Source of the DNA: Candidatus Omnitrophota bacterium
GTDB lineage: Bacteria; Omnitrophota; Gorgyraeia; Duberdicusellales; Duberdicusellaceae
Reading direction: 5' to 3'
DNA: 64,000 bases
NCBI GenBank assembly: GCA_016932855.1
Contig: JAFGCB010000016.1
Coordinates: 554-64,553 of the forward strand
Part shown: positions 1 to 64,000 of the stretch, in pieces
How positions within the stretch are numbered: the stretch's first letter is position 1
Layout: each line of letters opens with the position of its first letter
Notes under the pieces: model-generated
What the model was told of the DNA's origin: nothing
Database searches by the model: none
The model's input: only the letters and a program-made list of their open reading frames with translations
Translations under genes and position numbers: made by a program

Positions 1-1706
1 GGCTCGATAACAAATACCGCTCTGGGGCCTACGCCCTGCTGCCTGTGCCAGATATCGAAACTCTCGGCATTTGTCTGGTTGTCGAAATCCAGATAAAACC
101 TTAAGTATCTTCCGGATGCTCCAGGTATAGTCTCGCGCAGGGATATCCCGTCAACAAGCCAGCGAAGTTCACCCAAGGCTGCTCCGGAAGGCCCGAAGGA
201 TATATACTCGGAATTTGAAGACATGCGCAGATTACCGGAAATAAGAGCGCTTGCGTCAACTTCCAAACCGACAGAAGGCGCGGTTGTGCCTATGCCTACT
301 CTGTTACTTGCTGAATCAACGAAAAAAGTATCCGTATCTACGGTCATATCCCCGCCGGTTAAAGCCATATCGCCGCCGCTTATATTCAACCCGTTAGGTA
401 TAGATAAATTAGAAGCATTAAAGGTAAGGGTATCTCCGGAGGCAGCGCCTAAAATAGTGTCTCCGCCAACTCCCAGGTTTCCGCTTATATCCAAATCAGT
501 AAACCCGAAAGTGCCGACGCTTAAATTGCCCGCAATATTTACATTACCGCCAAAATCAGCATTACCGTCAACCTCAAAATCATCGGCAAGATAGGCGTCT
601 CCCGGACCTGCGACTATATCAGGCGTACCCGCGCCTACCATTAAAAGATTATCAAGATAGCTTATGCCGTCTACCTCGAAAGTGCCTTCAACAAACATAG
701 ACTCCCCGCCTAAGGCCTGAGTGGGCAGGGCATCCCCTACGGTTAAATCTCCGGAAAGAACTGCCACGTCATTATTTACATTAAGAATTTCAGTAGCGCC
801 CTTGGATAAGGACAAAACATCGCCGCCTCCGAGCTGGGTTACTTTAAGCCCTACGCCCTGGGTGTTTGCGCCTGCTGTAACCTCTAAGGCATCATTGGCA
901 GTAGAAGAAGAAGGGGTAAAATTAATAGATGTTCCGTCATGGGCAGTGCCGGTATAGTTAACTTCTAAGTATCCGTCAATAACGTAATTACCGGTTATGC
1001 CCAAGCCGCCGTTAACATGCAGCACCCCGTCCATATAGGCATCGCCGTCAACCTCGAGCGTACCGCTTATAAAGGCATCGCCGCCGTCTAAGGCTTGAGT
1101 CGGAGTTGCTCCTCCGAGCTTGAAGTTACCGCTGGCGATATTAACCATACGGGTCGCTCCACCGGCATTAACCACCAGGTCTTCGCCGGCGGCTGCGGCC
1201 ATATCAACCGCGGTGCCAGAAAAGGTAAGACTACCTTCCATAGTATCATCGGCATCCGAACGCAAGAACTGCGAACTCTTAAATCCTTCCAGGCGGTAAG
1301 AATTCAAGGCGTAAGCTGCCGAGGGAAGCTTTAGCCTCGGGCTCATCTCTCCGTCGCCGTCTACCTCTATGGAAATCCAATAGGTAGTATTGAAATCCAA
1401 GGCTGTAGGAAAAGCACTTGTATCTCCCAAGTAGGCGCTGAACAGACCGCTTGAACCTACGCTAAGAGGCTGAGTCTCGCTCCAAAGAGCCGAGCCTCCC
1501 TGCTGCTGGCTATAGAGCCTGAAAGTAAAGGTGTGAGCGCCGCTAAGAATCTCCTCCTCCTGGTTAGTCAGCCTTCCGTGACAGGTAATAACCCTGGGCG
1601 GAGACGAAAAAGCGTCGGTTTGCAAAAATATAAACTCAAAGAAGACCAGCACAATGAAGAAAGTGAAGAAAAAACGGACATTTTTAAAACTAGACCTTAA
1701 TAACAT
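1..1706 (-). CDS. Partial (runs off the window at position 1) large secreted repeat protein. It has an N-terminal signal peptide followed by Gly/Asp/Thr-rich repeats (GG..L.V.G motifs), suggesting a beta-helix or adhesin-like surface protein.
   Basis: Reverse-strand reading from the ATG at 1704-1706 gives MLLRSSFKNVRFFFTFFIVLVFFEFIFLQTDAFSS..., a hydrophobic signal peptide. AGGAGG sits 7 nt upstream. The frame stays open to position 1 with recurring G/D/T-rich units. No long plus-strand ORF competes. It is absent from the ORF track because it is incomplete. Confidence 0.5.
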   Translation of the reverse strand, partial: MLLRSSFKNVRFFFTFFIVLVFFEFIFLQTDAFSSPPRVITCHGRLTNQEEEILSGAHTFTFRLYSQQQGGSALWSETQPLSVGSSGLFSAYLGDTSAFPTALDFNTTYWISIEVDGDGEMSPRLKLPSAAYALNSYRLEGFKSSQFLRSDADDTMEGSLTFSGTAVDMAAAAGEDLVVNAGGATRMVNIASGNFKLGGATPTQALDGGDAFISGTLEVDGDAYMDGVLHVNGGLGITGNYVIDGYLEVNYTGTAHDGTSINFTPSSSTANDALEVTAGANTQGVGLKVTQLGGGDVLSLSKGATEILNVNNDVAVLSGDLTVGDALPTQALGGESMFVEGTFEVDGISYLDNLLMVGAGTPDIVAGPGDAYLADDFEVDGNADFGGNVNIAGNLSVGTFGFTDLDISGNLGVGGDTILGAASGDTLTFNASNLSIPNGLNISGGDMALTGGDMTVDTDTFFVDSASNRVGIGTTAPSVGLEVDASALISGNLRMSSNSEYISFGPSGAALGELRWLVDGISLRETIPGASGRYLRFYLDFDNQTNAESFDIWHRQQGVGPRAVFVIE

Positions 1707-1983
1707 CGCAAACCTCCTTTAATTACAAAAATACCCCCACCACCGGAAAACCGAATGATGGGGGTTCAAACGGGCCCCTGGACAAAGGCCCTGGACTGTA
1801 CATAAAATGACAAAGAGCCCTTTGCTTTTGCTTAGGGCTCAGTTTAAATGCGCAGCCAAATCTTTTTTGCGGTTCTTGCCTAGTAGTAGCAGTTGCCTGC
1901 TCAGTCCAGGTCCCGTTTAACATTTTTTTATCCCTAATTACACCCTGCACTTATAGTTTAACTAATTTATACTATATAATTCA

Positions 1984-2016
1984 AGCCCAAAAAACCTTTA
2001 TTTTTAGGGCTTTTTT
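1984..2016 (+). terminator. Intrinsic-terminator-like hairpin (AAGCCC...GGGCTT followed by TTTTTT) on the plus strand.
   Basis: Stem AGCCC/GGGCT with a T6 tail is read directly at 1984-2016. No plus-strand protein gene lies upstream. Confidence 0.3.
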
Positions 2017-2268
2017 AGCTGTGCCAAGGCGAAAAATCGACTTTTAGAAAGGAAAGCGTTTTCGGCATGAAAACAAAGGCAGAAATCAATCTTAATAATA
2101 TATATTCAAAGAACTAAAAAATAGATTAGGGATATTATTTAAACCATAAAATAGGTTTAAATGTATTAAATATAAATTAACCTACGCTTTTCTCCTCTCC
2201 AGTTTATATTTTAGAAAGGCTGTGTTATTACCGAAATACTCCCGGCTTCAAGACAAAAAACCAAAGAC

Positions 2269-5200
2269 TTATTTTCTTAAAACCATCTCTTCCCCTGAAG
2301 GTAAAAGTATTCTGGCAGTAACGAATATCAAGAGATTTCTTCTTTCAATACTATCGTATTCTTTACGGAATAAATTACCCAAAAGAGGTATGTCGCCTAA
2401 TAAAGGAACTTTGGATTTATTGTGAGTCCTTACCTCCTTTATCAACCCCCCTAAGACAACAGTGTCACCGCTTTCCACAGCTACCGTGGTAGCTAAGTTT
2501 CGCGAGCTGAAGCGGGGAAGGCTTACGTCTCCGGTGTACTGGAAATAATCCGCGGTGGCCTCGGATACTTCGGGAATAAGCGACAGGCTTATAGTCTCGG
2601 AATCAATACCCATAGAAGGCACAACTTTTAAGATAATACCCACGTCCCGCCTTACAAAGTCTGTAGGGACATTTTGAAATTCAGTCTCACCGGCATCATC
2701 GTAATCACCGTCGCCGTTTAAATCATACTGGACTATCTGGAATTCATAACGGGTAGGATAAATCCACTCATCAACAACTTTTATTGCCGCAAGCTGGTTG
2801 TTAAGCGTGGTTATCCTCGGAGCAGAGAGAGTCTTGGTTTTATTGGACTTCTCCAAAGCATGAAGAATCGCCTGAAACTGAGGGTCAGTCAAAACCCCTT
2901 TGTAGGTCAAGTTAAAGCCTTCGGCGGCATTGGTAAAGGCCGTAAAATCCACACCGCTGTCCTCGTCAACTCCATGCTTAAAAGCTCCGTTTTCCTGTTC
3001 TATCGCAGCATCAGAATTAGTCTTCCATTCAATGCCCAACTCTTTTAAATCAGTAACATCAACCTCCAGGAAACGGGCCTCAATTAAGATCTGGTAAGGA
3101 CATACATCCAGGTTATAAAGAATGTCTTCTACTACCTGAAGGTTCTTGGGAGTATTACTTATTATTAAAGAATTAGTTCTTTTATCCAGAACTATCTTGG
3201 CCTCAGCAGGCCACTCCACCGCCTCCTTTAAGGTATCTTCTAAAGTCTCTATCTTGGAAATCGAGGCAAAAGAAGAAAGGATTCCGGCCTGGGATGTCTC
3301 AGAGGTGGCAAATTCGGTAAAAAGCCCGGCACCCTTGGTAAGCTTATAAACCCTGGTCTCAATAGCCTCGGACTCAATCTCTTCGGGCAAAGCTATCCAG
3401 ACAAGATCCTCATCGACCCTAAAAGACAAACCAGCGCTTTTCAGCATATATTTTAACGCCTCGTAAGCCGGGGTGCTGTCAAACTTAGCAGTTACTTTCG
3501 GCTTCTTCTCCAGGACATTTCCCGAAAGAATAATATTAGCCCCTGTTTCCTGAGCGATAAACTCAGCCACATACTTAAGGCTTACATTATCAAAATCCAA
3601 AGTCACTCTTTTCTCTAATTTCTTTCTGATCTCGGGAATCACTACAACCGCAACAGGCTGTATCTCAACTTCTGTCTTGGCCGGCTCAATATAAGGAGGC
3701 TGTGAATACTCCGCTGCCTTGCGGAGCATCTGCCTGTCAGATTCCTCTTCCTCTCTTAAGGCGTCTTTCATTTCCTCTTTGTGCTTCTTTTTTTGAGCCT
3801 CATCTATTATCTTCTTGGCGGAAGGCGTGTAGTATATCCGGGGATTTCCTTCAAGCTTAATAACTTCCTGGAAATAACTTACAGCCTCATCATAAAGACC
3901 CTGCTTGTAGAGTTTAAGACCCTTGTAATAAAGGTTGCGTATTTTTATTATTTTCTCGATATCGTGCTCTTCTTTGACGTCAGTCTCCCAAAAAGCAGAG
4001 CTCTCTTCATCCCCCATGCCCTGAGAAGCCTGGCTATAAAATTCCTCATCCTGGGGCTCGTAACTTACGCTCTCCACAGGGTTTCTCCTGGGAGGCTTAG
4101 AGCTGATTTTTAAACCCACGTAATTAATCAGGGAATCAACCTCTTTATCGTCGGGAAAATCACCTTTAAGGCCTATGAGAATCTGCTCCGCCTGTTCATA
4201 TTCCTCCAGGACAATCAAATTCCGGGCCTGGGCAATAACCCTATTTTTGTTTTTTTCCGCAGCGCTACTTGTAACCAAAGTCTTTTTAGCGGCTGGTTGA
4301 GAGGCCTGCTTAAGAGAGGCTGCCTCTTTTACCTCTACAGCAGATGCGGGTCTATCAACCCTTGCCGGCTCGTTTCTACTTGCTGTTTCCTTAAGCCTCG
4401 TTTCTTTAAGTTCAGCCTGCCTGTTTTTCTCATCCATTAAGGCAAGTCTTCTTTCCTCTTTATCAATATAGGCATTAATCTTTAAGTTCATTGACCGGGC
4501 ATAATCTGAAACGGATTTCTCTCTAGAATACTTACCCTGCAACAGCTCAAGCTCTTCCAGGGCTGAATCATACTGCCTTTCTCTAATAAATTCGGATACT
4601 TTTTCCTTAGTCGAGGCAAAATCAGAAGAAAGCTTCTTTTGATAACGCCTCTTCTCAAGATAAGCTTTATCTCTTTCGTCCTTGGCAATATAAGATCTTA
4701 TCTTCGGCTGCATTGCTCTGGCGTAACTCAATACAGACCCTTGCCCGGGATACATCTCTTCCAATAAAGCAAGCTCCTTTAAAGCCTGTTTATATTCTCC
4801 TTCTTTTATAAGCCGTGATATTTTTCCCTTGGCAGAGGCTAAATCCGATTTAAGCTTCTGCTGATAATCTTTCCTCTCAAGATAAGCCCGGCGCTCTTCT
4901 TCTTTTTCAATATAGGAATTAACCTTTAAGCCCATTTTGCGGGTATAATTTGAAACCGACTTTTCTTGAGGATAAACACTCGCTAGTTCCTTAAGCTCTT
5001 CTAAGGCCCGGTCATACTCTTTTTCTTTGATAAAGTGAGCTACTCTCTGTTTAGCTGTTGAAAAATCAGCTGAAAGCCTCTGGCGGTAACGCTCCTCCTC
5101 AAAAGAAACGTCTACTTCCTCGTCTTTTTCCAGATATCCGCTTAGCCGCCGGCGCATTGCCGTTGAATAATCAAGAACTGTTTTCTCGCCAGGATAAATT

Positions 5201-6207
5201 CTTTCAAGCAAGGAAAGCTCGTTTAAGGCCGCTGAATACTGTCTTTCTTTTATAAGGCCGGATATATTTTTTTTCGTTGAGGCCAAATCCGAAAGCATTC
5301 TTTCTCTCTGAAGCTTCTGGCGTAAATCAGACTTTCTTGTTTCTTCCTTCTCCTCGGCTTTCTTTAAAACAGTAATAAGCGTCTTTACCGCCTTATCCTG
5401 AGGGTATTTTGAGTTAAGCACTTTAAAAATGGCTCTTGCTTGTTCAAAATCCTTATCAGCCACGGCGACTTTAAAACGCTTGATAAGGTCCTTTTTATCT
5501 GTCTGGGCCTGCTTATAAGTTTGAACCGGGGAATATTCTTCTTTCCTGGGTAAAGTTTCTTCCGGGGCCGCTTTCTTTACCAAGGGCTTCTCTACTTTTT
5601 TAACCTCTCTTATTACAGGCTGTTCCGCAGGTTCTTTCTTTACAGCAGACCTTATTACCTGAGGAGCCTCTATTTCATTTAATAAATCCCTTATTTTGGC
5701 ATCACCGGGATAAACCGCTGAAAGCTCGATAAGCATGGAACGGGCTTTCTTATAGTTGCCGTAAGAGATGTATTTTTCCGCTTTCTTAATAAGAGATATC
5801 TTCTTCTGAAGATCTTGCATCTGCTTTGCCCGGATTTGGGCTTGCTGCTTTTCAAGATAGCGGCTTGCCTTATCCTTAAGCTTACGGATATAAGAGGCTT
5901 CGGGACAATTCTGCAGAAGATTCTCAAACAAAACCAAAGCTTCCCGGTAATTCTTAGAACTATAGTAACTTCTTGCCTTCTTGTAAACCGACAGATCCCT
6001 GGAAGCCTGATTAAAATACTGCAGGGCTACCGCATTTCGAGGCTCGCCTCTTAGGATGGCTTCTGCTTTATTGACTACCCCCTGGAAGTTTCCTCTAAGG
6101 TAATTAATCCTTAGCCAGTCAGACCAGGAGTCATTGCTAGCATAGATGAAAAAAGTAGCTAAAACCGCGATAAAGCCACAAATAATTACTGCTTTTAGAA
6201 ACTTCAT
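2269..6207 (-). CDS. pilQ: Type IV pilus/type II secretion secretin (PilQ/GspD family). It carries a very long N-terminal extension: a TM/signal segment, TPR-like repeats and about five tandem ~64-aa repeats.
   Basis: The C-terminal VPLLGDIPLLGNLF motif and secretin-domain pattern (GDTVVLGGLIKE..., LLIFVTARIL) are present. N-terminal repeats follow the Y..A...L..L...YP pattern. ATG at 6205-6207 overlaps the upstream gene's stop (TGATG). Confidence 0.8.
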   Translation of the reverse strand: MKFLKAVIICGFIAVLATFFIYASNDSWSDWLRINYLRGNFQGVVNKAEAILRGEPRNAVALQYFNQASRDLSVYKKARSYYSSKNYREALVLFENLLQNCPEASYIRKLKDKASRYLEKQQAQIRAKQMQDLQKKISLIKKAEKYISYGNYKKARSMLIELSAVYPGDAKIRDLLNEIEAPQVIRSAVKKEPAEQPVIREVKKVEKPLVKKAAPEETLPRKEEYSPVQTYKQAQTDKKDLIKRFKVAVADKDFEQARAIFKVLNSKYPQDKAVKTLITVLKKAEEKEETRKSDLRQKLQRERMLSDLASTKKNISGLIKERQYSAALNELSLLERIYPGEKTVLDYSTAMRRRLSGYLEKDEEVDVSFEEERYRQRLSADFSTAKQRVAHFIKEKEYDRALEELKELASVYPQEKSVSNYTRKMGLKVNSYIEKEEERRAYLERKDYQQKLKSDLASAKGKISRLIKEGEYKQALKELALLEEMYPGQGSVLSYARAMQPKIRSYIAKDERDKAYLEKRRYQKKLSSDFASTKEKVSEFIRERQYDSALEELELLQGKYSREKSVSDYARSMNLKINAYIDKEERRLALMDEKNRQAELKETRLKETASRNEPARVDRPASAVEVKEAASLKQASQPAAKKTLVTSSAAEKNKNRVIAQARNLIVLEEYEQAEQILIGLKGDFPDDKEVDSLINYVGLKISSKPPRRNPVESVSYEPQDEEFYSQASQGMGDEESSAFWETDVKEEHDIEKIIKIRNLYYKGLKLYKQGLYDEAVSYFQEVIKLEGNPRIYYTPSAKKIIDEAQKKKHKEEMKDALREEEESDRQMLRKAAEYSQPPYIEPAKTEVEIQPVAVVVIPEIRKKLEKRVTLDFDNVSLKYVAEFIAQETGANIILSGNVLEKKPKVTAKFDSTPAYEALKYMLKSAGLSFRVDEDLVWIALPEEIESEAIETRVYKLTKGAGLFTEFATSETSQAGILSSFASISKIETLEDTLKEAVEWPAEAKIVLDKRTNSLIISNTPKNLQVVEDILYNLDVCPYQILIEARFLEVDVTDLKELGIEWKTNSDAAIEQENGAFKHGVDEDSGVDFTAFTNAAEGFNLTYKGVLTDPQFQAILHALEKSNKTKTLSAPRITTLNNQLAAIKVVDEWIYPTRYEFQIVQYDLNGDGDYDDAGETEFQNVPTDFVRRDVGIILKVVPSMGIDSETISLSLIPEVSEATADYFQYTGDVSLPRFSSRNLATTVAVESGDTVVLGGLIKEVRTHNKSKVPLLGDIPLLGNLFRKEYDSIERRNLLIFVTARILLPSGEEMVLRK

Positions 6208-7244
6208 CAGTCAACCTCCCGCTTTAATATCAATTCTTTTTGATTTTTTATATTTTTTAATATTAAACGATTCTCCTGAAACCCCTTTACTTCAAAATCT
6301 TCGATTTTTTCTCCTAAGCTTAAAAAGAAGACTTTATTTTTAACTGTATCTTCTACGGCAGCTACAGCTTCTCCTTTTAAACTGCCCATTCCTCTATAAA
6401 AGAAACGCTGGGTGGCTATCTTGGGGGCATCCTGCGGAGTCTTAGCAGAAATAACTTGATGGGTTTGCATCTTTTTAAATATCTTGTTCTGCAAGAATTT
6501 CTCCTTCAAATCACCGCTTACAATCACGTAATTCCTGTAATCTTTAGGCATAGCAGCATCGCTTATCGAACTTAGAACCCTACTGTCAACCATCAGCTTT
6601 GTAACTTTCATATTATAAGTAAAGCTCTCCTGCCGGCTTAATTCCATCTTCTCTATGCTCAGCAACGGTAAAAACTCGGTAAGTAACAATACGTACTGGG
6701 CAACATTTAAAGCCTCGGCCCTGAACCTAAGTTCTATGGCCAAAGACTTATTATCCTGCTGGGTCGGAGTGGGAATCTCCACAAAGGTAAAGTCTAGCCC
6801 TGCCTTCAAGCCTAAATCAACCGCTTTCTCTAATACCTCCATATTTCTTATAAAGTAAGGAGCGTCCTCCTTGGAAGGCAGAACTTTAGGAACCTCGATC
6901 TGAGGAGGCAATAATCCTTTTATCTCTGTTTTTAGCAATAGTTTCTTCTCTATGCCATCCAGCTTCCGGGCAAATACTATAGCCCCGTCGAATACGGTTT
7001 TATCTTCGCTTGAAATTGTATCGAACATATCCACTAAACCCATAAGCTTGCCTTCAAGCTTACGGGTGTCAACTTTCAGCCTCTCAAGCAAATCCTGAGT
7101 TACCGGTTTTTCCGTTTCGGACTCATAAGAATCTATTTTCTTCTTTAACGACACATTTATATTGCTCAAGATAATCACGCCGACTAAAGCTATCGCATTT
7201 AAAACAAGTATAGTGCTAATTAAGCTGTTGGATCTATCTTTCAT
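6207..7244 (-). CDS. Pilus assembly protein. It resembles a PilO-like region (N-terminal TM, coiled coil) followed by a PilP-like C-terminal beta domain.
   Basis: N-terminal TM helix (LISTILVLNAIALVGVIILS). Operon position is between pilMN and pilQ. ATGA overlap with the upstream gene. Confidence 0.45.
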   Translation of the reverse strand: MKDRSNSLISTILVLNAIALVGVIILSNINVSLKKKIDSYESETEKPVTQDLLERLKVDTRKLEGKLMGLVDMFDTISSEDKTVFDGAIVFARKLDGIEKKLLLKTEIKGLLPPQIEVPKVLPSKEDAPYFIRNMEVLEKAVDLGLKAGLDFTFVEIPTPTQQDNKSLAIELRFRAEALNVAQYVLLLTEFLPLLSIEKMELSRQESFTYNMKVTKLMVDSRVLSSISDAAMPKDYRNYVIVSGDLKEKFLQNKIFKKMQTHQVISAKTPQDAPKIATQRFFYRGMGSLKGEAVAAVEDTVKNKVFFLSLGEKIEDFEVKGFQENRLILKNIKNQKELILKREVD

Positions 7245-8611
7245 TTTTTAATAAGTTTAATTTTGAAATATATGGCTTCTTTGATTTCTCTTGTTGATTC
7301 GGAACGGGAAGAAACCGGCACAATTTGCGTAAAATACCCGCTTTCTCTTAAATCTCTAAGGAACTGTGATATATCATCGTATGAAGGGCTTTTTATATCC
7401 AGGTTTATCTGCCAATCTTCCTCTTTTACGAAATCAAATCTCTCAACCTCTATGTCGCCGAGCTCTCTGTCGATTAAACTTACGGCTTCCACCAGAAATC
7501 GATGATTTACGACTTCTTTCTCGAGGGGTTCAATCTGCTTAAGCAAACTCTCTTTCTTAAGATTAAGCTCCCTGTAAACCGGGATTAACTCGTTGGTGAT
7601 TTTCTCCTGAGAATCCACGGCTGTCCTGTTTATAATTATGCTGTTTAAAAGAAAAGCCGCTGCCCCGACAAGAAAAACTAAGCTAAGCGTGCTTACCAAA
7701 AGAGCTACCTTTAAAAACTTCTGCTTGTAGGCGTTCCAGAGATTCTTGTATCTGTCCTGCTCAATAAAATCGATGTTTAACAGGCCCTTCTCCAAGACCC
7801 CCAAAGAAGCGCCCAGAAGAACCGGCAACTGTTCTTTAAATTCTTCTAAATTTTTATCTTTCGCCTTAAATTTAATTCTTCTCTGGTTTATCTCAAAGAT
7901 ACTTAACTTAATCTTCAATTCCTCGGAAATCTTGCTAACAAGAGGCTCTTCTATCTTTCCGCATATAAATATCTCGCTAAAACTTTCCTTTGGCACTGCT
8001 TCCTGAAACTGAAGATATTCGGTAATCCTCCGAAGCTCTTTGGTAATGGTCGCTAAAACTGAACCTTCCGAAGAAGATTCAAAAGGCATTTCATATAAAA
8101 AGAATTTTGTCTTATGGAACACTAAAATATCTAAAAGTTCCCCGGTAAGATACAAAAAAGCAAAGCTTTCTTTTTCTTTAGGGTAATTAAAAACGAAATA
8201 ATTATAAAGACTGGAAGCCTTGCAAGTCAAAGAAACAGGAGTAACATTTAAGGAATCCAGATAGAAAAGAGTCTTCTCCACGTCTTTACTTTTAACTACG
8301 AAAAGAGTAAGCCTGCTGCCGAATACCTTATAATTCCATTTGGAATCCTTTAGAGAAAAAGGAGGTCTATGGAGGATAGAATCTTCTATTGTCCGTTTGT
8401 TCTTAAGCTGGTCCTTTCTTAAGGAAACGCTCTTTATAAACACGGGATAATCCAAGGTCACTACAGCCGGCGAGGATTTCTTTCTATGAAGGGAAATAAA
8501 TTCCTGGTTGCTCTCGATAAAACCGGATACAAGAAACTGATTGGCTTTCTTTACTACCTCTAAGCCTTTAACTTCCGCGTTCTTAACTATTAAACTAACT
8601 AATCTCTTCAC
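7241..8611 (-). CDS. pilM: PilM-PilN fusion protein: actin-like ATPase-fold PilM N-terminus, then a TM segment and PilN-like C-terminus.
   Basis: GTG start at 8609-8611 with AGGAG upstream. Internal TM (VALLVSTLSLVFLVGAAAFLL) follows a PilM-like N-terminus. It is in operon context with the secretin. Confidence 0.55.
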   Translation of the reverse strand: MKRLVSLIVKNAEVKGLEVVKKANQFLVSGFIESNQEFISLHRKKSSPAVVTLDYPVFIKSVSLRKDQLKNKRTIEDSILHRPPFSLKDSKWNYKVFGSRLTLFVVKSKDVEKTLFYLDSLNVTPVSLTCKASSLYNYFVFNYPKEKESFAFLYLTGELLDILVFHKTKFFLYEMPFESSSEGSVLATITKELRRITEYLQFQEAVPKESFSEIFICGKIEEPLVSKISEELKIKLSIFEINQRRIKFKAKDKNLEEFKEQLPVLLGASLGVLEKGLLNIDFIEQDRYKNLWNAYKQKFLKVALLVSTLSLVFLVGAAAFLLNSIIINRTAVDSQEKITNELIPVYRELNLKKESLLKQIEPLEKEVVNHRFLVEAVSLIDRELGDIEVERFDFVKEEDWQINLDIKSPSYDDISQFLRDLRESGYFTQIVPVSSRSESTREIKEAIYFKIKLIKK

Positions 8612-8629
8612 AAGCTTTACTCCTTAAGA

Positions 8630-8812
8630 TTAGCTTCTTCCCAATATTTTCTTAAGCCGGCCGATATCGTCAACAGCGTACTCCCTTCTGTTATTTATGG
8701 GATTACGCTTGGCCTTGGGAAAGATTTTTTTCTTCTCGTAGCGATAGAGAGTTTGCTTGGAAATACCAAGTATTTGAGCTACCTCCTGGGAATTATAAAA
8801 AGTCCTCTTCAT
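8630..8812 (-). CDS. Small HTH DNA-binding protein (excisionase/MerR-like HTH_17 type).
   Basis: TFYNSQEVAQILGISKQTLYRYEKKKIFP helix-turn-helix. ATG at 8810-8812 is preceded by GGAGG. The track's longer TTG start at 8857 is less likely. Confidence 0.5.
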   Translation of the reverse strand: MKRTFYNSQEVAQILGISKQTLYRYEKKKIFPKAKRNPINNRREYAVDDIGRLKKILGRS

Positions 8813-9040
8813 AGCCTCCGCCCTCCTTCTCAAAAAACTTTCAAACATACTATACAATGTTATACAAACATACTTAAACTTAACCCAATATCATCATAAT
8901 ATATCAAAGGCTATCTGTCAATGTCTTTATTACTCAAATACCTTATAGATTAAAATAAAAAATATAAATTTGTTAAAGATTTCAATAATAATTAACGGAT
9001 ATATAAGATTTGTGCTCGGTGCTGCAAAAACAGCTTTGGG

Positions 9041-11938
9041 CTAGAAGAGCTTAAGAAGCGTATGGGGACAAATACGGTTATAGGCGCACCAGTTACAGGA
9101 ACGGTAGGAAGGACTGGGTTTAAAATTTCTATTTCTTATCCCTTTTTCTACCTTGGAAATCTTTTCTTCAACCTTCTCAAAATCTTTGCCGGTTTTTTCT
9201 GCTCTGCCGATAAGCCCTGATTCCAAAAAATGTAGTTCCACCCTTTTAGGAAGCTTCCCGCATGATTTATAAAAGGCAAAGGAATAAAGATCCATCTGAA
9301 GACTTTCCTTAGCCCGTTTATCAGCATCCTCCTGGACCGTAACCGAAGAGGATGATTTAAAATCAATGATAACCCCTAGGCCTTCCTCAAGATCGATTCT
9401 GTCCCAGCGGCCTCTGATCACCGCCTTATTGAAAGTAAAGCGGAACTCCTTCTCTACCTCATGAGGCAACCTGCCGCAGCTCTCTTGACTTTGATAGAAC
9501 CTTTTAAGAGCATCCTTTGCCTCCTTTAGTCTTAAATCTTCATGCTCTCGGCTTATAAAACCTTCACAGCGCCAGGCGGCAAGAAATGCCTCCCAAAGCT
9601 TATCTTCGCTTATAGTCCTTTTTTGTTTTTTCTCCTCGTTGTATTTCTGAACCGCCTTATGTAAGGCGCTTCCGTAAACAATCGAATGATGCTGGATTAT
9701 AGGGACTCTTAGAATATGGACAAACTTGTATTTAAGAGGACAGGTTAAGTAATCGTCTATACGGTAAAAACTTAAAGCCAAAAGCTCACCATCGGCGATG
9801 CCGCCCAGCATGAACTTACTTGCGGCCTCTTTTCCGGCTTGGGCTTCTATGGCTTTTTCTATATCCTCTCTTTTTTCGGGTAAAATCTTCTTAGGTACAT
9901 CCAGAGTTTCGTATACGAACCTGCTTATCTTACGCAGCCTCTTTCCTCCGTAGTCCTGAGAAGAAGTAAGAATTACCTCCTCCTTTGCCCGGGTTAAAGC
10001 CACATAAAAAAGCCTACGCTCCTCTTGTATGTGGTAATCTCCTTGCGGAAGCATGTCCTTGTGAAGCTGCGAAGGAAGCTGCAATACGCTTGACCTTTTA
10101 GGCCAGGGGAATTTACCTTCAACAAGAGCGGCGATAATCACTACTCTAAATTCAAGACCCTTAGCCTTATGAACGGTCAAAACATTCACCGCGTCTACCT
10201 CCAAAGAAGCCTCTTGTATTTCCGGAGACTCTCCCGCCTCCATTACCATATCCAAATACTTAACAAAATATTGAAGTCTATTTTCCCGGGTTAAACCCTC
10301 GTACTCACGGATACTTTCGAAAAACTTGGCAATATTTCTTACTTTCTGCTCATTCTCCAGACTCTCCTGTTCAAGCAGAGTCTTTAAAATACCTTTGTCG
10401 GTAAGCCATATATAAAGAAGGCGACCTGTCGACTCCTGGGTGGAAAGTTCGATATAGTGTTTAAGCTCTTTTACCACCCGGGCTATTTTCTCTCTGGTCT
10501 TATCGTTAATTTTAGGAGCGTTTTCTAAATTATCTAGATTAGTTAAGACGTAGAAAAGGGATTGATTAATCCTTGAGGCGAAATTCGTAAGAGTAATTAA
10601 TTCCAAGGTATCCGGATCATAAAGCTTCTCAATCAGATAATAAAGGCTAAGGGAATCAGCGGGGTTTGCTACAAGCTTCAGGAAAGATAAGCAGAGACGT
10701 ATTTCCTCCTGGCTGTAAAGACCTCTATTGCCCGAAAATCGCCAGGGTATTGCCGCGATATTTAAAGCCCTTAAAAAGGGGTCGCTGTCATTATTTGATC
10801 TTACAAGAATAGCGAAGTCTTTGTATTTATAGCTGTCCCTTGAAACCCTTTCTTTTATAAGTGAAGCTATTCTATCGGCCTCCAAATTGAAATTATCAAA
10901 AAAATAAAATTTAACCGGTATAACCTTCTTTTTTTTATTAGGCTTAAGCCTCTTGTCAATATTGGCCTGTACGGCGAGTCTATCGGGATTATTATGCTGG
11001 ATAAGCTTAAAGGAAGTGTCAAGTATTGCTTTCTGCGAACGGTAATTTATGTTTATGCTTATCTTTTTGGCATCAGGGTAAAACTTCATAAAATTCATGA
11101 TATTACTGAAGGCCGCGCCCCGGAAACGGTAAATAGCCTGGTCATCATCGCAGACAACCATAATATTTTTATGGGCCTGGGCTAAAATAGTAAGCAGCAT
11201 AAGCTGGCAGAAATTGGTGTCCTGAAACTCATCCACTAAAATATATTTAAATTCCTGGTGGTATTTATTAAGAACTGAAGGGCGCTTTCTTAAAAGACAT
11301 AAGGCTAAATATACCTGGCTTGAGAAGTCAAGCTTTGCCTCTTGGATTTGAAGCTCCATGTATTTTTTGTAACACCGGGCTATTTCAATATGCCTCTCTT
11401 TATCTTCCTTTTCGGCGTCAGTATCCCGGGGTAAGCCCTGGGCAAACTCAAGGTATTCTTCAACGCTTATATCTTCGTCCCTGGCCCTGTCAAATATGCT
11501 TAAAAGAGCCTCTATGAATTTCGTGGGGTTTGAGGTAGGCCGGTATTTATTTAAAGGAAATTCGAAAAGGTGCTCCCTGAAAAAAACCACTGCCTGGTGC
11601 CGGGTTAAAATCTGGAAATCCGGGTCTAAGCCTATCTCTAAGGCATTTTCTCTTAAGACCTTGTCTCCGAAAGAATGAAAGGTCGATAACCAGGCATCCA
11701 CAAACCCGTAAGGAACCAGAATATCTACTCTTTCCTGCATCTGGTCAGCGGCCTTATCAGTAAAGGTAAGGGCTAAAATCTGGGAAGGACGGGCCTTCTT
11801 GGCAGTAATAAGATAGGCTATTCTTTTAGTGATTATCTGAGTCTTGCCTGTGCCTGCTCCGGCAATCACCAACAGCGGGCCGTCGGTATGAATAACTGCC
11901 TCTTTCTGCTGAGGATTTAGGTCTTTCAATAAATCCAT
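9041..11938 (-). CDS. UvrD/PcrA-family SF1 helicase fused to a C-terminal Cas4/AddB-like PD-(D/E)XK nuclease with a Cys cluster (Fe-S).
   Basis: Walker A motif AGAGTGKT with UvrD motifs. C-terminal nuclease has C...CNWCAYNRIC. The likely true start is the ATG at 11936-11938 (MDLLKDLNPQQ). The track's TTG at 12085 would overlap the rpmB promoter and gene. Confidence 0.75.
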   Translation of the reverse strand: MDLLKDLNPQQKEAVIHTDGPLLVIAGAGTGKTQIITKRIAYLITAKKARPSQILALTFTDKAADQMQERVDILVPYGFVDAWLSTFHSFGDKVLRENALEIGLDPDFQILTRHQAVVFFREHLFEFPLNKYRPTSNPTKFIEALLSIFDRARDEDISVEEYLEFAQGLPRDTDAEKEDKERHIEIARCYKKYMELQIQEAKLDFSSQVYLALCLLRKRPSVLNKYHQEFKYILVDEFQDTNFCQLMLLTILAQAHKNIMVVCDDDQAIYRFRGAAFSNIMNFMKFYPDAKKISININYRSQKAILDTSFKLIQHNNPDRLAVQANIDKRLKPNKKKKVIPVKFYFFDNFNLEADRIASLIKERVSRDSYKYKDFAILVRSNNDSDPFLRALNIAAIPWRFSGNRGLYSQEEIRLCLSFLKLVANPADSLSLYYLIEKLYDPDTLELITLTNFASRINQSLFYVLTNLDNLENAPKINDKTREKIARVVKELKHYIELSTQESTGRLLYIWLTDKGILKTLLEQESLENEQKVRNIAKFFESIREYEGLTRENRLQYFVKYLDMVMEAGESPEIQEASLEVDAVNVLTVHKAKGLEFRVVIIAALVEGKFPWPKRSSVLQLPSQLHKDMLPQGDYHIQEERRLFYVALTRAKEEVILTSSQDYGGKRLRKISRFVYETLDVPKKILPEKREDIEKAIEAQAGKEAASKFMLGGIADGELLALSFYRIDDYLTCPLKYKFVHILRVPIIQHHSIVYGSALHKAVQKYNEEKKQKRTISEDKLWEAFLAAWRCEGFISREHEDLRLKEAKDALKRFYQSQESCGRLPHEVEKEFRFTFNKAVIRGRWDRIDLEEGLGVIIDFKSSSSVTVQEDADKRAKESLQMDLYSFAFYKSCGKLPKRVELHFLESGLIGRAEKTGKDFEKVEEKISKVEKGIRNRNFKPSPSYRSCNWCAYNRICPHTLLKLF

Positions 11939-11990
11939 AATTATCTCGTAATGCGTAATGGGTAACGCGTTATGCGTGTATATTTTTGGC

Positions 11991-12018
11991 TTGACAAAAT
12001 ATTGATTTGAAGTATACT
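11991..12018 (+). promoter_or_regulatory. Sigma70-type promoter (TTGACA-16nt-TATACT) for rpmB. The ATG lies ~10 nt after the -10 box, giving a near-leaderless mRNA.
   Basis: Consensus hexamers read directly in the sequence. Confidence 0.4.
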
Positions 12019-12028
12019 CTTTAAAATC

Positions 12029-12280
12029 ATGAGTAAAAAATGCTTTTTTTGCGGTAAAAAATCTTCCGGGGGCAATGTTGTTCAAAGAAGAGGTCTAGCT
12101 AAGAAAAAAGGCGGCGTAGGCAAGAAAACTACCTCTATTACCAAACGTAAATTTAAGCCCAACCTTCAAAGAATAAGGGTAGATCTAAAAGGAGTTATCA
12201 AAAAAGTTTTTGCCTGTGCTAAATGCATCAAGAAAAACAAGATTCGCAAGCCCAAGCCGGCAATAAAACCCTCCCTCTGA
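12029..12280 (+). CDS. rpmB: 50S ribosomal protein L28.
   Basis: MSKKCFFCGKK...GN.V......G......RKFKPNLQ...V...G......CAKCIK pattern typical of L28. Confidence 0.7.
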   Translation: MSKKCFFCGKKSSGGNVVQRRGLAKKKGGVGKKTTSITKRKFKPNLQRIRVDLKGVIKKVFACAKCIKKNKIRKPKPAIKPSL

Positions 12281-12297
12281 ATTCCCCACGTTTTCCA

Positions 12298-13974
12298 TCA
12301 AGACATCCTTACATCTTTCAAGCTAAGTACTGCCTGGCTGTCAGGCTGATTTGATCTTATTTTCAGACTATAAACGACATCAAAGCACTGCCCGTACTCT
12401 AAGATCCGGAAAAACTTATTATTAGCTCCTATCCGGGCTGGGTATATAAAATTAGCATCGCCTCCTGCCTGCTCTTGGAACCAAACAAATTTGTCAGTGC
12501 CTTTATCGGTAATATTCTTAACTTTAAGACTCTTGGTAAGAAAAAGCGGCTCGGGGTTCGCTTCCCCGAAAGGGGAAAAAAGCTTAAGAGTCTCTAAAAA
12601 CTGGGGCGTTATCTCGGAAAAATTTATCTGCCTGTCTATTTCCAGGCTGGAAATAAGGTCTTTTTCTTTAAGGACTTTTTTTGCCACTTCATTTATGGCC
12701 TCGCGGAATTTATTTATCTTATCTTTTTCTATCTCTATACCACAGGCTTTCTTATGGCCGCCGTAATCTTTTAGATAATCTCTGCACTCATCCAAGGCCT
12801 GCATCAAATGAAAGTTGTCTATGCTCCTTCCCGAACCTTTTCCCAAATTTTCCTTTAAGGATATAAGAAAGGTGGGCCGAGAAAATCTTTCTTTAATATT
12901 AGAAGCGGCGATTCCTAAAATCCCGGAATGCCAGTCTTCCTCAAACAGGACAATTACGTAATCTTTACGTAAATCGACTTCGCTTTCAATCTTAGCTAAG
13001 GCGGAATTTAGAACCTCTTTGGACTCTTGCCTGCGTTGCTTATTGTTTTTTTCCAATACGATAGCAAGTTCAGAAGCTCTCTGCTCGCAATCGGAAGAAA
13101 GAAGCTCAAAAGCAGGATAAGCGCAGGAAATTCTGCCCGAGGCGTTTAAGCGCGGCCCCAGAATCCAGCCTAAATGAAAGGTATCTATATATTCGCTCTT
13201 TAAGGTAGTTTTCTTTATCAAAGACTCAATTCCCAGACAAGGAGAAGTCCTTAGCTTCTCCAGGCCCAGCTTAACTAAAATCCTGTTCTCATCTAAAAGA
13301 GGCGCTACATCGCAGACTATAGACAGACTTACCAAATCTAAATACTCGTAAGCAAATATCCCCTTCAAAGCCCAGATGAGCTTAAAAGTAAGCGCGCCGG
13401 TAGACACTTCCTTGAAGGGATAGATAGAGTCTTGTCTCTTGGGGTTAACTAAAAGAAAATTCCTCTTCATCTTAAAAGATTCATGGTGGTCCACCACAAC
13501 AACATCCAGGCCCAGAGATTTCGCCTCATTGAGCAATCTGGAATTAGTCCCGCAATCAAGAGCAATAATCAAAGTCGCGCCTTCCTGGATTGCTTTGGCA
13601 AAGGCTTTTTTGTTAAAACCGTATCCGTCATCGATCCGGGAAGGGATAAGCACAAAAAAATCCACCCCTCTTTTAGAAAAATAATCGCTGAGCATAGCCA
13701 GGGAAGTAATCCCGTCAACATCATAGTCACCGAAAAGAAGTATTTTCTCCTTGTTGTCTATGGCTTTTCTTATTCTTAATACCGCTTCTTCCAAATCAGG
13801 AAGAAGCGACGGCTCATGTATAAACTTCCGTTTTGGATAAAGAAACTTTTGCGATTCTTCCTTATCTTTTACGTTTCGGTTAACAAGCAACTGACAGACG
13901 CTTAAAGAAAGTCCGGTTTCTTCAGCCAGCTTTTTAACCTCGCTTGTCTCTTCTGCAACCTTCCAATTCTTCAC
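12298..13974 (-). CDS. recJ: Single-stranded-DNA-specific exonuclease RecJ (DHH/DHHA1).
   Basis: LLFGDYDVDGITS and VVDHHE DHH motifs. GTG start. Confidence 0.9.
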   Translation of the reverse strand: MKNWKVAEETSEVKKLAEETGLSLSVCQLLVNRNVKDKEESQKFLYPKRKFIHEPSLLPDLEEAVLRIRKAIDNKEKILLFGDYDVDGITSLAMLSDYFSKRGVDFFVLIPSRIDDGYGFNKKAFAKAIQEGATLIIALDCGTNSRLLNEAKSLGLDVVVVDHHESFKMKRNFLLVNPKRQDSIYPFKEVSTGALTFKLIWALKGIFAYEYLDLVSLSIVCDVAPLLDENRILVKLGLEKLRTSPCLGIESLIKKTTLKSEYIDTFHLGWILGPRLNASGRISCAYPAFELLSSDCEQRASELAIVLEKNNKQRRQESKEVLNSALAKIESEVDLRKDYVIVLFEEDWHSGILGIAASNIKERFSRPTFLISLKENLGKGSGRSIDNFHLMQALDECRDYLKDYGGHKKACGIEIEKDKINKFREAINEVAKKVLKEKDLISSLEIDRQINFSEITPQFLETLKLFSPFGEANPEPLFLTKSLKVKNITDKGTDKFVWFQEQAGGDANFIYPARIGANNKFFRILEYGQCFDVVYSLKIRSNQPDSQAVLSLKDVRMS

Positions 13975-14028
13975 TTTATCCTCTTGTCCAATTTAGCAAT
14001 TTAACAATATGGCAATATGACAATGGAA

Positions 14029-15663
14029 TTACATCTCCTCCGGCGCGCAAACCCCTAAAAGCTTGAGCCCAAGGCCTAATACTATCTTTACCGACTTTAT
14101 AAGATAAACCCTGGCCCGGGTTAAATCTTTGTCACCTTCAACCAACACCCGGTGAACTTCGTAAAATTTATGAAAAGAAGAAGAAAGACCGCCCAGGTAA
14201 TCTAATATAAAATAAGGCTCTCTCTGCTGAAAGCTAAGTTCCAATATATTCTTAAACTGCAGGCACTGCTTTATCAGGGAAATTTCCTCTTCTTCGCTGA
14301 GCAAGCTTAAACTTTCAAGGTCCGCAGGTCTTTGCGAGCCTGATTCAGGATTATATTTATTTATTATACTGCATATACGGGCATGGGCATACTGGATATA
14401 ATACAAAGGATTGTCAAAAGTCTTCGCTTTAGCTAAATCCACGTCAAACTCCAGGTGCGATGAGTTTTTTCTTGTTAAATAATAGAACCTGGCGGCGTCT
14501 TTACCTACCTCATCTATCAAATCAGAAAGTAAAACCGCTGTGCCTTTTCTTTTTGACATCCTGCCCTTGGTCTTTAAACTCACCAATTGAATAATAATAA
14601 CCTCCAGAAACTCTCTCTTAAAGCCCAGAGCCTCGATTGCCGAGGCTACCCGGCTTATATATCCGTGATGATCCGGACCCCATAAATTTATTATGGCATT
14701 AAACCCCCGCTCAATCTTATCCTTATGATAAGCTATGTCTGAGGCAAAATAGGTAAGTTCGGTATCGGCTTTCCTTACGACTCTGTCTTTATCGTCGCCG
14801 AATTTAGTCGAAGAAAACCACAAAGCCTCTTCTTTGCCGTAGACAAGACCTTTTTTCCTTAAAAATTCAACTGCTTCTTCAACTTTACCTTTATCAATAA
14901 TATCTCTCTGTTGGCTTATCCAAGTATCAAAGTTTACTCCTAAAAGCTCTAAATCTTTTTTAATCCAGTCCAGGCAGCTTTTAAGAGCGAATTCTTTTAT
15001 ATCGAAAGCATCGGATCTTACCCGGTAATCTTTGCTTTCCAGGGCCTGGGAAGCGATCTGTTTTACGTACTCCGCCTGATAGCCGTCCTGAGGAACAGGC
15101 TTATTACACATTAACGCGGAAACAGAATCAGACAATAAATCAGTCTGCTTGCCGGCGTCATTTATGTAATACTCTCTTGTGACCTCAGATCCGAGAAACG
15201 CGAGAAGGTTGCCGATCACGTCTCCGACCACAGCTTGCCTTCCATGAGCGATAGAAAGTGGCCCGGTAGGATTAGCGCTTACAAACTCCAAGATAATCTT
15301 CTGTCCGGATCCTTTACCGCTACGAAAAAAGTCTTCTTCCTGCTTTAATAAATCACCCAGAAGTTTGCGCACCGCAGAATCCTTAAGAAAAAAATTAATA
15401 AACCCCGGCGGCACAACTTCCACCTTGTCTACTCCAGGGTTAGTTTCCAAAAGCATTTCCTCTATGCTTGTCTTTAAGGCATTTGCAATATCCAAGGGGG
15501 TCTTTTCTATAAGGCCGGATAGCTTAAGAGGTAAACTTAAGGCCAGGTCTCCGAATTTCCTGTTCCGGGGAATCTCCAGAAAAAAATCTGCTTTCTCGCC
15601 GGGATAAGAATTTTTAAGTGAGTTTGCTATTATCTCTTCTAATTGCGAATAGAATTCCTGCAT
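14029..15663 (-). CDS. argS: Arginine--tRNA ligase.
   Basis: SANPTGPLSIAHGR (HIGH-type) and RMSKRKG (KMSK) motifs with Arg-tRNA synthetase N-terminal-domain layout. Confidence 0.9.
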   Translation of the reverse strand: MQEFYSQLEEIIANSLKNSYPGEKADFFLEIPRNRKFGDLALSLPLKLSGLIEKTPLDIANALKTSIEEMLLETNPGVDKVEVVPPGFINFFLKDSAVRKLLGDLLKQEEDFFRSGKGSGQKIILEFVSANPTGPLSIAHGRQAVVGDVIGNLLAFLGSEVTREYYINDAGKQTDLLSDSVSALMCNKPVPQDGYQAEYVKQIASQALESKDYRVRSDAFDIKEFALKSCLDWIKKDLELLGVNFDTWISQQRDIIDKGKVEEAVEFLRKKGLVYGKEEALWFSSTKFGDDKDRVVRKADTELTYFASDIAYHKDKIERGFNAIINLWGPDHHGYISRVASAIEALGFKREFLEVIIIQLVSLKTKGRMSKRKGTAVLLSDLIDEVGKDAARFYYLTRKNSSHLEFDVDLAKAKTFDNPLYYIQYAHARICSIINKYNPESGSQRPADLESLSLLSEEEEISLIKQCLQFKNILELSFQQREPYFILDYLGGLSSSFHKFYEVHRVLVEGDKDLTRARVYLIKSVKIVLGLGLKLLGVCAPEEM

Positions 15664-15689
15664 TTTATGACACAGATTATCAGCGATAA

Positions 15690-15795
15690 ACTCGATCCTG
15701 GATGCTCGATCCTAGATCCTTGTTTTTAGGGCATCGCGTATCGGGTGTCGTTGTTTTTCCTACGTTTGCACCCCAAGCCCGATACCCGAATATTT
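15690..15795. repeat. Family A intergenic palindromic repeat (GCGTATCGGGTGTCG ... CCCGATACCCGAATAT), copy A1, preceded by a ctcgatcct direct repeat.
   Basis: The same motifs are seen at 18221-18310 and 30069-30150. Confidence 0.6.
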
Positions 15796-15799
15796 TTGG

Positions 15800-16168
15800 T
15801 CATCTGCGAAAACGGAAGGCTACTTTCTTGGCGTCTTTAAACAATCTTTCAAGTTTATAGAAATCCCTTCTTTCCTCGGAAAATATATGAAAACAAACAT
15901 CTACATAATCGATCAAAGACCAGCCTCCTTCTTCATCCTTTTCCATATGATGAATGGAAAAACCCTCTTCTTTGGATAGCTTAACAAGCTCTTCCAATAT
16001 CGCGCTGGAATGAGGAAGAGAGGTAGAGCTTACAATCACAAAATAATCCCAGATAAAATTAAGCTTCCTTAAATCCAAAACAACAGGCTTAAGAGGATGC
16101 TTACGAGAAGCTGCCTCAAGAAGCCTTTTTGCTTTATCGCGGGAATTTAGAGACCGGCTTTTCTTCAT
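15800..16168 (-). CDS. rsfS: Ribosome silencing factor RsfS (Iojap family).
   Basis: DYFVIVSSTS...GGWSLIDYVDVCFHIFSEERRDFYKLERLF pattern. Confidence 0.8.
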   Translation of the reverse strand: MKKSRSLNSRDKAKRLLEAASRKHPLKPVVLDLRKLNFIWDYFVIVSSTSLPHSSAILEELVKLSKEEGFSIHHMEKDEEGGWSLIDYVDVCFHIFSEERRDFYKLERLFKDAKKVAFRFRR

Positions 16169-16174
16169 CTGCCT

Positions 16175-17446
16175 TCAAGCCAAGCTTCTTAAAGTTCTCT
16201 TAAGGCAAGAAGCGTAACTTTCCTTCCTGTTGGTTACTATGGCTACTTTTAATCTATTGTAAGAGAAAATCTCCCGGCAGACCCTTCGTATATCGTGGGC
16301 GGTAATTTTTAGAGCCTCTCTTTCTATGTCTTGATATGAGAATACCTTATCTAAAGTGCAAACTGATTCTCCGATATAAAGCATGGAATTCAAAGTCGAT
16401 TCTAAAAGCATGGAAAGATTACCCAGAAAATAATCCTTTGCCCTTAAAAGCTCGTCTCTTCCTACGAGCTTTTCTTTAAGCTTATTAAACTCCTTTATTA
16501 TAACCTTAAAAGCGAGCTCCACATTCTTGGAATCCAGGCCGCAGTGAACCACAAAAGCTCCGGTGTCCTTGTATTTCCTAAGCCCGGTCGATACTTCATA
16601 AGCCAAGCCTCTTTTTTCTCTGATTTCCTCAAAAAGCCGCGATGACATGTTTGCTCCTAAAATAATATTCACAAGCTCCAGAATAAATCTCTTTTTATCC
16701 GAATAACTAAAGCCGGGCAGGCCCAAAGACAAATGAGTCTGCTGGAAAGAAGTCACTTCCTGTTTTATTTTAAGACCCGGAAAGAATCTGGCTCTGGGCG
16801 ATTTTCGGGGTCTTAGTCTAGGGTTATCTGCGAATTTGCCGCGGATAATCTTCTCAAAATCCTCAGGCAGGCTCTTGGCACAAACAGCCACAACTATATT
16901 TGAAGGCCTGTAAAATACATTTTTAAATTCCCTTAAACTCTTCTGGGATATGCGCTTAACCGATTCCCTGGTCCCGATAACGTCCATACCTAAAGGATGC
17001 TTACTCCAGATAAGCTCCTCAAGGATGCTTGCCACCCTTGATGACGGCATATCATTATACATTCTAATTTCTTCCAATATCACTCCTCTTTCTCTCTGAA
17101 TATCCTCTTTTTTAAGAAGGGGGCTTGCCACCATATCCGAGAGAACATCGAAAGCGCTCTTGCAGTTCTTATCCAGAATCTTAGCGAAGTAGCAGGTGAC
17201 CTCCTGGGAAGTAAACCCGTTTAACTGACCTCCCCTTCCTTCAATCTGCTGCTTTATCTTCTTATAAGAATAGTTCCTGGTCCCTTTAAAAAGAAGATGC
17301 TCTAAGTAATGGGCAATGCCTTTAAAACTTAAGGGCTCGCAGCGCGCTCCGCGCCTAACCCATATGCCGATGCTTGCGCTTTCAACATTCTTGAACTCTT
17401 TGAATACCAGCTCGAGCCCGGAAGGAAATTTTATCCGTTTAACCAT
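16175..17446 (-). CDS. M16 family zinc metallopeptidase (insulinase/pitrilysin-like).
   Basis: HYLEHLLFKGT inverted zinc-binding motif (HxxEH). ATG at 17444-17446 is preferred over the TTG at 17494. It overlaps the trpA 3' end by 16 nt. Confidence 0.8.
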   Translation of the reverse strand: MVKRIKFPSGLELVFKEFKNVESASIGIWVRRGARCEPLSFKGIAHYLEHLLFKGTRNYSYKKIKQQIEGRGGQLNGFTSQEVTCYFAKILDKNCKSAFDVLSDMVASPLLKKEDIQRERGVILEEIRMYNDMPSSRVASILEELIWSKHPLGMDVIGTRESVKRISQKSLREFKNVFYRPSNIVVAVCAKSLPEDFEKIIRGKFADNPRLRPRKSPRARFFPGLKIKQEVTSFQQTHLSLGLPGFSYSDKKRFILELVNIILGANMSSRLFEEIREKRGLAYEVSTGLRKYKDTGAFVVHCGLDSKNVELAFKVIIKEFNKLKEKLVGRDELLRAKDYFLGNLSMLLESTLNSMLYIGESVCTLDKVFSYQDIEREALKITAHDIRRVCREIFSYNRLKVAIVTNRKESYASCLKRTLRSLA

Positions 17447-18213
17447 AAAGTAAATTTCTCGAAGTCCTTTAGAAAATTCCTGTTTTTGCGGCAAATAAGA
17501 ATCTTCTTGATAAGAACGCTGCCGGCTATCACGCCGTCAAAGTATTTTTTAAACATGCGGGCCTGTTTCTGGCTGGAAATTCCGAATCCTATGCAGACGG
17601 CGGCACGCACCTGTTTCTTTATCTTCTTTATATGTTTAAATATTTTCGAGGGAAGGGTTTTTCGCGGTCCGGTAACGCCTGTCACTGAAATATAATAAAT
17701 AAAACCGGACGACAACCTGTCAATAAGCCTTAAGCGTTCCTTCTGGGTGGTAGGAGAGATAAAGAATATAGTATCGATATTATTCTCGCGGGCTTTGTTT
17801 ACGAAATGCCCCGCCTCTTCAGCTAATAAATCAGCTACGATAACGCCGTCTATAAGCCTGCTGAAACGCTTAAAAAACTTATCAATTCCCATATGATAAA
17901 CAGGATTATAATAGGTCATGAGAATTAAAGGAGCTCTTATTCTGGACTTAAGTTTTTTAAGCGAAGATAAAAGCTTGTAAATATTGGCCCCTTTATCAAG
18001 GGCTATTTTGGAAGAAGTCTGGATTATCGGCCCGTCAGCGATGGGATCAGAGAAAGGGAGACCTATTTCGATAAAGTCAGCTCCGGCTCTATCTAAAGCC
18101 ATAACTATTGACTCGAATGTTTTCATATCCGGAAAACCAAAGGTCATATAGGGGATAAAGGCCTTCTTGCCCTGTTTCTTCAACTCTCTAAATTTTTCTC
18201 TAATTAATCCCAT
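17431..18213 (-). CDS. trpA: Tryptophan synthase alpha chain.
   Basis: N-terminal KKAFIPYMTFGFPD...GADFIEIGLPFSDPIADGPIIQ. Confidence 0.9.
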   Translation of the reverse strand: MGLIREKFRELKKQGKKAFIPYMTFGFPDMKTFESIVMALDRAGADFIEIGLPFSDPIADGPIIQTSSKIALDKGANIYKLLSSLKKLKSRIRAPLILMTYYNPVYHMGIDKFFKRFSRLIDGVIVADLLAEEAGHFVNKARENNIDTIFFISPTTQKERLRLIDRLSSGFIYYISVTGVTGPRKTLPSKIFKHIKKIKKQVRAAVCIGFGISSQKQARMFKKYFDGVIAGSVLIKKILICRKNRNFLKDFEKFTLWLNG

Positions 18214-18220
18214 CTCGCGC

Positions 18221-18310
18221 CCTTACGCTCCATTTCGGGTATCGGGTATCGCGCATCGGGTATCGTTTTATTCCGATACTCTACACCCCATACCCGACAC
18301 CCGAATATCA
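18221..18310. repeat. Family A intergenic repeat copy A2, lying between trpB and trpA inside the trp operon.
   Basis: cgggtatcgggtatcgcgcatcgggtatcg ... ccccatacccgacacccgaatat. Confidence 0.6.
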
Positions 18311-18328
18311 AGGGTTAAAAACCCTTAT

Positions 18329-19492
18329 CTAAATAAATTCATTTACTATTTCCAGATCTTTATCGCCCCTTCCCGACAAACACATGACCACAATGGAATT
18401 CTTCTTGGCGCTTCTGGATAAATTCTTAAGGTATGCCGCCGCGTGAGCTGATTCAAGCGCCGGTATAATCCCTTCTAACTCCGAAAGCATCTTAAATCCC
18501 TGTAGAGCCTCTTTGTCAGATACCCCGACATAGCGGGCTCTCTTTATCTTTTTATAATAGGAGTGTTCGGGCCCGACTCCGGGATAATCAAGGCCGGCGG
18601 CTACAGAATATGCTTCTTCAATCTGGCCGAATTTATCCTGAAGTACATAAGATTTTGAGCCGTGAAGCATACCTACGCTTCCTTTAATAAGACTCGAGGC
18701 ATGATGACCAAGATAACCTTTTCCCTTGGCTTCCACTCCCAGAAACTTCACTTTCCTGTCTTTAAAAAAGGGGTGAAACAAACCTAAAGAATTGCTGCCT
18801 CCTCCCACGCAGGCAACAAGATAGTCAGGCAATCTCTTTTCAGCCTTTAGTATCTGCTTGCGCGCCTCTTTTCCGATTACCGCCTGTAAATCTCTTACTA
18901 TAAGAGGATAAGGATAGGGCCCGACAGTCGAGCCCAGAAGATAGTAAGTATTCTCTACATTGGTTACCCAATCCCGCAAAGCTTCATTGCAGGCGTCCTT
19001 TAAGGTCTGGGAACCGCTGGTAACCTCTAGTACTCGCGTACCCAAAAGCCTCATCCTGAAAACATTCATCCTCTGCCGCTGAATATCTACCTTTCCCATA
19101 TATACGTCACATTTTTTACCGAAAAGAGCGGCAACCGTGGCGGTAGCCACCCCGTGCTGGCCGGCCCCGGTCTCGGCAATAATCCTTTCCTTTTTCATCT
19201 TTACGGCAAGAAGAGCCTGACCTAAGGCATTGTTTATCTTATGGGCGCCGGTATGAAGCAAATCTTCCCGCTTAAGGTATATCCTTAACTTAAATTCTTT
19301 ACTTAAGTTTTTTGCGAAATAAAGAGGAGAGGGCCTTCCTGCGTACCGGCTCAAATAGAACTTAAGTTCATCCTGAAAAGCTTTATTTCTTGAATACTTA
19401 CGGTAAGCCCGATCAAGTTCCCTTAAAGGATACTCCAAAGTCTCGGGAATAAATCTTCCTCCAAAATCACCGAAATATTCTCTCTTAGCCAT
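18329..19492 (-). CDS. trpB: Tryptophan synthase beta chain.
   Basis: [38 protein letters not shown]-site motifs. Confidence 0.95.
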
Positions 19493-20120
19493 GGCCTTGT
19501 GCCTCTTTTACTTGCGCTATAAATTTTCTTACTAAATCCCCGTCCTTTTTTCCCGGAAACCTCTCGACACCTCTGGCTACGTCTACCGCGTAAGGTCTTA
19601 ATTTCTTAACCAGGCTTCTTACATTGACAACAGACAATCCTCCGGAAAGAATTAAGAAATTAAGCTGTCCGGCTATTTTCTTAATAATCCTGAAATCCAA
19701 AGTGGCCTGCGGTTTTGCGCTCTTCTCCTCAAAAGGTATGTCTAGAAGCACACCGTCCAGGCGAAACTTTAGAATCCTTGAAACAATATCCGCGTCCTTA
19801 GGAAAAAAACTCTTAATTACTTTAAAATTTTTTCTGAACCTGGCACAATATGATGCTGATTCTGCGCCATGAAACTGCAGCGTATCAAGCCCTACAGAGT
19901 TAGCGATTCTAAACACAGAATCCTCGTTTTCGTTAACGAAGACCCCTACTTTACTTACAAAACAAGGCAGGCCCCTTACTATTTTTTCAGCCTCGCGCGG
20001 CAAGATATAACGAGGGCTTTTAGGATAAAATATAAAGCCAAGGGCACTGGCCCCTGCTTCAACGCACAGAGAGGCGTCTTCCTTGTCTTTAATCCCGCAT
20101 ATCTTGACCCTCGTATTCAT
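19485..20120 (-). CDS. trpF: Phosphoribosylanthranilate isomerase.
   Basis: [39 protein letters not shown]. Confidence 0.85.
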
Positions 20121-20164
20121 CTTAAGATTATCTCTTTACTATTTTAATGATAAATCCATTCTAA

Positions 20165-20375
20165 AATCCCAATTTCCAATACTACCAAACAAATCCCATC
20201 CTTCGATTACACTCAGGATGGCCCTGAGTATTCCCGAAGGGCCAACTTCCAAATCCCAAGATGTTTTGGATTCGGGATTTTGCCTGCCTGCCGGTAGGCA
20301 GGTATTTACTTGGGATTTGGTAATATTGGGTTTTGGGATTTAATTTGGGTTTTGTCATTTGAAATTTGGAATTCC
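20165..20375. repeat. Family B intergenic repeat copy B1 (AAATCCCAAA/TTTGGGATTT units; CCAATACTACCAAA ... TTTGGTAATATTGG inverted arms; central CCTGCCTGCCGGTAGGCAGG hairpin). It lies between trpF and trpC.
   Basis: Shared motifs with 36421-36606 and 52720-52800. Confidence 0.6.
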
Positions 20376-20384
20376 GACAATATA

Positions 20385-21170
20385 TCAATCTCTACAGCCT
20401 ACTTTAAATTCTTTAAGCTTCTCTTTGATATCCTCGGCTCTCATAAGAGCCTCGCCGATCAACACCGCATCCACACCGGCTCCTTTTAGAAGAAGAATTT
20501 CTTTGAGCGAGGATATGCCGCTTTCGCTTACAACAAGAGTATCCTCGGAAATAAGCGGGCTTAACTGCAAAGTCGTATCTAAGTCCACCTCAAAGGTATC
20601 TAAATTTCTATTATTTATTCCTATGATCTCAGGGGACAGCTTAAGCGCCTCTTTTAGCTCTTTCAAGCTGTGAACCTCGACAAGCACATCCATACCTAAT
20701 TCCCTGGCAAGGGTATAAAGTTTTTTAAGCTTCTCCGGCTTTAATATCTTAACTATAAGCAGAATAGCGTCCGCTCCCAAGGCCCGGGACTGGTATACCT
20801 GGGTCTCATCGATAATAAAATCCTTTCTCAAGACAGGAATATTGGACTTTTTCTTTATCTCCTTTAAAAACTTAAGTTTTCCTAAGAAAAATTCTTCCTC
20901 GGTTACTACCGACACGGCCTGAACCCCTACTTTCTTATAATCCTGCAAGATCTCAAGATGATTAAAATCCTGCCTTAGCACACCGGAAGAAGGAGAAGCT
21001 TGTTTAATCTCGGCAATAATTGAAATATTTCTGTCTTCTCTTAAAGCCTTGGAAAGCGATAAAATCTTAGGGGCCTGCTTAGTCAGAGAAATTATTTCTT
21101 TCTCGGATTTCCTGAGAATATTAATCTTTTTCTTCTTGGCCTCTATGATTAAAGAAAGTACTTTATGCAT
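20385..21170 (-). CDS. trpC: Indole-3-glycerol phosphate synthase.
   Basis: IIAEIKQASPSSG and VQAVSVVTEEEFF motifs. Confidence 0.9.
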   Translation of the reverse strand: MHKVLSLIIEAKKKKINILRKSEKEIISLTKQAPKILSLSKALREDRNISIIAEIKQASPSSGVLRQDFNHLEILQDYKKVGVQAVSVVTEEEFFLGKLKFLKEIKKKSNIPVLRKDFIIDETQVYQSRALGADAILLIVKILKPEKLKKLYTLARELGMDVLVEVHSLKELKEALKLSPEIIGINNRNLDTFEVDLDTTLQLSPLISEDTLVVSESGISSLKEILLLKGAGVDAVLIGEALMRAEDIKEKLKEFKVGCRD

Positions 21171-21226
21171 AACCTGCTTAAAGCTAGAGAGTTAAGACTG
21201 ATTTTTTATTATCCTGAACTTATAAA

Positions 21227-22249
21227 TCATTTGCGTGAATTTAGAAATTCTTTTAATTCTTGAAGTTTCTTAAGGGCTGCCCCGCTTTCAATCTGTTCTC
21301 TTGCAACTTCTACCCCCTGTTTAAAGTTTTTAGCCAACCCCGCCAAAACAAAACAGGCCGAAGCATTGGCCAACACCACATCAAGCCTTGCCGAGGGTTT
21401 AGCGCTAAGAACGCCAAGAACGGAATTTACGTTATCCTCTACCCTACCGCCTTTTATTTGAGAAAAACTCCTGCGGCTTAACCCGAAGTCGCGGGGACTT
21501 ACATAAAAAGTCCTGATCTTCTTATTTTTAACCTCGGTTATTTTGGTCTTTGCGCTAATGCTTATTTCATCATAGGTATCCTCGCCCCACACAACAAAAG
21601 CCCTCTTGGTCTTAAGATCCCTTAAAACTTTAGCTACTTTTTCCGTCAAATCTTTACTGTAAACTCCTAAAACCTGATGGGTTGCGCCTGCCGGATTAGT
21701 AAGGGGGCCTACTATGTTGAATATGGTTCTTATTCCTATCTCTTTACGCACCGCGGCTACGTTTCTCATGGCCGAATGGTATAAAGGAGCGTATAAAAAA
21801 CCTATGCCGACTTCTTTTACTGCCTCCTCAACCACTTTAGGCTCCAGACTCAAGTCAATGCCCAAGCCTTCAATTACATCAGCGCTGCCGCAGACTCCGG
21901 AAAAAGAGCGATTGCCGTGTTTAGCTACCTTTATGCCTTTTGAGGCTATGACAAAAGCCGTACAGGTCGATATATTAAAGGTTTTAACAGGCTTGCCCCC
22001 GGTACCGCAAGTATCTAAAACTATGGAGCCTTTCTCCGCTACATTTAACTTCAGAGACTTTTCTCGCATAATCTCAGCCAAGGCTCTCATCTCATCCGTA
22101 GTCTCTGTCTTAATCCGAAGACCTACGAGAAAGGCCGCTGCCTGGGCCGGGGTCGCCTTGCCTTCCATAATCTCCAGGAAAACCTGCTTTGCCTGAAGAT
22201 AAGAAAGCTTTTCTCCCTGGCATAATTTATTTATCGCTTCTCTAATCAT
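21227..22249 (-). CDS. trpD: Anthranilate phosphoribosyltransferase.
   Basis: VLDTCGTGGK...HGNRSFSGVCGSADV motifs. Confidence 0.9.
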   Translation of the reverse strand: MIREAINKLCQGEKLSYLQAKQVFLEIMEGKATPAQAAAFLVGLRIKTETTDEMRALAEIMREKSLKLNVAEKGSIVLDTCGTGGKPVKTFNISTCTAFVIASKGIKVAKHGNRSFSGVCGSADVIEGLGIDLSLEPKVVEEAVKEVGIGFLYAPLYHSAMRNVAAVRKEIGIRTIFNIVGPLTNPAGATHQVLGVYSKDLTEKVAKVLRDLKTKRAFVVWGEDTYDEISISAKTKITEVKNKKIRTFYVSPRDFGLSRRSFSQIKGGRVEDNVNSVLGVLSAKPSARLDVVLANASACFVLAGLAKNFKQGVEVAREQIESGAALKKLQELKEFLNSRK

Positions 22250-22815
22250 AGTTTTAAGAAATTCTTAAGAAGAGACTTACCGTCTCTAGTCAATATTGAT
22301 TCAGGATGAAACTGTATTCCAAAACACTTTGAATTCTTTACCTTTATCGCCATTATTTCTTTTTCTTTTGTTTCGGCACACACCTCTAATATCGAAGGCA
22401 GCTTCTTTCTGTCAATTATCAAAGAATGATACCTTGTAGCCACAAAAGGAGACTTAAGGCCCTTAAAGACATGCTTTTTATTATGATAAATAAGAGATGT
22501 CTTACCGTGCATTATCCTGGATGCCCTTACGATCTTGGCGCCCATTGCGAAACCGATGGCTTGATGCCCGAGACATACTCCCAAGAGAGGTATTTTATCA
22601 TAAAATTCCTTAATTAAGGAAACAGAAATCCCGGCACGCTCAGGCCTTCCCGGCCCGGGAGAAATTACTATCTTGCTGGGCCTAAATCTCCGAATCCCAG
22701 GTATAGTTATCTGGTCATTTCTTTTTACCGTGACCTCCGCGCCCAGCTCTGAGATATACTGGTAAAGATTATAAACAAAAGAATCGTAATTATCTATCAA
22801 CAAAACTTTCTTCAT
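22246..22815 (-). CDS. trpG: Anthranilate synthase component II (glutamine amidotransferase, TrpG/PabA type).
   Basis: MKKVLLIDNYDSFVYNL...LGVCLGHQAIG...FGIQFHPES catalytic triad context. The likely start is the ATG at 22813-22815. ATGA overlap with trpD. Confidence 0.85.
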   Translation of the reverse strand: MKKVLLIDNYDSFVYNLYQYISELGAEVTVKRNDQITIPGIRRFRPSKIVISPGPGRPERAGISVSLIKEFYDKIPLLGVCLGHQAIGFAMGAKIVRASRIMHGKTSLIYHNKKHVFKGLKSPFVATRYHSLIIDRKKLPSILEVCAETKEKEIMAIKVKNSKCFGIQFHPESILTRDGKSLLKNFLKL

Positions 22816-22933
22816 TTTTTTGTATATCCTTGGACTTTCGATCCTCGTTTTAAGACACAGCACCTGGCGCCATGCACTTAACACCTATACTCTTAAGAAC
22901 AAACATAGAGTATCAACAAATCAAATTTAAACT

Positions 22934-24196
22934 CTATTCTCTGCCCCGCCGCACCTGAGCACCTAGCTGTTCAAGTTTTGAGATGAAGTTTTCATAGCCT
23001 CTATCAAGATGATAAAGCCTGTGGATTATGGTCTTGCCGCTTGCGCAGAGGCCGGCCGCAACCAGACAAGCCGAAGCCCGAAGATCCGAAGCCATAACCT
23101 CGGCATGAGAAAATTTTCTTGAACCCTCTACTACCGCCACGGAGCCAAAACGGTTTATTTTAGCTCCCATTCTATTAAGCTCGGGGACATGCATGAATCT
23201 GTCAGGGTATACCTTCTCGGTAACCGTAGAAATCCCTTCAGCCTGCGAAAGTAAAACCATAAACTGGGCCTGCAAATCTGTAGGAAAACCGGGGAAAGCC
23301 AAAGTAGTAATATTTGCGGGATTAATCTTTCGATGCCGCTTTACGCATATACTGCCGTTCTTTATCTGGACATGCTGGCCCATATTTTTAAGGGCATCAA
23401 TAACCGCGCCCAAGAAAGAAACCGATATGTCTTCTATCACCAGCGAACCTCCGGTTGCTATAGCAAAAACAATAAAAGTCCCTGCTTCGATGCGGTCAGG
23501 GATTACTCTATGCTTAAAACCGCTCAGTTTCTTCTTGCCTCTTACAGTTATCTGGGGCGTGCCTTCGCCCTGGATATCAGCTCCCATTTTCTTTAAAACT
23601 TTGGCTAAATCTACGACCTCGGGCTCGCAAGCCGCGAAATCAATTATAGTCTCTCCGCTGGCAAGGGTCGAAGCCATCATAATATTGGCAGTGCCTAGAA
23701 CCGAGGGACCAAAAGGGCTTCCTAAAAACATCTCTTTGCCCAAAAGCCCCGAGGATGAAGCATAGCAGTATCCTCCGGAAATTCTAATATTAGCCCCTAA
23801 TTCTTCAAGCCCTTTCATATGCAGATCTACGGGCCTGATGCCGATGACGCAACCTCCCGGTAAAGAAACCTTGGCTCTCTTCCTTTTGGCAAGAAGAGGC
23901 CCTAAGACGCAGAAAGAAGCCCTCATTGTTCTTACCAGCTTGTAAGGAGCCACAAAGCTCTTATTGCTCCTTGTCTTTATGGTAAGAGAGTCTTCCTGGA
24001 AATATACTCTCTTACCTAAAACCTCTAGTATTTTGACCATAGTATGCACATCCAGAAGGCGGGGGACATTCTCAATATGACACTCTTCGTCAGTAAGCAG
24101 GCTTGCCGCCATTATAGGCAAAACCGCGTTCTTTGAACCGGAAAGCCTTACTTTCCCCTTTAATTTCTTACCGCCCCAAACCTCTAACTTATCCAT
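22934..24196 (-). CDS. murA: UDP-N-acetylglucosamine 1-carboxyvinyltransferase.
   Basis: N-terminus MDKLEVWGGKKLKGKVRLSGSKNAVLPIMAASLL..ENVP matches the MurA pattern (rather than AroA). Confidence 0.85.
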   Translation of the reverse strand: MDKLEVWGGKKLKGKVRLSGSKNAVLPIMAASLLTDEECHIENVPRLLDVHTMVKILEVLGKRVYFQEDSLTIKTRSNKSFVAPYKLVRTMRASFCVLGPLLAKRKRAKVSLPGGCVIGIRPVDLHMKGLEELGANIRISGGYCYASSSGLLGKEMFLGSPFGPSVLGTANIMMASTLASGETIIDFAACEPEVVDLAKVLKKMGADIQGEGTPQITVRGKKKLSGFKHRVIPDRIEAGTFIVFAIATGGSLVIEDISVSFLGAVIDALKNMGQHVQIKNGSICVKRHRKINPANITTLAFPGFPTDLQAQFMVLLSQAEGISTVTEKVYPDRFMHVPELNRMGAKINRFGSVAVVEGSRKFSHAEVMASDLRASACLVAAGLCASGKTIIHRLYHLDRGYENFISKLEQLGAQVRRGRE

Positions 24197-24198
24197 AA

Positions 24199-25038
24199 CT
24201 AAATAGATGCCGGTTCCCAGAGGCCAAAACCATTCTCTATCTGGTTCCTGGTTTCTTCCTCCAATACAATAACTCTATCTATCCCCGCATAATCTTTTAC
24301 AACTTTTACTAATTCAAAGCCGCAACTTTCCGCGTAGCCTACTGTATTCTGCCTTTGACCATATCCTATCTCAAGAAATAACAGACCTTTTGCTTTTAAA
24401 TAAACTCTCGCTGCCTTGATTATCTTCCTTATGGCATCCAATCCGTCTTTACCACCGTCTAAAGCAATCCTGGGCTCATAATCCATCCGGTGCTTGCGGA
24501 TATAATCAGACTCAACATAAGGAGGGTTAGAGACAATTATATCAAAAGATTTCTCTCTAAAACACGACAATAAATCGGCTTTTACAAGATAAACATTCCT
24601 GCACTTATGCTTTAAAATATTTCTCTTGGCAAGAGCCAGGGCCTTAGCGCAAATATCAACAGAGAAAAACTTAAAAAAGGGATTTTTTTCTGCCAGGGCA
24701 ACCGTAATATTTGCCGAGCCAGTGCCGATATCCAGAATAAACAGCTCTTTCCTGCCGCCTGAATATTGAAGAACAGCTTCAACCAAAATCTCCGTCTCCG
24801 GCCGGGGTATTAATACCGCCTCGTCAATCTCGAATTCTAAACCAAAAAAAACAGCTTTTTTTAAAAGATATTCCAAAGGCCTGCCTTTATCGTGTTCTCT
24901 AATAACCCGGCTTAATGACTCTTGCTCAGAGGCAGTCAGGTTCCTTTTTCCCGATATATAATCATAGAAATCAATATTAAAAAGCTTCTCAATCGCGAAT
25001 TTTAGATCCGAAGTGCTTATTTGAGGCTTAAGCTTCAT
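24199..25038 (-). CDS. prmC: Release factor glutamine N5-methyltransferase PrmC/HemK.
   Basis: IVSNPPY motif with class I MTase motif I (LDIGTGSANI). ATGA overlap with prfA. Confidence 0.85.
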   Translation of the reverse strand: MKLKPQISTSDLKFAIEKLFNIDFYDYISGKRNLTASEQESLSRVIREHDKGRPLEYLLKKAVFFGLEFEIDEAVLIPRPETEILVEAVLQYSGGRKELFILDIGTGSANITVALAEKNPFFKFFSVDICAKALALAKRNILKHKCRNVYLVKADLLSCFREKSFDIIVSNPPYVESDYIRKHRMDYEPRIALDGGKDGLDAIRKIIKAARVYLKAKGLLFLEIGYGQRQNTVGYAESCGFELVKVVKDYAGIDRVIVLEEETRNQIENGFGLWEPASI

Positions 25039-26093
25039 ACTCTCGACTTTCTCTCCTTCAAGATTAAAGGCTTTATTATCAAATCCAGGTTACCTTCCAT
25101 GGCTTCTTCCAGCCTGTATACGGTAATCGGCCCTCTATGATCAGTAACTCTTCTCTGGGGAAAATTATAAGTCCTTATCTTTTCGCTTCTATCGCCTGTT
25201 CCGATTTGCCGCCTTCTCTCGGAATCAATTCCTTGGGCCTGGGCCCGCTTCTGGTACTCAAGAATCCTGGCCTTTAGAATACGCATTGCCTTTTCTCTAT
25301 TCTTGATCTGGGAACGCTCATCCTGACAAGTAGCCACTATTCCCGAAGGTAAATGCGTAATCCTTACGGCTGAGTCAGTGACATTTACATGCTGGCCTCC
25401 CGCGCCCTTGGCCCTAAAAGTATCAATGGTCAAATCTTTAGGCTCAATCTGGACCTCGAGAGCACTTGGCTCCTTAAGCACGGCTACGGTCACCGTTGAA
25501 GTATGGATTCTTCCTCCTGATTCAGTAACCGGAATCCGCTGAACCCTGTGAACCCCGCTTTCAAACCGGAAATGAGCGTAAGCGCCCTTGCCCTTAACCG
25601 CAAAAATCACTTCTTTAAATCCTCCTATTTCCGTGGGCTGAGAATCCAAGACTTCCATATTCCAGCCCTTATTTACGACGTATTTTGAATACATCCGGAA
25701 AAGGTCAGCCGAAAAAAGCGAAGATTCCTGACCGCCGGCAGCAGGCCTTATTTCCACAATTACGGTCCTGTCGGGCTCCTGCTCTTCCTGATAAATCATC
25801 TCTTCTATATCTTCCTCGATATTGCCGACTTTTTCCTGAAGATTGCCGAGCTCCTGCTGGGCAAGCTCCAATATATCTTGACTTTCCTTCCCGTTATTAA
25901 GCATATTCTCTAAATCGCCTCTTTGCTTCAGAAGGCTCTTGTATTCTTTCGAGAGTTTTATCAATTCTTCCAAAAAGGAAAATCGCTTGGCAAGCTTCTG
26001 ATATTTATCCCTGTCAGAAATAATGTCCGGCGAAGCAAGCAACAAGGACAATTCCTCGTGTTCTTTTTCTATCTTTTCAAGATCTTCAAACAT
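25035..26093 (-). CDS. prfA: Peptide chain release factor 1.
   Basis: GGQHVN motif. PVT tripeptide at the PAT position. Adjacent prmC. Confidence 0.9.
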   Translation of the reverse strand: MFEDLEKIEKEHEELSLLLASPDIISDRDKYQKLAKRFSFLEELIKLSKEYKSLLKQRGDLENMLNNGKESQDILELAQQELGNLQEKVGNIEEDIEEMIYQEEQEPDRTVIVEIRPAAGGQESSLFSADLFRMYSKYVVNKGWNMEVLDSQPTEIGGFKEVIFAVKGKGAYAHFRFESGVHRVQRIPVTESGGRIHTSTVTVAVLKEPSALEVQIEPKDLTIDTFRAKGAGGQHVNVTDSAVRITHLPSGIVATCQDERSQIKNREKAMRILKARILEYQKRAQAQGIDSERRRQIGTGDRSEKIRTYNFPQRRVTDHRGPITVYRLEEAMEGNLDLIIKPLILKERKSRV

Positions 26094-26166
26094 AGCTAAG
26101 ACTCCAGACTAAAGACAAAAGACTTTAATCTAGATTTCTCCGGTCTTGGGTCTTGCGTCTTTAGTC

Positions 26167-26370
26167 TTATTTTGATTTCTGGTATTTCTTGATAAACTTA
26201 TCGACCCTTCCCTCGGAATCAACAAACTTCTGTTTACCGGTAAAGAAAGGGTGGCATTCCGAGCAAATCTCCACGTGTATATTGGGCTTTGTAGAACGGG
26301 TATGGATTACATTGCCGCAAGCGCAAATTATCGTGGACTCTACATATTTAGGGTGTAACTTCTTCTTCAT
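26167..26370 (-). CDS. rpmE: 50S ribosomal protein L31.
   Basis: MKKKLHPKY...C.CG......[25 protein letters not shown]. Confidence 0.85.
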
Positions 26371-26392
26371 CTTAGAACCTCCTTAAAACATC

Positions 26393-26532
26393 AAACCTAT
26401 TGTCAAAAATTTTAATAATATTTTAATAAATCAAAATTCAAAAGGAAAAAGTCAAAATTTCAATTCAAAAGTTAAAAGTTTTGGATTTTGAATTGCAATT
26501 TTGCATTTTGAATTTTTACTTTTAAGTTTTCA
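26393..26532. repeat. Family C AT-rich intergenic repeat copy C1 (CCTATTGTCAAAA ... TCAAAAGGAAAAAGTCAAAATTTCAATTCAAAAGTTAAAAG), with internal inverted aaaattcaaaa/ttttgaatttt.
   Basis: Near-identical blocks at 42411-42530. A related copy lies at 37020-37140. Confidence 0.55.
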
Positions 26533-27780
26533 TTATTGATTCATGGTCAAAAGAAACTCGGCGTTGCTTTTTGTCCGGGAAAGCCGTTCAATAAGAAGCT
26601 CTATTGCCTCTACCGAGTTTAAGTCGTTTAAGACCTTGCGCAGTATCCAAATCCTCTGAAGCTCATCGGGATGCAGTAAAAGCTCTTCCCTTCGGGTGTT
26701 GGAACGCTTAATATCCACCGAAGGATAGATTCTCCGCTGGAAGATATTTCTATCCAGGTTTATCTCCATATTTCCGGTTCCTTTAAATTCTTCGAATATC
26801 ACGTCATCCATCCGGGAGCCTGTATCCACCAGGGCTGTGGCGATAATAGTAAGTGAGCCTCCTTCTTCTATGGCTCTTGCCGCTCCGAAAAACCTCTTGG
26901 GTTTATGAAGGGCGTTGGAATCAATTCCGCCGGAAAGGATTCTTCCTGAATGGGGCTCAACAAGATTGTAGGCCCGGGCAAGCCTGGTAATACTGTCGAG
27001 AAGAATTACCACGTCTCGTTTGTGCTCAACCAGCCTTCTGGCCTTTTCAAGGACAATCTCGGCCACTTGGACATGCCTATCAGCCGGTTCATCAAAGGTA
27101 GAGCTTATCACCTCGCCTCTTACCATCCTCTTCATCTCAGTAACTTCCTCGGGCCGTTCGTCAATCAAAAGAACCATCAAAAGCACGTCGGGATTGTTAG
27201 TCACTATAGAATTGGATACTTTCTGCAAAAGCACGGTCTTTCCGCTATAGGGCGGTGCAACTATAAGGCCCCGCTGGCCCTTGCCTATGGGGACAAGTAA
27301 ATCTAATATTCTCGTAGAAACCTCTTCAGGCTTAGTCTCCAACAGAAATCTCTCCTTAGGATAAACCGGAGTCAAATTATCGAAAAGAACCCTGTTCTTA
27401 ACCTCTTCGGGGTCTTCGAAGTTAACCGCCTCGACTTTTAGAAGCGCGAAATACTTCTCGTTTTCTTTGGGAGGCCTGATCTGACCGCTTACCGTATCTC
27501 CGGTCTTAAGAGAAAATTTTCTAATCTGTGAGGGCGAAACATATATGTCGTCGGGAGAAGGAAGGTAATTGTAGTTCGGCGAACGCAAAAAACCGAACCC
27601 CTCAGACAATACCTCCAAAACACCGCTGCCAAACATAAGGCCCTCTTTCTCGGCCTGAGCCTGGAGAATTTTAAAAATCAAGTCCTGCTTCTTAAGGCCG
27701 CTTGCGCCGTTTATTGTTAAATCCTTGGCAATCTTGCTAAGCTCTGATATTTTGGTCTCTTTCAGCGTCCCGATATCCAT
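26533..27780 (-). CDS. rho: Transcription termination factor Rho.
   Basis: Rho N-terminal domain, RNA-binding and ATPase motifs ([15 protein letters not shown]). The likely start is the ATG at 27778-27780 (MDIGTLKE), preceded by GGAGG. Confidence 0.9.
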
Positions 27781-27932
27781 TGCTACCTCCTTTGGTCTGG
27801 CACTAGAGCGCTTAACCATAACGCTACCTCCGTTCGATAAGAGAACAGAAAACAGAATACAGACAACAGAAAAAGACTCTTCTTCTTTCCGGGCTCTGCA
27901 CTCTATGCTCTGCGCTCTCTAAAAGTTTGTAA

Positions 27933-28526
27933 TTAACTCCCAATAATTTTTTGATATAAAACATCCGCTTTCTTCTTTAATTCCTTTAAGGTCCCGGTGT
28001 TCTCAATAACAAAGTCAGCTCTTTTTATCTTCTTTTCTAAAGGCAACTGCTCTCTGATCAAGTTTATAACCTGCTTCTTAGTATATCCCGATTCTATTGC
28101 CCGCTTCAGCTGCAGCTTAAGAGGACAATTTACTAATGTTATTTTATCAAACAGCCTGTCAAGCTTAGCCTCAAAAAGCAAAGGAACTTCCACGATTAAA
28201 ACTTCGGCTTTTTTCTCATAAGATGCAATCCTTTTCTTAAGGTGTTTTATAATATAAGGATGGACAATCCTGCTAAGAGCCTTAAGATCGCTTCTGCCGG
28301 GATTGTTCAACAATCTTTGCTTAAGTTTTCTTCTGCTTACCCTGCCCTGTTGCAGTATATCTTTTCCGAATTTTTCTACCAGACTTCTCTTTAAAAAGCT
28401 GTCTTTTAAAAGAAGTTCATGATAAATCCTGTCAGCGCTCAAAAAGGCTGCCCCTTTTTTCTTAAAAAACTTAGCAAGCGTGCTTTTCCCGGTTGCAAAA
28501 CCTCCGGTCAAACCTATAAGAATCAT
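27933..28526 (-). CDS. coaE: Dephospho-CoA kinase.
   Basis: MILIGLTGGFATGKST P-loop with CoaE layout. Confidence 0.85.
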   Translation of the reverse strand: MILIGLTGGFATGKSTLAKFFKKKGAAFLSADRIYHELLLKDSFLKRSLVEKFGKDILQQGRVSRRKLKQRLLNNPGRSDLKALSRIVHPYIIKHLKKRIASYEKKAEVLIVEVPLLFEAKLDRLFDKITLVNCPLKLQLKRAIESGYTKKQVINLIREQLPLEKKIKRADFVIENTGTLKELKKKADVLYQKIIGS

Positions 28527-28568
28527 CCTCGTCTCTTATTTAAGGTCAAAACGACATAGATATAAAGA

Positions 28569-28632
28569 GTGCTAGGCGTTAGGTGCTAAGTTATTAATAT
28601 TTAGTTGGCACCATGCGCCTTGCCCTAAGCAC
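28569..28632. repeat. Family D palindromic repeat copy D1 (GTGCTAGG...GGTGCTAAGTTATTAATATTTA...CCTAAGCAC), overlapping the glgA stop codon.
   Basis: A 23-nt block (AGGTGCTAAGTTATTAATATTTA) is identical to 40978-41000. Confidence 0.6.
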
Positions 28633-30001
28633 TCTTGTAAAGCTGTACATAATCCTTGGCTGCTGTTTCCCAAGAGAAATTAAGACCGGCGACTCTCTTC
28701 TGAAGCGCTGTTAAAGAATCTTTATCCGAAAATAAGGAGCTTGCCCTTTCTACGGCATCTAGCAGGGCCTCCTGGGAATACTGCAAAAAAACAAAACCGT
28801 TACCTTTGGACTTATCCCGGGTGTAATCAACTACCGTATCTTTAAGCCCCCCGGTAGCGTGGACTAAAGGCAGAGTAGAATATTTAAAACTTATCATCTG
28901 CGACAAACCGCAAGGCTCAAACCTTGAAGGCAGAAGGAAAACATCGCTGCAGGCGTAAATCCTATGAGCCAGCGTTTCATCAAACTTAATATGCAAAGAA
29001 AAGCTCTGGGGATGCTTTTTAGCTAAAGAAGAAAGGATATCATGGTACTTTGGATCTCCGGTGCCCAAAATTACCACCTGGTGATTCTTTAATATTGAAG
29101 GCATGGCACCGGAAAGGATATCCACGCCTTTCTGCTCGGTAAGACGCGATACCATACCTAACAGCAAGGTATTTTTATCTTTCTTAAGCCCGAGCTCCTT
29201 TTGAAAAGAAACCTTATTCTGAGCTTTTTTATCTAAATTCTTTTTATCATACTGCAAATATATAGCCTTATCAGAATCCGGATTCCAAACATTGTAATCA
29301 ATAGCGTTTAAGATGCCCGAAACTTTGTGGCTGTGCTGTCTCAATATATGGTCAAGACCGCAGCCGGCTTCTTTCGCCTGAATCTCCTGGGCATAGCTGG
29401 GGCTTACCGTATTTACCCTGTCAGCTTTAATAATCCCGCTCTTAAGAAAATTAAGCTTTGAATAAATCTCCAAGTCCGGCATGTACCCTTTAGAAAGTCC
29501 CAGAAGATCAAATTGGTCTAAGCTAAACAGCCCCTGAAAAGCTAGGTTGTGAATAGTAAGAACGGTCCTAGCCTTTTTGAAAAATTTATCTTTTTTATAA
29601 AACTCCTCCAAATATAAGGGTAAAAGCGAAGACTGCCAATCGTTGCAATGTATGATATCGCAGGAAAAACCTATCTTCTTAAGCACCTCCAAAGACTTCC
29701 TGCAAAAAAAACTAAACCTCTGCAGATTGTCGGGATAATCACCTTGAGCGGTATTATAAAGCTGGTCTCTTAAGTAATAATTATCGTTTTTTATAAACAC
29801 CACCTCAATATTCTTTCCAACCTTTGACAGACCGAAATCTTCGCTTAAGCTTTCGGGCTTTATTCCTTTATAAAGAGGCATAAAAATCTTAACCTCAAGA
29901 CCCAGCTTTTCAAGGCCTAAAGGAAGCGCTCCGGCTACGTCAGCAAGGCCCCCGGTCTTAGCGAAAGGAAAAACCTCAGACGAAAGAAATGCAACTTTCA
30001 T
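28625..30001 (-). CDS. glgA: Glycogen/starch synthase (GT5, ADP-glucose type).
   Basis: KVAFLSSEVFPFAKTGGLADVAGALP N-terminal motif. The start at 29999-30001 (MKV) with GGAGG upstream is preferred. Confidence 0.8.
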   Translation of the reverse strand: MKVAFLSSEVFPFAKTGGLADVAGALPLGLEKLGLEVKIFMPLYKGIKPESLSEDFGLSKVGKNIEVVFIKNDNYYLRDQLYNTAQGDYPDNLQRFSFFCRKSLEVLKKIGFSCDIIHCNDWQSSLLPLYLEEFYKKDKFFKKARTVLTIHNLAFQGLFSLDQFDLLGLSKGYMPDLEIYSKLNFLKSGIIKADRVNTVSPSYAQEIQAKEAGCGLDHILRQHSHKVSGILNAIDYNVWNPDSDKAIYLQYDKKNLDKKAQNKVSFQKELGLKKDKNTLLLGMVSRLTEQKGVDILSGAMPSILKNHQVVILGTGDPKYHDILSSLAKKHPQSFSLHIKFDETLAHRIYACSDVFLLPSRFEPCGLSQMISFKYSTLPLVHATGGLKDTVVDYTRDKSKGNGFVFLQYSQEALLDAVERASSLFSDKDSLTALQKRVAGLNFSWETAAKDYVQLYKSA

Positions 30002-30068
30002 TTTTTTCTCCTCCATTTAAAAGTTTTAGGTGCTTAAGACCAAAACCTTTTCTTTAATCCTCAATTTT

Positions 30069-30150
30069 TCGGGTGTAGCGTATAGGATATCGGGTTTTGG
30101 GAAAATAAATACGACACCCGATACGCGATGCCCGATACCCGAAAGACAAG
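30069..30150. repeat. Family A intergenic repeat copy A3, in inverted orientation, between glgA and polA.
   Basis: cgacacccgatacgcgatgcccgatacccgaa. Part of it is the reverse complement of gcatcgcgtatcgggtgt at 15731. Confidence 0.6.
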
Positions 30151-30192
30151 AATCTTGAAACGATTGTCTAGGATCGAAACTTGGTCTTAAGC

Positions 30193-32721
30193 CTATTTAC
30201 TGGCTTCCAGCCAGGTGTTTCCCCACTGAATATTCACCTTTATCGGCACCGACAAAGAAACAACCTTTTCCATTATATCTTTAGTTAAACTCTTAAGCTC
30301 CTCTAGCTCCGAAGGCTCGACATCAAAAACAAGCTCATCGTGTATCTGAATAATCAGCCTCGAAGAAAAATTCCTGGACTTAAATTCTTGAAAAACCTTT
30401 ATCATGGCCAACTTAATAATATCAGCCGCCGTGCCCTGAATAGGAGCGTTTATAGCCTGACGCAGGCTATACTCAACAAGCCCCTTATTGTAACTTTCAA
30501 TATTTTCCAAATAGCGCCTCCTGCCGAAAATAGTGGTAACAAAACCCTGCTTTTGGGCAAGTTCTTGAGTATAGTCGATATAGCGCTTAACGCCGGGGTA
30601 ACGCACGAAATATTCGGAAATAAAACTCTCTGCTTCGTCTAAAGATACACCCAGCTCTTTAGCCAAACCGTATGGACTCATCCCGTAAACTATCCCGAAG
30701 TTTATCCGTTTGGCGAATTCTCGCTGGCTTAAAGAGACGTCCTTTTCTTGCTTAGAAAATAACAAGGATGCTGTAAACCTATGGATATCTTTATTGGTAT
30801 TAAAAGCCTCTAATAGATGCTCGTCCTTGGAAATATGAGCAAGTATTCTTAGCTCTATCTGGGAATAGTCGGCAGCTAAGATAACCCCGCCTTTAAAAGA
30901 AGGGATAAATGCCGCCCTTATGGCCTTGCCCTGTTCCTCTTTTATAGGAATATTCTGCAGGTTAGGTGAAAAGGAAACTATTCTTCCGGTAGAAGTTGAA
31001 ACCTGGCTAAAGCGGGTAAATATCTTTCCTTTATGCGCCTGGGCTTGGCTTATAAAAGGCTCTATATAGGTGGAAAGAAGTTTTGTAAGTTTTCTGTAGC
31101 TTAATATCTTTTCTATTACAGGATGCTTAGTCTTCAATTTACTTAAGGCCTCCTCGTTAGTGGAAAAACCCGTCTTAGTTCTTTTTACTGGCTTAAGGCC
31201 GAGCTTGCTAAAAAGAATTTCCGAGAGCTGTTTGGGAGAATTAAGATTAAACTTCAAGCCGGCGGTATCAAATATCTCTTTCTCTAAAGAAGATTGTTTT
31301 TCTTTTAGAGAAGAAAGATACTTTTTAAGAAAATCTAAATCTATGCCGATTGACGAAGATTCCATCCAAGCCAAGACCTCTGCGAGAGGAGTTTCAATCT
31401 CATAAAAAAGCTTATCCAGCGAATGATTCTTAAGTTTATCTTCCAGAACCCTGTATACCCTTTCTATAAAACTGACCTTGCTTAACTGGTCGATTTCCTG
31501 CTGGGCTATGTTTAAATGCTCCCAGATGATATCTTCCAGACTTAAATCCTGAAGATGAGACTTAAGAATAAACGAAGCTATCATTACATCAAAAAAAGGA
31601 AGCCTAAGTCTTATATTATATTTAGCAAATTGCAAAATAGCTTCCTTAATATCAAAAGTTACCTTTTTTATATCCGGATCCTCAAGATGCTCTTGGATTT
31701 TCCCCGGGGCTGCCTTATAAATTAAGCCTGAAAAATAGATATAAACGCTCTCCCGGCAAATATAAAATATGAACTCTTTATCCTGTTTTATCTTCTTGGC
31801 AACCGAAGGGCTGTATTCTTTTACAGAGACATCAGAACCAGGCGCTGAGGAAGAAAACTCTTTCATTAAGGATTTAAACTCCAATTCCCTAAATATAGAA
31901 CAAAGCCTGTCCTTATCAGGGAGTCCTATCTTAAGATCTTCCAGCTTTAGATCTATGGGTACGGCCCTATCCAAGGTAGCCAAATCTTTACTTAAAAACG
32001 CTGAATCCTTGGACTCTGCTATGAGTTTTCTTAAGGAATCCCTGGGAATTTTCTGCATGTTCTCTAGAATATTTTCAATGCTTCCGAAGCTCTCGATTAA
32101 ATTTACCGCGTTCTTAGGGCCTATGCCCTTTACACCGGGAATATTATCAGTCGAATCACCGCACAAGCCCAGTAAATCGGGTATATTTCGGGGAGCCACA
32201 CCCATATCTTTTAATACTCTCTGCTCGTCGAGCAATATTTCCTTATTAGGGTTATACAGCATGACGGTTTTATCTTCGACAATCTGAAGTATATCCTTGT
32301 CAGAACTAAAAACCAAACACTTAAAACCAAACTCTTTAGCTTTATCGGCTAAAGTCGCTATAACATCGTCGGCTTCGTAGCCCGGCATCTGGGCGATAGG
32401 AATTCTTAAAGCCTTTACTACTTCCTGTATCCTGGGAATCTGAAGTTTAAGCTCGTCGGGAGTAGGAGGCCGGGTTATCTTATAATCTTTAAATTTATCC
32501 TGCCTAAAAGTCTTTCTGGATACATCAAAGCATATCCCCAGATACAAAGGTTTAAATTCTTTAAGAATCTTTTTTAAAATATTAACGAATCCAAAAACAG
32601 CTCCGGTAGGAAAGCCCTGCGAGTTTCTTAGATCCCGGATTGCAAAGAACGCTCTGTAAGAAAAACTTGTTCCGTCTACAAGATATAATGTCTTTTCAGG
32701 ATCGAATGCGATTTTTTTCAC
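30193..32721 (-). CDS. polA: DNA polymerase I.
   Basis: 5'-3' exonuclease N-terminus (LVDGTSFSYRAFFA) and family A polymerase motifs (RRxAKxxNFGxxYG, QIHDELV). GTG start. Confidence 0.9.
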   Translation of the reverse strand: MKKIAFDPEKTLYLVDGTSFSYRAFFAIRDLRNSQGFPTGAVFGFVNILKKILKEFKPLYLGICFDVSRKTFRQDKFKDYKITRPPTPDELKLQIPRIQEVVKALRIPIAQMPGYEADDVIATLADKAKEFGFKCLVFSSDKDILQIVEDKTVMLYNPNKEILLDEQRVLKDMGVAPRNIPDLLGLCGDSTDNIPGVKGIGPKNAVNLIESFGSIENILENMQKIPRDSLRKLIAESKDSAFLSKDLATLDRAVPIDLKLEDLKIGLPDKDRLCSIFRELEFKSLMKEFSSSAPGSDVSVKEYSPSVAKKIKQDKEFIFYICRESVYIYFSGLIYKAAPGKIQEHLEDPDIKKVTFDIKEAILQFAKYNIRLRLPFFDVMIASFILKSHLQDLSLEDIIWEHLNIAQQEIDQLSKVSFIERVYRVLEDKLKNHSLDKLFYEIETPLAEVLAWMESSSIGIDLDFLKKYLSSLKEKQSSLEKEIFDTAGLKFNLNSPKQLSEILFSKLGLKPVKRTKTGFSTNEEALSKLKTKHPVIEKILSYRKLTKLLSTYIEPFISQAQAHKGKIFTRFSQVSTSTGRIVSFSPNLQNIPIKEEQGKAIRAAFIPSFKGGVILAADYSQIELRILAHISKDEHLLEAFNTNKDIHRFTASLLFSKQEKDVSLSQREFAKRINFGIVYGMSPYGLAKELGVSLDEAESFISEYFVRYPGVKRYIDYTQELAQKQGFVTTIFGRRRYLENIESYNKGLVEYSLRQAINAPIQGTAADIIKLAMIKVFQEFKSRNFSSRLIIQIHDELVFDVEPSELEELKSLTKDIMEKVVSLSVPIKVNIQWGNTWLEASK

Positions 32722-33034
32722 AGAGTTTTAAGGGATAGGGAGGCGAAACTCCTATAAATTTACCTTAAACGATACTATTAGAATATGGTGGATTTTGGTC
32801 GATAGATTTTGAAAAAGGATTATTCTTAAGCTCTTTCCAAGGCTTATAAAAAACTGGAAAGAGCTTGATTACAAAGATTCTAATAAGATTACAGAGATTT
32901 GTAGTTAGAAAGACAATCTCTGAAATCTATATCTAATCACCGTAATCATAAATTTTTCCCTGATTTTTTCCCTAAAAATGTATCCCCTTACTATAAAGAG
33001 TTAAAAAATTAATCTATGAAGGGAGGAAAAATTC

Positions 33035-33856
33035 TTATTCTCTTGGGACTTCAGGAACTAACGTGAGCGCTTTCCTTAACTCTTGCATTAAAGATAAATA
33101 ATCTTTTCTGTCTAAATAACTCAGGCTGTTATTTAAATGGGCTTTGATTTCTTCTCTGGCTGCCCCTTCCCGGGCAGTATTTTGATACTTAGTAGCCTCG
33201 GCAATCAAGGTCTCATCAGACGGCTGTAAAAGAACAACCGCCTCAAACTCTTTAATCGCCTCTTTATAGAGGCCGCTGGAAAAAGCTTGAAGACCTGCTT
33301 CAAAATGCATCTTGGCTTCCTGGAGCACTCTTAAGCGCTCCTCTTCCTTCAGTACGGCCATATTGCGGGAAAAAACCTCTGCTTCTTCAGCCAGCTCTTC
33401 CTGTCTGGCCTGAGGATATGTGCCTAATTTTATAAGGTGCTCGCGGGCTTTCTGCCTCCAATAACCGCCTTTTTTTCCCATAAGATATCTTTTTTTCCAG
33501 TAGTGAGTGGCCTTAAGGGGCTGATTTCTCTTTTCATAAAGAAAACCCAGATTGGAGTAAGGAGCAAGATAATTAGGGTCGATTTCTATTGCTTTCAAAT
33601 ACATAACCTCGGCCCTGTCTAAATCACCCATCGTCTCGTATACTACGCCGGCATCATTATAGGCCTCCTTATAAAAGGGGTTCATCTGGGTGGCTTTCAA
33701 ATAAGAAGAAAGCGCTCCTTTTAAATCTCCTCTTGTCTGAAGCTCGTAGCCCTCTTGCCTATACGATAGGGCCTCTTCTTCCATGACGCCGTAAACAGGG
33801 AAAACCAAGAAAAGGCAGGAAATAAGAATACAAATAGATAAAAACGTTTTCAGCAT
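33035..33856 (-). CDS. Secreted TPR-repeat protein.
   Basis: Signal peptide followed by TPR-like repeats (AYNDAGVVYETMGDLDRAEVMYLKAIEIDPNY). Confidence 0.6.
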   Translation of the reverse strand: MLKTFLSICILISCLFLVFPVYGVMEEEALSYRQEGYELQTRGDLKGALSSYLKATQMNPFYKEAYNDAGVVYETMGDLDRAEVMYLKAIEIDPNYLAPYSNLGFLYEKRNQPLKATHYWKKRYLMGKKGGYWRQKAREHLIKLGTYPQARQEELAEEAEVFSRNMAVLKEEERLRVLQEAKMHFEAGLQAFSSGLYKEAIKEFEAVVLLQPSDETLIAEATKYQNTAREGAAREEIKAHLNNSLSYLDRKDYLSLMQELRKALTLVPEVPRE

Positions 33857-33939
33857 AACTTTTTTTTACATTAACATATTATTATTTCTCTGTCAATAAA
33901 AAACTCAGTAGTTTCAAGGGGTTACATAAATTTACGCCC

Positions 33940-35040
33940 CTAGAGTTGCTTGAGCAGCATTTCAATATCAACATACTTCTCAACAATATCCTTTGCCATT
34001 CTGGTCTTCTGGCAATCCTCGGGCTTTATTTTAACCGTCAAATCATGCACGCTGGAAGCCACGCTGTAGGTATCTGCCTTTGCTAAAAGAAGAGGAATCT
34101 GGGCCCGTCTTACCAAATCGATAATAGTCTGGTGAGGCTTAATCCCGCCGGTTAATACAATGCCGGCAATCTTTAAACCTTCTTTAGCCCTGTCCATTTG
34201 AAAGCCGACTACCGCCAAAATCAAATCCTCCCTATCCCCAGGGGTTATGACAAGACAACGGTCGGAAAAATAGCTTAGAGCATCGTGAGGCGCCATTGCC
34301 CCTACTAATATCTTATCTATGTATACGCCTATCCCGTTCTTTCCGGCCAAAAGCTCAAAACCCAACTCTTCTAGTACCTGACCCACGGTTGGCTCGGACA
34401 ACGACCTTACGTAAGGAATAACTCCCAAAACTTTAAGACCTCTTTTTTTTAAACCCATACGGACTATTTTATTAACTTTCTCGTATTTATCAGCCTTTAC
34501 CTTATTGATTATCGCCCCGATAACTTCAACCTTTTCTTTCTCAAATAAGGCCTTGCTAAGCATTATTTCATCAATAGGCCGGCCTATGCCGCCGCTGGCA
34601 ACTATTACTACTTTCGAATCTAACAGCTTGGCTACCGCGGCGTTAGAAAGCCCAAAGACCGAACCTACCCCGGCATGACCCGTACCTTCGATTACTACCA
34701 GATCTTTGTCTTTACTTACAGCCTCAAATGAATTCTTAATCTTTTTTGTAAGCTCCTTATTGCTGCCCTTTAGAATATATTTCTTGGTAAAGCCCTTCTC
34801 GATAGCTATCGGGCTCATATCCTGAATTTTGCACTCAATGCCGCAAACCTTTTCTATCAATACCGAATCCTCGTCTACTTTGTGACCCTGTTCAACAAGA
34901 TATCTCTGGCCCACCGGTTTTATGAAACCGACCTTTTGAAATCTCTCTTTGAGGGCGCAGATTAAGCCGAGGCTGACGCTGGTCTTTCCATCATTCTGCC
35001 CGGTTGCCGAAATAAATATCTTGTGCACCTTATTCTTCAT
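33940..35040 (-). CDS. Phosphotransacetylase N-terminal-domain-like protein (BioD-like plus DRTGG domains; no PTA catalytic domain).
   Basis: KIFISATGQNDGKTSVSLGL resembles the Pta N-terminal segment. DRCLVITPGDREDL is a DRTGG-like motif. Confidence 0.55.
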   Translation of the reverse strand: MKNKVHKIFISATGQNDGKTSVSLGLICALKERFQKVGFIKPVGQRYLVEQGHKVDEDSVLIEKVCGIECKIQDMSPIAIEKGFTKKYILKGSNKELTKKIKNSFEAVSKDKDLVVIEGTGHAGVGSVFGLSNAAVAKLLDSKVVIVASGGIGRPIDEIMLSKALFEKEKVEVIGAIINKVKADKYEKVNKIVRMGLKKRGLKVLGVIPYVRSLSEPTVGQVLEELGFELLAGKNGIGVYIDKILVGAMAPHDALSYFSDRCLVITPGDREDLILAVVGFQMDRAKEGLKIAGIVLTGGIKPHQTIIDLVRRAQIPLLLAKADTYSVASSVHDLTVKIKPEDCQKTRMAKDIVEKYVDIEMLLKQL

Positions 35041-35092
35041 AGTTTTGTCTTACACAGATGATTGCAGATAAACCATCTGTGATCATCTGTGT

Positions 35093-36385
35093 TTATTTTT
35101 TTTCCCACTTCAAAAGCTCTATAACTTTTCCCAAGGTGGAGCCTTTATTAATTTCTTCTCGTAATCTATTTTCCTGTTCCAAAATGCTCATGGCCCGGTT
35201 GGCAACCTCAACTGCTCTATCTTCGGGAATACAGACTACCCCGTCATCATCCCCTACTATCCAATCTCCGCTGCACACCCTTATTCCTGAAATTTTAACG
35301 CAGACTCCTATTTCCCCGAAACCTTTTGGCTCACCGGCAGTAGGAGTAATGAGCTTGGAGAAAACAGGAAATCTTAGCTTGCGTATTTGCGAAGTATCCC
35401 TGACCGCTCCGTCTACTACTATTCCGGAAAGCTTCCTGTTTAGGGCCGCGCAGGTGGCAAGCTCCCCCCAAACAGCTGGCCCTACCCCCCCGGCATCTAT
35501 TACCAAAACATCGCCTGCCTGAGCGCAATCAATAGCTTCTACTGTCTTTGCCCAATCTCCGGGATAGGTACGCACAGTAAGCGCCCGGCCGACCATTTTT
35601 ATACCCTTAAAAAGGGGATGGATTTCTTTTAAATCACCGCTTCTGTGCAGGGCATCGGAAAGATTAGCGGCTGAAACCTTCATTAAGACTTCACGAACCC
35701 CGGAAAAAGAAACTCTCTTAAAATACTCGCTTTTAATCGCCCTGCCGGTAGTAATAACTTTCTGAATGGCTTTAGCTGCTTGCTTAGGATTCTTGGCCTT
35801 GGTAACCGCGCCGCCTACTATCACTATGCTCGCTCCGGCTTTTACTGCCAGGTGAGCGGTCTGGGAATTTATTCCTCCGGCGCAGGCCACAGGGATAGAA
35901 ACCGCCTTAGCGACTTTGCGCAAGCGGGAGAAAGGATCTTTACCCTGCATCTGCTCATCAATAGGGCAATGCACGCTTATGTAATCAACTCCCAGCTCCT
36001 GAATTTTCCGGGCTCGTTTTTCTATCTGGCTTTCTTTGACCTCGATAAGGTCTACTTCCACTTTTATGCCGTAGTTTTTGCCGGCTTCAACGCACTCTCT
36101 TATGGTGCTATCGGAAGAAAGGCCCAGCACGGAAATAATATCTGCTCCGGCCTTAGCTGCTGCCTCGGCTTCGATTCTTCCCACGTCCATAGTCTTCATA
36201 TCAGCGATTATCGTAGCTTTTGGAAACTTTTTGCGAAGGACCCGTATGCTATTGAGGCCTTCGCTTTTTATCAAAGGGGTTCCGGCTTCAATCCAGCTAA
36301 CCCCTGCCGCTACAGCTTCTTCAGCTACGGCCAAAGCTCGTTTGAGATTTAAAAAATCCAAAGCAACCTGTAATACCGGTTTCAT
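35093..36385 (-). CDS. Fusion of a 3-hexulose-6-phosphate synthase-like (OMPDC-family) N-terminal domain and an RraA-like C-terminal domain.
   Basis: N-terminus KPVLQVALD...IEAGTPLIK...IIADMKTMD matches the HPS pattern. C-terminus DVLVIDAGG...GELATCAALNRKLSGIVVDGAVRD matches the RraA pattern. The ATG at 36383-36385 with a GAGG RBS is preferred over the TTG at 36406. Confidence 0.6.
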   Translation of the reverse strand: MKPVLQVALDFLNLKRALAVAEEAVAAGVSWIEAGTPLIKSEGLNSIRVLRKKFPKATIIADMKTMDVGRIEAEAAAKAGADIISVLGLSSDSTIRECVEAGKNYGIKVEVDLIEVKESQIEKRARKIQELGVDYISVHCPIDEQMQGKDPFSRLRKVAKAVSIPVACAGGINSQTAHLAVKAGASIVIVGGAVTKAKNPKQAAKAIQKVITTGRAIKSEYFKRVSFSGVREVLMKVSAANLSDALHRSGDLKEIHPLFKGIKMVGRALTVRTYPGDWAKTVEAIDCAQAGDVLVIDAGGVGPAVWGELATCAALNRKLSGIVVDGAVRDTSQIRKLRFPVFSKLITPTAGEPKGFGEIGVCVKISGIRVCSGDWIVGDDDGVVCIPEDRAVEVANRAMSILEQENRLREEINKGSTLGKVIELLKWEKK

Positions 36386-36420
36386 ATCCTCACACCTTAA
36401 TTCCAACTGTCAAAACCCAA

Positions 36421-36606
36421 ATTAAATCCCAAACCCCAATACTTCCAAATCCCAAACTTTATACGAATGTACGAATTTTTTACGAATCTACGAATAATCT
36501 AAAAGACCATTCGTATATTCGCAGTGATTCGTAAATTCGTAGGTTTGTTTGGTAGTATTGAAGATTGGAATTTTGGATTTGACATTTGGAATTTGTCGTT
36601 AATATT
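36421..36606. repeat. Family B repeat copy B2. It contains a direct array of four TACGAAT units mirrored by four ATTCGTA units (36472-36550).
   Basis: ccaaatcccaaac ... gtttggtagtattg arms. tacgaatgtacgaattttttacgaatctacgaata / attcgtatattcgcagtgattcgtaaattcgtag. Confidence 0.6.
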
Positions 36607-37026
36607 CTATTCTCCGATTATCTGCACAACAAGCTCGCGCGAACGAGAGCGGTTATCGAAATCAATAAAAACAATCTGCTGCCAGGTGCCCAGAAGTAAA
36701 TTCTTGTCAGAAAAAGGTACCGTAAGAGACGGGCCTAATAAGGCGGCCCGGACATGAGAGAAACCGTTGCCGTCCTGCCAGCGTATATTGTGATGGTACT
36801 CGCCCTTACGAGGCGCTATTATCTCGAAAGCCTCTTTTATATCCTCTATTAAACCTGGCTCATACTCAATAGTAGTAAGAGCTCCTGTTGAACCAGAAAC
36901 AAAAATCGTAGCTATGCCTTTTTTTAGAGAACTTTCCTTAAGGCAGGAATCTACCTTATCAGTAATGTCTATTATATCACTCTCGCCCTTTGATTTCAGT
37001 TTTATAGTTTTTGTTACAACGGACAT
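36607..37026 (-). CDS. YjbQ/UPF0047 family protein (secondary thiamine-phosphate synthase family).
   Basis: Family-typical ...IEYEPGLIEDIKEAFE....HHN...DGNGFSHVRAALLGPSL. Confidence 0.7.
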   Translation of the reverse strand: MSVVTKTIKLKSKGESDIIDITDKVDSCLKESSLKKGIATIFVSGSTGALTTIEYEPGLIEDIKEAFEIIAPRKGEYHHNIRWQDGNGFSHVRAALLGPSLTVPFSDKNLLLGTWQQIVFIDFDNRSRSRELVVQIIGE

Positions 37027-37140
37027 AACAAAAAAATTAAAATTTAAAAACTAAAAACGCAAATTAAAGACTTAAAGATCTTAGCCCAAGATTTAATATT
37101 GAAAATACGTTAGTATCTACTTTTGATTTTTTAGTTTTGA
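37020..37140. repeat. AT-rich phased A/T-tract element related to family C (copy C3).
   Basis: ttttgattttttagttttgactttttactttt resembles the C1/C2 tcaaaa periodicity. Confidence 0.3.
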
Positions 37141-37144
37141 CTTT

Positions 37145-37933
37145 TTACTTTTTCTTGTAGGCGTCTAAATATGAATCGCAATAGATATTCTTATTAAGTA
37201 AAAGTTCGGCCGTAATCATAGCGTCCATAAGCTCTTTATCCATCGGGTCTACGATAGCGGCGTCCAATCCTTGAGCCTGAGCCATAATCAGAAAAGTCCT
37301 ATTAATAAGACTGCGGTTTTCCGTGCCTTGAGAAACATTGCTTAAACCTACCACTGTCTTAGGAGGCGGGTTATACAAAAACCTGAATTCCCTTAGAGCT
37401 TCCAGGGCCTCGAGAGACTGGGGCTGGGCTACATTAACCGGAAGTACAATAGGGTCAATATAAAGCTCTTCTAAATTAAACCCTGCCTCGACACAAGAGG
37501 TAAGAATTGCCGCGGCATACTCGCTCCTCTGGGCTCTGTCTCTGGGAACGCCGCTTTTGCCGAGAGTAAGACCGATCAATCTTGCCTTGTACTGCTTGGC
37601 CATAGGAACAAAAATGTCTAGTTTTTCTTTATCGGCGGTAGATGAGTTTACCATTGCCTTGTTTTTGACTACTTTTAAGCCTTCCTCGATAACAGCCGGC
37701 TTTGTACTGTCAAGGCAAAGCCCTGCGTCAACCACTTCTTGAATTGTTTCAACGAGCCACTTCATAGCCTCCTGGGCGTCCTTGGCAGCCGGGCCGACAT
37801 TTACATCCAGCATAGACGCTCCGCTGGCTACCTGTTTTTTGGCTAAATCCTGAATAACTTTTTTATCCCGCTCTTTTATGGCTTTACCTACATCTTTGTA
37901 CATACCGTTGATTCTCTCGCCGATAACTAGCAT
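37145..37933 (-). CDS. acsE: Methyltetrahydrofolate:corrinoid/iron-sulfur protein methyltransferase (MeTr).
   Basis: MLVIGERINGMYKD...LDVNVGP...LSNVSQ closely follows the AcsE pattern. The ATG at 37931-37933 is preferred over GTG 37939. Confidence 0.85.
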   Translation of the reverse strand: MLVIGERINGMYKDVGKAIKERDKKVIQDLAKKQVASGASMLDVNVGPAAKDAQEAMKWLVETIQEVVDAGLCLDSTKPAVIEEGLKVVKNKAMVNSSTADKEKLDIFVPMAKQYKARLIGLTLGKSGVPRDRAQRSEYAAAILTSCVEAGFNLEELYIDPIVLPVNVAQPQSLEALEALREFRFLYNPPPKTVVGLSNVSQGTENRSLINRTFLIMAQAQGLDAAIVDPMDKELMDAMITAELLLNKNIYCDSYLDAYKKK

Positions 37934-38024
37934 CTCCACCTCACTTCTTTAGGTAGAAACCAGACTTAAATGCCAGATTCCAAAAGCAAATATCTTCTTC
38001 TGGTTACTGGTTGCTGGCTTCTGG

Positions 38025-38990
38025 TTACTTTTTCATCAGCTTATCAATAGTCTGATTTACAATCGATATTGCCTTAGGATGACGCATAACCAAGATGTCC
38101 GCTCCGCAGAGAAGCATGGAAGTAGCGGTGATTACTTCCCACATTAAACCGCGCTCTACTTCCGGGCCCCATTCCGGATGCTCGGCTTGAGGAGTCTTTG
38201 CCTCTTTAGCCCTCCAGGCCTCAAATCCCACAAAACAGATAAAAGGCATGGAAAGCATCTTATCCCCGGCCAAAGCCGCAAGGCGGGCTCTTTCCATAAT
38301 CGAATAGGCGTATTCCATACCGTATCCTAAAGCCCCGATAGTAGGATTTATGGCAATCTTTTCTAAAGGAAAGCCCATATCAGAAATAAGTATATTTACC
38401 TGCTTGGCAATATTGATATCAATGGGCGACTCGGCAATAATGCTGTGACCGTCGGCAAGACAGGACGCGGTAAGGGTCTTGTAATTTTCCTGCGTAGCAT
38501 CACCAAAGAGACAATTTTCTCCCTTAGCAGCCTCACTACACTTAGGAAGCACAAGGTTGTCTTTCTCGTCATTTCCCGAACCTAAAATAATCAAAGGTAC
38601 GCCCACTGCCCCAAGAATTGCCTTAACAGTACTTGCCGCTTTATCAGGTGAAGCATCTCCAAAATCAGGATGGGTACTCTGAAGCTTAAGGCACAGGACT
38701 TCAGCCTTATATTCGTTGACGCACTTTTTCGCCCATTCCACGGGATTATCCAGAACACCGTTAAACGGTTCACTAAGAGCCTTCGGCCAATCAGGCGGTT
38801 TTGTATCCAGTATCTCCATAGCGATGACAGGCCTGTGAGGCATCTGACCGTCGCTGAAAAGATAGGGTAGGGTCGAAACTCCTCCTACAGTAAGCGTGGA
38901 ACTGCGGCTGCCGCCTTCTTCCATACCGGAGCCTAACTTCAAAGTATTCACCTTATTCACCCATTTGTCTCTTATCAATTCTACAGCCAT
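38025..38990 (-). CDS. acsD: Corrinoid iron-sulfur protein small subunit.
   Basis: MAVELIRDKW...GDKMLSMPFICFVGFEAWRAKEA... matches the AcsD pattern throughout. Confidence 0.9.
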   Translation of the reverse strand: MAVELIRDKWVNKVNTLKLGSGMEEGGSRSSTLTVGGVSTLPYLFSDGQMPHRPVIAMEILDTKPPDWPKALSEPFNGVLDNPVEWAKKCVNEYKAEVLCLKLQSTHPDFGDASPDKAASTVKAILGAVGVPLIILGSGNDEKDNLVLPKCSEAAKGENCLFGDATQENYKTLTASCLADGHSIIAESPIDINIAKQVNILISDMGFPLEKIAINPTIGALGYGMEYAYSIMERARLAALAGDKMLSMPFICFVGFEAWRAKEAKTPQAEHPEWGPEVERGLMWEVITATSMLLCGADILVMRHPKAISIVNQTIDKLMKK

Positions 38991-39004
38991 TGCTCATTAT
39001 CTCC

Positions 39005-40957
39005 TTATTTACCTTTAATCTTAACCGTGGGAAATCTATTTAAATCCGTATGGGGAAAAAAGAGACTCGAGACATATTCATCCATATAGCTGGACTCGAC
39101 ACTTAGCTCGATATAGGTCATCTTCCTGGCGATATTCTCGGATTCATCCTTTGCTTGATACGATAGGAGAATCTCCCGTGAGCCTACCAGAGAGCTGTTG
39201 CCGATAAAAGAAAACCTCTCTCTTTCAAGATCAGGCAAAAGCCCTATAGCGATCGCCTTGTCTATATCAAGATAGGTCCCAAACCCACCGGCTATATAGA
39301 ACTGCTCGACGTCTTTAAATTCCAAGTTCATCTTTCTAAGGAGTATGGAGCTTGCCGAATATATGGCGCCTTTGGAACGTTTCAGGTTATCCAAATCCTC
39401 CTCAGTAATGACTATGTCAAAGTCTACAGCCGCGTCTTTCTTAAAAACAAGGACAAATTCCCTGCTTTCGCCAGAACTGCGGAGCCTGGGCGAAGATATC
39501 TTTTCGGAAAATTTTCCGTTTCTGTCGATGATTCCGCTGGTCAAAAGTTCGGCTAAACAGTCGATATAGCCTGAACCGCATATTCCTTTCGGCTTTGCCT
39601 TACCGATAGTGATAACTTCCACATCATACGTATTCTTATCTATAGCAACTCTCTGAATAGCTCCCTCGGCCGCCCGCATACCGCATTTTACACCGCTGCC
39701 CTCAAAGGCCGGACCGGCTGAAGCAGCGCAGGAAACCATCCACTCTTTGTTGCCCAGAACTATCTCTCCGTTGGTACCTACATCAATGAGTAGGGTGAGT
39801 TTATCTGTCCGGTTGAGGCCGCAGGCAAGGACCCCAGCAGTGATGTCACCTCCTACATAGGTGCTTGTCCCGGGAACACAGGCCAAAAGCCCCCGGGGGT
39901 TTATTTTGATGCCGGCTTCCGCCGCTCGTATCACCGGAACAAAGTTAGCCGTTGAAACATAAGGCTCGCGTCTTATAAATTTAGGATCGACTCTTAAAAG
40001 CAAGTGTATCATAGTAGTATTACCGGCGCACTCCACTGCGTTTACATCGTTTAAATTTATTTTATTGTCATTGACCAATTCTTTAATTATCCCGTTGATA
40101 TTATCAATTACCGCGTGGTGAAGCTTTTCTAGGCCTTCGCTTTCCGAAGCATAGACAATCCTGGTAATTACATCGCTTCCAAACGTTACCTGTTTATTGT
40201 AGGTGCCTTTCGTCCCCAGTATCTCTTTCGTATTAAGATCTACCAGCTGTCCGGTAACAGTGGTAGTGCCGATATCCAGAGCAATGCCGTAGTTTCTAAC
40301 TGAAGTATCTCCCGGCTCAATAGAAACAATCTCTACTGTCTCATTTCGCTTCCCCAAAAGCGCTGTGACCTTCCAATCGCTCTCGCGCAAAAGCCTTCCC
40401 AATCTCTTTATATTGGTAAGACCTGCCTGCATTATTGGGATATCTCTATTCTTCCTGATCGCTCTATAGAGTCGTTCTAGATCGCTTATCGTATCACTAA
40501 GCGTAGGGGGCTTAAGCTCAAGATAAAGCTTTGTCGCCAGAGGGCTGGGCTTAAAAATCCCTTCCTCGACGGTCAATGCCGCCTTACCCAGATCAACTGC
40601 CTGGCTGTACATCCCTTTAAGACGCAGAAGTTTGGCGTCTTCATCGGAAATCTTATCCAGCTCAACACCTGATTCAGGAGGGACTTCCACTTCCACATCA
40701 CTGTGGACAGTCGTCTGGCAGGCCAAAACATACCCTTTTCTTCTTTCATCAAGGGTTATGCGTCCAGAAGGTTCGGTCTTGAATTGTCCTCTTTTCACGA
40801 TAACCTTACACCTGCCGCAGACTCCGTCCCCGCCGCAGCTTGAATTAATATAGACTCCGGCTTCTACAGCCACTGAAAGCAGGTCTCTTCCTTTATTTAC
40901 TTCCAGAGTAGTGGGGTTGGGGTGCAAGAAGGTTACGATACAACTATCCTTATCCAT
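39005..40957 (-). CDS. Reductive activator of corrinoid Fe-S protein (RACo-like): N-terminal [2Fe-2S] ferredoxin domain plus ASKHA-fold ATPase.
   Basis: CGGDGVCGRCKV...LACQT plant-type ferredoxin motif followed by ~550 aa of ATPase. It sits between acsC and acsD. Confidence 0.8.
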   Translation of the reverse strand: MDKDSCIVTFLHPNPTTLEVNKGRDLLSVAVEAGVYINSSCGGDGVCGRCKVIVKRGQFKTEPSGRITLDERRKGYVLACQTTVHSDVEVEVPPESGVELDKISDEDAKLLRLKGMYSQAVDLGKAALTVEEGIFKPSPLATKLYLELKPPTLSDTISDLERLYRAIRKNRDIPIMQAGLTNIKRLGRLLRESDWKVTALLGKRNETVEIVSIEPGDTSVRNYGIALDIGTTTVTGQLVDLNTKEILGTKGTYNKQVTFGSDVITRIVYASESEGLEKLHHAVIDNINGIIKELVNDNKINLNDVNAVECAGNTTMIHLLLRVDPKFIRREPYVSTANFVPVIRAAEAGIKINPRGLLACVPGTSTYVGGDITAGVLACGLNRTDKLTLLIDVGTNGEIVLGNKEWMVSCAASAGPAFEGSGVKCGMRAAEGAIQRVAIDKNTYDVEVITIGKAKPKGICGSGYIDCLAELLTSGIIDRNGKFSEKISSPRLRSSGESREFVLVFKKDAAVDFDIVITEEDLDNLKRSKGAIYSASSILLRKMNLEFKDVEQFYIAGGFGTYLDIDKAIAIGLLPDLERERFSFIGNSSLVGSREILLSYQAKDESENIARKMTYIELSVESSYMDEYVSSLFFPHTDLNRFPTVKIKGK

Positions 40958-40972
40958 TATAAATCTTCTTAT

Positions 40973-41030
40973 GTGCTAGGTGCTAAGTTATTAATATTTA
41001 TCTAGCACCTGGCACTTTGCGCCAGGTGCC
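40973..41030. repeat. Family D palindromic repeat copy D2, with an additional perfect hairpin GGCACCTGgcactttgcgcCAGGTGCC.
   Basis: GTGCTAGGTGCTAAGTTATTAATATTTATCTAGCACC. 23 nt are identical to D1. Confidence 0.6.
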
Positions 41031-41049
41031 TCTTAAAAATATTTACTCT

Positions 41050-42390
41050 CTATGAATTCTTTAAAGATCGAAGATAGGAAGGTATGCCGGCAGCCTCTTT
41101 AGGCCCGACTTTAACCTTCCAGCCTGATTCTTCTTCTAAAGGAGCGCTTAAGACAGCTACATAACCCGGTATAATCACTTCCTTATGCGAAACCTTATCC
41201 TTTATGCCGCACTCATTTAAAGTCTTGGCGATTGTCTCGGCCGTAAACTTCTCTGCTGCCCAGGCGGTGAGGACACTTAAGCCTTCGGCAAAAGAAGCGA
41301 TTATATAGGCGCCGACCCTGCTTGATTCTACTTCTGACTCGACTGAATAATAACTTAAAGAAAAATTAGTGGTTACAAGCACCGGCGACTTATCGCTTAC
41401 CTGGCCTACTTCATAAACCTTAGCCTCTACCTGGAGGGGCTTCTGGGGATCTGTAAATATATTCTGCCTTAGGGTAAGAATAGGCAAGACCTGCCAGGGC
41501 TCTACTCCTTTCATAATAACAATACTTGCGTATTTAGCTACATAACTTGCGGCCTCAGTTACTTCCTGATAAGGACAAGTAGAGGCGGTTATGGCTATTG
41601 TAGGATACCCCAAAGGTCTAAAAGTCTTCTTTAAGGCCAGCTTTCTTACCTGGGTAAGTTCCTGTATCTTTTTAGGTAAATCTTTATCCTCGCAGTCAAG
41701 CACCAAGTCTTCCACTCCTCTTGCGGTTATTTTCTCAACAAGAACCGCCAATTCATCAAGGGTCTGCGCCTTTACCGCTAAGGGAAGCGAACGTTCCTTG
41801 GCAAGCTCTGCCATTTTTTCGAAGTTATCCTTATCCGCCGCGTAAATTAAAGGACGTCTATCTTTTACAATATCCAGACCCTCTTTCATCACTTCTGGAT
41901 TATCGCTCATTAGCACCAAACCTAAATCTGTCTGGGAGGAAACCCTTTTTACTAGCTCTACAAAGGTTTCCTTATTTGAGCTTGCGCATTTTAAAGCTAT
42001 TAGATCCACCTTGATCTCTTGACCTACCCGTTCAAATTTTAATTTGTTTATGGAAGAGACTTTTTGGCTTACCTCGTCGCTGGTTAAAGTATCTTCGATT
42101 AAAAAACCGAGCCCTGTGGGATGATAAAAAGTCTCCTCGTGGCGGAACATGACTGTTTCGTTGCCCACTTCAAGCTTTTGGTCATCTTTTCCGATACTTA
42201 CAAGCTTAATAGGCGGACGCGAAGCGCTATCAAGAGCAGCTTTGCCGGCTTCGGTAATACGCGGACATTTGCTTAAATCCACCTTCTTAGCGGCAAGCTG
42301 CATGGCAAAAGCAAGACAGGTGGGGAAACCACACTCTTTACAATTAGTCTTAGGCAAATGCTTGTAAATATCCAATCCTGATAAAGCCAT
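41050..42390 (-). CDS. acsC: Corrinoid iron-sulfur protein large subunit.
   Basis: MALSGLDIYKHLPKTNCKECGFPTCLAFAMQLA N-terminal [4Fe-4S] motif and overall AcsC pattern. GGAGG RBS. Confidence 0.9.
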   Translation of the reverse strand: MALSGLDIYKHLPKTNCKECGFPTCLAFAMQLAAKKVDLSKCPRITEAGKAALDSASRPPIKLVSIGKDDQKLEVGNETVMFRHEETFYHPTGLGFLIEDTLTSDEVSQKVSSINKLKFERVGQEIKVDLIALKCASSNKETFVELVKRVSSQTDLGLVLMSDNPEVMKEGLDIVKDRRPLIYAADKDNFEKMAELAKERSLPLAVKAQTLDELAVLVEKITARGVEDLVLDCEDKDLPKKIQELTQVRKLALKKTFRPLGYPTIAITASTCPYQEVTEAASYVAKYASIVIMKGVEPWQVLPILTLRQNIFTDPQKPLQVEAKVYEVGQVSDKSPVLVTTNFSLSYYSVESEVESSRVGAYIIASFAEGLSVLTAWAAEKFTAETIAKTLNECGIKDKVSHKEVIIPGYVAVLSAPLEEESGWKVKVGPKEAAGIPSYLRSLKNS

Positions 42391-42410
42391 ATATCCTCCT
42401 TATATGTCTT

Positions 42411-42530
42411 AACCTATTGTCAAAATCTTAATCTTAATATTAGTAAGTCAAAACTCAAAAGGCAAAACTCAAAATTTCAAGTTAAAATCCAAAATTTTTA
42501 AAAATCCTGATATTTTAAATGTTTTTTAAA
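42411..42530. repeat. Family C AT-rich repeat copy C2, between acsC and acsB.
   Basis: acctattgtcaaaa...tcaaaaggcaaaactcaaaatttcaagttaaaatccaaaa. Confidence 0.55.
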
Positions 42531-42565
42531 AGGCCTGAAGTCTTTAGTCTTAAGTCTATGGTTTA

Positions 42566-44743
42566 TTATAATAATGCTTCCAAGCTTAATGCCGGGTGGC
42601 CTACTTTTTCTAAATGGGCAAGTAACTCCTCAGAGGTAGTGGCTTGCGTCTCGTCAGCGATTTTATTTATAAGGTCGGGGTCACCTTCTTCTTCGCATCT
42701 TTTCTTAAGTTTTTCACCCAGAGTCTCCTTAAGCTCCTTGGGCATCCAGACGACTCTTTTTAATCCTCCTTCAGCGGAGATAAATTTCTTGCTTACCAGA
42801 TACAGCCTTCCCACGCCCATAAAACCCGGGGTCTGGGCCCCTCCGCCCACAGAGCCGGCTAAAGTAGAGAAGCTCATCCCGCAGGGAGTCATGCCGGCAT
42901 ATTCCCGGTTTACAACCATAAACCCGTTAGCTTCCGGTAAAATTGCTATAATACACTCAAAGCAACCGCAAGAAGTTTCAGGAAAAGTAACTATGGAATA
43001 ACCGTGAAATCTCTCTAAGGTCTTATTTGACTTCTGATATACAAAATCATTTATGCCTTGCCATTCACCTCTTTTAGGATCAAGACACTCGCCCTTCTTA
43101 ACCGGCTGATTAGGGCCTGAAGGATTGAGCTCAAATGAAGCCTTGGCATCAAGCCAAGTATAAGCCCCGCATAAACCTAACCGCTCAGGCTTAACAATAC
43201 AAAGATGATTAGGCGCAAATGATTGACAAAGGGTGCATGAATAAAACGTATCCACGCTCTCATCAGTCATACCGGCCATTCGCTCATCGCGCTCCTGATA
43301 AGCCTTCTTTGCCTCTAATATTACTTTTTCTACGTCTTCCTTCTTAGTATAAATTGTTACCTGAACCTTATCAATAATAGCACCGAAGGTATCATGGAGC
43401 CTGGCGTGAAGAATAACCCCAAAATGTTTTATTTTAAATCCTTTATTCTTGGCGTCCTTACTTATCCGCATCCAGCACATATTGCGCTGGCCCATATGAA
43501 AAATACCCATGGCCTCGTTTAAAAAGGTATGGACTTGCCGTTCTAAAATTGGCTCAAAATCTTTCTGCATCTTTCGCCCGGCAACTTCCACTAAAATCCC
43601 TAAGGGCATGGCTGCGCCTTCCTTGCAGTCATCAACTTCAGGGCCGATAACTTCTATCTTTGCGTCTTCAACCTCATCCAGCTTCTTGCTGGTTACCCAT
43701 TCAAAAGCCTCTGAATATTTGCCTCCGAACTGGCAGTACATCTGCTCGCGCCTTACCCGCTCGCCCTCAAAAGCGGCTGAATAGGAAACAGGAATAGGGA
43801 TCTCAGACATCTTAACCTTTACTCCCCGGGTCTCTAAGCAGGTAGATACTACTTTCTTATAATCCAGCTCTTTTATCAGGTGTTCATAGGTGCAAATCCC
43901 GGTCGGCCGTATCTCAGGGATATCAGTATCAGCGATAATAGGAAATCCCATATTGATAGCGCCAGCGCCGGTGGCGTATTTTATATCGTCAAGCTCTCCC
44001 AGAGTAAGCCCAAAAGCAAAAACCCTGTTTTTGCAATATTCAAGACACTGACGGGCCTGACCTTTTTTAAGCCCTCCGAAGGTAAGAGCCGAGCGTATGG
44101 CCCAGTTTAAAGGATAAATACCGGTTATGGTATCTCTTCCGAAAGGAACAATATAGGTCTCCCAGCCCATCTCCACATTCTCCTCTAAGAGCTGATCAAT
44201 GATGCTTTTACCTTTTGTGTTTGAACCCACAAAAGACATGATATTTCTCTTCTGGAATTCTCTTACTATCTCCACTGCGGTCTTATTATCAGGGGCGGCA
44301 CCGAGAATAGCCGCAAAACCCGGCATGCGTCCGTCGACTAACTGGATACCGAAATTTCTCATCCAGGTATCAGTATAAAAACCTATACAATCAGATTGAG
44401 GCTCCTGATTATAAAGATAGCGCAAGGCAACGATCATCTCTTCCGCAAACAGGGCTGCCACGCCTGAATCCAAGGCATCTCCTAAATAGGGAAGCCAAAG
44501 ACTTTCGCTGGGCTCATTATGCAAAAGGCTCTTGGCCTCGGATAAAACCAGGATCATGTCTTTAAGAGTCTTTACCTCCAGGCCCAGAAGTGCGTAAGCC
44601 AGGGGCAGGTAGAAGGCGGTTTCCGGAAAAGCCACCGTCTGGGTTTCACCTTTTTCCTTAATGGCTTTATGTAAAAAATCTTCCGCTTCTTTGACTAATA
44701 TCTTCGCCCCGCGTATAGCTGAAGCAGCTACTATTTTAGACAT
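42566..44743 (-). CDS. acsB: Acetyl-CoA synthase (CODH/ACS beta subunit).
   Basis: Pattern matches throughout (YSCTLCQSFAPNHLCIV..., CGCFEC, A-cluster Cys motifs). The ATG at 44741-44743 with GGAGG is preferred over the TTG at 44848. Confidence 0.9.
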   Translation of the reverse strand: MSKIVAASAIRGAKILVKEAEDFLHKAIKEKGETQTVAFPETAFYLPLAYALLGLEVKTLKDMILVLSEAKSLLHNEPSESLWLPYLGDALDSGVAALFAEEMIVALRYLYNQEPQSDCIGFYTDTWMRNFGIQLVDGRMPGFAAILGAAPDNKTAVEIVREFQKRNIMSFVGSNTKGKSIIDQLLEENVEMGWETYIVPFGRDTITGIYPLNWAIRSALTFGGLKKGQARQCLEYCKNRVFAFGLTLGELDDIKYATGAGAINMGFPIIADTDIPEIRPTGICTYEHLIKELDYKKVVSTCLETRGVKVKMSEIPIPVSYSAAFEGERVRREQMYCQFGGKYSEAFEWVTSKKLDEVEDAKIEVIGPEVDDCKEGAAMPLGILVEVAGRKMQKDFEPILERQVHTFLNEAMGIFHMGQRNMCWMRISKDAKNKGFKIKHFGVILHARLHDTFGAIIDKVQVTIYTKKEDVEKVILEAKKAYQERDERMAGMTDESVDTFYSCTLCQSFAPNHLCIVKPERLGLCGAYTWLDAKASFELNPSGPNQPVKKGECLDPKRGEWQGINDFVYQKSNKTLERFHGYSIVTFPETSCGCFECIIAILPEANGFMVVNREYAGMTPCGMSFSTLAGSVGGGAQTPGFMGVGRLYLVSKKFISAEGGLKRVVWMPKELKETLGEKLKKRCEEEGDPDLINKIADETQATTSEELLAHLEKVGHPALSLEALL

Positions 44744-44757
44744 TAAAAACCTCCGCT

Positions 44758-46053
44758 TTAAACCAATCTTCCTTCTATGGAAACACTCATACTGAAAGTT
44801 TTCTCTTTCTCGGGAATCAGGTCTTTTACCTGAGCGTACCCGAACCAATCTTCTAAGAGAAGATCTTTAATTTTTGATATGTCTATTTTTTCTTTTATTA
44901 AAGACAGATAGACCCCGGCATTAGTGAATCTTCCCACCCGGATAAAACCGACCAACTTCTTATCTTTTATGACCGCTCTTTTGTAAGTAGAATTTTCAGG
45001 GTCATTGACTGCTATTTCATCGAATCCAGCTTTACCTTCTTCGGGTATCCGGTGAATACCCAAAGAAACTACCGGCAGACCGAAAAACTCTACGGAATTT
45101 TCGGCCAGGGATCCATCATACGATGTCTTTTTCCCGGCCATGTTCAATCCGGCTATCCTGCCTTGCAGAGATGCGGCGCTCCATAAAGCGTTTATCGTAG
45201 TCTGACCTAAAGCCACGTCGTAGGTCTCGGCGCAATCACCGGCGGCAAAAATACCTTTAAGATTAGTCTCAAGATGCTCATTAGTCAATACTCCCCAATG
45301 TGTCTTTATCCCCGAATCTTTCAGCCAGTCCGTGTTCGCGGCCACGCCTTTTCCTACGACCACGATATCGCAGACGCGTTCCTGGCCATCGTCAAGCACC
45401 ACCGACTCCACCTTGTCTTTGCCGACTATCTCTTTCGCGGCCAGACCGGTATGTATCAATATCCCGTTCTTTTCCAAATGCCTCCTTAATATCAAAGCCG
45501 CTTTTTCATCTATTACCTGGCTCATAAGGGCTTTCGACTTTACTATCACCTCAACATCCAAGCCTTGCTTAGCAAGCCCGTAAGCAGCCTTAAGCCCCAC
45601 CAGACCTCCTCCTAAAACCAGCGCTCTCTTTGCGGTCTTAGAAAGTTTAAGCAAGGCCTCGGCGTCATCTAAGGTCCTGAACGTATATACCCCGGGTTTC
45701 TTTTCGCCGGGTAAACCTAAAGGCTTAGGATAACCGCCAGTGGCAAGCAATAATGTATCAAAGACGACCTCTTGCTTGTTTTCTAGAATGACTTTCTTTT
45801 TCTCAGGCAAAAGTCTAATAGCTTTTTTTCCCAATAAAGTATTTGCCTTCATCCTTTCGTAAAAATCGCCAGGGCGCAAAAATAAATCTTTCTTCTGCTT
45901 AAGCCCTGCTAGGTAGTACGAAATAAGGCAACGGCCGTAAACAGGATAGCTCTCATCGGAAATAACCGTTATCTGTCCTTTTTTATCTTGGGCTCTAATC
46001 GCTTCCAAAGCATTGAGGCCTGCCGCGCAATTACCGATTATTACGTAATTCAT
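44758..46053 (-). CDS. FAD-dependent pyridine-nucleotide-disulfide oxidoreductase (Nox/CoADR-like).
   Basis: N-terminal Rossmann motif VIIGNCAAG, redox Cys context YGRCLISYYL and a second NAD-binding GGGLVGLKAA. ATGA overlap with cooF. Confidence 0.7.
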   Translation of the reverse strand: MNYVIIGNCAAGLNALEAIRAQDKKGQITVISDESYPVYGRCLISYYLAGLKQKKDLFLRPGDFYERMKANTLLGKKAIRLLPEKKKVILENKQEVVFDTLLLATGGYPKPLGLPGEKKPGVYTFRTLDDAEALLKLSKTAKRALVLGGGLVGLKAAYGLAKQGLDVEVIVKSKALMSQVIDEKAALILRRHLEKNGILIHTGLAAKEIVGKDKVESVVLDDGQERVCDIVVVGKGVAANTDWLKDSGIKTHWGVLTNEHLETNLKGIFAAGDCAETYDVALGQTTINALWSAASLQGRIAGLNMAGKKTSYDGSLAENSVEFFGLPVVSLGIHRIPEEGKAGFDEIAVNDPENSTYKRAVIKDKKLVGFIRVGRFTNAGVYLSLIKEKIDISKIKDLLLEDWFGYAQVKDLIPEKEKTFSMSVSIEGRLV

Positions 46054-46565
46054 TTCTTTTCTTTGCTCCTCCCAATCCTCTCCTTAAACTCTTCCAATGT
46101 CCCAAGGAACAAACAACCCGTAGGACAAGCTTGAACACAGGCCGGCTCAGCGGTCTCGATACAAAAATCACATTTAAGACTTACCTTCTTATCTTTATCC
46201 ATGATAAGGGCGCCGAAAGGACAGGACATAATACACATACCGCAACCAACACATCTATCCTTGTCGATGGTCACCATACCGGTCCGCTCATCCCTGGTGA
46301 TTGCCGCGCTCATGCATGCCAATACGCAGGCCGGCTCGTCACAGTGCCGACATTGCAGAGGGTACGAACCCTCTTTGGTGACCTGCACGAAGACTCTCTT
46401 CTTGGGCCGGGGCTCCTCCCGGATTGCCAGGAATACATTTTTTTCCTGAGAATGGGCGACGGCACAGGCTATTTCGCAGGATTTGCACCCCACGCACCTG
46501 GCGATATCACAATAAATCCTTATCTGCGCATTGGTCTTTTTATTTTCCGCTTTTATCTTGGCCAT
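46050..46565 (-). CDS. cooF: CooF-like 4Fe-4S ferredoxin electron-transfer subunit.
   Basis: Four CxxCxxCxxxC(P)-type motifs (CVGCKSCEIAC, CRHCDEPACVLAC, CVGCGMCIMSCP, ...). Confidence 0.8.
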   Translation of the reverse strand: MAKIKAENKKTNAQIRIYCDIARCVGCKSCEIACAVAHSQEKNVFLAIREEPRPKKRVFVQVTKEGSYPLQCRHCDEPACVLACMSAAITRDERTGMVTIDKDRCVGCGMCIMSCPFGALIMDKDKKVSLKCDFCIETAEPACVQACPTGCLFLGTLEEFKERIGRSKEKK

Positions 46566-46594
46566 AAGGTCCTACTTTCGTGGAAGAATCGGTC

Positions 46595-48529
46595 TTAAGC
46601 CTTTGTCGCGGCCTCAGGGGCCCGAGCATACATAAGAGGCGCCAGCTTCAAAGCCTGCCTTTTCTTATCGATGTGAGCTATCATCATCCGGGCTGCTTTA
46701 ACAGGGTCTTGCTCAAAAGCAAACTTACCTCCCACGATATTCTCAAGTTCACCGGTTAGATAATCGGTCACCTTTTTACTTCCTAAGACCGGCAGGGGCG
46801 TACCAAACACAGTATACACACCGCTTCCTACAAAGTAGGAGCCGATGGAAACCGCTTTTTCACTCATCCATTCCGGAGCAGCGCCAGCCGCCGGAAGATC
46901 ACTGATATCTTCGCCTAAGCCGCCTTCGGCGACTACAGAAGCAAGAATAAGTAGTATCCTGGAATTATCGACACAGGAACCCACATGCAATACCGGCGGA
47001 ATCCCCACTGCTTCACATATTTCACGCAAACCTTCACCTGCGTATTCAAGAGCGCTCTCAGGGGTAAGAAGCCCTTCTTTAGCGCAAGCGATAGCTGAGC
47101 AGCCGGTCTGAACAACCAAAACATCGTTCTTTAAGAGCTCCTTAACCATAGCAACATGAGCCCAGTCATGTTTTATATTAGGATTATTGCAGCCTACTAC
47201 ACCGGCTGCTCCTCTTAACCTGCCTGAAATTATAGCGTCATTTAATGGACGTAGGGTAAAGCGGTATTTCCCGCCAAGGATTCGAAAAGCATTCTCTGTG
47301 GTAAATCCAGCGACTAAACCTTTGATCTCAGGAGGGATATCCACTCGCTCTTTGACTCTGTTTTTGTAATTCTCCACGCCGAGTCTTATAATCTGCTTGG
47401 CGATTTGAAAAGCTTTCTCTTCCTTAAATTCGATGTGTTCTACGCCAGGGAATTTGCATTTCGGCGAAGTAGTGACGAGTTTCGTATGGAAGCAATTAGC
47501 CACGCTGGAAAGCGCCGGCATAATACACTGGACATCGACCATCATAAGTTCTACCGAGCCTGTTAAAATAGCTAATTCTTGCTGCAGAAAATTACCCGCC
47601 GAAGGAAAACCATGCCGCATTAACAACTCATTAGCCGTACAACACATACCCACTAAATTTATCCCCTCTGCGCCGTATTTCTTCGCCAAGTCCAACAACT
47701 CTTTGTCTTTGGCAGCATCGGCAACCACATCGGAAAGCGTAGGTTCATGGCCATGAACAACAATATTAACCTGATTTTCTTTTAATACACCTAAATTAAC
47801 TGTCGCTCTAATCGGTTCAGGCGCGCCAAATAAAATGTCTGAAAGTTCGGTAGCAATCATTGAACCGCCCCAACCGTCGCCAAGCGCGGCTCTTAGCCCA
47901 TGATTAATTACGTTTTTATAATCGTTGTCAACTCCTATATGGGTCCTGTGCATTATCTCAACGATCTCTCTGTCGATACCCCGGGGCATCATACTGAACT
48001 TCCTCCAGATAGCCTGTCGTTTCGCGGGAGCAAGGCTTGTATACTTTAATTCCCCATGCTGCTGGCCGAACTCGGAAAGACACTTGTCTCCTAATTCCTG
48101 GCCTATACTCTGGGTATCTTTGCCCGCAATATCTATTCCGTAAACTTGCGCTGTCTTTTTAAGCTTCTGGGTGCCCTTTAAATGATAATCGTGGGCCTGG
48201 CCAGAAGCCGCCAGGATCAATGCATGGGCAATATCGCGGCCGTGATCTGAATGAGCCGCGGCCCCGGAAGCGATCATCCTCACGAAATTCCTCGCCACAA
48301 TAGTATCGACCGAAGCTCCGCAGATACCGGTCTGGGGACCCTCTCCAAAAGGATCTATTCTGCAAGGACCCATATTACAAATCTTACAGCATATCCCCAG
48401 CTCCCCGAAGCCACACTGCGGCTGCATTGCATCGTATCTATCCCATACGATATCTATATTTTCATCCTGAGCCTTATTTATCATCTTTTGACTTGCCGGA
48501 TCATAGGAACGTTCTTCTGCTTTAGCCAT
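46595..48529 (-). CDS. cooS: Anaerobic carbon-monoxide dehydrogenase catalytic subunit (Ni-CODH).
   Basis: N-terminal B/D-cluster Cys motifs (CGFGELGICCKICNMGPCRI) and C-cluster region patterns. Confidence 0.9.
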   Translation of the reverse strand: MAKAEERSYDPASQKMINKAQDENIDIVWDRYDAMQPQCGFGELGICCKICNMGPCRIDPFGEGPQTGICGASVDTIVARNFVRMIASGAAAHSDHGRDIAHALILAASGQAHDYHLKGTQKLKKTAQVYGIDIAGKDTQSIGQELGDKCLSEFGQQHGELKYTSLAPAKRQAIWRKFSMMPRGIDREIVEIMHRTHIGVDNDYKNVINHGLRAALGDGWGGSMIATELSDILFGAPEPIRATVNLGVLKENQVNIVVHGHEPTLSDVVADAAKDKELLDLAKKYGAEGINLVGMCCTANELLMRHGFPSAGNFLQQELAILTGSVELMMVDVQCIMPALSSVANCFHTKLVTTSPKCKFPGVEHIEFKEEKAFQIAKQIIRLGVENYKNRVKERVDIPPEIKGLVAGFTTENAFRILGGKYRFTLRPLNDAIISGRLRGAAGVVGCNNPNIKHDWAHVAMVKELLKNDVLVVQTGCSAIACAKEGLLTPESALEYAGEGLREICEAVGIPPVLHVGSCVDNSRILLILASVVAEGGLGEDISDLPAAGAAPEWMSEKAVSIGSYFVGSGVYTVFGTPLPVLGSKKVTDYLTGELENIVGGKFAFEQDPVKAARMMIAHIDKKRQALKLAPLMYARAPEAATKA

Positions 48530-48667
48530 ATTAATCTCCTTTGCTTGATCGTTGTTTCTGCTTATAACACTAATTTACGCGAATCAAAGGACGCTAATTT
48601 TCGCGAATACTATTAGCGGTAATTTCTCATACACTCGCTGTAATTTACGTCCTAATCTGTAATCTTC

Positions 48668-49543
48668 TTAAAGACCTAGCTCATCTAAAAGCTGGGGAAC
48701 GTATTTATCCCAGCCTAAAGGCATTATATGAACGCCTTGACATAAAGGCTTTAACTGCTTTATAAGACGGGCGGCTATTTCAATAGATTTCTTTGGCCTG
48801 TCTTCTTTGGAAACCGAAGACATCTCGTCGATTAAGTCTTCGGGCACGTTTACTCCGGCAACGTTCTTATTCATAAACTTAGCCATGCCGGCTGATTTTA
48901 AAAGTACTATACCGGCAAGCACCGGAACTTTAAGGTGTTTTACCTTATCCATAAAATCGGCAAATCTATCCGCTTGGTATACAGCCTGAGTCTGAAAGAA
49001 GCGGGCGCCGGCTTGAACTTTTTTCTCCATCTTTATAATCTGAGGCTCAAGGGGCTCGGCTCCGGGAGTTACCACCGCACCTAAGAAAAAACTGGGACTT
49101 GACTCTAAGGGGTTTCCGACCATATCCTTGCCTTCGTTCAAACCCTTAGCTGCTTGAAGCAACTGCACCGAATCAAGATCATATACAGGCTTGGCCTGAG
49201 GATGATCTCCTAAAACAGGATGGTCTCCGGTAAGGCACAATACATTTTCAACCCCCAATGTATAAGCGCTTAAAAGATCCGACTGCAAAGCCAGTCTATT
49301 GCGGTCACGGGTAACCATCTGAAAAACCGGTTCCATGTCTTTTTCTTTAAGAAGAGCGCAAGCCGCCAAAGAACCGAATCTCATTACTGCCGATTGATTG
49401 TCAGTTACGTTAATCGCGGCGACTCTTCCTTTGAGATGCTCTGCTTCAGCTAAACACTCCTTAATATCTACTCCTTTAGGGGGACCGATTTCAGAAGTGA
49501 CGACAAACTCACCCTTATCTAATTTTTCCTTAAGAAGACTCAT
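48668..49543 (-). CDS. metF: Methylenetetrahydrofolate reductase (short MetF type).
   Basis: GEFVVTSEIGPPKG N-terminus and TIM-barrel MTHFR motifs. The ATG at 49541-49543 is preferred over the TTG at 49573. Confidence 0.8.
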   Translation of the reverse strand: MSLLKEKLDKGEFVVTSEIGPPKGVDIKECLAEAEHLKGRVAAINVTDNQSAVMRFGSLAACALLKEKDMEPVFQMVTRDRNRLALQSDLLSAYTLGVENVLCLTGDHPVLGDHPQAKPVYDLDSVQLLQAAKGLNEGKDMVGNPLESSPSFFLGAVVTPGAEPLEPQIIKMEKKVQAGARFFQTQAVYQADRFADFMDKVKHLKVPVLAGIVLLKSAGMAKFMNKNVAGVNVPEDLIDEMSSVSKEDRPKKSIEIAARLIKQLKPLCQGVHIMPLGWDKYVPQLLDELGL

Positions 49544-49833
49544 TCTTACACCTTTCTCTTCTAAAAAAATCAATAAATTTTCAGGATTTTTTGGATGGAT
49601 AGACTAGAATTATCCTATGCTAAATATTGAATTTTAACACTATAAGTATTATAAGTCAAGCGAAGACTGGACTTACGCAGATAAGCGAACTTAAGCTCGG
49701 TCTTCGCTTAACCCAACGCTTATTTCTACCGTATTTTCAGTTAAAATAAGTGCTGGTTCAAATTTGCAGGCATCCTTGAACCTAGGCTTTACTTTTACTT
49801 TGTTCCGCAAATCCTCCCCTCGCTGAAAAGACT

Positions 49834-49862
49834 TTGACAATTCGTTTTTATCCTATTAAAAT
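49834..49862 (+). promoter_or_regulatory. Sigma70-type promoter (TTGACA-17nt-TAAAAT) for the hydrogenase operon. The ATG is ~8 nt after the -10 box, which is consistent with a leaderless-type mRNA.
   Basis: Consensus hexamers read directly. No SD sits between the -10 box and the ATG. Confidence 0.4.
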
Positions 49863-49870
49863 AGGACACT

Positions 49871-50782
49871 ATGACCACCAAAGAAAACAACTCAAATCCC
49901 CCTACCGTTAAAGAAATTCCCGCAATTTGGCTGCCCGGTGCAGGCTGTACAGGATGTTCGGTATCGGTACTTAACGCGGTAAGCCCTAAGATTAAAAATT
50001 TGCTGCTTGATGAAATCGTACCCGGAACTAAGGTAAGTTTGCTTTTCCATGCCACTATTATGGCCGGCCAGGGAGAAATGGTAATTGAAGTATTAAAAGA
50101 TACCCAGAAAAGAAAGAAAGGTAAATACCTTTTAATCGTGGAAGGCTCTATACCTACGGCTGAAAAAGGAAAATACGGGACTCTGGGAAACCTTAAAGGT
50201 AAACACGAAACTATCTTGGGAAGCCTTAAGGAGCTGGGAAGCAATGCTCTGGCCGTAATTGCCCTGGGCGCCTGTTCCTCTTACGGAGGAATACCAGCAG
50301 CCCATCCAAACCCTACCGGATGTAAAGGCGTGAAAGAAGTCTTTAAAGAAAATAGTATAGAAACGCCGGTTATTAATGTTCCCGGATGTCCGCCTCATCC
50401 TGACTGGCTCTTAGGCACTATCTCGAGTCTACTTTTAGGAAGAATGCCGGAACTTGATGACGTTGGACGGCCCAAACTTTTTTACGGTACGCTCATACAT
50501 GAAAACTGTCCCCGCAGGGCTGATTTTGATAAAGGAAAATTTGCCAAATACCCCGGCGATGAAGGCTGTCTCTACCAGGTAGGCTGCAAAGGCCATTACA
50601 CCTACGCTGACTGTGCCTTAAGGCAGTGGAATAACGGGGTTAACTGGTGCATAAAAGCAGGCTCGCCCTGCTTAGGATGCGTTGAGCCGGAATTTCCCGA
50701 TTTAACCTCGCCCTTTTATGAAAAAATTACCACGGAGGACATAAAGTCGTGCATCACTACAAATACACAATCGACCCGATAA
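49871..50782 (+). CDS. [NiFe]-hydrogenase small subunit, with no Tat signal and no C-terminal membrane anchor (cytoplasmic, uptake-type architecture).
   Basis: WLPGAGCTGCSVSVLN, GACSSYGGIPAA, PGCPPHPDW and distal Cys motifs. The N-terminus lacks RRxFxK. Confidence 0.85.
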   Translation: MTTKENNSNPPTVKEIPAIWLPGAGCTGCSVSVLNAVSPKIKNLLLDEIVPGTKVSLLFHATIMAGQGEMVIEVLKDTQKRKKGKYLLIVEGSIPTAEKGKYGTLGNLKGKHETILGSLKELGSNALAVIALGACSSYGGIPAAHPNPTGCKGVKEVFKENSIETPVINVPGCPPHPDWLLGTISSLLLGRMPELDDVGRPKLFYGTLIHENCPRRADFDKGKFAKYPGDEGCLYQVGCKGHYTYADCALRQWNNGVNWCIKAGSPCLGCVEPEFPDLTSPFYEKITTEDIKSCITTNTQSTR

Positions 50783-52236
50783 CCCGGATAGAAGGCCACT
50801 TAGGAATCGAAGTAACCGTAGATAAAAATGTTATAAAGGAAGCTAAAAGCTCGGGAACTTTATTCCGGGGCTTTGAATTGATCCTAAAAAAAAGAGACCC
50901 CAGAGACGCAAACCGTTTAAGTCAAAGGGTCTGCGGGGTCTGCCCGGCGGTCCATGCCAAAGCCTCGGCCCTTTGTCTTGACGACGCTTTTGGCCTAAGC
51001 GGAAAAATAACTCAAAACGCAAAAATCATCCGCAACCTCATCCTCGGCTCAAACTTTCTGCAATCCCATATCCTGCATTTCTACCACTTAGCTGCCCTTG
51101 ACTACGTAGACGCAAAAAAAGCCGTGGGAGATATCGCTCCTTTTACTCCCCGCTACGAAGGAGATTACCGCCTGGATAATAAGATAAACCAACAAGCAAC
51201 AGCCCACTATATGCAAGCCTTGGACATACGGCGCAAAAGCCATGAGATGCTGGCAATTTTTGGAGGAAAGATGCCTCACAATGTAGGTATTATTCCCGGC
51301 GGAGTCACTGAAAAACCGACTGAAGATAAAATTACTAATTTCTTATGGCGCTTAAATGAAATCCGTGAGTTCATTGACAATTGCTATATACCCGATGTAA
51401 TCGCTGTTGCCAAAACCTACGGCGATTACCTAAAAATCGGCAAAGGCTGCGGAAACCTTCTTGATTACGGGGGATTTGAAATTAACGCAAATACATTTTT
51501 TAAACCAGGGGTGGTATCTGCGGGCTTGGAACTCTCAGAGTTGAATGCGGAGAAAATAACCGAAGACGTAAAATATTCCTGGTTCTCCGACCAGACAACC
51601 GGACTTCATCCTTCCCGATCAGAAACTGTACCCCAGACCGAGAAAAAAGATGCTTACTCATTCATTAAATCTCCCCGCTATGACGGCAAAGTAGTTGAAA
51701 CAGGACCTCTTGCCCGCATGGTAATTGGATACCTGCAGGATAAACCTCAAATTAAAAACCAAATTGACAGTCTTCTTTCTGAGCTTGATATCGCGGCTCA
51801 AGACTTATTTTCTGTAATGGGCCGCCATGCAGCCCGGGCAATAGAAGCTAAATTAGTTGCTGATACCATGGCCGAATGGATAGTTAAGTTAAATCCCGAC
51901 GAAAAAGTTTTTAGCGGATACCAGCTGCCGGAAACAGCCCAGGGAACAGGTCTTACAGCAGCCCCCCGGGGAAGCTTAGGCCACTGGATATCGATAAAAG
52001 ATTCTAAAATAGAAAGATACCAGATAATAAGCCCTACTTCCTGGAACGCCTCGCCCAAAGACGATAAAGGAAATCCCGGCCCTATTGAGCAGGCCCTTAT
52101 CGGGACAGAGATTAGAGATAAAGAAAATCCTTTCGAGGTAGTAAGGATAATTCGCACTTTTGACCCTTGCCTTGCCTGTTCCATGCAGTTGATTACTCCC
52201 AAGGGTAAAAAAATCGGAGAGTTCGAAGTTGTATAA
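50749..52236 (+). CDS. [NiFe]-hydrogenase large subunit.
   Basis: RIEGH, the RVCGVCPAVH L1 motif and C-terminal DPCLAC followed by a 17-aa extension. GTG start with GGAGGA upstream. Confidence 0.9.
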   Translation: MHHYKYTIDPITRIEGHLGIEVTVDKNVIKEAKSSGTLFRGFELILKKRDPRDANRLSQRVCGVCPAVHAKASALCLDDAFGLSGKITQNAKIIRNLILGSNFLQSHILHFYHLAALDYVDAKKAVGDIAPFTPRYEGDYRLDNKINQQATAHYMQALDIRRKSHEMLAIFGGKMPHNVGIIPGGVTEKPTEDKITNFLWRLNEIREFIDNCYIPDVIAVAKTYGDYLKIGKGCGNLLDYGGFEINANTFFKPGVVSAGLELSELNAEKITEDVKYSWFSDQTTGLHPSRSETVPQTEKKDAYSFIKSPRYDGKVVETGPLARMVIGYLQDKPQIKNQIDSLLSELDIAAQDLFSVMGRHAARAIEAKLVADTMAEWIVKLNPDEKVFSGYQLPETAQGTGLTAAPRGSLGHWISIKDSKIERYQIISPTSWNASPKDDKGNPGPIEQALIGTEIRDKENPFEVVRIIRTFDPCLACSMQLITPKGKKIGEFEVV

Positions 52237-52687
52237 AAAAGTTGTAATCTTAGGTCTGGGCAATATCCTCTTAAAAGATGAAGGGATCGGCGTCCATATT
52301 TCCGAGGAACTTACGAAATTGCGTCTTGGCGACAATATCGAGATTATTGACGGCGGAACCGCAAGCCTGGACGCGCTTATCCAAACAGCAAATTTCGACA
52401 AACTAGTTATTGTTGATGCTCTAAGGGCCGGTAAAAAACCGGGGACTATATATCGTTTCAACAGCCACCAGCTGCATGCGCACCTTGATTCAAGGAAACT
52501 GTCCTTGCATCAATTTAGCCTATTGGAAGCTTTATCAATAACTGAAAAAACAGGAAATTTACCCAAAGAAGTTATCTTTATAGGAGTTGAGCCTGAAAAA
52601 ATAGACTGGGGCCTGGAAGTAAGTAAGTCTGTAAAGGAAAAAATACCGGAAATTATAAAGTTAGTGACCCAGGAACTACCCAATTAG
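52229..52687 (+). CDS. Hydrogenase maturation endopeptidase (HyaD/HybD family).
   Basis: VVILGLGNILLKDEGIGVH...IIDGGT...LVIVDA pattern. TTG start overlapping the large-subunit stop. Confidence 0.75.
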   Translation: MYKKVVILGLGNILLKDEGIGVHISEELTKLRLGDNIEIIDGGTASLDALIQTANFDKLVIVDALRAGKKPGTIYRFNSHQLHAHLDSRKLSLHQFSLLEALSITEKTGNLPKEVIFIGVEPEKIDWGLEVSKSVKEKIPEIIKLVTQELPN

Positions 52688-52719
52688 TTTTTTTAGAAAC
52701 TAATTGAATGACAAATTAC

Positions 52720-52800
52720 AAATCCCAAATCCCAATAGATTTTGGATTTGGGATTTTGGATTTACTTGGGATTTGGTAGTATTGGAACTTGGGATTTGAT
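52720..52800. repeat. Family B repeat copy B3 (caaatcccaaatcccaat...ttggatttgggattttggattt palindrome plus the TACTTGGGATTTGGTAGTATTGG motif).
   Basis: Shares TACTTGGGATTTGGTA(A/G)TATTGG with B1 (20306-20330). Confidence 0.6.
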
Positions 52801-52862
52801 TTATCTGCCTGCTCGCCTCTTGGCGAAACCGAGGGCCGACAAGTAGGGTAAACGACGAAGAA

Positions 52863-53528
52863 ATGCTTTACACAGAAAAAAAACCAATAGCTGAAATACT
52901 AGAGCTGCTAAAGGGAAGTAGGAATATCTTTTTAGTGGCCTGCAACGGCTGTCCTGAAGCCTGTGAAACCGGCGGAAAAGCAGCTTTAGAAGAAATAGAA
53001 AAAGAACTTAAGACGAACGCAAAGACCGTTAGCGGAAGCGTTCTAATTGATTTTCTCTGCAATAAAATGCTGGTTACTACCCGGCTTTTCAGATGCAGCC
53101 AGCAAATAAACCAGGCTGATTGTATTCTGGTGCTTTCCTGCGGTATAGGCGTTCAAGCTGTATCAAGCATTCTGGATAAACCCGCCTTGCCTGCACTAGA
53201 TACAATCTCTATGGGCGGCTTTCAAGGATTATGGCCCTCAAGCGAACGCTGCGAAGAATGCGGCCAATGCTACTTGGGACTAACAGGAGGAATCTGTCCG
53301 ATTACTTTTTGCAGTAAAAGTCTCTTGAGCGGGCCTTGCGGCGGCACTAAAGACGGTAAATGCGAAGTCGATTCCGACCGCGACTGCGGCTGGCATCTTA
53401 TCTATGAAAGGCTGAAGAAAATAGGAAAACTGGATGTTTTAAAAAAACCGGCTAAACCCCGAAATTACCAAAGAATGCTTACCTCCAAAGAACTGCGGAA
53501 AAAAACCTTCTACGACATAGAAGAATAA
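52863..53528 (+). CDS. Cys-rich Fe-S/zinc protein, MetV-like (resembles the MTHFR C-terminal-domain small subunit of acetogen MetFV reductases). Paralog 1.
   Basis: CNGCPEAC N-terminal motif. C-terminal CEECGQC...GGICP..FCSKSLLSGPCGG..DGKCEVD.DRDCGW.LIYERL block, shared with 54178-54894. Confidence 0.45.
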   Translation: MLYTEKKPIAEILELLKGSRNIFLVACNGCPEACETGGKAALEEIEKELKTNAKTVSGSVLIDFLCNKMLVTTRLFRCSQQINQADCILVLSCGIGVQAVSSILDKPALPALDTISMGGFQGLWPSSERCEECGQCYLGLTGGICPITFCSKSLLSGPCGGTKDGKCEVDSDRDCGWHLIYERLKKIGKLDVLKKPAKPRNYQRMLTSKELRKKTFYDIEE

Positions 53529-53576
53529 AGCCTCGTTTTAATAAAACCATAAAACGATAAGCAAAAGCTTCTGACC

Positions 53577-54194
53577 TTACCCTAACAGTGAGCTTATTAC
53601 CACAAAGCCGCCTTTACCAAAACCCTGACAGGGTTTTTCAACCGACTTCATTTTACCGGGTAATTCAAACAAGGTTTGATAATAAGAAAATGTATTGAAT
53701 CCGGCTACTTTGAGCAAATCCTTTAATTCCTCGACTCCGAAAAATCGAGCCTGTTTATAGAATAGGCTTTTCTTTTTCCGATAAAATCTACCCAAGAAGC
53801 TGTCTTTATCTATTATGCCCAGGATTACCCTTCCGTCTTTTTTTAAGACCCGACCGGCCTCCTGTAATACCTTCAAGGGATTATCGACAAAACATAGAGT
53901 TATGATAATCGCCGCATAATCAAAGGTATTATCAAAAAAAGGCAAGCCTTCGCCAAAACCAAGACATACATTTACGCCCCGTCGCCTGGCTATCTTAAGC
54001 ATATTCAAAGAAGGGTCTACCCCAATGGCAATCTCTAAAGAAGCGGCAAATCTGCCTGTTCCTACCCCGATCTCTAAACCCCTTCCTGGAGGTATTGCTT
54101 TCCTCAAAGCCTCAATTTCCGAGAAATAGGCAAACTTGTTATTATCGTACCAGTAATCATATTTCTTGTAATATTTATTAAACAGAGCTTTCAC
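53577..54194 (-). CDS. Class I SAM-dependent methyltransferase (type 11-like).
   Basis: Motif I LEIGVGTGRFA and post-I acidic residue. GTG start. Confidence 0.7.
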   Translation of the reverse strand: MKALFNKYYKKYDYWYDNNKFAYFSEIEALRKAIPPGRGLEIGVGTGRFAASLEIAIGVDPSLNMLKIARRRGVNVCLGFGEGLPFFDNTFDYAAIIITLCFVDNPLKVLQEAGRVLKKDGRVILGIIDKDSFLGRFYRKKKSLFYKQARFFGVEELKDLLKVAGFNTFSYYQTLFELPGKMKSVEKPCQGFGKGGFVVISSLLG

Positions 54195-54894
54195 AACGGT
54201 AAATTCCTGCTAAAGATTTAAATTCAGCCTCGTTTGCCTCAAGCTTTAAGTTACGGGGCCTGCTCCACTTAGAATAGTCTTTCGGCTCTCGGAATTTATA
54301 CATTAAATCCAGTTTATTAATATTCTTTAACCTTTCATATATTAATTGCCAGCCGCAATCCTGGTCTCTATCCACTTCGCACTTACCATCCTTTGCACCG
54401 CCGCAGGGGCCGTTTAAAAGGCTTTTCGTACAAAGGGTTAGAGGGCATAATCCGCCGGTATATTCTACAATACATTCACCGCATAAAGAGCAATACTCCG
54501 TAATATAGTCATCATTGACTGTCTCGCCGCCGAAAATCGTGTCGCACCCGGGATAAACATTACCTGCGTCTGTTGCATCCATAACAGTATGTATGCCCTG
54601 TCCGCAGGCTAAAACTAAGAAAGAATCGGCTGCCCGGGTCTCTTGCTCATGTTCTTTATTAAGCAGCTTCTTGGCTACCGACAGCTTACAGAGAGAAGAA
54701 CCGCTGGCCGTAGCTGCGTAACCGGTAACCCTTACACCTTTGTTTTCCAAGCGGGACTTCATTGCCTTGGCTTGCTCCTCTCCGCCGGAACGGCACTTCT
54801 CGGCACAATTACCACAACCAACAACAAATATTTTTTCTCCCTTTTTCAAAAACCCAACTATTTTGTCCAATGGCTTCTGTATTGTAGCATGCAT
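54178..54894 (-). CDS. Cys-rich Fe-S/zinc protein, MetV-like paralog 2.
   Basis: CGNCAEKC...CSLCGEC...GGLCPLTLCTKSLLNGPCGGAKDGKCEVDRDQDCGWQLIYERL. It is collinear with paralog 1. Confidence 0.45.
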   Translation of the reverse strand: MHATIQKPLDKIVGFLKKGEKIFVVGCGNCAEKCRSGGEEQAKAMKSRLENKGVRVTGYAATASGSSLCKLSVAKKLLNKEHEQETRAADSFLVLACGQGIHTVMDATDAGNVYPGCDTIFGGETVNDDYITEYCSLCGECIVEYTGGLCPLTLCTKSLLNGPCGGAKDGKCEVDRDQDCGWQLIYERLKNINKLDLMYKFREPKDYSKWSRPRNLKLEANEAEFKSLAGIYRCESSV

Positions 54895-55212
54895 AAATCT
54901 TCTCCTTTTTTTTATCTACACCTTAACCATAATAATAATTTAAAAGTCCAAATCTGACCACCGACCATCGTAGAATATTTTCAGATATTTATAAAATTCT
55001 CTATCCATAGCATCCCTTTTTACGTCCTTTTCTTTAAAAGAATGTCTCTAGCCGGGGCAGTAACTCATTAAGATATCATTGACATGGCTTATCCTTTTAA
55101 ATATTTCTTCGCATTCTTTCTTCTTTTCATCTCTGCATTTATTCAAATGGTATTCATGCGTTAGTCGGCGGCAAGCTTTCTTCTTTTACTCTTTATTGCC
55201 GCTATTTTTAAT

Positions 55213-55413
55213 TTATCCTAAAGGGCAGGTTCCTGTCGGGCAATTGTTTGAGCTAAATGAGCTGGATTTACCCATACTAAATGCTGCATAAGTCTTCTCG
55301 ATATTTTTGCTCTTACACTTTTTGCATTTAAGCTCCGTTTTTTCAGCCGTAACCCCAATTAACAAATCAAATTTTTCACCACAATTTTTACAAATATAAG
55401 TATACAAAGGCAT
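55213..55413 (-). CDS. FmdB-family zinc-ribbon protein.
   Basis: MPLYTYICKNCGEKFD...LKCKKCKS: CxxC...CxxC at an N-terminal YxYxC. Confidence 0.55.
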   Translation of the reverse strand: MPLYTYICKNCGEKFDLLIGVTAEKTELKCKKCKSKNIEKTYAAFSMGKSSSFSSNNCPTGTCPLG

Positions 55414-55430
55414 ATCGCAACTCCCGATTA

Positions 55431-56060
55431 TTATGAACTAACCGTTTCCAATAATAAATTTTTGAATCTATCTAATGAGATTCCGCACGGCTCGATAGGA
55501 AGCCTCATCCAATCAGCAAATTCCAACACCTGTTGAGGGTGCTCCTGGCAGTACCTGTCAAAAATCCCTAGGGGATCTAAAAGAATCGCTTTATCGTGCT
55601 GGGGAAAGGTTTCATTGGCCTTGCCCTTATCCCAGTCTTTAAAGATTATCTTCCAATGTTCCATCCAGCCCCATGAGAGCCAATATACTTTCTGTCCGCC
55701 GCTTATATTTTCTCTCTCATCGGGGCTAACAAACATGTCAATACAGTTTTTTGCTTTTATTCTTACAGCGGAATTTACACTTTCCTGAATTATTCTTTCT
55801 ATGTCCCGGGCAGGATCTTTAATATCAATATAGCATCTGTTTCCGTAAATAACTATAATATTTTCCGAATATTTTTTTGCATTATTAATTTGTTTTTTAA
55901 GCTGTCCCTTGAGTTCACTGGGCACCTCATGCAAACCAGGCGCAGTATATAAAATCTTATCGGCGTTTAAAAATGCTGTCTGATTTAAAAATGCAAGCTC
56001 CCTGCGTAATGTACCGCAGGAAACAATGCTATACCCTTTAAAACCTGTTTTTCTATCCAT
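55431..56060 (-). CDS. Hypothetical protein, possibly DUF1638-like.
   Basis: Size and weak pattern only. There is no diagnostic motif. Confidence 0.3.
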   Translation of the reverse strand: MDRKTGFKGYSIVSCGTLRRELAFLNQTAFLNADKILYTAPGLHEVPSELKGQLKKQINNAKKYSENIIVIYGNRCYIDIKDPARDIERIIQESVNSAVRIKAKNCIDMFVSPDERENISGGQKVYWLSWGWMEHWKIIFKDWDKGKANETFPQHDKAILLDPLGIFDRYCQEHPQQVLEFADWMRLPIEPCGISLDRFKNLLLETVSS

Positions 56061-57336
56061 CTGCTGACTGCGATTTTTCTAAAGGGTGTGTCGGGGCTGT
56101 AATCTTTTCAATCTGTTTGCTAAGATATTTGTCGATAACGTCACTTACTATGGAATTTTCTTCTGCCCTATATATATCAACAAAATTCTCCTTTAGCATG
56201 TAAAAGGATATTTCCCCGATACGGGAAGTAAACAATACGTCTAACTTGTATTTGATGACGGCTTTTATGACTTTTATTCCTATATGTTTTGTTTCATGCA
56301 AGAATTCGTTATAATAAAAATCTTCGATTTCCGGAGTGCCGTCAGTAAGTTTAAGAATAATATAATACGGTGCCCGGCCAAAATGGCCGTGGACTTTCGA
56401 GCCTAAGCCATTCATATCCTTAACCGGAATAATCGCCGAAACAACCTGCTTTCTTGAAGGTTCAACATGCATAAATACGGATTCGACATTTTTATAATTT
56501 TTTATTATAAAGTTTTCTGTTTTATGTGCAAGTTCGTGCGCCCGGTACAAAGCAAGCGTAGGTGAAGTCTGAATTTTACACTCCACCATTTTAAAAGGGC
56601 CCGATTGGCGAATTTTAACCTCGCTTTTTCCCTTAACGCCGTATAGTTCGTTTATCTTTTCTTCAATTTCATATTGTAATTCAGGGTCTAAATTAGCGTC
56701 CATTAAGGCAAGTAATGCTGTCCATGCATTTTTGACGCCCAGCTTTACAACAAGAAATGAAATCAAAATTATAATAATTCCTTCTACGTAGGGAATCCTA
56801 AAAAATGCAAGCAAAATTCCTATCAAAACAACGACCGAAGTAAAAATATCAAGAAATGACTCTTGAGCGTTTGCAAGAAGCGATTGAGAGCCTATGGCCT
56901 CACCGATTTCTTGTTCTTTTCTGGCAATAAAGAATGCAGCCATAATAGACGCTAGACTTGCTGAAACCGGTGCAAAAGGAAATTCCTGAACCTCTTTTAG
57001 GAAAAAGAGCTTTTCATACCCACCTTTTAAAATCTCCCAACCAGCCCATAATATTACTATTCCGACTATAAGAGTAACTAAAGTCTCTGCTTTAAACAAG
57101 CCATAAGGGAACCGAGCGCTTTTCTTCTTGGAAGCCAACCAAAGGCCAAAGCCCGAAGCAAAAATAGCCAGAATATCGGCACCACTATGGAAAGCATCGG
57201 CTATAAGGATTTGGGAACCGAAAAGATGCCCTATGGCACCTTTGGCTACTGCTAAAAGGAAAGTTACCCCTGCCGCGATAAAGGCTGTTTTCTGTCCTCG
57301 TCTTAATCCTCTGGTAGTTTCTCTATCAACTTCCAT
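56053..57336 (-). CDS. Cation diffusion facilitator (CDF) transporter fused to a C-terminal NifX/NifB-like (dinitrogenase FeMo-cofactor-binding fold) domain.
   Basis: CDF TM region with HSGADILAIF-type motifs. C-terminus AIIPVKDMNGLGSKVHGHFGRAPYYIILK matches the Nitro_FeMo-Co family pattern. The ATG at 57334-57336 is preferred over the TTG at 57357. Confidence 0.65.
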   Translation of the reverse strand: MEVDRETTRGLRRGQKTAFIAAGVTFLLAVAKGAIGHLFGSQILIADAFHSGADILAIFASGFGLWLASKKKSARFPYGLFKAETLVTLIVGIVILWAGWEILKGGYEKLFFLKEVQEFPFAPVSASLASIMAAFFIARKEQEIGEAIGSQSLLANAQESFLDIFTSVVVLIGILLAFFRIPYVEGIIIILISFLVVKLGVKNAWTALLALMDANLDPELQYEIEEKINELYGVKGKSEVKIRQSGPFKMVECKIQTSPTLALYRAHELAHKTENFIIKNYKNVESVFMHVEPSRKQVVSAIIPVKDMNGLGSKVHGHFGRAPYYIILKLTDGTPEIEDFYYNEFLHETKHIGIKVIKAVIKYKLDVLFTSRIGEISFYMLKENFVDIYRAEENSIVSDVIDKYLSKQIEKITAPTHPLEKSQSADG

Positions 57337-57357
57337 GCCAACCTTAAATTCATCCAA

Positions 57358-57591
57358 TTATTCTGAAAAAAACTGGCGCGTCATCGGCACGCCGCATTTT
57401 GGACATCTGGTCTGAAAACAAGGAAGGCCCAATTTGTGAAACACGGTTATTCCGCAATTAGGGCAGATACAATTCTCCGGCTGTCTTCTTCGTCCCAAAG
57501 GTCCAAACCATCCCCTGCGTCCTCTTCTTCCCGGAAAACCTCTTCCTTGGCCTCCGCCTCTTCCTTGGCCTCTTCCGAATCCAAATGGCAT
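57358..57591 (-). CDS. Small Gly/Arg-rich protein with a C-terminal zinc ribbon (CxxC...CxxC).
   Basis: MPFGFGRGQGRGGGQGRGFPGRRGRRG... then CICPNCG...RCPKCG. Confidence 0.4.
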   Translation of the reverse strand: MPFGFGRGQGRGGGQGRGFPGRRGRRGWFGPLGRRRQPENCICPNCGITVFHKLGLPCFQTRCPKCGVPMTRQFFSE

Positions 57592-57628
57592 AACAATCTC
57601 CTTCTCTAAGAATAATTTTTATTGTCTA

Positions 57629-58342
57629 TTAAACCTCAATAATCTCACCGACATTTACGCTGATAAAATCTTTCCTATATTTATTCTTAAATATTTCTTG
57701 AGCTTCATATCCGCTACAATGGGTTGGAGCTGTTTTTTCCACGCCAAGTCTTATGAATTCATCAACAATAAGTTCAACTTCTCTTTTATCTTTATCCACA
57801 AGGTGAAATCCCCCCAGAACCGTATAAATACTTTCTTTTGGAAAATTCCCTTTTACTGTCTTTAATATTTTGACAATGCCCGGATGGGCACAACCGGTAA
57901 TAATAGAAACTCCTTTATCAGTTTTAACTACCAACGCCTCCTCAGGCATATATTCGCCTTTATATTTACCTTCTATTTCACCGCTGACAAAAATATCTTT
58001 TGCAATTTCAGTAACTTTTTTTGCTTCTATAAGCTTGCCTTTTAATCTTTTAACTTTTTCCTTAAATTCCAAACTGAAATTAGGACATCCATAAACCAAA
58101 AGACCCTCTTTCTTTCTTAATAATTCCCATAGACCTCCGGTATGATCCCAGTGATCATGAGAAATAACCACAGCCTCTATACTAGCGCTATCAGCATTTA
58201 AAATCCTCATATTCTCCAAAAGCCAAAAGCCGTTTTCTCCTGTATCAAACAATATCTTTCCATCAACCAAGAACGAAACTCCCCAACCTACATGCAGCTT
58301 CTTGTTTTTATTATCCTTGTCAAAAAGAATCTTCACCTTCAT
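57629..58342 (-). CDS. MBL-fold metallo-hydrolase.
   Basis: VISHDHWDHTGG (HxHxDH) and downstream His/Asp ligands. Confidence 0.7.
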   Translation of the reverse strand: MKVKILFDKDNKNKKLHVGWGVSFLVDGKILFDTGENGFWLLENMRILNADSASIEAVVISHDHWDHTGGLWELLRKKEGLLVYGCPNFSLEFKEKVKRLKGKLIEAKKVTEIAKDIFVSGEIEGKYKGEYMPEEALVVKTDKGVSIITGCAHPGIVKILKTVKGNFPKESIYTVLGGFHLVDKDKREVELIVDEFIRLGVEKTAPTHCSGYEAQEIFKNKYRKDFISVNVGEIIEV

Positions 58343-58354
58343 CTTAGAACCTCT

Positions 58355-58771
58355 CTATATTCTTCCATCCCTATTTTTAAGCAAAGTGGCTATTGTAGTT
58401 TCAGCAAGGACCCTATGTAGTCTTTTTTTAATATCTTTCATATGGGCCATTAGCACGCAGTCATCAGGATAGGGACAAATATCTTTTTCCAGCAAACAAT
58501 CCATAATATCTATTCTACCCCTAAATATCTTTATTATATCTATAAGACGCAACTTAGAAGCGGGCGTATTCAAAACAAAACCCCCGCCTTTACCTTTTAA
58601 AGATTTCAATATCTTTTTTTTGCTTAAAATCTGTAAAATTCTTCTCAAAAAAGCCCTACGCATTTTCAATTTATTGACCACCTCGCTCACAGAAGTATTC
58701 TTATACGGCCTTTGCGCAATATACAACAGAGACCTTATTGCGTAATAGATATTTTTATTTATTAACCTCAC
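58355..58771 (-). CDS. Rrf2-family transcriptional regulator with three C-terminal Cys (probable Fe-S sensing, IscR/NsrR-like).
   Basis: Rrf2 wHTH N-terminus (YAIRSLLYIA...VSEV) and C-x6-C-x5-C (CLLEKDICPYPDDC). GTG start. Confidence 0.7.
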   Translation of the reverse strand: MRLINKNIYYAIRSLLYIAQRPYKNTSVSEVVNKLKMRRAFLRRILQILSKKKILKSLKGKGGGFVLNTPASKLRLIDIIKIFRGRIDIMDCLLEKDICPYPDDCVLMAHMKDIKKRLHRVLAETTIATLLKNRDGRI

Positions 58772-59264
58772 TATATCTCTGTATTTTTTCTATTATTTTT
58801 CTGTGAGATGAAAATGGTATAACAGGCAACTCTTTCTTGTTGAAAAATTTAGCATCTCTCAATTCACTGTTTAATGATAGGTAATCTTTGGAAATTTTAA
58901 CCATATATCCAATAACGAGAACTGAACCATATTCTCTTGTTTTTTGAATATAAACACCGATTAATCTTTCAATCTTGCCTCTTAGGCCTGTTTCCTCTTT
59001 TAGCTCTCTTAAACAAGCGCTCTCAGGCGCCTCACCGAATTCAACAAACCCACCGGGTAAAGACCACTTATTTATACCCGGTTTGAGATTTCTCTTTACT
59101 ATAAGAACTTCTCCTTGTTTATTCTCTACCAAAGATACCGCCACTGGCAAAGGATTTTTATAATATACCCAACCACACTTTTGACAAATCAACCTTTTTC
59201 GACCATCTATCGTTTTTTTGAGTAAATAATGCCTGCATAAAGGACAAAATTTAAATGTGCGCAC
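58755..59264 (-). CDS. NUDIX hydrolase with an N-terminal four-Cys zinc ribbon (NudC-like arrangement).
   Basis: Nudix box GGFVEFGEAPESACLRELKEETGL. CPLC...CQKCG N-terminus. GTG start. Confidence 0.7.
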   Translation of the reverse strand: MRTFKFCPLCRHYLLKKTIDGRKRLICQKCGWVYYKNPLPVAVSLVENKQGEVLIVKRNLKPGINKWSLPGGFVEFGEAPESACLRELKEETGLRGKIERLIGVYIQKTREYGSVLVIGYMVKISKDYLSLNSELRDAKFFNKKELPVIPFSSHRKIIEKIQRYSEVNK

Positions 59265-59289
59265 TGTTATTTCTTCCTTACCCCTATTT

Positions 59290-59835
59290 CTACAATCCCA
59301 ACTTACCGCTTATTTCTCGCATCGCATCCAAGCATATAGCAACAAAATCTTCGGGCGATAGACCGAATTCCTGACAAGCTTCTATCTGCTGCCGATTTAC
59401 TCCCCGGGCAAAACTTTTCTCTTTAAAGCGATTTAAGACAAATTCTGTATTTAAAGCTTCTAGTTTTTTCTGCGGGTGCATTAAACAAGCAGCAACAATC
59501 AAGCCTGTTAAAGGGTCAACGCTGTATAACGCCTTCGCCATTAAGGTCTTTCTTTCAATGTGTCCGGGATGGCCTTTTATTGCTTCTAGGATTTGACTAT
59601 CTATATCTTCTTTCTCCAAAATTTCGGCGGTAACGAACCCGTGTCTTGGAAAATCATCTTTGGTATCCTCATAATCCATATCGTGGAGAAGGCCGGCTAA
59701 CCCCCAAAATTCTATATCTTCTCCAAATTCCTTAGCCAGTCGCTTCATACAGGCCTCAACCGCTAAACTGTGCTTTACCAGATTTTTATTCTTAAGTTTC
59801 GATTTGAGACGTTCTATAGCTTCGGATCTGTTCAT
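59290..59835 (-). CDS. HD-domain phosphohydrolase.
   Basis: H...HD motif (HSLAVEA...LLHDMDY). Confidence 0.65.
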   Translation of the reverse strand: MNRSEAIERLKSKLKNKNLVKHSLAVEACMKRLAKEFGEDIEFWGLAGLLHDMDYEDTKDDFPRHGFVTAEILEKEDIDSQILEAIKGHPGHIERKTLMAKALYSVDPLTGLIVAACLMHPQKKLEALNTEFVLNRFKEKSFARGVNRQQIEACQEFGLSPEDFVAICLDAMREISGKLGL

Positions 59836-59934
59836 GTTTGAATTGTCCTTATTTGAACTAATCTTTAAGACATTTTCTGCCCAAGGATGTAAACAGCCTG
59901 AAATTTAAACTAGGCCTTTATTTAATTTACATCC

Positions 59935-60279
59935 CTAAGCCTTAAATACTTCGTCCAATATATCGGTTATCTGTTTTCTATTCTGAATACTGCTTGTTGC
60001 CTTAACGACTTTCCCATTTTTGAAATAAACAGTAAAAGGTAAACCCATAAAGAAAGAGCATTCCGGCAAGTCCCTGATAAAAGAAGCGGCCGGAATATCA
60101 AAATCCATGTCTCTAAACTGAATATGCGGATATTCCACCTCCAATTTCTGCATGATACCAAAAACGGGAATGCACATCTGTCCCATTCTCCCGCAACAAA
60201 TCATGACATTCTCATTGGTTTTAAGTAACTCCTCAATTTGCTCACGACTCTCTATGTGCTTAAGATTCGTATTTAACAT
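59935..60279 (-). CDS. Thioredoxin-fold protein with an atypical active-site region.
   Basis: Trx-like secondary-structure pattern. CCGRMGQMC replaces the canonical WCGPC. Confidence 0.4.
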   Translation of the reverse strand: MLNTNLKHIESREQIEELLKTNENVMICCGRMGQMCIPVFGIMQKLEVEYPHIQFRDMDFDIPAASFIRDLPECSFFMGLPFTVYFKNGKVVKATSSIQNRKQITDILDEVFKA

Positions 60280-60504
60280 TGCCGCACCCCCTATTGTTTT
60301 TTAAGCTGTTTGAAAAACTCGCGAGGATTTTCATGCAGGCCAAGTATTGTATATAGAATTTTTATCGAAAAAGTCCTTTTCCTCGATTTCTACCTCTTTC
60401 CCTATATCAACCAAAACCGCCTGCCCTTCTAAAAATACCTCTGTCTATAAAAGATAAGACTGAACTTTCGGAAAAACGTATATCACTCTTTGATGGACTA
60501 AAAC

Positions 60505-60576
60505 TAATTATCCCCGAAGATTAAAATCTATACAAGCTCCACAACCTTTACATCTATCACCATCAATCCAAGGCAT
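60505..60576 (-). pseudogene. Possible remnant of a 4Fe-4S ferredoxin gene: a 23-codon ORF (MPWIDGDRCKGCGACIDFNLRG*) directly abutting the upstream stop. The remaining ~200 nt of the gap shows protein-like frames interrupted by stops.
   Basis: The CxxCxxC start of a ferredoxin motif is truncated by a stop. The gap at 60280-60576 is ~300 nt with no intact ORF. Confidence 0.2.
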
Positions 60577-61140
60577 TTAGCATTTCCTAAAATTTAATAT
60601 ATGACCTTCATTGTAATATTCATCGTGCAGGAGCCTTTTTGAAAATTTATGCTGGAGAATAAAACCTGTCTCCTCTACCTCCTCTATGATCCTATCTAAA
60701 TCAATGTTAGCCAACTCCATCAAAGGGTGATCTTTTTTATAATGCTTAGGATAAACCGAGAAAAGACCTTCTCTCTTTAACGCTCTATAAACCTCACTGT
60801 AAACTGCTTTCCTTTCTTTTCTATTTCCGTAATGAATAACATCATAACACAAAACTACATCAACAGATTCGTCATCTAAGGGGACTTTTGAGCTTTCGCT
60901 TATTACCTCAATATTTTTTATTTTTTCTTGTTGTATTAACCTCTTCAACTTATCCAATACGCCCCTATCATTATCTAAGGCATATACTTTCCCATCTCTG
61001 CCCACTGCTTTTGAGGCGGGAATCGTATAATGCCCCTTGCCTGAACCAAAATCTAATACAACCTGGCCCTTTTTAAGGCCAATTTCCTGTAAAAACTTTA
61101 CTCCATCCAGCTCTATCCACTCCTTAACATCTTCTTTCAT
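60577..61140 (-). CDS. Class I SAM-dependent methyltransferase.
   Basis: VLDFGSGKGHYT motif I. YALDNDRG post-I. Confidence 0.7.
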   Translation of the reverse strand: MKEDVKEWIELDGVKFLQEIGLKKGQVVLDFGSGKGHYTIPASKAVGRDGKVYALDNDRGVLDKLKRLIQQEKIKNIEVISESSKVPLDDESVDVVLCYDVIHYGNRKERKAVYSEVYRALKREGLFSVYPKHYKKDHPLMELANIDLDRIIEEVEETGFILQHKFSKRLLHDEYYNEGHILNFRKC

Positions 61141-61149
61141 CTCAACAAA

Positions 61150-61340
61150 GCTCTTTAAAAACCAGCTCTGGAATGAAGCTCCGCAGGCTAAAGCCTGCGG
61201 TTGCGCTTCGCTTTCGCTCGCGGAACCATCCCAAGCGTAGTCGAAGGATGGCTTGCCGTATTTAGCTTCTTGCGGAGCGGAATCCCGTACCTGCTTTGCA
61301 TCCCCGGCTTAAAAGCCGGGGCTTTACCGCGCGGGATAAA
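61150..61340. other. GC-rich structured intergenic segment with several perfect hairpins (CCGCAGGCTAAAGCCTGCGG, CCATCCC...GAAGGATGG, CCCCGGCTTAAAAGCCGGGG). It may be a terminator cluster or an uncharacterised structured RNA.
   Basis: The GC content is clearly above the surroundings, and palindromes are read directly. Confidence 0.3.
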
Positions 61341-61343
61341 AAT

Positions 61344-62696
61344 TTATTTGCTATACAGCTTTTCAAAGGCTCTTTCAGCCGCTAAAGCTATTGGTTCTTT
61401 GCCGGGGTCTGGAGACAGCTCTGGTTGACCAGCGCATCTGAAAGTAGCCAAATCCAAAGCCTTTAAGCCGCAACGTATTGCCAAGGCAATTACATCAATA
61501 TATTTTACCGGACATTCAGCATCACTGACTATCTGCCCACCTATTAATCGTTGATCTGTTTTATCAAATATGAGTTTCACAATATAGGGCTTTCGCTCCC
61601 GCATCATAGAATGTTTGCTGGTAGACTCTTGCCTTACTGCAACCACCTCAATACCTTCTTTTTCAGCCTTTGATTCGGTGATGCCCGCTCCGGCAATAGA
61701 TTTATCGAAGAATTTGGTAGAAAAACTATTAATTAAAGGCGGAAACTTTACCTGGAAGCCTAAAATATTCTTGGCTATAACTCTGCCGGAAATCACAGCA
61801 TTCGGACGCAACTGACCAAGCGTCGGTTTACCGGTAATATGACTTTGATATTCTATAAGATCTCCTCCTGCGTATATATCGGGATCCGAAGTCTGTAAAT
61901 ATCCGTTAACCTTTAAGCCAAGCTTGCCCAGCTTTAATCCGGCATGTTTAGCTAATTCAACATTACAGCGGGCACCTACAGAGATAATAACCATCCTTGC
62001 ATTTATCTCTTCACCCGAAGCTAAAGTTACGCTTTCCACGCTATCCTTTCCATTAATCGCTGTTGCTTTCTGATTTAACTGCAGTTGTACTCCTTTCTCC
62101 TTCATGTAAACCTGCACTTCTTCGGCCATATCCGGATCTAAAATACTTGGCATAATATGTCCAAACATTTCAACAACTGCAACTTTTAATCCCTGACGGG
62201 AAAGCAGATAGGCCTTTTCAACTCCTATTGCTCCAGCGCCCAAAAGAACAACATTCCTTACCCGTCGGGAATTTAACCAATGAAGAATATCAACTGCGTC
62301 ACCGCTTGTGCGAAGAGTAAATACCCCGGATAAATCAACTCCTGAAACATTAGGCATGACGGGCTTGGCGCCAGTCGCTAAAACGAGCTTGTCATAGGGA
62401 TAGGTATTTCCGTCAGCTGTCTTAACTATTTTTATTTCTCTATTTATTTCTACTGCTGCTACACTTACCAGTTTTATTCCCTTTTCCGTAAATATGTTAT
62501 CGTCCTTATAGGAAGAATCAACCATCACGTCGCCACAACAGATATAAGGAGTCGCGCATCTTGTCAATAAACCTTTTTCGTTAGGTTCCCGGATTATAGT
62601 TACTTCAAGAGAAGATTTCAGCTTTTTTAGCGTCAAAGCGGCTAATGCGCCGCATCCGGAACATCCAATAACAACTACTCTTCTTACCTGATGCAC
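61344..62696 (-). CDS. FAD-dependent pyridine nucleotide-disulfide oxidoreductase (NADH oxidase / CoA-disulfide reductase family).
   Basis: VVVIGCSGCG Rossmann motif, single redox Cys context LTRCATPY and a second NAD(P) fold. Confidence 0.75.
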   Translation of the reverse strand: MHQVRRVVVIGCSGCGALAALTLKKLKSSLEVTIIREPNEKGLLTRCATPYICCGDVMVDSSYKDDNIFTEKGIKLVSVAAVEINREIKIVKTADGNTYPYDKLVLATGAKPVMPNVSGVDLSGVFTLRTSGDAVDILHWLNSRRVRNVVLLGAGAIGVEKAYLLSRQGLKVAVVEMFGHIMPSILDPDMAEEVQVYMKEKGVQLQLNQKATAINGKDSVESVTLASGEEINARMVIISVGARCNVELAKHAGLKLGKLGLKVNGYLQTSDPDIYAGGDLIEYQSHITGKPTLGQLRPNAVISGRVIAKNILGFQVKFPPLINSFSTKFFDKSIAGAGITESKAEKEGIEVVAVRQESTSKHSMMRERKPYIVKLIFDKTDQRLIGGQIVSDAECPVKYIDVIALAIRCGLKALDLATFRCAGQPELSPDPGKEPIALAAERAFEKLYSK

Positions 62697-62714
62697 TTCG
62701 TTCTCCTAACTTTA

Positions 62715-62981
62715 TTATCTTTTACAAACACCGTCATCTGAGCATGGCGGCTTATCGCAACGTTCGGCTCTGCCACAGCAGGTTCTGTCTGAAGAACTAT
62801 TATATTTGTAGTCTGTTGCATAAAAGCCTTTTCCTTTAAAAATCACTCCCACCCCCGCACTGATAAGCCTTTTGACTTCTTTGCCGCAGTGGGGACATTC
62901 CTTAAGGGGCTCTTCGCTCATTCTTTGAGATTTCTCGAATTTATAACCGCAAAATTCGCACAGATATTCGTATATCGGCAT
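62715..62981 (-). CDS. FmdB-family zinc-ribbon protein, paralog of 55213-55413, with a Cys-rich tail.
   Basis: MPIYEYLCEFCGYKFE...CPHCGK. Confidence 0.55.
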   Translation of the reverse strand: MPIYEYLCEFCGYKFEKSQRMSEEPLKECPHCGKEVKRLISAGVGVIFKGKGFYATDYKYNSSSDRTCCGRAERCDKPPCSDDGVCKR

Positions 62982-62984
62982 CTT

Positions 62985-63461
62985 CTACCTCAGCGCTTTT
63001 ACTTTAAATTTCAACGACTGCCAAAATGACAAATAATCAACAATCAGTTTCCCGCAAAGATGATCTATTTCATGCTGAAGAACCCTGGCAAAAAGACCCT
63101 TTGCTTTAATTTCAACAGCTTGACCTTCCTCATTCAAGCCTTTTATAATCGCTTCATAAGGCCTGACTATATCAACCCCCAAACCAGGCACGCTTAAGCA
63201 TCTTTCTTCCATGACATCTGCACCTTTTACCCTAAGAATTTGGGGATTAGCTAACTTTGTAATTCTTCCTTCAACTTCTACCACAATCATTTTTCTAAGA
63301 ATGCCGACTTGGGGTGCTGCTAAGCCTATGCCGGAAAAATACTTCATGGCAAAAAGCATCTGCTCAAAAAGAGTTTTTTCTCTTTGAGTTACTCTACTTA
63401 AAGAGACGCACTTTTTGCGTAATATTTTTTGAGGGTATTTTTTTATTTCTAAAAGTTGCAC
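62985..63461 (-). CDS. def: Peptide deformylase.
   Basis: GIGLAAPQVG, EERCLSVPG and QHEIDHLCG metal-site motifs. GTG start. Confidence 0.85.
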   Translation of the reverse strand: MQLLEIKKYPQKILRKKCVSLSRVTQREKTLFEQMLFAMKYFSGIGLAAPQVGILRKMIVVEVEGRITKLANPQILRVKGADVMEERCLSVPGLGVDIVRPYEAIIKGLNEEGQAVEIKAKGLFARVLQHEIDHLCGKLIVDYLSFWQSLKFKVKALR

Positions 63462-64000
63462 TTTTCTTCAAATTATAAATAAGCGCTATATCCGCCAATT
63501 TTGCCCTGGTTTCCTTAGCCACAACTCCACACTTGACCATAAAGAAAAAGAAAATAGGCCTTTTTTCGTTTGACAATGATTCAAAATTACCCTGTCCCTT
63601 GCTAATAATAACATCCGCCTTGCGATAGATTCTTTTAAAATCATTGCTGCATAACCTTAATATTGTACCCGGGGCATCAGAACCATTTGATAAAACTTTA
63701 GCAAACTTATCAATGCCGCAATATTTAGCGTCTTCAAATAAAGCGTCATTAATAATAGGCTTATTTTTTACCGCGAAATAAATTGTTTTTTCGGGATACA
63801 TCGTTTTTATTTCTTCTATCAAAATCCTATCAAAAACAACTTCTCCTGCGTTATCTGCTAGATAAAGAACCGTCTTGGCCATCTTTAATGCCTTTTTAAA
63901 TTCCTGATAATGAAACAAAGTTCTTTTACGGGCGTATTCTTCCTCTTTCAAAAGAATCCTGTTTAACTCAAGATTCACATTTAAATTATTCTTTACTCCA
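63394..64000 (-). CDS. DUF89/ARMT1-like (damage-control phosphatase family) protein. It is partial: the frame is open upstream of the GTG at 63978 to the window edge.
   Basis: AKTVLYLADNAGEVVFDRILIE...IISKGQGNFESL family pattern. It overlaps the def 5' end by 68 nt. Confidence 0.45.
   Translation of the reverse strand, partial: GVKNNLNVNLELNRILLKEEEYARKRTLFHYQEFKKALKMAKTVLYLADNAGEVVFDRILIEEIKTMYPEKTIYFAVKNKPIINDALFEDAKYCGIDKFAKVLSNGSDAPGTILRLCSNDFKRIYRKADVIISKGQGNFESLSNEKRPIFFFFMVKCGVVAKETRAKLADIALIYNLKKSATFRNKKIPSKNITQKVRLFK

Follow-up and report, generated by a model that had tools for sequence, protein, structure and literature searches.

The locus described here raises the question of why a secretin would carry an arm of 865 residues ahead of its core, and whether so long an open reading frame is genuine. 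It lies in a Candidatus Omnitrophica MAG, in a 64,000-nt stretch that was analysed as a whole (the window), where four co-directional minus-strand ORFs encode, in order of reading, proteins of 75, 456, 345, and 1312 aa. The junctions among the last three genes overlap by 4 nt and then by 1 nt. The initial annotation had proposed a four-gene pilus operon that includes fused alignment components as well as a secretin, and this arrangement was borne out as follows:

1–1706, minus strand: large secreted protein resembling a fibre, 5' portion (≥568 aa, truncated by the window start; NF053851, relatives)
2269–6207, minus strand: secretin, whole ORF, 1312 aa (Pfam, TIGR02515, homologues)
2305–2859, minus strand: secretin pore domain, aa 1117–1301 (PF00263, 131.9 bits; cut-off 27.5)
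3058–3255, minus strand: N1 (Secretin_N) domain, aa ~985–1050 (PF03958 at aa 987–1035, 25.6 bits; cut-off 28.2)
3388–3612, minus strand: N0 (STN-like) domain, aa 866–940 (weak STN, GspD N0, and FecR_C matches; TIGR02515)
3613–3963, minus strand: module M4, aa 749–865 (N0-proximal TPR, long helix, Pro-rich linker)
4102–4260, minus strand: module M3, aa 650–702 (single TPR-like unit, kept in 807–853-aa relatives)
4390–5520, minus strand: helical module M2, aa 230–606 (five hairpin-plus-long-helix units; AF2 helical elements within 227–605, pLDDT about 85–94)
4420–5307, minus strand: four ungapped 74-aa tandem repeats, aa 301–596 (repeat HMM)
5665–6135, minus strand: helical module M1, aa 25–181 (three TPR-like hairpins; Pfam, AF2 pLDDT 86–95)
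6136–6207, minus strand: probable Sec signal peptide, aa 1–24 (pattern common to all complete homologues, judged by eye)
6207–7244, minus strand: PilO::PilP-like fusion, 345 aa (AF2 fold, Foldseek, orthologues)
7241–8611, minus strand: PilM::PilN fusion, 456 aa (weak domain matches, syntenic orthologues, family profile)
8630–8857, minus strand: MerR/HTH_17-type DNA-binding protein, 75 aa (Pfam HTH_17, MerR, MerR_1)
8893–8921, minus strand: candidate sigma-70-type operon promoter, TTGACA-17-TATGAT (11/12 matches, intergenic, upstream of the HTH gene)

In an uncultured Omnitrophota bacterium, the cassette supplies the outer-membrane and alignment components of a type IV pilus (T4P) machine, and combines a regulator, an alignment complex, and a secretin in a PVC-type layout like that of Akkermansia Amuc_1098–1101. 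No pilin, PilB, or PilC gene was found within the 64-kb window; the T4P assignment is therefore based on the cassette itself and on its relatives, three of which (L001, L011, and L012) have it accompanied by pilins, T2SSF (PilC), and MshEN-T2SSE (PilB). The 75-aa protein scored above the cut-offs of HTH_17 (34.5 bits), MerR (33.7 bits), and MerR_1 (32.6 bits). A MerR-type gene of 60–74 aa stands ahead of PilMN in L001, L003, L005, L006, L011, and L012, with a 60-aa ORF at the equivalent position in L008; the HTH gene is the conserved leading gene of the cassette and probably encodes a regulator of the operon. The candidate promoter upstream of it is backed by its position and the quality of its match, the total of promoter-like sites across the region being no higher than expected from shuffled sequence.

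In the 456-aa protein, a TM helix at aa ~299–327 (window 7631–7717) separates an actin-like PilM part in the cytoplasm from a periplasmic PilN-like part at aa ~328–456, a layout equivalent to GspL. Taken alone, it gave weak Amuc_1101 (PilM-like) matches and a weak PilN match at aa 398–442 (17.5 bits against a cut-off of 22.8). Its identity as the PilM-PilN fusion named in the initial annotation comes from its syntenic orthologues, which match PilM_2 (E 1e-33 to 1e-34) and PilN (1e-7 to 1e-10), and from the family profile, which finds PilM at 6.5e-42 and PilN at 5.5e-4 in M. xanthus (3jc8). Aligned with the PilM_2/FtsA/PilN protein of L001, it is 22% identical over aa 59–436, a shortened and diverged form of the 507–538-aa orthologues.

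In the AF2 model of the 345-aa protein, a TM helix at the N-terminus is followed by a coiled coil and then by a PilO-type double alpha-beta-beta core at aa ~110–218 (window 6591–6917); a linker predicted with low confidence connects this core to a beta domain at the C-terminus, aa ~279–342 (window 6219–6410). The best Foldseek matches were Amuc_1100 (6lad, 3.3e-4) and the PilO proteins of M. xanthus (1e-3) and P. aeruginosa (4.5e-3). Two separate genes of 251–253 aa and 185–191 aa replace the fused gene in L003, L005, and L006; their products align to its N-terminal and C-terminal parts, respectively, and the 253-aa protein of L003 matches Pfam PilO and T2SSM_b at their cut-offs. The predicted fold and the orthologues thus support the PilO half of the proposed PilO/PilP-like fusion, while the PilP half is only suggested by weak family matches (T2SSC 0.007, HofP 0.01–0.04).

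The C-terminal 447 aa of the secretin (aa 866–1312) form an ordinary N0-N1-secretin core. The TIGR02515 PilQ model covers aa 866–1301 end to end (model positions 2–427 of 428), and the closest solved structures are those of T4P PilQ (6w6m, 4av2, 9sh1); the curated T4P secretin models (PilQ, GspD, Amuc_1098) all scored under their cut-offs. Matches in the N0 region were weak (STN at aa 891–934, GspD N0 at 870–928, FecR_C at 870–937), STN and Secretin_N both falling slightly below their Pfam cut-offs. The domain HMM search that had been suggested earlier placed Secretin and several TPR families above cut-off and found no AMIN match at E ≤ 0.1 in Pfam. The claim that the usual AMIN/N0-N1 architecture is missing was thus correct for AMIN but not for N0-N1, which STN, Secretin_N, and TIGR02515 all recover. 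Whereas proteobacterial PilQ has AMIN domains at this site, the secretin described here has an all-helical extension. An identical protein is present in NCBI under the title 'MAG: tetratricopeptide repeat protein [Candidatus Omnitrophica bacterium]', encoded on a contig of 64,734 nt.

The extension comprises 865 aa, with 840 aa of all-helical periplasmic sequence, correcting an initial estimate of ~900 aa for a region rightly described as TPR-like and repetitive. What had been called an anchor helix looks instead like a Sec signal peptide, with MKFLK, a hydrophobic stretch of 18 residues, and then IYA|S, and with a similar layout in every complete homologue. Four modules, separated by disordered Pro/Ala/Ser/Glu-rich linkers, hold some ten TPR hairpins that stand apart from one another; a long helix caps each of them and continues into the next hairpin. 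The AF2 model is all helix, with a pLDDT of about 90 in the modules and <50 in the four linkers; it is locally confident, and its pTM of 0.27 leaves the inter-module geometry undefined. Four of these units are 74-aa repeats, in place of the five ~64-aa units first proposed: each is built from a single TPR motif and, after it, some 40 aa of helix running into the next unit, and they are pairwise 36–50% identical and score 118–123 bits each against their own HMM. Weak and partial copies occur at aa 83–122, 141–179, 249–280, and 663–703, and about six degenerate single TPR hairpins accompany the four repeats; at the DNA level the repeat region displayed no tandem repeat. M1 matches TPR_14 and TPR_6 at aa 75–108 and TPR_19 at aa 142–177, and contains a 'YYSS..Y..A' hairpin common to distant relatives. 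M2 gave a weak YbgF/CpoB TPR match at aa 384–444 (34 bits). M4, the most conserved stretch, consists of the family-wide N0-proximal TPR (LYYKGLKLYKQGLYDEA...LEGNPRIYYTPSAKK; Pfam TPR_2 and TPR_1 at aa 759–787) together with a long helix and the Pro-rich linker 'PPYIEP'. Foldseek found local TPR likeness only, including BamD (3qky) and a Campylobacter periplasmic motor scaffold, and neither a peptidoglycan-binding domain nor any other partner-specific one was detected.

An assembly or annotation artefact, in which a frameshift or a chimeric contig joined a TPR-protein gene to a secretin gene, has a vanishingly small probability and is effectively refuted. The coding-strand AT skew does shift near the TPR/secretin boundary, which is explained by the Lys/Glu-rich composition of the extension, and no support for the artefact was found. 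The frame is uninterrupted, and independent assemblies contain full-length collinear orthologues of 1290 aa (P0126), 1162 aa (P0127), and 1154 aa (L008). The supposed junction, aa 750–865, is the best-conserved part of the extension, and it aligns together with N0-N1 as a single piece to the Amuc_1098 family model. The initial concern about a frameshift or gene fusion was not borne out, and the long ORF is genuine.

Comparison with these relatives disclosed unequal conservation along the protein. P0126 and P0127 are 74–80% identical to the 1312-aa secretin in the core and 32–41% in the extension, with P0126 at 41–43% over the entire extension. Four 74-aa units are found in P0126 too, and one strong unit plus weak ones in P0127 and L008; two close relatives (P0015 and P0021) are without a distal TPR hairpin. 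At least the region around aa 750–865 is kept in every extension-bearing relative compared, and the Amuc_1098-family model is collinear with the secretin from the N0-proximal TPR (aa 750, model positions 149 onwards) through N1. The N0-proximal region (aa ~650–865) is family-wide, its last TPR being common to the Akkermansia PilQ family, and distal aa 25–606, including the repeat array, are clade-specific and evolve about twice as fast as the core.

The initial annotation had regarded a covalent TPR-secretin fusion as unusual. However, among the best 120 core homologues, about 38 are extended by 160 aa or more, many with Pfam TPR matches, and dozens of Omnitrophota secretins carry TPR or charged-helix extensions of 240–380 aa; other long forms rely on ER/K-rich helices. 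The Akkermansia PilQ (Amuc_1098) was already described as an N-terminal BamD-like three-TPR domain, considered pilotin-like, with a C-terminal secretin, and was shown in the outer membrane (Ottman et al. 2016, PMC4960237); the secretin described here is an extreme version of such a fusion. The suggested comparison of PilQ lengths gave 865 aa of extension here versus a continuous range of ~60 to 376 aa in close core homologues. A roughly 500-aa armless paralogue also exists, in tandem with a long form.

Downstream, the fibre-like protein combines a signal peptide with an N-domain like that of Bdellovibrio MAT proteins and also contains 'VGIGTTAPS..LEV' motifs; NF053851 (Bdello_MAT_N) matches it at 25–28 bits, below the cut-off of 60. 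Its N-domain is 39–66% identical to giant ORFs in L001, L007, L010, L011, and L012. A giant ORF headed by a signal peptide and a MAT-like N-domain was found in 6/6 comparable loci (the window, L001/L002, L007, L010, L011, and L012), that is, single-secretin loci with fused PilOP and enough downstream DNA; L002 duplicates L001, leaving five independent assemblies. This recurrence makes plausible the initial suggestion of a pilus-associated neighbouring gene. In the tandem-secretin loci (L003, L005, and L006), the flanking DNA yielded no fibre gene, although their secretins bear TPRs.

Our preferred reading, favoured with moderate confidence, is a secretin cassette of a PVC-type pilus machine with an in-built TPR arm whose working site is proximal and whose distal array is a variable spacer. 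After Sec export and signal-peptide cleavage, each of the 12–15 ring protomers would extend a single arm into the periplasm. The interaction site would be the conserved proximal TPR, providing in cis what TPR/AMIN accessory elements provide elsewhere, namely secretin assembly or stabilisation, and attachment to the wall or further envelope partners. The distal hairpin-helix array would act as a spectrin-like spacer or strut, its length changed by repeat gain and loss. It would let the distal TPR hairpins reach farther and would surround the basal body as spokes or a cage. The huge variation in extension length argues against a strict ruler, and the distal part could be dispensable.

A self-piloting role, as proposed for the homologous Akkermansia PilQ (Ottman et al., PMC4960237), is rather unlikely for this arm. 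The fused TPRs would take over the work of the trans-acting TPR lipoprotein pilotins (PilF/PilW/Tgl, TadD), chaperoning monomers, directing them to the outer membrane, and favouring their multimerisation, in line with the above-cut-off Pfam TPR families, weak BamD/YfiO and YbgF matches, the Foldseek hit to BamD (3qky), and the lack of an obvious separate pilotin gene in the cassette or its relatives' clusters. Yet a lipobox is missing (the Cys at residue 10 is preceded by V-I-I, and homologues have no consistent lipobox), short paralogues occur without any TPR, and the TPRs do not make up a contiguous six-TPR superhelix but are isolated hairpins, set apart by helices of 40 aa and by disordered linkers. 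Moreover, the arm joins the N0 end, which in solved secretins lies farthest from the outer membrane.

Still less probable is a docking platform, in which a partly T2SS-like machine exports or anchors the giant MAT-like fibres and the TPR array binds the conserved fibre N-domain in the periplasm or keeps the fibre in place at the pore. The homology between T2SS and T4P machines speaks for it; on the other side, no trimeric fibre of several thousand residues is known as a T2SS substrate. The recurrence of the giant ORF suits such docking, as does the view that the N-domain of MAT has to attach to some as yet unidentified element at the surface, with possible T4P interplay (Caulton 2024); against this, the MAT_N matches reach 25–32 bits versus the curated cut-off of 60, the tandem loci have TPR-bearing secretins and no fibre gene found in their flanks, and a shared neighbourhood is no proof of physical interaction. 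Slightly more doubtful again is a tether between inner and outer membranes, with the N-terminal helix as an uncleaved signal anchor and the helical array spanning the periplasm. This corresponds to the anchor helix and periplasm-spanning rod of the initial annotation, which supposed that the arrangement may suit a thick or atypical envelope. The AF2 model has a hydrophobic helix at aa 2–23, and its secondary structure implies a rough 5–6 nm per 74-aa unit if collinear, which could span the periplasm; however, the n-h-c layout with small residues at -1/-3 is typical of a cleaved Sec signal, in homologues too, and extension lengths of 60–865 aa among close relatives do not fit a fixed envelope distance. 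In known machines, N0 already adjoins the inner-membrane PilP ring.

Under the preferred reading of a proximal working site with a variable spacer, we infer that the distal extension is a built-in periplasmic scaffold of changeable length. The TPR-secretin fusion as such is already known, having been reported in Akkermansia, and is common in Omnitrophota; the long arm here is unusual in its length. The side result, a MAT-like N-domain encoded downstream in six loci, may outweigh the main finding.

An ORF check reproduced exactly the four co-directional minus-strand ORFs that the initial annotation had placed at 2269-8857 of the window, and a near-consensus candidate promoter precedes the first gene in the intergenic gap:

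8921-8893, upstream of the HTH gene, candidate promoter TTGACA-17-TATGAT
8630-8857, minus strand, HTH protein ORF, 75 aa
7241-8611, minus strand, probable PilM::PilN ORF, 456 aa
6207-7244, minus strand, PilO::PilP-like ORF, 345 aa
2269-6207, minus strand, secretin ORF, 1312 aa

The 456-, 345-, and 1312-aa ORFs overlap at their junctions by 4 nt and 1 nt, as expected of a translationally coupled operon. Identical 1312-aa and 345-aa proteins are present in NCBI in a 'Candidatus Omnitrophica' MAG. Upstream of the cassette lie genes for an AddA-type helicase-nuclease, RecJ, and ArgRS, as well as a trp operon. Searches across the 64-kb window found no pilin motif, PilC, PilB, or second secretin, and an Rfam scan of the window gave no matches.

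The 75-aa protein has a MerR/HTH_17 helix-turn-helix scoring above the Pfam cut-offs; its length and lack of an effector domain identify it as a stand-alone MerR-family HTH. On its own, the 456-aa protein reached 17.5 bits with PilN (PF05137, cut-off 22.8), had no match to PilM_2 (PF11104), and matched the PilM-like Amuc_1101 weakly. Residues 59-436 align with the 538-aa protein found at the same position in L001, a comparison locus from a relative. This orthologue and the 507-aa one in locus L003 matched both PilM_2 (E 1e-33 to 1e-34, 116-119 bits) and PilN (E 1e-7 to 1e-10, 32-41 bits), and a profile of seven syntenic orthologues aligned with Myxococcus xanthus PilM (6.5e-42, profile positions 1-307) and PilN (5.5e-4, profile positions 367-462). 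The orthologue matches and the family profile together indicate that the 456-aa protein is likely a PilM::PilN fusion with a GspL-like layout, of which the window copy is a shortened and diverged member.

No direct family match was obtained for the 345-aa protein among Pfam models, including PilO (PF04350), or curated models, and a word search returned three close relatives. In its AF2 model (mean pLDDT 54; 65-84 over most of aa 91-160), a TM helix and a coiled coil precede two alpha-beta-beta motifs, and a low-confidence linker leads to a beta domain at the C-terminus. The first three elements are those of the PilO/GspM group (TM helix, coiled coil, double alpha-beta-beta ferredoxin-like core), in agreement with the best Foldseek matches in the PDB, namely Amuc_1100 (3.3e-4), M. 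xanthus PilO (1e-3), and Pseudomonas aeruginosa PilO (4.5e-3). The family profile again ranked PilO first in the PDB, weakly (0.027). In loci L003, L005, and L006 the counterpart of this gene is split into 251-253-aa and 185-191-aa proteins. The 253-aa protein of L003, which reached the Pfam cut-offs of PilO and T2SSM_b, aligns to the N-terminal part of the window protein; the 189-aa protein matched HofP weakly and aligns to aa 281-340. PilP and the GspC HR domain are characterised by a C-terminal beta-sandwich binding secretin N0; the beta-rich domain at this place in the window protein was modelled at pLDDT 42-60. For this PilP-like part, Pfam matches among orthologues were marginal (T2SSC 0.007, HofP 0.01-0.04), and a profile of the domain retrieved neither PilP nor GspC from the PDB. 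Of the two fusions initially proposed, PilM::PilN stands on its orthologues and profile and the PilO part on fold and split orthologues; the PilP-like part is suggested by marginal Pfam matches.

PilO and the PilP-like domain are separate in the lineage with tandem secretins and fused in that of the window, a clean gene fusion or fission within one phylum. The split genes occupy L003 8687-10014, L005 4194-5503, and L006 4141-5474; the fused gene of the window spans 6207-7244. We regard the identity of the cassette, a free-standing HTH protein with T4P alignment and secretin genes, as established.

The secretin combines an ordinary N0-N1-secretin core (aa 866-1312) with an extension of 865 aa. 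Pfam Secretin (PF00263) matched aa 1117-1301 at 131.9 bits against a gathering threshold of 27.5, which places the protein in the superfamily, and Secretin_N (aa 987-1035) and STN/N0 (aa 891-934) both scored slightly below their Pfam cut-offs. The PilQ model TIGR02515 aligned end to end (aa 866-1301, model 2-427 of 428) with 196.1 bits against a cut-off of 284.35. The GspD model TIGR02517 reached 211.9 bits against 351.35, with only aa 990-1301 aligned (model 288-590). NF042912, the Amuc_1098 family, reached 182 bits where the equivalog cut-off is 750; it is collinear with aa 750-1065 (model 149-488), from the TPR adjoining N0 through N1, as well as with the pore domain. This collinear alignment below cut-off makes the window secretin a homologue of Amuc_1098 rather than a member of its family. 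Since the PilQ, GspD, and Amuc_1098 cut-offs were all missed, we assign the protein to a divergent lineage of T4P-type secretins. The closest solved structures were the T4P PilQs of Vibrio cholerae and Neisseria, with alignments beginning in N0. The initial annotation had described both AMIN and N0-N1 as absent. The former is correct, as no AMIN domain, the mark of a proteobacterial-type PilQ, matched the 1312-aa protein in Pfam at E <= 0.1; the latter is contradicted by the STN/N0 and Secretin_N matches and by the alignment of TIGR02515 from aa 866.

By visual inspection, aa 1-24 resemble a Sec signal peptide that would be cleaved, a resemblance shared by all complete homologues. No lipobox of the form [LVI][ASTVI][GAS]C was seen by eye in the N-terminus MKFLKAVIICGFIAVLATFFIYAS, and homologues were inconsistent in this respect. 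After the signal, the extension was modelled by AF2 as all-helical, with pLDDT of ~85-95 at aa 27-180, 227-605, 649-702, and 747-834; four Pro/Ala/Ser/Glu-rich linkers fell below 50, and the pTM of 0.27 means that the model gives no mutual arrangement of the modules. TPR motifs were recognized by TPR_19 (51.3 bits, cut-off 25), TPR_14 (43.2, cut-off 23.5), and TPR_6 (28.3, cut-off 26.3). A BLASTP self-comparison had returned the identity match alone, and repeats were defined with an HMM built from the units. This HMM delineated four ungapped 74-aa units at aa 301-596 (36-50% mutual identity, 118-123 bits each) and weak partial copies at aa 83-122, 141-179, 249-280, and 663-703. The tandem units of the initial annotation are therefore real, but they number four of 74 aa rather than about five of ~64 aa. 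Tandem Repeats Finder detected no DNA-level tandem repeat beneath them.

Each unit comprises one TPR motif with a G15/Y17/A20/L24/P32 signature, a 14-aa B helix, and a ~52-aa helix that, according to AF2 and the repeat HMM, caps its own hairpin before becoming helix A of the following unit. Three-helix units joined by continuous helices would follow a spectrin-like logic. In total, about ten TPR hairpins are dispersed through the extension as single motifs spaced by ~40-aa helices and the four linkers, and the compact run of about six contiguous TPRs seen in pilotins was not found. Foldseek returned local TPR likeness only (TM-score <= 0.2), including BamD and a Campylobacter periplasmic motor scaffold.

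A word-indexed search with the N-terminal 865 aa returned the protein itself and nothing else; the relatives of the extension come from an exhaustive HMMER search. One secretin found in this way, P0126 (1290 aa), shares 43% identity across the whole extension and also has four units. The search with the extension also retrieved P0127 (1162 aa), and L008, a locus of a GTDB Omnitrophota genome, encodes a 1154-aa secretin in the same order of helicase, HTH, 447-aa, 338-aa, and secretin genes. The distal region is common to P0126, P0127, and L008 only; forms of 807-853 aa share aa ~650-865, and all relatives compared share at least aa ~750-865, the boundary with the core and the most conserved stretch of the extension. 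Between the window protein and P0126/P0127, identity is 74-80% in the core and 32-41% in the extension. Repeat scores within the protein equal or exceed those between the window and P0126, leaving positional orthology of the four repeats ambiguous. An assembly artefact joining two genes, named in the initial annotation as a possible refutation, was rejected: the 1290-, 1162-, and 1154-aa relatives are collinear, the boundary at aa 750-865 is the best conserved part, and the gene order in L008 likewise marks the ORF as genuine. The extension is a modular helical TPR arm in the AMIN position, conserved in its proximal part and fast-evolving in its distal part.

The core search gave 6503 matches, of which the best 120 were Omnitrophota secretins with 49-68% identity. 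Among these best 120 of 6503, extensions range continuously from ~60 to 376 aa, many with Pfam TPR matches. Other secretins above 900 aa from the search with the extension, namely P0130 (1138 aa), P0133 (1194 aa, truncated), P0140 (1033 aa), and P0131 (955 aa, truncated), have ER/K-rich helical extensions. In these four proteins, and in P0015 and P0021, hundreds of ER/K-rich residues replace the TPR-helix repeats and have the look of a coiled coil or single alpha-helix. Sister lineages have arrived at a long arm in this position by different sequence solutions.

Two operon types were distinguished. Type 1 (L003, L005, L006) consists of HTH, PilMN, split PilO, split PilP-like, and two tandem secretin genes, a long TPR form of 818-847 aa directly before an armless short form of 500-503 aa:

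L003 10001-13970, tandem long and short secretins
L005 5500-9512, tandem long and short secretins
L006 5461-9503, tandem long and short secretins

Both cores are ~52% identical to the window core, and with such a pair the secretin rings might be heteromeric or stacked. Type 2, to which the window belongs, consists of HTH, PilMN, fused PilOP, and a single long secretin of 690-1312 aa (the HTH was not called in L007), often flanked by pilins, T2SSF, a lamin-tail-domain (LTD) protein, and MshEN-T2SSE (L001, L007, L011, L012). The LTD protein (~900-1040 aa; L001 3528-6605, L003 1747-4857, L011 2523-5210, L012 1568-4654) has its gene immediately behind a pilin gene and ahead of the HTH/PilMN cassette in three of these loci, L001, L011, and L012. 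The L003 copy is located farther upstream, with an Ig-like protein between the LTD and HTH genes, and the window has none. Contig L009 (CAZSAI010000108.1), labelled 'uncultured Planctomycetia', encodes an Omnitrophota-type fused PilOP and the start of a long TPR secretin matching the window extension; the label probably reflects a binning or labelling issue. A 509-aa TPR protein of L011 (11737-13266), encoded between PilB and a T2SSJ-like minor pilin, was considered as a trans version of the arm and rejected as an unrelated polytopic membrane protein with C-terminal TPRs.

The nearest described system is that of Akkermansia muciniphila, where the 907-aa PilQ (Amuc_1098) consists of an N-terminal BamD-like three-TPR domain and a C-terminal secretin, has been likened to pilotins, and was localised to the outer membrane (Ottman et al. 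2016, PMC4960237). As in the window, N-terminal TPRs are fused in cis to the secretin, and the partners of the Amuc_1098-1102 cluster correspond, with PilM-like Amuc_1101 matched weakly and PilO-like Amuc_1100 the top fold match of the 345-aa protein. The window secretin differs in its 1312 aa, about ten hairpins, four 74-aa repeats, and disordered linkers in place of one three-TPR domain, and in the fusion of PilO to a PilP-like domain. A TPR-secretin fusion, presented in the initial annotation as unusual, is therefore not so in this phylum, where many of the best 120 core homologues have TPR extensions, and had already been published; it is probably ancestral to a PVC/Omnitrophota group. Our literature search found no description of Omnitrophota secretins. 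What is new here is the extreme expansion, the dispersed hairpin-helix architecture, and the length plasticity.

With T4aP PilQ and PilMNOP (M. xanthus 3jc8, N. meningitidis 4av2, V. cholerae 6w6m), the window shares the N0-N1-secretin core and a PilM/N/O/P-type alignment complex encoded upstream of it; it departs from them in the helical TPR array in the AMIN position and in the fusion of PilM to PilN and of PilO to a PilP-like domain. GspL of the T2SS joins an actin-like domain in the cytoplasm through a TM helix to a ferredoxin-like domain in the periplasm, the layout also of PilM::PilN, and orthologues of the 345-aa protein weakly match T2SSM_b and T2SSC, as in GspM and GspC. Sequence affinity is nevertheless to PilM_2/PilN rather than GspL, and unlike a T2SS the cassettes of relatives are accompanied by pilin and PilB (MshEN-T2SSE) genes. 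Periplasmic TPRs also occur in the Campylobacter jejuni motor scaffold (PDB 9hmf chain K; Foldseek E 1.4e-4), whose proteins build spokes or cages around the envelope-spanning flagellar motor. With a TM-score of 0.08 the similarity is to local TPRs alone, and those proteins are separate, unfused, and part of a different machine.

Downstream of the secretin, beyond a 560-nt AT-rich spacer (1707-2268, ~38% GC) in which we found no terminator-like site or Rfam match, lies a partial ORF (1-1706) with a signal peptide and an N-domain matching NCBIfam Bdello_MAT_N (E 1e-5 to 2e-6, below cut-off). A 121-aa ORF sits at the spacer-equivalent position in L007. In three Omnitrophota proteins this model, NF053851, matched at E 9e-8 to 1.3e-5, with 25-32 bits against a cut-off of 60 (model 3-87 of 162). 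The same N-domain, at 39-66% identity, heads ORFs of 1366 to >5335 aa in loci of relatives. The following ORFs carry a signal peptide and a 130-190-aa N-domain:

Window 1-1706, minus strand, partial fibre ORF
L001 12665-21925, fibre ORF
L007 11044-18466, fibre ORF
L010 ~2649-3149, fibre ORF
L011 15350-18073, fibre ORF
L012 10439-14539, fibre ORF

The fibre ORF lies directly downstream of the secretin in L001/L002, L007, L010, and L012; in L011 it follows after 5 kb, within the same cluster. It occurs in every type 2 locus with enough downstream sequence, six loci representing five independent assemblies (L002 is a second copy of L001), and none was found near type 1 loci. MAT fibres of Bdellovibrio bacteriovorus likewise couple a conserved N-domain to a long and variable region resembling a fibre; their Omnitrophota counterparts greatly exceed them in size, stand next to a T4P secretin, and score below cut-off. 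Caulton et al. (2024, PMC10769870) state that an as yet unidentified element of the predator surface must serve as binding partner of the MAT N-domain, and they mention possible interplay with type IV pili. The suggestion of a pilus-associated adhesin in the initial annotation gains support from the conserved secretin-fibre pairing, on the basis of gene neighbourhood and sub-threshold homology. The pairing suggests that pilus machine and fibres may be functionally linked.

We propose that the arm is periplasmic, with 12-15 copies hanging from the N0 ring. The proximal TPR would be the conserved working site, acting in cis either to assemble or stabilise the secretin or to attach it to the envelope. 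The distal array would act as a spacer or strut of changing length that presents more TPR hairpins, which could form spokes or a cage. If the units are collinear, each 74-aa unit would add an estimated ~5-6 nm, a figure taken from helix lengths and not backed by pTM; the rod envisaged in the initial annotation is possible.

A true cis-pilotin, in which the fused TPRs serve as a self-piloting element, would accord with the TPR-based pilotins PilF/PilW/Tgl of T4aP and TadD of Tad systems, which are functionally tied to secretins. Those are separate lipidated proteins with compact contiguous TPR superhelices, whereas the window TPRs are fused, lack a lipobox and a compact solenoid, are spread among helices and linkers, and are attached at the N0 end; since TPR-less paralogues also exist, we consider this unlikely. 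The pairing with giant fibres bears on two further readings. The arm and secretin could be a docking platform for the neighbouring fibres, which seems very unlikely to us. Alternatively, in one Omnitrophota lineage the TPR-armed secretin and downstream MAT-like fibre might belong to a single organelle for attachment or predation, with the secretin or arm as the long-sought surface element docking or exporting MAT-type fibres and the repeat-expandable arm acting as a bracing periplasmic cage in ultra-small, probably host-dependent cells; we hold this quite unlikely at present. Retention of the N-terminal segment as an uncleaved inner-membrane anchor would turn the arm into a trans-periplasmic tether, an improbable arrangement for a segment resembling a cleavable signal peptide.

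The locus is an extreme PVC-type TPR-secretin within a T4P alignment/secretin cassette. The initial observation was partly confirmed and its interpretation partly supported. The fusion that it headlined as unusual is known already and widespread in the phylum; what gives the locus its value is the arm built of repeats, with its natural length series, together with the synteny of secretin and MAT fibre. On the usual account, secretins require separate pilotins or AMIN domains. Omnitrophota secretins, like that of Akkermansia, carry TPR elements within their own chain, and the built-in arm can grow from nothing to ~860 aa by hairpin-helix repeats or charged helices, a natural series for probing the role of periplasmic secretin extensions. 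The fused PilM::PilN and PilO::PilP-like genes, with the split versions in sister lineages, document fusion and splitting of alignment-complex genes. Omnitrophota are suspected of a predatory or parasitic lifestyle. Of greater consequence as a lead is that this cassette is conserved in its pairing with genes for giant MAT-like fibres, which suggests an answer, open to testing, to the question by what such fibres are anchored or exported.

Follow-up and report, generated by a model that had tools for sequence, protein, structure and literature searches.

Dispersed heptamer-repeat palindromes in operon spacers of an Omnitrophota bacterium: architecture, folding and possible origin

Three related palindromes interrupt co-directional genes in a 64-kb stretch of DNA (hereafter the window) from a Candidatus Omnitrophica MAG, that is, from an uncultivated Omnitrophota bacterium. 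What kind of element they represent, how they reached their spacers and what they do once transcribed are the questions raised by this locus.

Three related palindromes in co-directional spacers

The elements, designated Family A, are homologous imperfect palindromes of about 75-95 nt: A1 (15729-15793), A2 (18233-18308) and A3 (30066-30144). The motif ATCGGGTRTCG, with at most one mismatch, occurs 11 times in the window vs 0.72 expected, a count reached in none of 100 shuffles, and all 11 matches fall within the three copies. In pairwise repeat detection, A1 (15729-15793) aligns with A2 (18244-18308) at 75% identity over 65 nt, while inverted A3 aligns with A2 at 89% over 37 nt and with A1 at 90% over 30 nt. 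The original prediction of three arm-sharing elements, one of them inverted, is thus borne out, A3 being the inverted copy. A block common to all copies, GGGYATCGCGYATCGGGTRTCGT, is accompanied in A1 and A2 by a second arm, CCCGAYACCCGAAWAT, kept only in part in A3 as ACACCCGAA. As had also been claimed, the elements are richer in GC than their surroundings (0.54, 0.50 and 0.47 for A1, A2 and A3 vs 0.40-0.42 in the 500-nt flanks). The known copy number, counted within the 64-kb window, is three, a search with a profile of the three copies having found no fourth there; a scan of a genome collection that does not include the source genome returned 15 chance-level matches in unrelated taxa.

The flanking genes, confirmed by Pfam, are all encoded on the minus strand, in agreement with the proposed location between co-directional genes. 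A1 (plus strand; delimited from the sequence and from repeat families D9 and I10) lies between rsfS (15800-16168) and argS (14029-15663), with its conserved arm GGGCATCGCGTATCGGGTGTCG at 15729-15750 and its second arm GCACCCCAAGCCCGATACCCGAATAT at 15768-15793. The range first given for this copy, 15690-15795, does hold A1 but also takes in a separate heptamer array, CTCGATC CTGGATG CTCGATC CTAGATC C (15691-15719, plus strand, lag-7 scan), which adjoins A1, forms its own small hairpin in the fold of the spacer 15664-15799 and lies outside the shared Family A core. A 13-mer, CTCGATCCTGGAT, is common to this array and to the right arm of the polA-glgA hairpin of a related locus (L105).

A2 (plus strand; sequence, repeat detection and lag-7 scan) separates trpB (18329-19492) from trpA (17431-18213). 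Its left arm, TTCGGGT ATCGGGT ATCGCGC ATCGGGT ATCG, occupies 18234-18265 and its right arm 18274-18308. On the transcript, a 6-bp hairpin, AAGGGTTTTTAACCCTT (18310-18326, minus strand, fold of spacer 18214-18328), immediately follows the stop codon of trpB and precedes A2. A further 19 nt separate the end of A2 from the trpA ATG (18213), a start supported by database protein P0001 (100% identity, 260 aa).

A3 (minus strand; repeat detection, I6 and I10), inverted with respect to A1 and A2, lies between polA (30193-32721) and glgA (28625-30016). Its conserved arm TTCGGGTATCGGGCATCGCGTATCGGGTGTCG spans 30112-30143 on the minus strand and its diverged second arm 30068-30094. The fold of the spacer 30017-30192 reveals an outer palindrome with perfect 12-nt arms, the glgA-proximal GCTTAAGACCAA (30032-30043) and the polA-proximal TTGGTCTTAAGC (30181-30192), both given on the plus strand, the latter abutting the polA stop codon. 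This palindrome encloses A3, which is thus nested within the loop of a second hairpin. Between the outer arm and A3, the same fold contains a small hairpin, AGACAATCGTTTCAAGATTCTTGTCT (30144-30169, minus strand), whose 3' half AGATTCTTGTCTT is homologous to the A1-flanking sequence AGATCCTTGTTTT.

With only three copies, and with a MAG as the source, the resemblance might be fortuitous, arising from low-complexity or GC-rich sequence, or might be produced by assembly. The shuffles speak against this, as do copies that align across 65-80 nt, loops and mismatches included. In addition, A1 and A2 are present both in the NCBI MAG and in a Logan assembly of SRR13394437, which may derive from the same reads as the MAG, and one SNP in A1 is the only difference there, which argues against a one-off assembly error. 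Given the motif enrichment, the copy alignments and the agreement of the two assemblies, this explanation was rejected, its probability being negligible.

Folding and presumed transcription through the spacers

Folding of the copies, suggested as a check in the original prediction, gave sense structures of -28 to -45 kcal/mol (z -2.9 to -7.5), far better than shuffled sequences. The sense strand of A2 folds at -45.3 kcal/mol (z -7.5) vs -33.7 for the antisense, and that of A1 (minus) at -27.8 kcal/mol (z -4.7) vs -21.1; the order is reversed in A3, at -27.7 kcal/mol (z -2.9) for the sense (minus) RNA vs -33.9 (z -4.9) for the antisense. In all three copies the better-folding strand tracks the orientation of the element and not the direction of transcription, so that Family A by itself gives no sign that the sense RNA is under selection. 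The consensus structure common to the three copies comprises 22 pairs, one of them compensatory; such near-nil covariation would be expected of recent copies and, judging from these alignments, lends no support to a selected structure. Neither an Rfam match nor a G-quadruplex motif was found for the Family A elements.

The proposal that the hairpins terminate transcription, either as Rho-independent terminators or attenuators or as hairpin-only terminators typical of the phylum, does not fit the sequences that surround them. The stems are strong, GC-enriched and start 0-25 nt past stop codons, and, taken by itself, the conserved arm scores weakly as a terminator on the plus strand in A1 and on the minus strand in A3, its 6-bp stem running into a T-rich tail. 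On the sense strand, however, no U-tract was found 3' of the full stems, which are followed by A-rich or mixed sequence, and terminator-like sites in the region (28) show no excess over shuffles (23 +/- 5). The orientation of the copies varies, and relatives have the same junctions without a hairpin. Moreover, A2 lies inside the trp operon, so close to the trpA start that there is no room for a promoter and termination would silence trpA. A terminator role is therefore highly improbable.

Another possibility is a selected function of the RNA. Across 37 hairpin-bearing spacers, the sense strand forms the more stable fold in 25, the antisense strand in the other 12, with a mean sense-antisense difference of -5.4 kcal/mol (Wilcoxon p = 0.001) and 228 G-U pairs on the sense vs 128 on the antisense strand. 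Long stems with internal mismatches are known substrates of RNase III, and those considered here, of 20-35 bp with internal mismatches, resemble them. The hairpins might be cis-acting intercistronic signals for processing or stability, such as RNase III or RNase E sites or 3'-exonuclease barriers, or targets of a protein that engages one heptamer per domain, and would set the expression of genes within operons relative to one another. The three closest genomes occupy the same spacers with unrelated sequences, occupancy being kept and sequence not. A precedent is offered by a cold-shock-domain protein, Bacillus subtilis CspB, reported, in work cited by PMC4679880, to bind heptamer direct repeats with one protein per heptamer. 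Against such a function stand the poorer sense-strand fold imposed by the orientation of A3, the single covarying pair among 22, sequence families unlinked to the function of neighbouring genes, and the short hairpin-free spacers of distant relatives with the same gene order. Furthermore, the class-wide sense bias could be mutational, reflecting strand-biased C-to-T mutation instead of selection. Overall, a selected RNA appears unlikely.

Heptamer architecture, turnover and proposed origin

Family A arms are built from a few tandem copies of a degenerate heptamer, which reads ATCGGGT in one arm and, as the complement, ACCCGAT in the other. Copies have variant units in common: counted from the loop, the odd heptamer ATCGCGY is the second unit of each of the three conserved arms, and A1 and A2 both have the odd unit (T/A)TGGGGT in the other arm, mismatches at the same sites of the stem, and loops that are related, T-rich and followed by CC. 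Variant units held in common and in the same order indicate that Family A consists of copies of a whole element and not of independent expansions.

The 64 kb contain at least 10 families of heptamer arrays, Family A among them, which together occupy most co-directional spacers. Excluding low-complexity sequence, 10 arrays of period 7 were found in the window vs 0-1 for each other period from 4 to 12, all 10 in spacers or at ORF edges, and identity at lag 7 and lag 14 is higher in non-coding (0.299 and 0.295) than in coding DNA (0.254 and 0.252). Heptamer-array hairpins, which take up most spacers both in the window and in related genomes, appear to form a class that is genome-wide in this Omnitrophica genome and its close relatives. 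Paired arrays of a similar kind are found in Nitrospirota loci. Mini-palindromes of 20-25 nt, exemplified by CCTGCCTRCCGGYAGGCAGG and CCCCGTAAAGCTTCGCAACGGGG, are observed at the centres of heptamer hairpins in the window and in related genomes.

Several features bear the signature of slippage. The conserved arm of A1 is one 7-nt unit shorter than that of A3 at its outer end, the alignment showing a gap of precisely 7 nt flanked on either side by homology. In L105, one arm has at least 10 GAGTAGN units vs 4-5 in its partner, and L002 and L003, two near-identical loci, differ by only one internal indel, which falls in a heptamer element.

Comparison of orthologous spacers shows rapid turnover. 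Nearer relatives (70-73% TrpA identity) carry unrelated heptamer hairpins in the corresponding spacers: GAGTAGN in the 110-nt rsfS-argS spacer of L002 (136 nt in the window), GTCACAN in the 106-nt trpB-trpA spacer of L004 (115 nt in the window) and ATCGAGN in the 144-nt polA-glgA spacer of L105 (176 nt in the window). The trpB-trpA spacer reaches 302 nt in L002, with a complex fold of nested small hairpins in which the lag-7 scan detected no array, and measures 76 nt in L020, with no hairpin. In relatives farther removed that share the gene order, the spacers are hairpin-free and 4-46 nt long (rsfS-argS, 8 nt in L020 and 4 nt in L021; polA-glgA, 46 nt and no array in L107), so that the elements are dispensable. 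The claim that A2 splits a usually tight junction is upheld by the trpB-trpA spacers of 30 nt in L021 and 6 nt in L023, and A2 likely uncouples the translation of trpB from that of trpA.

The designation of the elements as MITE- or REP-like is justified loosely, as far as it refers to homologous, folding palindromes in co-directional spacers; strict MITE or REP features are absent. A non-autonomous mobile element in the strict sense would depend on a RAYT (Y1) transposase in the case of a REP or REPIN or, for a MITE, on an IS transposase encoded elsewhere in the genome. Dispersed copies with inherited mismatches in common, one of them inverted and one nested inside another palindrome, are compatible with such mobility, as is the varying occupancy of orthologous spacers. 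The better-folding strand belongs to the element and not to the transcript, which fits recognition as a single-stranded DNA hairpin, and the small palindromes CCTGCCTRCCGGYAGGCAGG and CCCCGTAAAGCTTCGCAACGGGG at the centres of hairpins in related genomes point the same way. However, no target-site duplications were found at A1-A3 and no GT(A/G)G head (GTAG), which defines REPs (PMC2817692), in Family A, and a scan of 30 window proteins yielded no domain of a Y1 or other transposase. Unlike the halves of a REPIN, single arms are not palindromes, the boundaries are fuzzy (A1-A3 homology extends ~15 nt past the hairpin on one side only), and neither model predicts heptamer periodicity or size steps of 7 nt. 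Mobilisation of this kind is doubtful.

The periodicity could also reflect double-stranded DNA sites for a regulator or nucleoid-associated protein, the repeated core being read both ways. Both arms have a conserved 4-5-nt core at a fixed 7-bp spacing, and similar heptamer 'alphabets' recur in distant genomes (GAGTAGN in L002, L105, L023 and L107; CGATACC/CGATGCG in L011). Heptameric direct repeats are binding sites of some regulators, such as the SARP-LAL regulators of Streptomyces (PMC5930380). Yet at least 10 different families lie beside unrelated housekeeping genes in 64 kb, orthologous spacers carry different families, and the arrays are located within operons, away from promoters, all of which leaves this explanation with very little likelihood.

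The preferred reading, with a probability of about one half, is that Family A represents dispersed palindromes of heptamer simple-sequence repeats (SSRs), multiplied and altered in length by processes acting on DNA, and tolerated as compact, non-terminating stem-loops of the transcript. One progenitor would have given rise to three copies by DNA-level copying into new spacers, one of them landing in the loop of a pre-existing palindrome, and arms would gain or lose whole 7-nt units through replication slippage. Each copy would be co-transcribed with its neighbours, as we infer for A1 within its minus-strand operon, and would fold into a long stem-loop that, having no U-tract, should not terminate transcription; persistence would follow from the tolerance of a compact structured insert in an operon spacer. 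The likely consequences would be passive: translational coupling would be broken, for example between trpB and trpA, the untranslated spacer would stay structured and hinder Rho loading, and the stem might serve as a 3'-exonuclease barrier or processing site, by analogy with REP elements in E. coli. Simple slippage accounts neither for the copying of a whole palindrome to a distant spacer nor for the sharing of an unchanged 27-nt GAGTAGN arm by two genomes with only 59% identity in AroA and PrfA.

Comparison with known systems

REP elements act as 3'-exonuclease barriers and cause differential expression within operons, and these effects would be the best functional analogy for Family A. Like REP/BIME and REPINs (Nunvar et al. 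2010, PMC2817692; Bertels and Rainey 2011, PMC3116915), the elements are dispersed extragenic imperfect palindromes, found in both orientations between co-directional genes and presumably transcribed in operons, and they resemble REPINs in overall size (~80-100 nt) and in their long hairpin. RAYT/REP systems are described as confined to Proteobacteria (PMC2817692). Unlike REPs, Family A has no GT(A/G)G head, its arms are heptamer arrays that are not palindromic individually, and no RAYT was found in the available sequence around it.

The small dispersed repeats (SDRs) of Nostoc punctiforme are reported to insert into heptamer arrays and hairpins (Elhai et al. 2008, Genome Research). The mini-palindromes CCTGCCTRCCGGYAGGCAGG and CCCCGTAAAGCTTCGCAACGGGG seem to resemble SDRs nested in this way, whereas Family A is itself a heptamer palindrome of the host type and not a 21-27-nt insert. 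Heptamer repeats of cyanobacteria and Beggiatoaceae include the Calothrix/Nostoc STRR and TAACTGA (PMC4679880), and TTTTGAA and GGGGATT of Nostoc PCC 7120 (bioRxiv 10.1101/2022.06.06.494920; PMC4692102). Common features are the 7-nt unit, the intergenic location, the many arrays per genome, a lineage-specific abundance and an unexplained origin, and two families of the window, TTTTGAA and GGGATTT, are near-identical to some of these units. Those repeats are mostly direct arrays, often just upstream of starts, and seldom form inverted pairs (one inverted set in 170 according to MacGregor, only a few in Nostoc), whereas every Family A copy is palindromic.

Many bacteria have an excess of heptamer SSRs in their intergenic DNA, and polymerase slippage is the suggested source (PMC4692102). 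The closest known system is that of the inverted heptamer-array pairs of Xanthomonas, REP/BIME being comparable by analogy only. The GGGAATC pairs of X. campestris and X. axonopodis (Rehm et al. 2015, PMC4692102), 70-75 convergent pairs located mostly between co-directional ORFs and near the upstream ORF, are of unknown function. They are likewise degenerate 7-nt tandem arrays on opposite strands of one, mostly intergenic, spacer, capable of forming a stem-loop or cruciform, and relatives retain their position but not their length or sequence. They differ in phylum and unit, the ATCGGGT of Family A having no G-quadruplex potential, and in the dominance of one motif, as opposed to at least 10 unrelated families in 64 kb of a single genome. 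Nesting of elements in one another, and copies of whole elements with variant units in the same order, distinguish the window from Xanthomonas. Family A belongs to an already described, little-studied kind of bacterial repeat.

Sequence anatomy and folding of Family A

The existence of three related copies of Family A, a palindromic repeat with arms of degenerate ATCGGGT heptamers, is confirmed by motif enrichment and repeat detection. A window search for ATCGGGTRTCG with at most one mismatch gave 11 matches against 0.72 expected, all inside the copies A1 (15729-15793), A2 (18233-18308) and A3 (30066-30144), and this count was reached in none of 100 dinucleotide-preserving shuffles. A common block, GGGYATCGCGYATCGGGTRTCGT, is located at 15729-15751 in A1 and 18244-18266 in A2 on the plus strand and at 30111-30133 in A3 on the minus strand, A3 being the inverted copy announced in the original prediction. 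Repeat detection yielded 75% identity over 65 nt between A1 and A2, 89% over 37 nt between A2 and inverted A3, and 90% over 30 nt between A1 and inverted A3. The arms initially attributed to all copies are both found in A1 and A2, while A3 retains only part of the second. The range first proposed for copy 1 (15690-15795) holds A1 and also takes in a separate heptamer array (15691-15719). A profile HMM built from A1-A3 detected no fourth copy in the window, giving three copies per 64 kb. A1 and A2 are also present in the Logan assembly of SRR13394437, whose reads are possibly those behind the MAG, with a single SNP, in A1; this agreement argues against a one-off assembly error.

As predicted, every copy lies between co-directional genes, all assigned by Pfam to the minus strand: rsfS (15800-16168) and argS (14029-15663) around A1, trpB (18329-19492) and trpA (17431-18213) around A2, polA (30193-32721) and glgA (28625-30016) around A3. 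The higher GC content noted for the copies is also found (0.47-0.54 versus 0.40-0.42 in the flanks). On the transcript, the palindromes proper are ∼12 (A1), ∼23 (A2) and ∼49 nt (A3) from the upstream stop codon. A3 is nested in an outer perfect 12-nt palindrome (30032-30043/30181-30192) that abuts the polA stop codon, and a further small hairpin adjoins it. The TrpA encoded by the window shows 100% identity to a protein attributed to a Candidatus Omnitrophica bacterium MAG. The gene content of the window is of housekeeping type and includes a type II secretion secretin, an AddA-like helicase-nuclease, recJ, the trp operon, aroA, prfA, rho, coaE, glgA, polA, a CODH/ACS (Wood-Ljungdahl) cluster and a NiFe hydrogenase.

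The copies are homologous, built of heptamers and different in size by 7-nt steps. The A2 arm reads TTCGGGT ATCGGGT ATCGCGC ATCGGGT ATCG on the plus strand and the A3 arm TTCGGGT ATCGGGC ATCGCGT ATCGGGT GTCG on the minus strand; both are detected by a lag-7 scan for 7-nt periodicity, the other periods from 4 to 12 yielding 0-1 arrays. In each copy the opposite arm consists of ACCCGAT-type units. The A1 arm is of the A2/A3 type without the outermost unit, and A1 differs from A3 by one gap, exactly 7 nt long, with homology on either side (CTTGTYTT and GGGCATCG). A variant unit, ATCGCGY, stands second from the loop in 3/3 copies, another, (T/A)TGGGGT, is common to the other arm of A1 and A2, the non-complementary positions of A1 and A2 are identical, and in all three loops CC comes after an initial T-rich run. 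These shared odd units, mismatches and loops demonstrate copying of entire elements and not independent array expansion. At the DNA level, Family A may have arisen and spread by such copying of whole palindromes combined with replication slippage in 7-nt steps.

Hairpins are predicted for A1-A3 and are stable on both strands (z from -2.6 to -7.5). Folding energies on the sense strand (the transcribed minus-strand RNA) and on the antisense strand are, respectively, -27.8 (z -4.7) and -21.1 kcal/mol (z -2.6) for A1, -45.3 (z -7.5) and -33.7 kcal/mol (z -5.8) for A2, and -27.7 (z -2.9) and -33.9 kcal/mol (z -4.9) for A3. The better-folding strand tracks the orientation of the element in 3/3 copies and not the direction of transcription, so that the G-U positions look inherited from a progenitor. 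The consensus structure comprises 22 pairs with only 1 compensatory pair, which makes covariation over the three copies uninformative; its register is shifted by one heptamer in A2 and A3, showing that alternative registers are available to such arms. Over 37 hairpin-bearing spacers from the window and the related loci L002, L004 and L105, the sense strand is more stable in 25 and the antisense strand in 12 (mean sense minus antisense -5.4 kcal/mol, Wilcoxon p = 0.001), with 228 G-U pairs in sense versus 128 in antisense. This bias is compatible with retention of RNA structure, and also with strand-biased C-to-T mutation.

A reading of the stem-loops as intrinsic terminators is not supported: on the sense strand the stems are followed by TAAAAACAAGGATCT, TGGAGCGTAAGGGCG and ATTGAGGATTAAAGA in A1-A3, with no U-tract, terminator-like sites are not enriched (28 versus 23 ± 5 in shuffles), and A2 lies within the trp operon. 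Transcription has to pass through A2, since the 19 nt between it and the trpA start leave no space for a promoter. On the transcript the elements would form compact, non-terminating stem-loops, a property to which they may owe their persistence. As likely consequences, translation of trpB and trpA would no longer be coupled, the structured spacer would resist the loading of Rho, whose gene is in the window (26533-27819), and the upstream mRNA would be shielded from 3′ exonucleases in a REP-like manner.

Heptamer-array hairpins across the window

Folding of every window spacer revealed that most co-directional spacers hold long hairpins, the arms of which have heptamer periodicity and sequences unrelated to Family A. 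A reading of Family A as a standalone family is not supported, as it is one of many heptamer-hairpin families in the window. Their units are GCAGAGC (27820-27932), CACAGAT (35041-35092), TACGAAT nested in AAATCCC (36407-36606), CCAGAAG (37940-38024) and AAGACNN (26094-26180 and 42539-42566). AT-rich hairpins of the TTTTGAA/TTCAAAA type occur after rho (26373-26537), after a pterin-binding gene (37027-37156) and in the CODH/ACS cluster (42390-42501), the first and last being placed at 26420-26532 and 42391-42500 by the spacer folding, and GGGATTT-type units fill the spacers 20121-20384 and 52688-52862. In a local periodicity scan of the window, period 7 gave 10 non-low-complexity arrays, all 10 in spacers or at ORF edges, against 0-1 for each other period from 4 to 12. 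Self-identity at lags 7 and 14 is 0.299 and 0.295 in non-coding sequence, where it peaks, versus 0.254 and 0.252 in coding sequence, the non-coding statistics being diluted by long 'spacers' that probably hold short or unlisted genes (8612-9040, 26180-26420, 44849-46049, 54895-55430, 57358-57628 and 62697-63393). By synteny with L002 and the more distant locus L023, rpmE lies within 26094-26532; a possible small HTH-like ORF is seen at 8612-9040.

The GGGATTT/AAATCCC family forms very long hairpins at 20155-20366, 36399-36585 and 52719-52802 of the window and at 919-968 of L004; copies separated by 16-32 kb have arms with 85-96% complementarity. The whole spacer 20121-20384 has a predicted fold of up to -91 kcal/mol. 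One copy of a 26-nt palindromic element, CCATCCTTCGATTACACTCAGGATGG, is nested in a GGGATTT hairpin; its two inverted copies (20196-20221 and 61226-61251) are 41 kb apart, with 85% complementarity, and the spacer 61141-61343 is crowded with further GC-rich mini-hairpins. Mini-palindromes of 20-23 nt recur within and between genomes at the centre of heptamer hairpins, such as CCTGCCTGCCGGYAGGCAGG in the window (20283-20302) and L004 (3439-3458), or CCCCGTAAAGCTTCGCWACGGGG, found 4 times in L002 (sites 6263-6312, 7278-7300 and 8042-8064). Their arrangement calls to mind small dispersed repeats described in Nostoc. Another dispersed hairpin family is represented by two 63-nt elements, one following glgA (28561-28623) and one within the CODH/ACS cluster (40958-41020), which are 76% identical and have GCTAGGTGCTAAGTTATTAATATTTA in common.

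The window also contains other repeats. The argS-recJ spacer (13975-14028) contains a direct array of period 8, not 7, CATATTGC CATATTGT TAAATTGC TAAATTGG, without a hairpin partner. An array CGTAATG CGTAATG GGTAACG CGTTATG (11947-11977) falls within the 5′ end called for the AddA-like ORF (9041-12085), upstream of its first Pfam domain (residue 56); this ORF probably has its true start codon further downstream, past the array. The CGTAATG unit is found at several places in L002 too. Inside a gene encoding a 1312-aa secretin/TPR protein lie repeats of 222-nt period (4453-5292), 60-78% identical, the simplest reading of which is tandem protein-domain repeats unrelated to the intergenic elements.

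Turnover in relatives and recurrence in other phyla

Occupancy of the orthologous spacers is variable among relatives, as seen in syntenic loci obtained via TrpA and GlgA homologues, the nearest having 70-73% TrpA identity. The trpB-trpA spacer measures 115 nt in the window, with A2; 302 nt in L002 (TrpA 73%), with a complex fold of nested small hairpins and no array in the lag-7 scan; 106 nt in L004 (70%), with a hairpin of GTCACAN units (-47 kcal/mol); 76 nt in L020 (64%), with no hairpin; 30 nt in L021 (58%); and 6 nt in L023 (45%). The rsfS-argS spacer is 136 nt long in the window, with A1, and 110 nt in L002, with a GAGTAGN hairpin (-52 kcal/mol), and shrinks to 8 nt in L020 and 4 nt in L021. 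The polA-glgA spacer has 176 nt in the window, with A3, 144 nt in L105 (GlgA 70%), with a GATACNC/ATCGAGN hairpin, and 46 nt in L107 (GlgA 61%), with no array. The closest clade thus fills the same spacers with different sequences, and the tight junctions of more distant relatives indicate that the elements can be dispensed with and have a rapid turnover.

Orthology was considered for A3 and the L105 polA-glgA hairpin, whose units are one base apart (ATCGGGT and ATCGAGT), and was rejected because the C-type arm comes first in L105, an order that strand inversion cannot produce. A Family A-like hairpin of TCGGTTR units is present downstream of rsfS in locus L022. The near-identical JGI contigs L002 and L003 differ by five substitutions over 12 kb and one internal 58-nt indel (L002 2983-3040). 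With it, a portion of a GAGTAGN-type element and the prmC start as annotated are lost; either a genuine deletion hotspot or a difference in assembly may be the cause.

Heptamer arrays also extend beyond the close relatives. In a control set of 783 kb of diverse metagenomic trpA loci (TrpA identity ≤46%), period 7 accounts for 36 arrays versus 1-19 for other periods, the higher ones being multiples of 3, and many of the heptamer arrays are paired as hairpins with periodic mismatches. Named members of the TrpA clusters include Nitrospira/Nitrospirota (L045, L060 and L064) and Candidatus Desantisbacteria (L058 and L066). Paired heptamer hairpins are seen in L045 (3310-3430 and 17085-17200), L060 (5040-5130), L064 (6150-6260), L077 (2040-2140 and 3790-3890), L080 (2770-2890) and L081 (8590-8750 and 10780-10910); these loci have 61-64% GC, GGCAAGN, GGCGTAA and CTCGATA units, and mismatches every 7 nt. 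The occurrence of heptamer hairpins in Nitrospirota loci means that the architecture is not confined to Omnitrophota.

Individual families recur as well. GAGTAGN arrays are found in at least four Omnitrophota genomes: L002 (1426-1452, 2970-2996, 6341-6367 and 12258-12326), L105 (2078-2153 and 11362-11467), L023 (4405-4472) and L107 (15635-15665). In L105 the array starts inside the 3′ end of glgA, and one arm has at least 10 units versus 4-5 in its partner. The same 27-nt arm, CTCTACTCTCTACTTGCTACTCGCTAC, is present without change in L002 and L023, between which AroA and PrfA show only 59% identity; as few unit variants are used, convergence within a restricted 'alphabet' may explain some of this agreement. 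The 19-nt core of Family A gave 15 matches in a genome collection without the source genome, for ∼17 expected by chance, mostly in high-GC taxa. The match in L011, a MAG labelled Patescibacteria group, is a real intergenic direct heptamer array (2934-3015) reading CGATACC CGATGCG CGATACA..., which agrees with the A2 arm at 26/27 positions; its first three units match this arm. Further along, the units degrade progressively from CGATACC to CGATATA, CCAAATA and finally TATTATT. Among viral contigs, queries with the Family A and GAGTAGN cores gave a chance match inside a coding region in one case and nothing in the other, giving no phage link.

A far-reaching reading of these data is that heptamer-array hairpins form an unrecognised cross-phylum system with dedicated machinery, instead of slippage debris. 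Behind it are the paired and nested arms of 7-nt units that fill operon spacers in Omnitrophota, Nitrospirota and other loci, the recurrence of CGATACC-CGATGCG-CGATAC in an unrelated MAG, and the resemblance of TTTTGAA and GGGATTT to Nostoc units. From sequence comparison, some heptamer 'alphabets', among them that of the 27-nt GAGTAGN arm, appear conserved far past neutral expectation, which would support it. We nevertheless consider the existence of such a system quite unlikely. If true, it would imply a sequence-specific machinery, either a protein reading one heptamer of RNA or DNA per module or a templated writer and spreader of arrays, and Family A would be among its substrates.

Family A among known repeat systems

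The U-tract of terminators, the target-site duplications of MITEs, the GT(A/G)G head of REPs and the G-quadruplex motif are all absent from Family A. The MITE reading is not supported: the boundaries are not sharp and there is no target-site duplication, as no direct repeat of at least 4 nt was found at the A2 and A3 boundaries (±4 nt) and only a low-complexity TTTTT at A1. Neither a Y1 nor another transposase domain was detected by Pfam in the 30 window proteins scanned. REP/REPIN elements usually exceed 100 copies per genome, and the rayt (Y1 transposase) gene is flanked by two inverted REPs. A REP is an imperfect palindrome of 20-35 nt with a GT(A/G)G head (PMC2817692), whereas GTAG and GTGG are missing from both ends of the Family A arms, which are heptamer arrays, not palindromes themselves. 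The description as REP-like RNA-structure elements survives as a fair functional analogy, without the GT(A/G)G head. A supply of stop codons in three frames, proposed for the TAACTGA heptamer, does not apply, as ATCGGGT and ACCCGAT arrays have no stop codon. No gathering-score match to Rfam 15 was obtained on either strand of the whole window, and the literature searched did not describe such repeats in Omnitrophota.

Bacterial heptamer repeats have been noted since 1990, and a 2007 study reportedly documented an excess of heptamers over other unit sizes. In this Omnitrophota lineage heptamer repeats appear exceptionally dense and diverse, with many families in a gene-dense stretch, paired as hairpins and inside essential operons (trp, the rho-rpmE-prfA region and CODH/ACS). 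What is most interesting goes beyond the original finding: how dense, diverse and nested the heptamer hairpins are, and that they recur across phyla. Different families at the same sites in close relatives, and none in distant ones, constitute a natural before-and-after series, which bears on the origin, spread and turnover of arrays and on operon expression, e.g. the trpB:trpA ratio after loss of coupling. These data caution against automatically annotating heptamer hairpins as terminators, MITEs or small RNAs.

The STRR sequences of cyanobacteria are tandem direct arrays of CCCCAGT, TTGGTCA or CAACAGT. Family A differs from them by its ATCGGGT unit and by its arrays in inverted pairs, so that the likeness is one of analogy only. 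A (TTTTGAA)3 repeat, with the unit of the TTTTGAA hairpins of the window, is reported upstream of recF in Nostoc PCC 7120, and the GGGATTT unit resembles the GGGGATT repeats of Nostoc and the GGGAATC repeats of Xanthomonas. The heptamer direct repeats of cyanobacteria and Beggiatoaceae (PMC4679880; bioRxiv 10.1101/2022.06.06.494920) are related and rarely paired. In Xanthomonas, convergent pairs of heptamer arrays number 70-75 per genome, mostly between co-directional ORFs and at a mean of 28 nt from the upstream ORF, with a conserved position and a variable length and sequence; for the heptamer excess in general, the explanation proposed is slippage (PMC4692102). G-quadruplex potential is specific to the GGGAATC family and distinguishes it from Family A, where the canonical motif (G3+N1-7 x4) is absent from both strands of A1-A3. 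Family A is a real, new sequence family of a known and poorly understood kind of repeat. Like the GGGAATC pairs (PMC4692102), its arms are tandem arrays of a degenerate 7-nt unit, an ATCGGGT-type and an ACCCGAT-type arm converge in one spacer and fold in 3/3 copies, and the elements are intergenic, with co-directional neighbours, near the 3′ end of the upstream ORF.

Follow-up and report, generated by a model that had tools for sequence, protein, structure and literature searches.

Family B, a hairpin-forming repeat of seven-base words between the operon genes of a Candidatus Omnitrophota genome

Are the repeated motifs in three spacers of a Candidatus Omnitrophota MAG regulator-binding sites, or do they belong to a repeat of another kind? 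In the window, i.e., the whole 64-kb stretch of DNA analysed, TTGGGATTT has 11 exact matches against 1.58 expected, a count reached by 0 of 100 shuffles, and all 11 lie inside the gaps 20121-20384, 36407-36606 and 52688-52862. TTTGGTARTATTGG or its reverse complement occurs exactly at 20176-20189 (-), 20316-20329 (+) and 52772-52785 (+), and with one mismatch at 36436-36449 (-) and 36548-36561 (+). These matches confirm the claim of an earlier note on this DNA that the three sites constitute one repeat family with shared motifs, here Family B with the copies B1, B2 and B3. The note had picked the right gaps and had correctly located the elements at operon junctions, between co-directional genes, but their extents were redrawn to 20163-20375, 36399-36598 and 52720-52802. 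It had also considered that the motifs might lack enrichment or reflect random A/T drift; the motif is enriched and common to many other Omnitrophota contigs. Family B motifs are thus no compositional artefact, yet the window holds many similar palindromes, of which they represent a single family. The three sites are copies of a single hairpin-forming repeat, built of 7-base words and placed between operon genes.

Every copy in the window is a long, imperfect, nested palindrome, and the potential for long hairpins suspected before was borne out by structure prediction, with mirror symmetry and folds far below dinucleotide shuffles. A full element consists of a C/A-rich arm, (AAATCCC)n...CCAATACTACCAAAT, a variable centre that may hold other small hairpin modules or a word array such as TACGAAT, and a G/T-rich arm complementary to the first, ATTTGGTAGTATTGG...(GGGATTT)n.

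B1 (20163-20375, no strand assigned) is a composite palindrome in the spacer between trpC (IGPS) and trpF (PRAI), both identified by Pfam and encoded on the minus strand; its RNA fold reaches -90.1 kcal/mol (z -7.6 vs dinucleotide shuffles). The left outer arm (20163-20198, +; AAAATCCCAATTTCCAATACTACCAAACAAATCCCA) is C/A-rich and G-free, has a self-structure of 0 kcal/mol and is 96% complementary to the B3 arm over 26 nt. Fold and alignment delimit a nested cargo of two stacked G+C-rich hairpins at 20196-20241 (CCATCCTTCGA...CCCGAAGGG), which is missing from the orthologous element of the relative L069. A hairpin related to this cargo was seen at 61226-61251. Further inside, a small hairpin of Family B words predicted at 20249-20281 (CCAAATCCCAAGATGTTTTGGATTCGGGATTTT) is a direct repeat of B3 positions 52719-52758 (85%). 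The hairpin that the earlier note had reported in B1 was found at 20283-20302 (CCTGCCTGCCGGTAGGCAGG); this 20-nt G+C module (CCTGCC...GGCAGG) takes the equivalent position in the B arm in the window, L012, L054 and L069. The right outer arm (20303-20375, +) is G/T-rich, holds the 20-mer core TTGGGATTTGGTAATATTGG and is 89% complementary to the left arm of B2 over 57 nt. The same-strain contig L001 begins within B1, an assembly break of the type that repeats typically cause.

B2 (36399-36598, no strand assigned) forms a near-continuous stem of about 73 bp between the yjbQ stop and the hps-rraA start. According to Pfam, its neighbours are a UPF0047/YjbQ gene and an OMPdecase(HPS)-RraA fusion gene, just downstream of CdhD/pterin-binding genes of the acetyl-CoA pathway. 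Both its RNA fold (-74.5 kcal/mol, z -10.9 vs dinucleotide shuffles) and its DNA fold (-47.2, z -10.65) are extreme. The left outer arm (36399-36457, +) carries C/A-rich Family B words and is the reverse complement of the B1 right-arm type; B2 is therefore inverted vs B1 relative to transcription, and both orientations occur in the window. Its G/T-rich right outer arm (36542-36598, +; GTTTGGTAGTATTGAAGATTGG...) matches the B1 left arm in inverted orientation (39 nt, 85%). Nested between the arms are four direct TACGAAT words (36462-36495, +; spacing 8, 11 and 8 nt) and a mirror array (36509-36541, -). The four direct words had been described correctly, but the mirror holds three perfect copies (ATTCGTA at 36509, 36527 and 36535) plus the variant ATTCGCA instead of four. 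In the fold the words are paired and the spacers unpaired. TACGAAT has 10 matches in the window against 6.6 expected, 7 of them within one 80-nt stretch, and no enrichment was found in the window outside B2; the array is local only.

B3 (52720-52802) is flanked, according to Pfam, by the HycI gene for a hydrogenase maturation protease and by a MetF-C-terminal (DUF5981) gene, and folds at -46.4 kcal/mol (z -3.0 vs dinucleotide shuffles). It comprises a short predicted hairpin (52720-52757, +; AAATCCCAAATCCCAAT-AGA-TTTTGGATTTGGGATTT) and an unpaired G/T half-arm (52758-52802, +) with the 20-mer core TTGGGATTTGGTAGTATTGG; it is a 5'-truncated or "half" element that precedes the DUF5981 gene in sense orientation. 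A G+C-rich hairpin (CTGCCTGCTCGCCTCTTGGCGAAACCGAGGGCCGACAAGTAGGG) is predicted next to it at 52805-52848 (+).

In the window, nearly all gaps that separate co-directional genes contain a palindrome of their own with mirrored words of about 7 nt. The top autocorrelation lag was 7 or 14 in 12 of 15 gaps, and pooled values (lag-7 0.405, lag-14 0.364, lag-21 0.342) compare with about 0.25 in coding DNA. The words vary by junction (GGGATTT, GGGTATC, AAGACNN, ACAGANN, TCAAAAN, GTGCTAG, TACGAAT) and are also unlike between orthologous junctions of related genomes. Family B is part of this general class of gap palindromes and is not special to the trp, hps-rraA and hydrogenase loci. Within operons, the elements are located 8-35 nt after stop codons; they occupy the spacers from about 9-32 nt past the stop to 13-60 nt ahead of the next start, and the Shine-Dalgarno is left free.

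The 20-mer core recurs in non-coding contexts, at least 38 of them distinct, of other genomes and metagenomes, mostly Omnitrophota, with 15 loci in GTDB (8 of them in Omnitrophota MAGs) and 50 in metagenomes. Matches in MAGs of Woesearchaeota, Stahlbacteria and Edwardsbacteria may be binning errors. Further GGATTT/AAATCC words surround 43 of the matches (38 distinct), although collection by exact 20-mer inflates the apparent conservation. The copies L052, L027 and L021 are roughly 85-90% identical over about 215 nt, with a similarity that ends abruptly at unrelated flanks, and differ by indels of 11-14 nt inside the word array. Among about 20 classifiable copies, 14 lie between co-directional genes (10 antisense, 4 sense), 5 between convergent and 1 between divergent genes. 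In copies whose 20-mer arm is the part closest to the stop codon of the upstream gene, the two are 13-37 nt apart. In the "half" copies L005, L006, L012, L023, L050, L060 and B3, the G/T arm is sense-oriented and precedes an RBS and ATG by 15-60 nt.

Related genomes include empty sites. In L071/72, L073/74, L075 and L076 there is no spacer but an overlap of 8-17 nt between trpC and trpF, which are 18 nt apart in L077; a spacer (264 nt in the window, 161 nt in L069, 210 nt in L070) is limited to the clade ((W, L069), L070), W being the window. In L078 and L080 the yjbQ stop abuts the next ATG (TAG|ATG) vs the 200-nt B2 in the window. Conversely, L069 has a Family B element at its aroA-trpG junction, where the window has just 49 nt, and this non-orthologous element is the best match of B3 (local alignment score 47). 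B1 aligned with B2 at a score of 48, best in minus orientation, and with B3 at 40, vs 32 for the orthologous content in L069 and 14, the noise level, in L070. Judged by these scores, non-orthologous copies match each other as well as, or better than, the content of orthologous sites, a pattern that is best read as dispersal over vertical site-specific descent. In principle, the simple 7-nt arm words could also reflect convergence or upkeep by a sequence-specific binding protein. Palindromy at the trpC-trpF spacer persists across deep divergence (z about -7 or stronger in both the window and L069), which requires that the content be continually replaced or homogenised, or else that the hairpin be under selection and hence have a function. 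No target-site duplication was seen at the Family B borders, no transposase or RAYT among the 30 ORFs scanned in the 64-kb window, and no Rfam family matched Family B.

Direct and inverted word arrays look like iterons, and the earlier note had proposed iterated regulator-binding sites, e.g., for the Rrf2 protein (58355-58771) on the TACGAAT array. The exact conservation of the 20-mer core in many genomes and the sense G/T arm of half copies shortly upstream of RBS and ATG would suit such sites for a transcription factor or another sequence-specific protein, including a CsrA-like protein that would act on the GGA-rich G/U arm shortly before the next RBS; heptamer repeats upstream of start codons in Beggiatoaceae were proposed as binding sites for post-transcriptional regulators (PMC4679880). 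However, TACGAAT is not enriched outside B2, words vary across junctions and orthologous junctions of the same pathways, and the elements lie after stop codons inside operons rather than in promoter regions, with a single divergent context. The flanking genes (trp, hps-rraA, metV) have no obvious common regulon, close relatives lack any spacer at the B1 and B2 positions, and the 20-mer is antisense to genes in about two thirds of classifiable copies, all of which makes binding sites very improbable. Just as hard to credit is a promoter module comparable to the Correia elements of Neisseria, in which an extended -10-like TGGTAGTAT, or else a TAnnTTTG of Bacteroidota-like type, would let the G/T arm drive the downstream gene. 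The downstream gene always has one arm pointing toward it, at 45-80 nt from the ATG, and half copies are sense-oriented just upstream of genes; but a sigma-70-type scan in coding direction yielded no promoter at B2 or B3 and only a weak one, outside the core, at B1, TTGGGA and TAGTAT are 5 nt apart, L058 has a canonical TTGACA-17-TATAAT downstream of its element, divergent-gene contexts are rare and most co-directional ones have the 20-mer in antisense orientation. Local expansion fits the 7-nt periodicity of nearly all gaps, the 11-14-nt differences in word number, the direct-only heptamer arrays of relatives (GTT[CG]ACA x4 in L079, ACAGAGN arrays in L080) and the 17-nt junction duplication flanking an insert in L070, which suggests spacer birth through local duplication. 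In this reading, a heptanucleotide SSR and its inverted copy would have arisen separately within each spacer by polymerase slippage and template switching, without dispersal, much like the heptanucleotide LSSRs of Xanthomonas and Nostoc; some G-rich arms might be G-quadruplexes. Among the long SSRs of bacteria, heptamers show the strongest over-representation, which has been attributed tentatively to slippage (PMC4692102, PMC4679880). As the origin of Family B we consider this improbable, as it leaves unexplained the 26-57-nt stretches of 85-96% identity among B1, B2 and B3, including the non-repetitive GGTAGTATTGG core, the identical core and G+C module in dozens of unrelated contexts elsewhere, and the ~215-nt shared units with sharp borders. 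Slippage probably explains the growth of arrays in elements already in place, and local expansion may account for many other word families.

Selection on the hairpins as functional intercistronic structures in operon mRNA is a possibility that we regard as rather unlikely, and it would be compatible with a mobile origin through exaptation. They could be exonuclease stabilisers like the E. coli REP in malE-malF, RNase III processing sites that uncouple cistrons, or modulators of Rho polarity, the G-free, C-rich and unstructured 5' arm being a rut-like tract masked later by the 3' arm. Such roles agree with the very strong folds, with spacers filled while the Shine-Dalgarno is kept clear, and with the trpC-trpF palindromy retained in the window and L069 despite a change of words (AAATCCC vs AAATTCG, paired through G.U). 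The C/A arm lacks G and self-structure, and Rho is encoded in syntenic loci; at the corresponding position in the window, beside rpmE and prfA, a 428-aa ORF (26533-27819) is a putative rho by synteny. Raw folds favoured the sense strand in 19 of 27 informative gaps (G.U pairs 229 vs 134), but this advantage vanished under control for composition (mean -1.07 kcal/mol, 16 vs 12, Wilcoxon p = 0.34). Core A/G variants gave a sense-strand G.U in two cases and a C.A mismatch in two, arm complementarity was no higher within than between elements (24.4 vs 24.6, permutation p = 0.60), and no arm covariation was found, in a test weakened by the choice of external copies by exact 20-mer. B1 and B2 are opposite in orientation, no terminator-like site in coding direction was found at the elements, and the hairpins are dispensable, since the genes of these operons overlap or abut in close relatives.

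Taken together, we assign a probability of roughly 0.6 to Family B being one sequence family within a lineage-specific class of non-coding, modular, nested palindromic repeats of Candidatus Omnitrophota, DNA-level passengers resembling REPINs or MITEs. The observation in the earlier note is confirmed and its interpretation partly supported. Elements would be copied between intergenic spacers by transposition or gene conversion, tolerated solely between genes, lengthened or shortened through slippage of the ~7-nt words, and inserted inside one another. Because they lie inside operons, they would be co-transcribed as a by-product and form long stem-loops in the polycistronic mRNA; any influence on mRNA processing, stability or polarity would be a putative secondary consequence. 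Family B is best read as small mobile "junk" DNA of the REP or MITE type rather than as regulator-binding sites, and its placement, mostly between co-directional or convergent genes and soon after stop codons, is like that of REP elements.

Family B, the palindromic repeat of GGGATTT/AAATCCC words that is present in the window as copies B1, B2 and B3, is a real feature. Its motif TTGGGATTT occurs 11 times versus 1.58 expected, a number reached in none of 100 shuffles, and all 11 matches fall inside the gaps 20121-20384, 36407-36606 and 52688-52862. The polarity-reversing core TTTGGTARTATTGG / CCAATAYTACCAAA, which the earlier note had described as shared by the three copies, was found exactly at three sites and with one mismatch at two more, in the same three gaps only. 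According to Pfam, these gaps are flanked by trpC and trpF (B1), yjbQ (UPF0047) and hps-rraA (B2), and hycI and a DUF5981 gene ("metV"; B3), in line with the operon junctions originally proposed. The CCTGCC...GGCAGG hairpin of B1 was likewise recovered (20283-20302). For B2, four direct TACGAAT and four mirrored ATTCGTA repeats had been reported; the direct half stands, while the mirror consists of three perfect copies and one variant.

All three copies are long, imperfect, nested palindromes. In B1 (20163-20375), three or four smaller hairpins are enclosed by a C/A arm that lacks G and a G/T arm, B2 (36399-36598) forms a nearly continuous stem of ~73 bp with the TACGAAT/ATTCGTA mirror array at its centre, and B3 (52720-52802) is a truncated form, in which an unpaired G/T arm comes after a short hairpin. 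The word arrays contain 2-5 imperfect units, almost always mirrored, and are interrupted by a non-repetitive conserved core, GGTAGTATTGG; the elements measure 70-310 nt and end in AAAATCCC...GGGATTTT. Two stretches, of 57 nt (89% identity) and 39 nt (85%), are common to B1 and B2 in inverted orientation, i.e., the element occurs both ways round relative to transcription. A G+C-rich inner hairpin of B1 (CCATCCTTCGA..., 20196-20221) has an 85% complementary relative at 61226-61251, within a gap (61141-61343) that holds other G+C hairpins as well.

Folded as sense-strand RNA, the three gaps reached -90.1 kcal/mol (B1, z -7.6), -74.5 kcal/mol (B2, z -10.9) and -46.4 kcal/mol (B3, z -3.0); B2 folded as DNA gave -47.2 kcal/mol (z -10.65). 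On their own, the arms hardly fold (C/A arm, 0 kcal/mol; G/T arm, -3.6 kcal/mol, through G.U pairs only), and the C/A arm might, we infer, plausibly act as a Rho-loading tract until the 3′ arm pairs. Raw folds were better on the sense strand (Wilcoxon p = 0.0035), an advantage that is due to G+T content, as it was gone after a shuffle control for this property (p = 0.34). Therefore, G.U pairs are not taken here as proof of a hairpin at the RNA level. Own-arm complementarity did not exceed cross-element complementarity in a covariation test of low power, because the search pattern fixed the right arms.

TrpC and the HPS-RraA protein of the window match proteins of a "Candidatus Omnitrophica" MAG at 100% identity. 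To find external copies we used a 20-mer from the G/T arm, TTGGGATTTGGTARTATTGG, which matched in 15 GTDB species-representative stretches (8 in Omnitrophota MAGs), and in a further 50 metagenome contigs and 2 viral contigs. Among the 70 matches, 43 (38 distinct) sit among further GGATTT/AAATCC words, approximately 13 are coding coincidences and the remainder are intergenic with fewer words. The chance coding matches comprise L007, L011/L035/L045, L014, L018, L042, L046/L068, L049, L063 and L067; by eye, several spell the Rossmann-type sequence ILGFG(S/N)IG (TTG GGA TTT GGT AGT ATT GG) and one lies within a MurD-like gene. Both viral matches are coding coincidences and were rejected as Family B copies. 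Such coincidences are a trap for motif-based censuses.

Three Family B copies within 64 kb are joined by at least 38 distinct external contexts, and 22 full two-armed copies were found among the other loci; a full element has the consensus CCAATACTACCAAATAAATCCCAATTTCCAAATCCCAAA - loop or cargo - TTTTGGATTTGGGATTTTGGATTTATTTGGGATTTGGTAGTATTGGGATTTGGGATTT. L012, L054 and L069 have the G+C mini-hairpin of B1 at the corresponding place, which indicates that composite units travel together. Three external copies (L052, L027 and L021) have ~215 nt in common, differ by indels of 11-14 nt in the word array, and are unrelated on both flanks. The external contexts were co-directional in 14 cases, convergent in five and divergent in one; where the arm with the 20-mer is the nearer one, it lies 13-37 nt from the stop codon of the upstream gene. 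Several external copies are followed by CAT, so that the C/A strand reads ATG AAA AAT CCC AAA ... (MKNPKSQYYQIP...). We ruled out these ORFs as coding, as they are short, lack an RBS and shift frame between B1 and B2; most of the CAT cases represent one composite element.

Family B elements were also seen on contigs assigned to other phyla, namely in MAGs of Woesearchaeota (L002, a 1.5-kb contig), Stahlbacteria (L008) and Edwardsbacteria (L015). These may be mis-binned Omnitrophota contigs or cases of horizontal spread; the first two originate from one groundwater sample and have a GAGCC(A/T)GAGGCTCATCAGCCTCCGGCTGA hairpin in common. A different G+C mini-hairpin module, CCCCGTAAAGCTTCGC(A/T)ACGGGG, occupies at least four spacers of the relative L070 (gaps 6070-6319, 7106-7315, 7955-8225 and 9432-9733), and similar ACCCCGTTACTGAC...GTCAGTAACGGGG modules exist in L016, L030, L051 and L073. 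The small G+C hairpin module thus seems to differ from one genome to the next.

Relatives with orthologous operons show what these junctions look like when empty. In L071/72, L073/74, L075 and L076 the trpC and trpF genes overlap by 8-17 nt, and in L077 they are separated by 18 nt. A spacer between the two genes is present in the window (264 nt), L069 (161 nt) and L070 (210 nt), and these three genomes form one clade in a neighbour-joining tree of TrpC, TrpF, TrpB and TrpA. The L069 element (z -6.9) has the outer arms, the G+C module and the small-hairpin architecture of B1, built from different words (AAATTCG). The differences between L069 and the window were also considered as compensatory G-C to C-G flips, a reading that was rejected: the change from AAATCCC to AAATTCG is mainly C-to-U, paired via G.U. 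The L070 insert is unrelated to B1. On both of its sides (7088-7105 and 7316-7333) lies the 17-nt segment of the ancestral trpC/trpF overlap (GGCTGTAAAGATTAA; TTGGCTGTAAAGATTAA; 7046-7062 in L071). This repeat could represent an unusually long target duplication, or the spacer may first have been created by a local duplication of the junction; the repeat may also simply have been needed to keep both overlapping genes intact.

At the yjbQ junction, the ATG of the next gene follows directly after the yjbQ stop codon TAG in L078 and L080, L079 has 50 nt with four direct GTT[CG]ACA heptamers, and in the window the 200-nt B2 is accompanied by a new Shine-Dalgarno sequence. The B3 site corresponds in L081 (78% MetV identity) to a 130-nt spacer of unrelated CGAGCAT words. 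Similarly, the trpB-trpA junction carries GGGTATC words in the window, GTCACAN in L069 and CTAAATN in L073. Relatives without palindromes were observed to have short, direct-only heptamer arrays in some of their spacers (L079, 4951-5000, GTT[CG]ACA four times; L080, 4609-4681 and 2831-2874, of the ACAGAGN type), from which the mirrored form may have arisen.

Family B is not unique in the window, as nearly every co-directional gap has its own palindrome of tandem, mirrored short words, including nearly every junction of the long run of minus-strand genes. Autocorrelation across 15 gaps was 0.405 at lag 7, 0.364 at lag 14 and 0.342 at lag 21, compared with ~0.25 in coding DNA. The top lag was 7 or 14 in 12 of the 15 gaps; it was 7 in B1 and B3, and 8, followed by 7, in B2. 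The GGGTATC(G)/CGATACCC family is found in the argS-rsfS gap (15664-15799), the trpB-trpA gap (18214-18328; fold -57.6 kcal/mol) and upstream of polA (30017-30192), and its copies have 24-37 nt in common at 89-92%. Other palindromes are built from AAGACNN/GTCTT (26094-26190), TCAAAAN/TTTTGA (26420-26532, 37027-37144 and 42430-42500, the last also delimited as 42430-42565), ACAGANN/CTCTG (27820-27932) and GTGCTAG (28527-28624 and 40958-41049). The TACGAAT array is one more word array of this kind, nested in B2. Further mirrored-word palindromes, including TAATTTACGCGAAT-like ones, were noted, and the gaps listed also include 48530-48667.

Some additional features of the window were identified along the way. 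A small unlisted ORF at 26200-26382 on the minus strand, by eye ribosomal protein L31, lies in what appeared to be a gap of 439 nt, in agreement with the rho-rpmE-prfA synteny seen in L070, L073 and L076; the actual spacers on its two sides are 26094-26200 and 26380-26532. A 153-nt inverted repeat at 72% is explained by two paralogous DUF5981 (MetF C-terminal, "MetV"-like) genes in opposite orientation (52863-53528, plus strand; 54178-54894, minus strand), and a full MTHFR gene is located at 48668-49573. Direct repeats with a period of 222 nt and 60-78% identity (4453-5292), within an ORF of 1312 aa with TPR and secretin domains (2269-6207), are probably 74-aa protein repeats.

The best-supported explanation, to which we assign a probability of roughly 0.6, is that Family B is a modular, REPIN/MITE-like dispersed palindromic repeat. 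Such a repeat would colonise intergenic spacers in one Omnitrophota lineage, lengthen or shorten by heptamer slippage, nest with other modules and be co-transcribed as a by-product. No transposase or RAYT was detected among the 30 window ORFs scanned, and no consistent direct repeat indicative of a target-site duplication surrounds the 22 full copies. In local alignments B1 scored 48 with B2 and 40 with B3, and B3 scored 47 with a non-orthologous L069 element (aroA-trpG); B1 scored 32 and 14 with its orthologs in L069 and L070, respectively, where shuffles gave ~12 (s.d. ~2). Pure in-situ growth of simple sequence repeats (SSRs) is a weak explanation for Family B, though slippage probably explains the dynamics of the arrays and possibly the origin of the other word families. 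Regulator binding, suggested by the iterated TACGAAT words, is weak as well: elsewhere in the window TACGAAT shows no enrichment (10 matches vs 6.6 expected), the orthologous sites are empty or hold unrelated words, and the location is intra-operonic. The same grade applies to a promoter function, since a scan of B1, B2 and B3 for sigma-70-type promoters yielded no consistent site in the coding direction.

A selected RNA role in processing, stability or polarity is a less likely, doubtful alternative, which would help to account for spacers that remain palindromic despite the turnover of their words. The strong predicted folds of B1 and B2 are compatible with it; the shuffle-controlled strand comparison showed no sense-strand effect, B1, B2 and B3 lack any terminator-like site (G+C-rich stem plus U tract on the sense strand) in the coding direction, and Rfam 15 returned 0 matches in the whole window at gathering thresholds, with permissive scans giving only generic miRNA-hairpin matches far below threshold. 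More improbable still is a previously undescribed process in some Omnitrophota that places nested palindromes of 7-nt words at nearly all operon junctions, keeps the spacers palindromic during sequence turnover, and even splits genes that used to overlap (trpC/trpF) or abut (yjbQ/hps). If it existed, it would point to a new type of hairpin-targeting, heptamer-measuring mobile-DNA machinery, maybe common to the unexplained cyanobacterial heptamer repeats, or alternatively to a genome-wide "operon punctuation" at the RNA level, in which long stem-loops with G-free, rut-like 5′ arms would set cistron-specific processing, decay or Rho polarity.

With the dispersed palindromic repeat as the preferred reading, the main interest lies in the lineage-wide saturation of junctions and the clean empty-site comparisons. 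Omnitrophota are uncultivated and, to our knowledge, nothing is known of their non-coding genome. The junctions of the window are saturated with hairpin repeats, whereas those of sister lineages are compact, overlapping and ancestral; together they constitute a natural experiment with states before and after invasion, from which one can learn how palindromic repeats enter operons and how much of this operons tolerate. The repeats also connect REP/MITE-like dispersed palindromes with the excess of heptanucleotide repeats in bacteria, both of which are poorly understood. In practical terms, the repeats break assemblies, as seen in a short contig of the same strain (L001) that begins within B1 (P0241, the near-identical strain contig for B3, begins within a gene), and when MAGs are annotated they can be miscalled as small ORFs or as "regulatory motifs".

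Our literature search found no description of these repeats in Omnitrophota. The REP/REPIN/BIME elements of E. coli and Pseudomonas, which are moved by RAYT transposases, are similarly short, non-coding, multi-copy and intergenic, with a mosaic, clustered organisation and inverted doublets that give long hairpins in ssDNA or mRNA. Family B has the inverted pair of units with a spacer that folds into a long hairpin (z -7.6 and -10.9), and its core GGTAGTATTGG contains GTAG, as in the REP tag. A REP unit is a G+C-rich imperfect palindrome of 20-40 bp with an unpaired GTAG or CGTC tag, whereas the arms of Family B are A+T-rich and consist of tandem 7-nt words; as these arms are not self-palindromic, Family B falls outside the REP unit definition. 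REP-type repeats lie mainly between unidirectional and convergent ORFs, 3′ of coding regions (PMC3733652, PMC3116915). Family B shares the placement between unidirectional or convergent ORFs and 3′ of coding regions.

Bacterial MITEs such as Neisseria Correia elements, ERIC/IRU and pneumococcal BOX/RUP are non-autonomous, 100-250 nt long, bounded by terminal inverted repeats and intergenic; they are often co-transcribed and folded into hairpins, can be modular (BOX) and are polymorphic for presence or absence. Family B likewise shows terminal inverted repeats, a size within 50-500 bp, non-coding and multi-copy character, presence/absence polymorphism, and sharp similarity borders with unrelated flanks. 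Unlike Correia, ERIC/IRU and BOX/RUP, to which it has no sequence similarity, its arms are heptamer arrays of varying unit number, and we know of no parent IS with matching ends.

Long heptanucleotide SSRs, such as cyanobacterial STRR, GGGAATC in Xanthomonas, GGGGA(T/C)T in Nostoc and TAACTGA in Beggiatoaceae, are intergenic tandem 7-nt words whose unit number varies among relatives; some form inverted pairs with possible stem-loops, and some are intra-operonic, e.g., in Nostoc pecE-pecF (PMC4692102, PMC4679880). Family B shares the tandem 7-nt intergenic unit, as shown by the lags of 7, 14 and 21 in gaps and not in coding DNA. These LSSR/STRR arrays are mostly long, direct and single-word, with one or few words per genome, whereas here many words occur in short, mirrored, nested arrays, together with a conserved core and G+C hairpin modules. 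The small dispersed repeats (SDR) of Nostoc, reportedly described by Elhai et al. in Genome Research in 2008 as nested in hairpin and heptamer contexts, are said to be very small modules inserted in conserved hairpin-forming sequences and in one another. Phylum and sequences differ from those of Family B, but the nesting of small modules is common to both.
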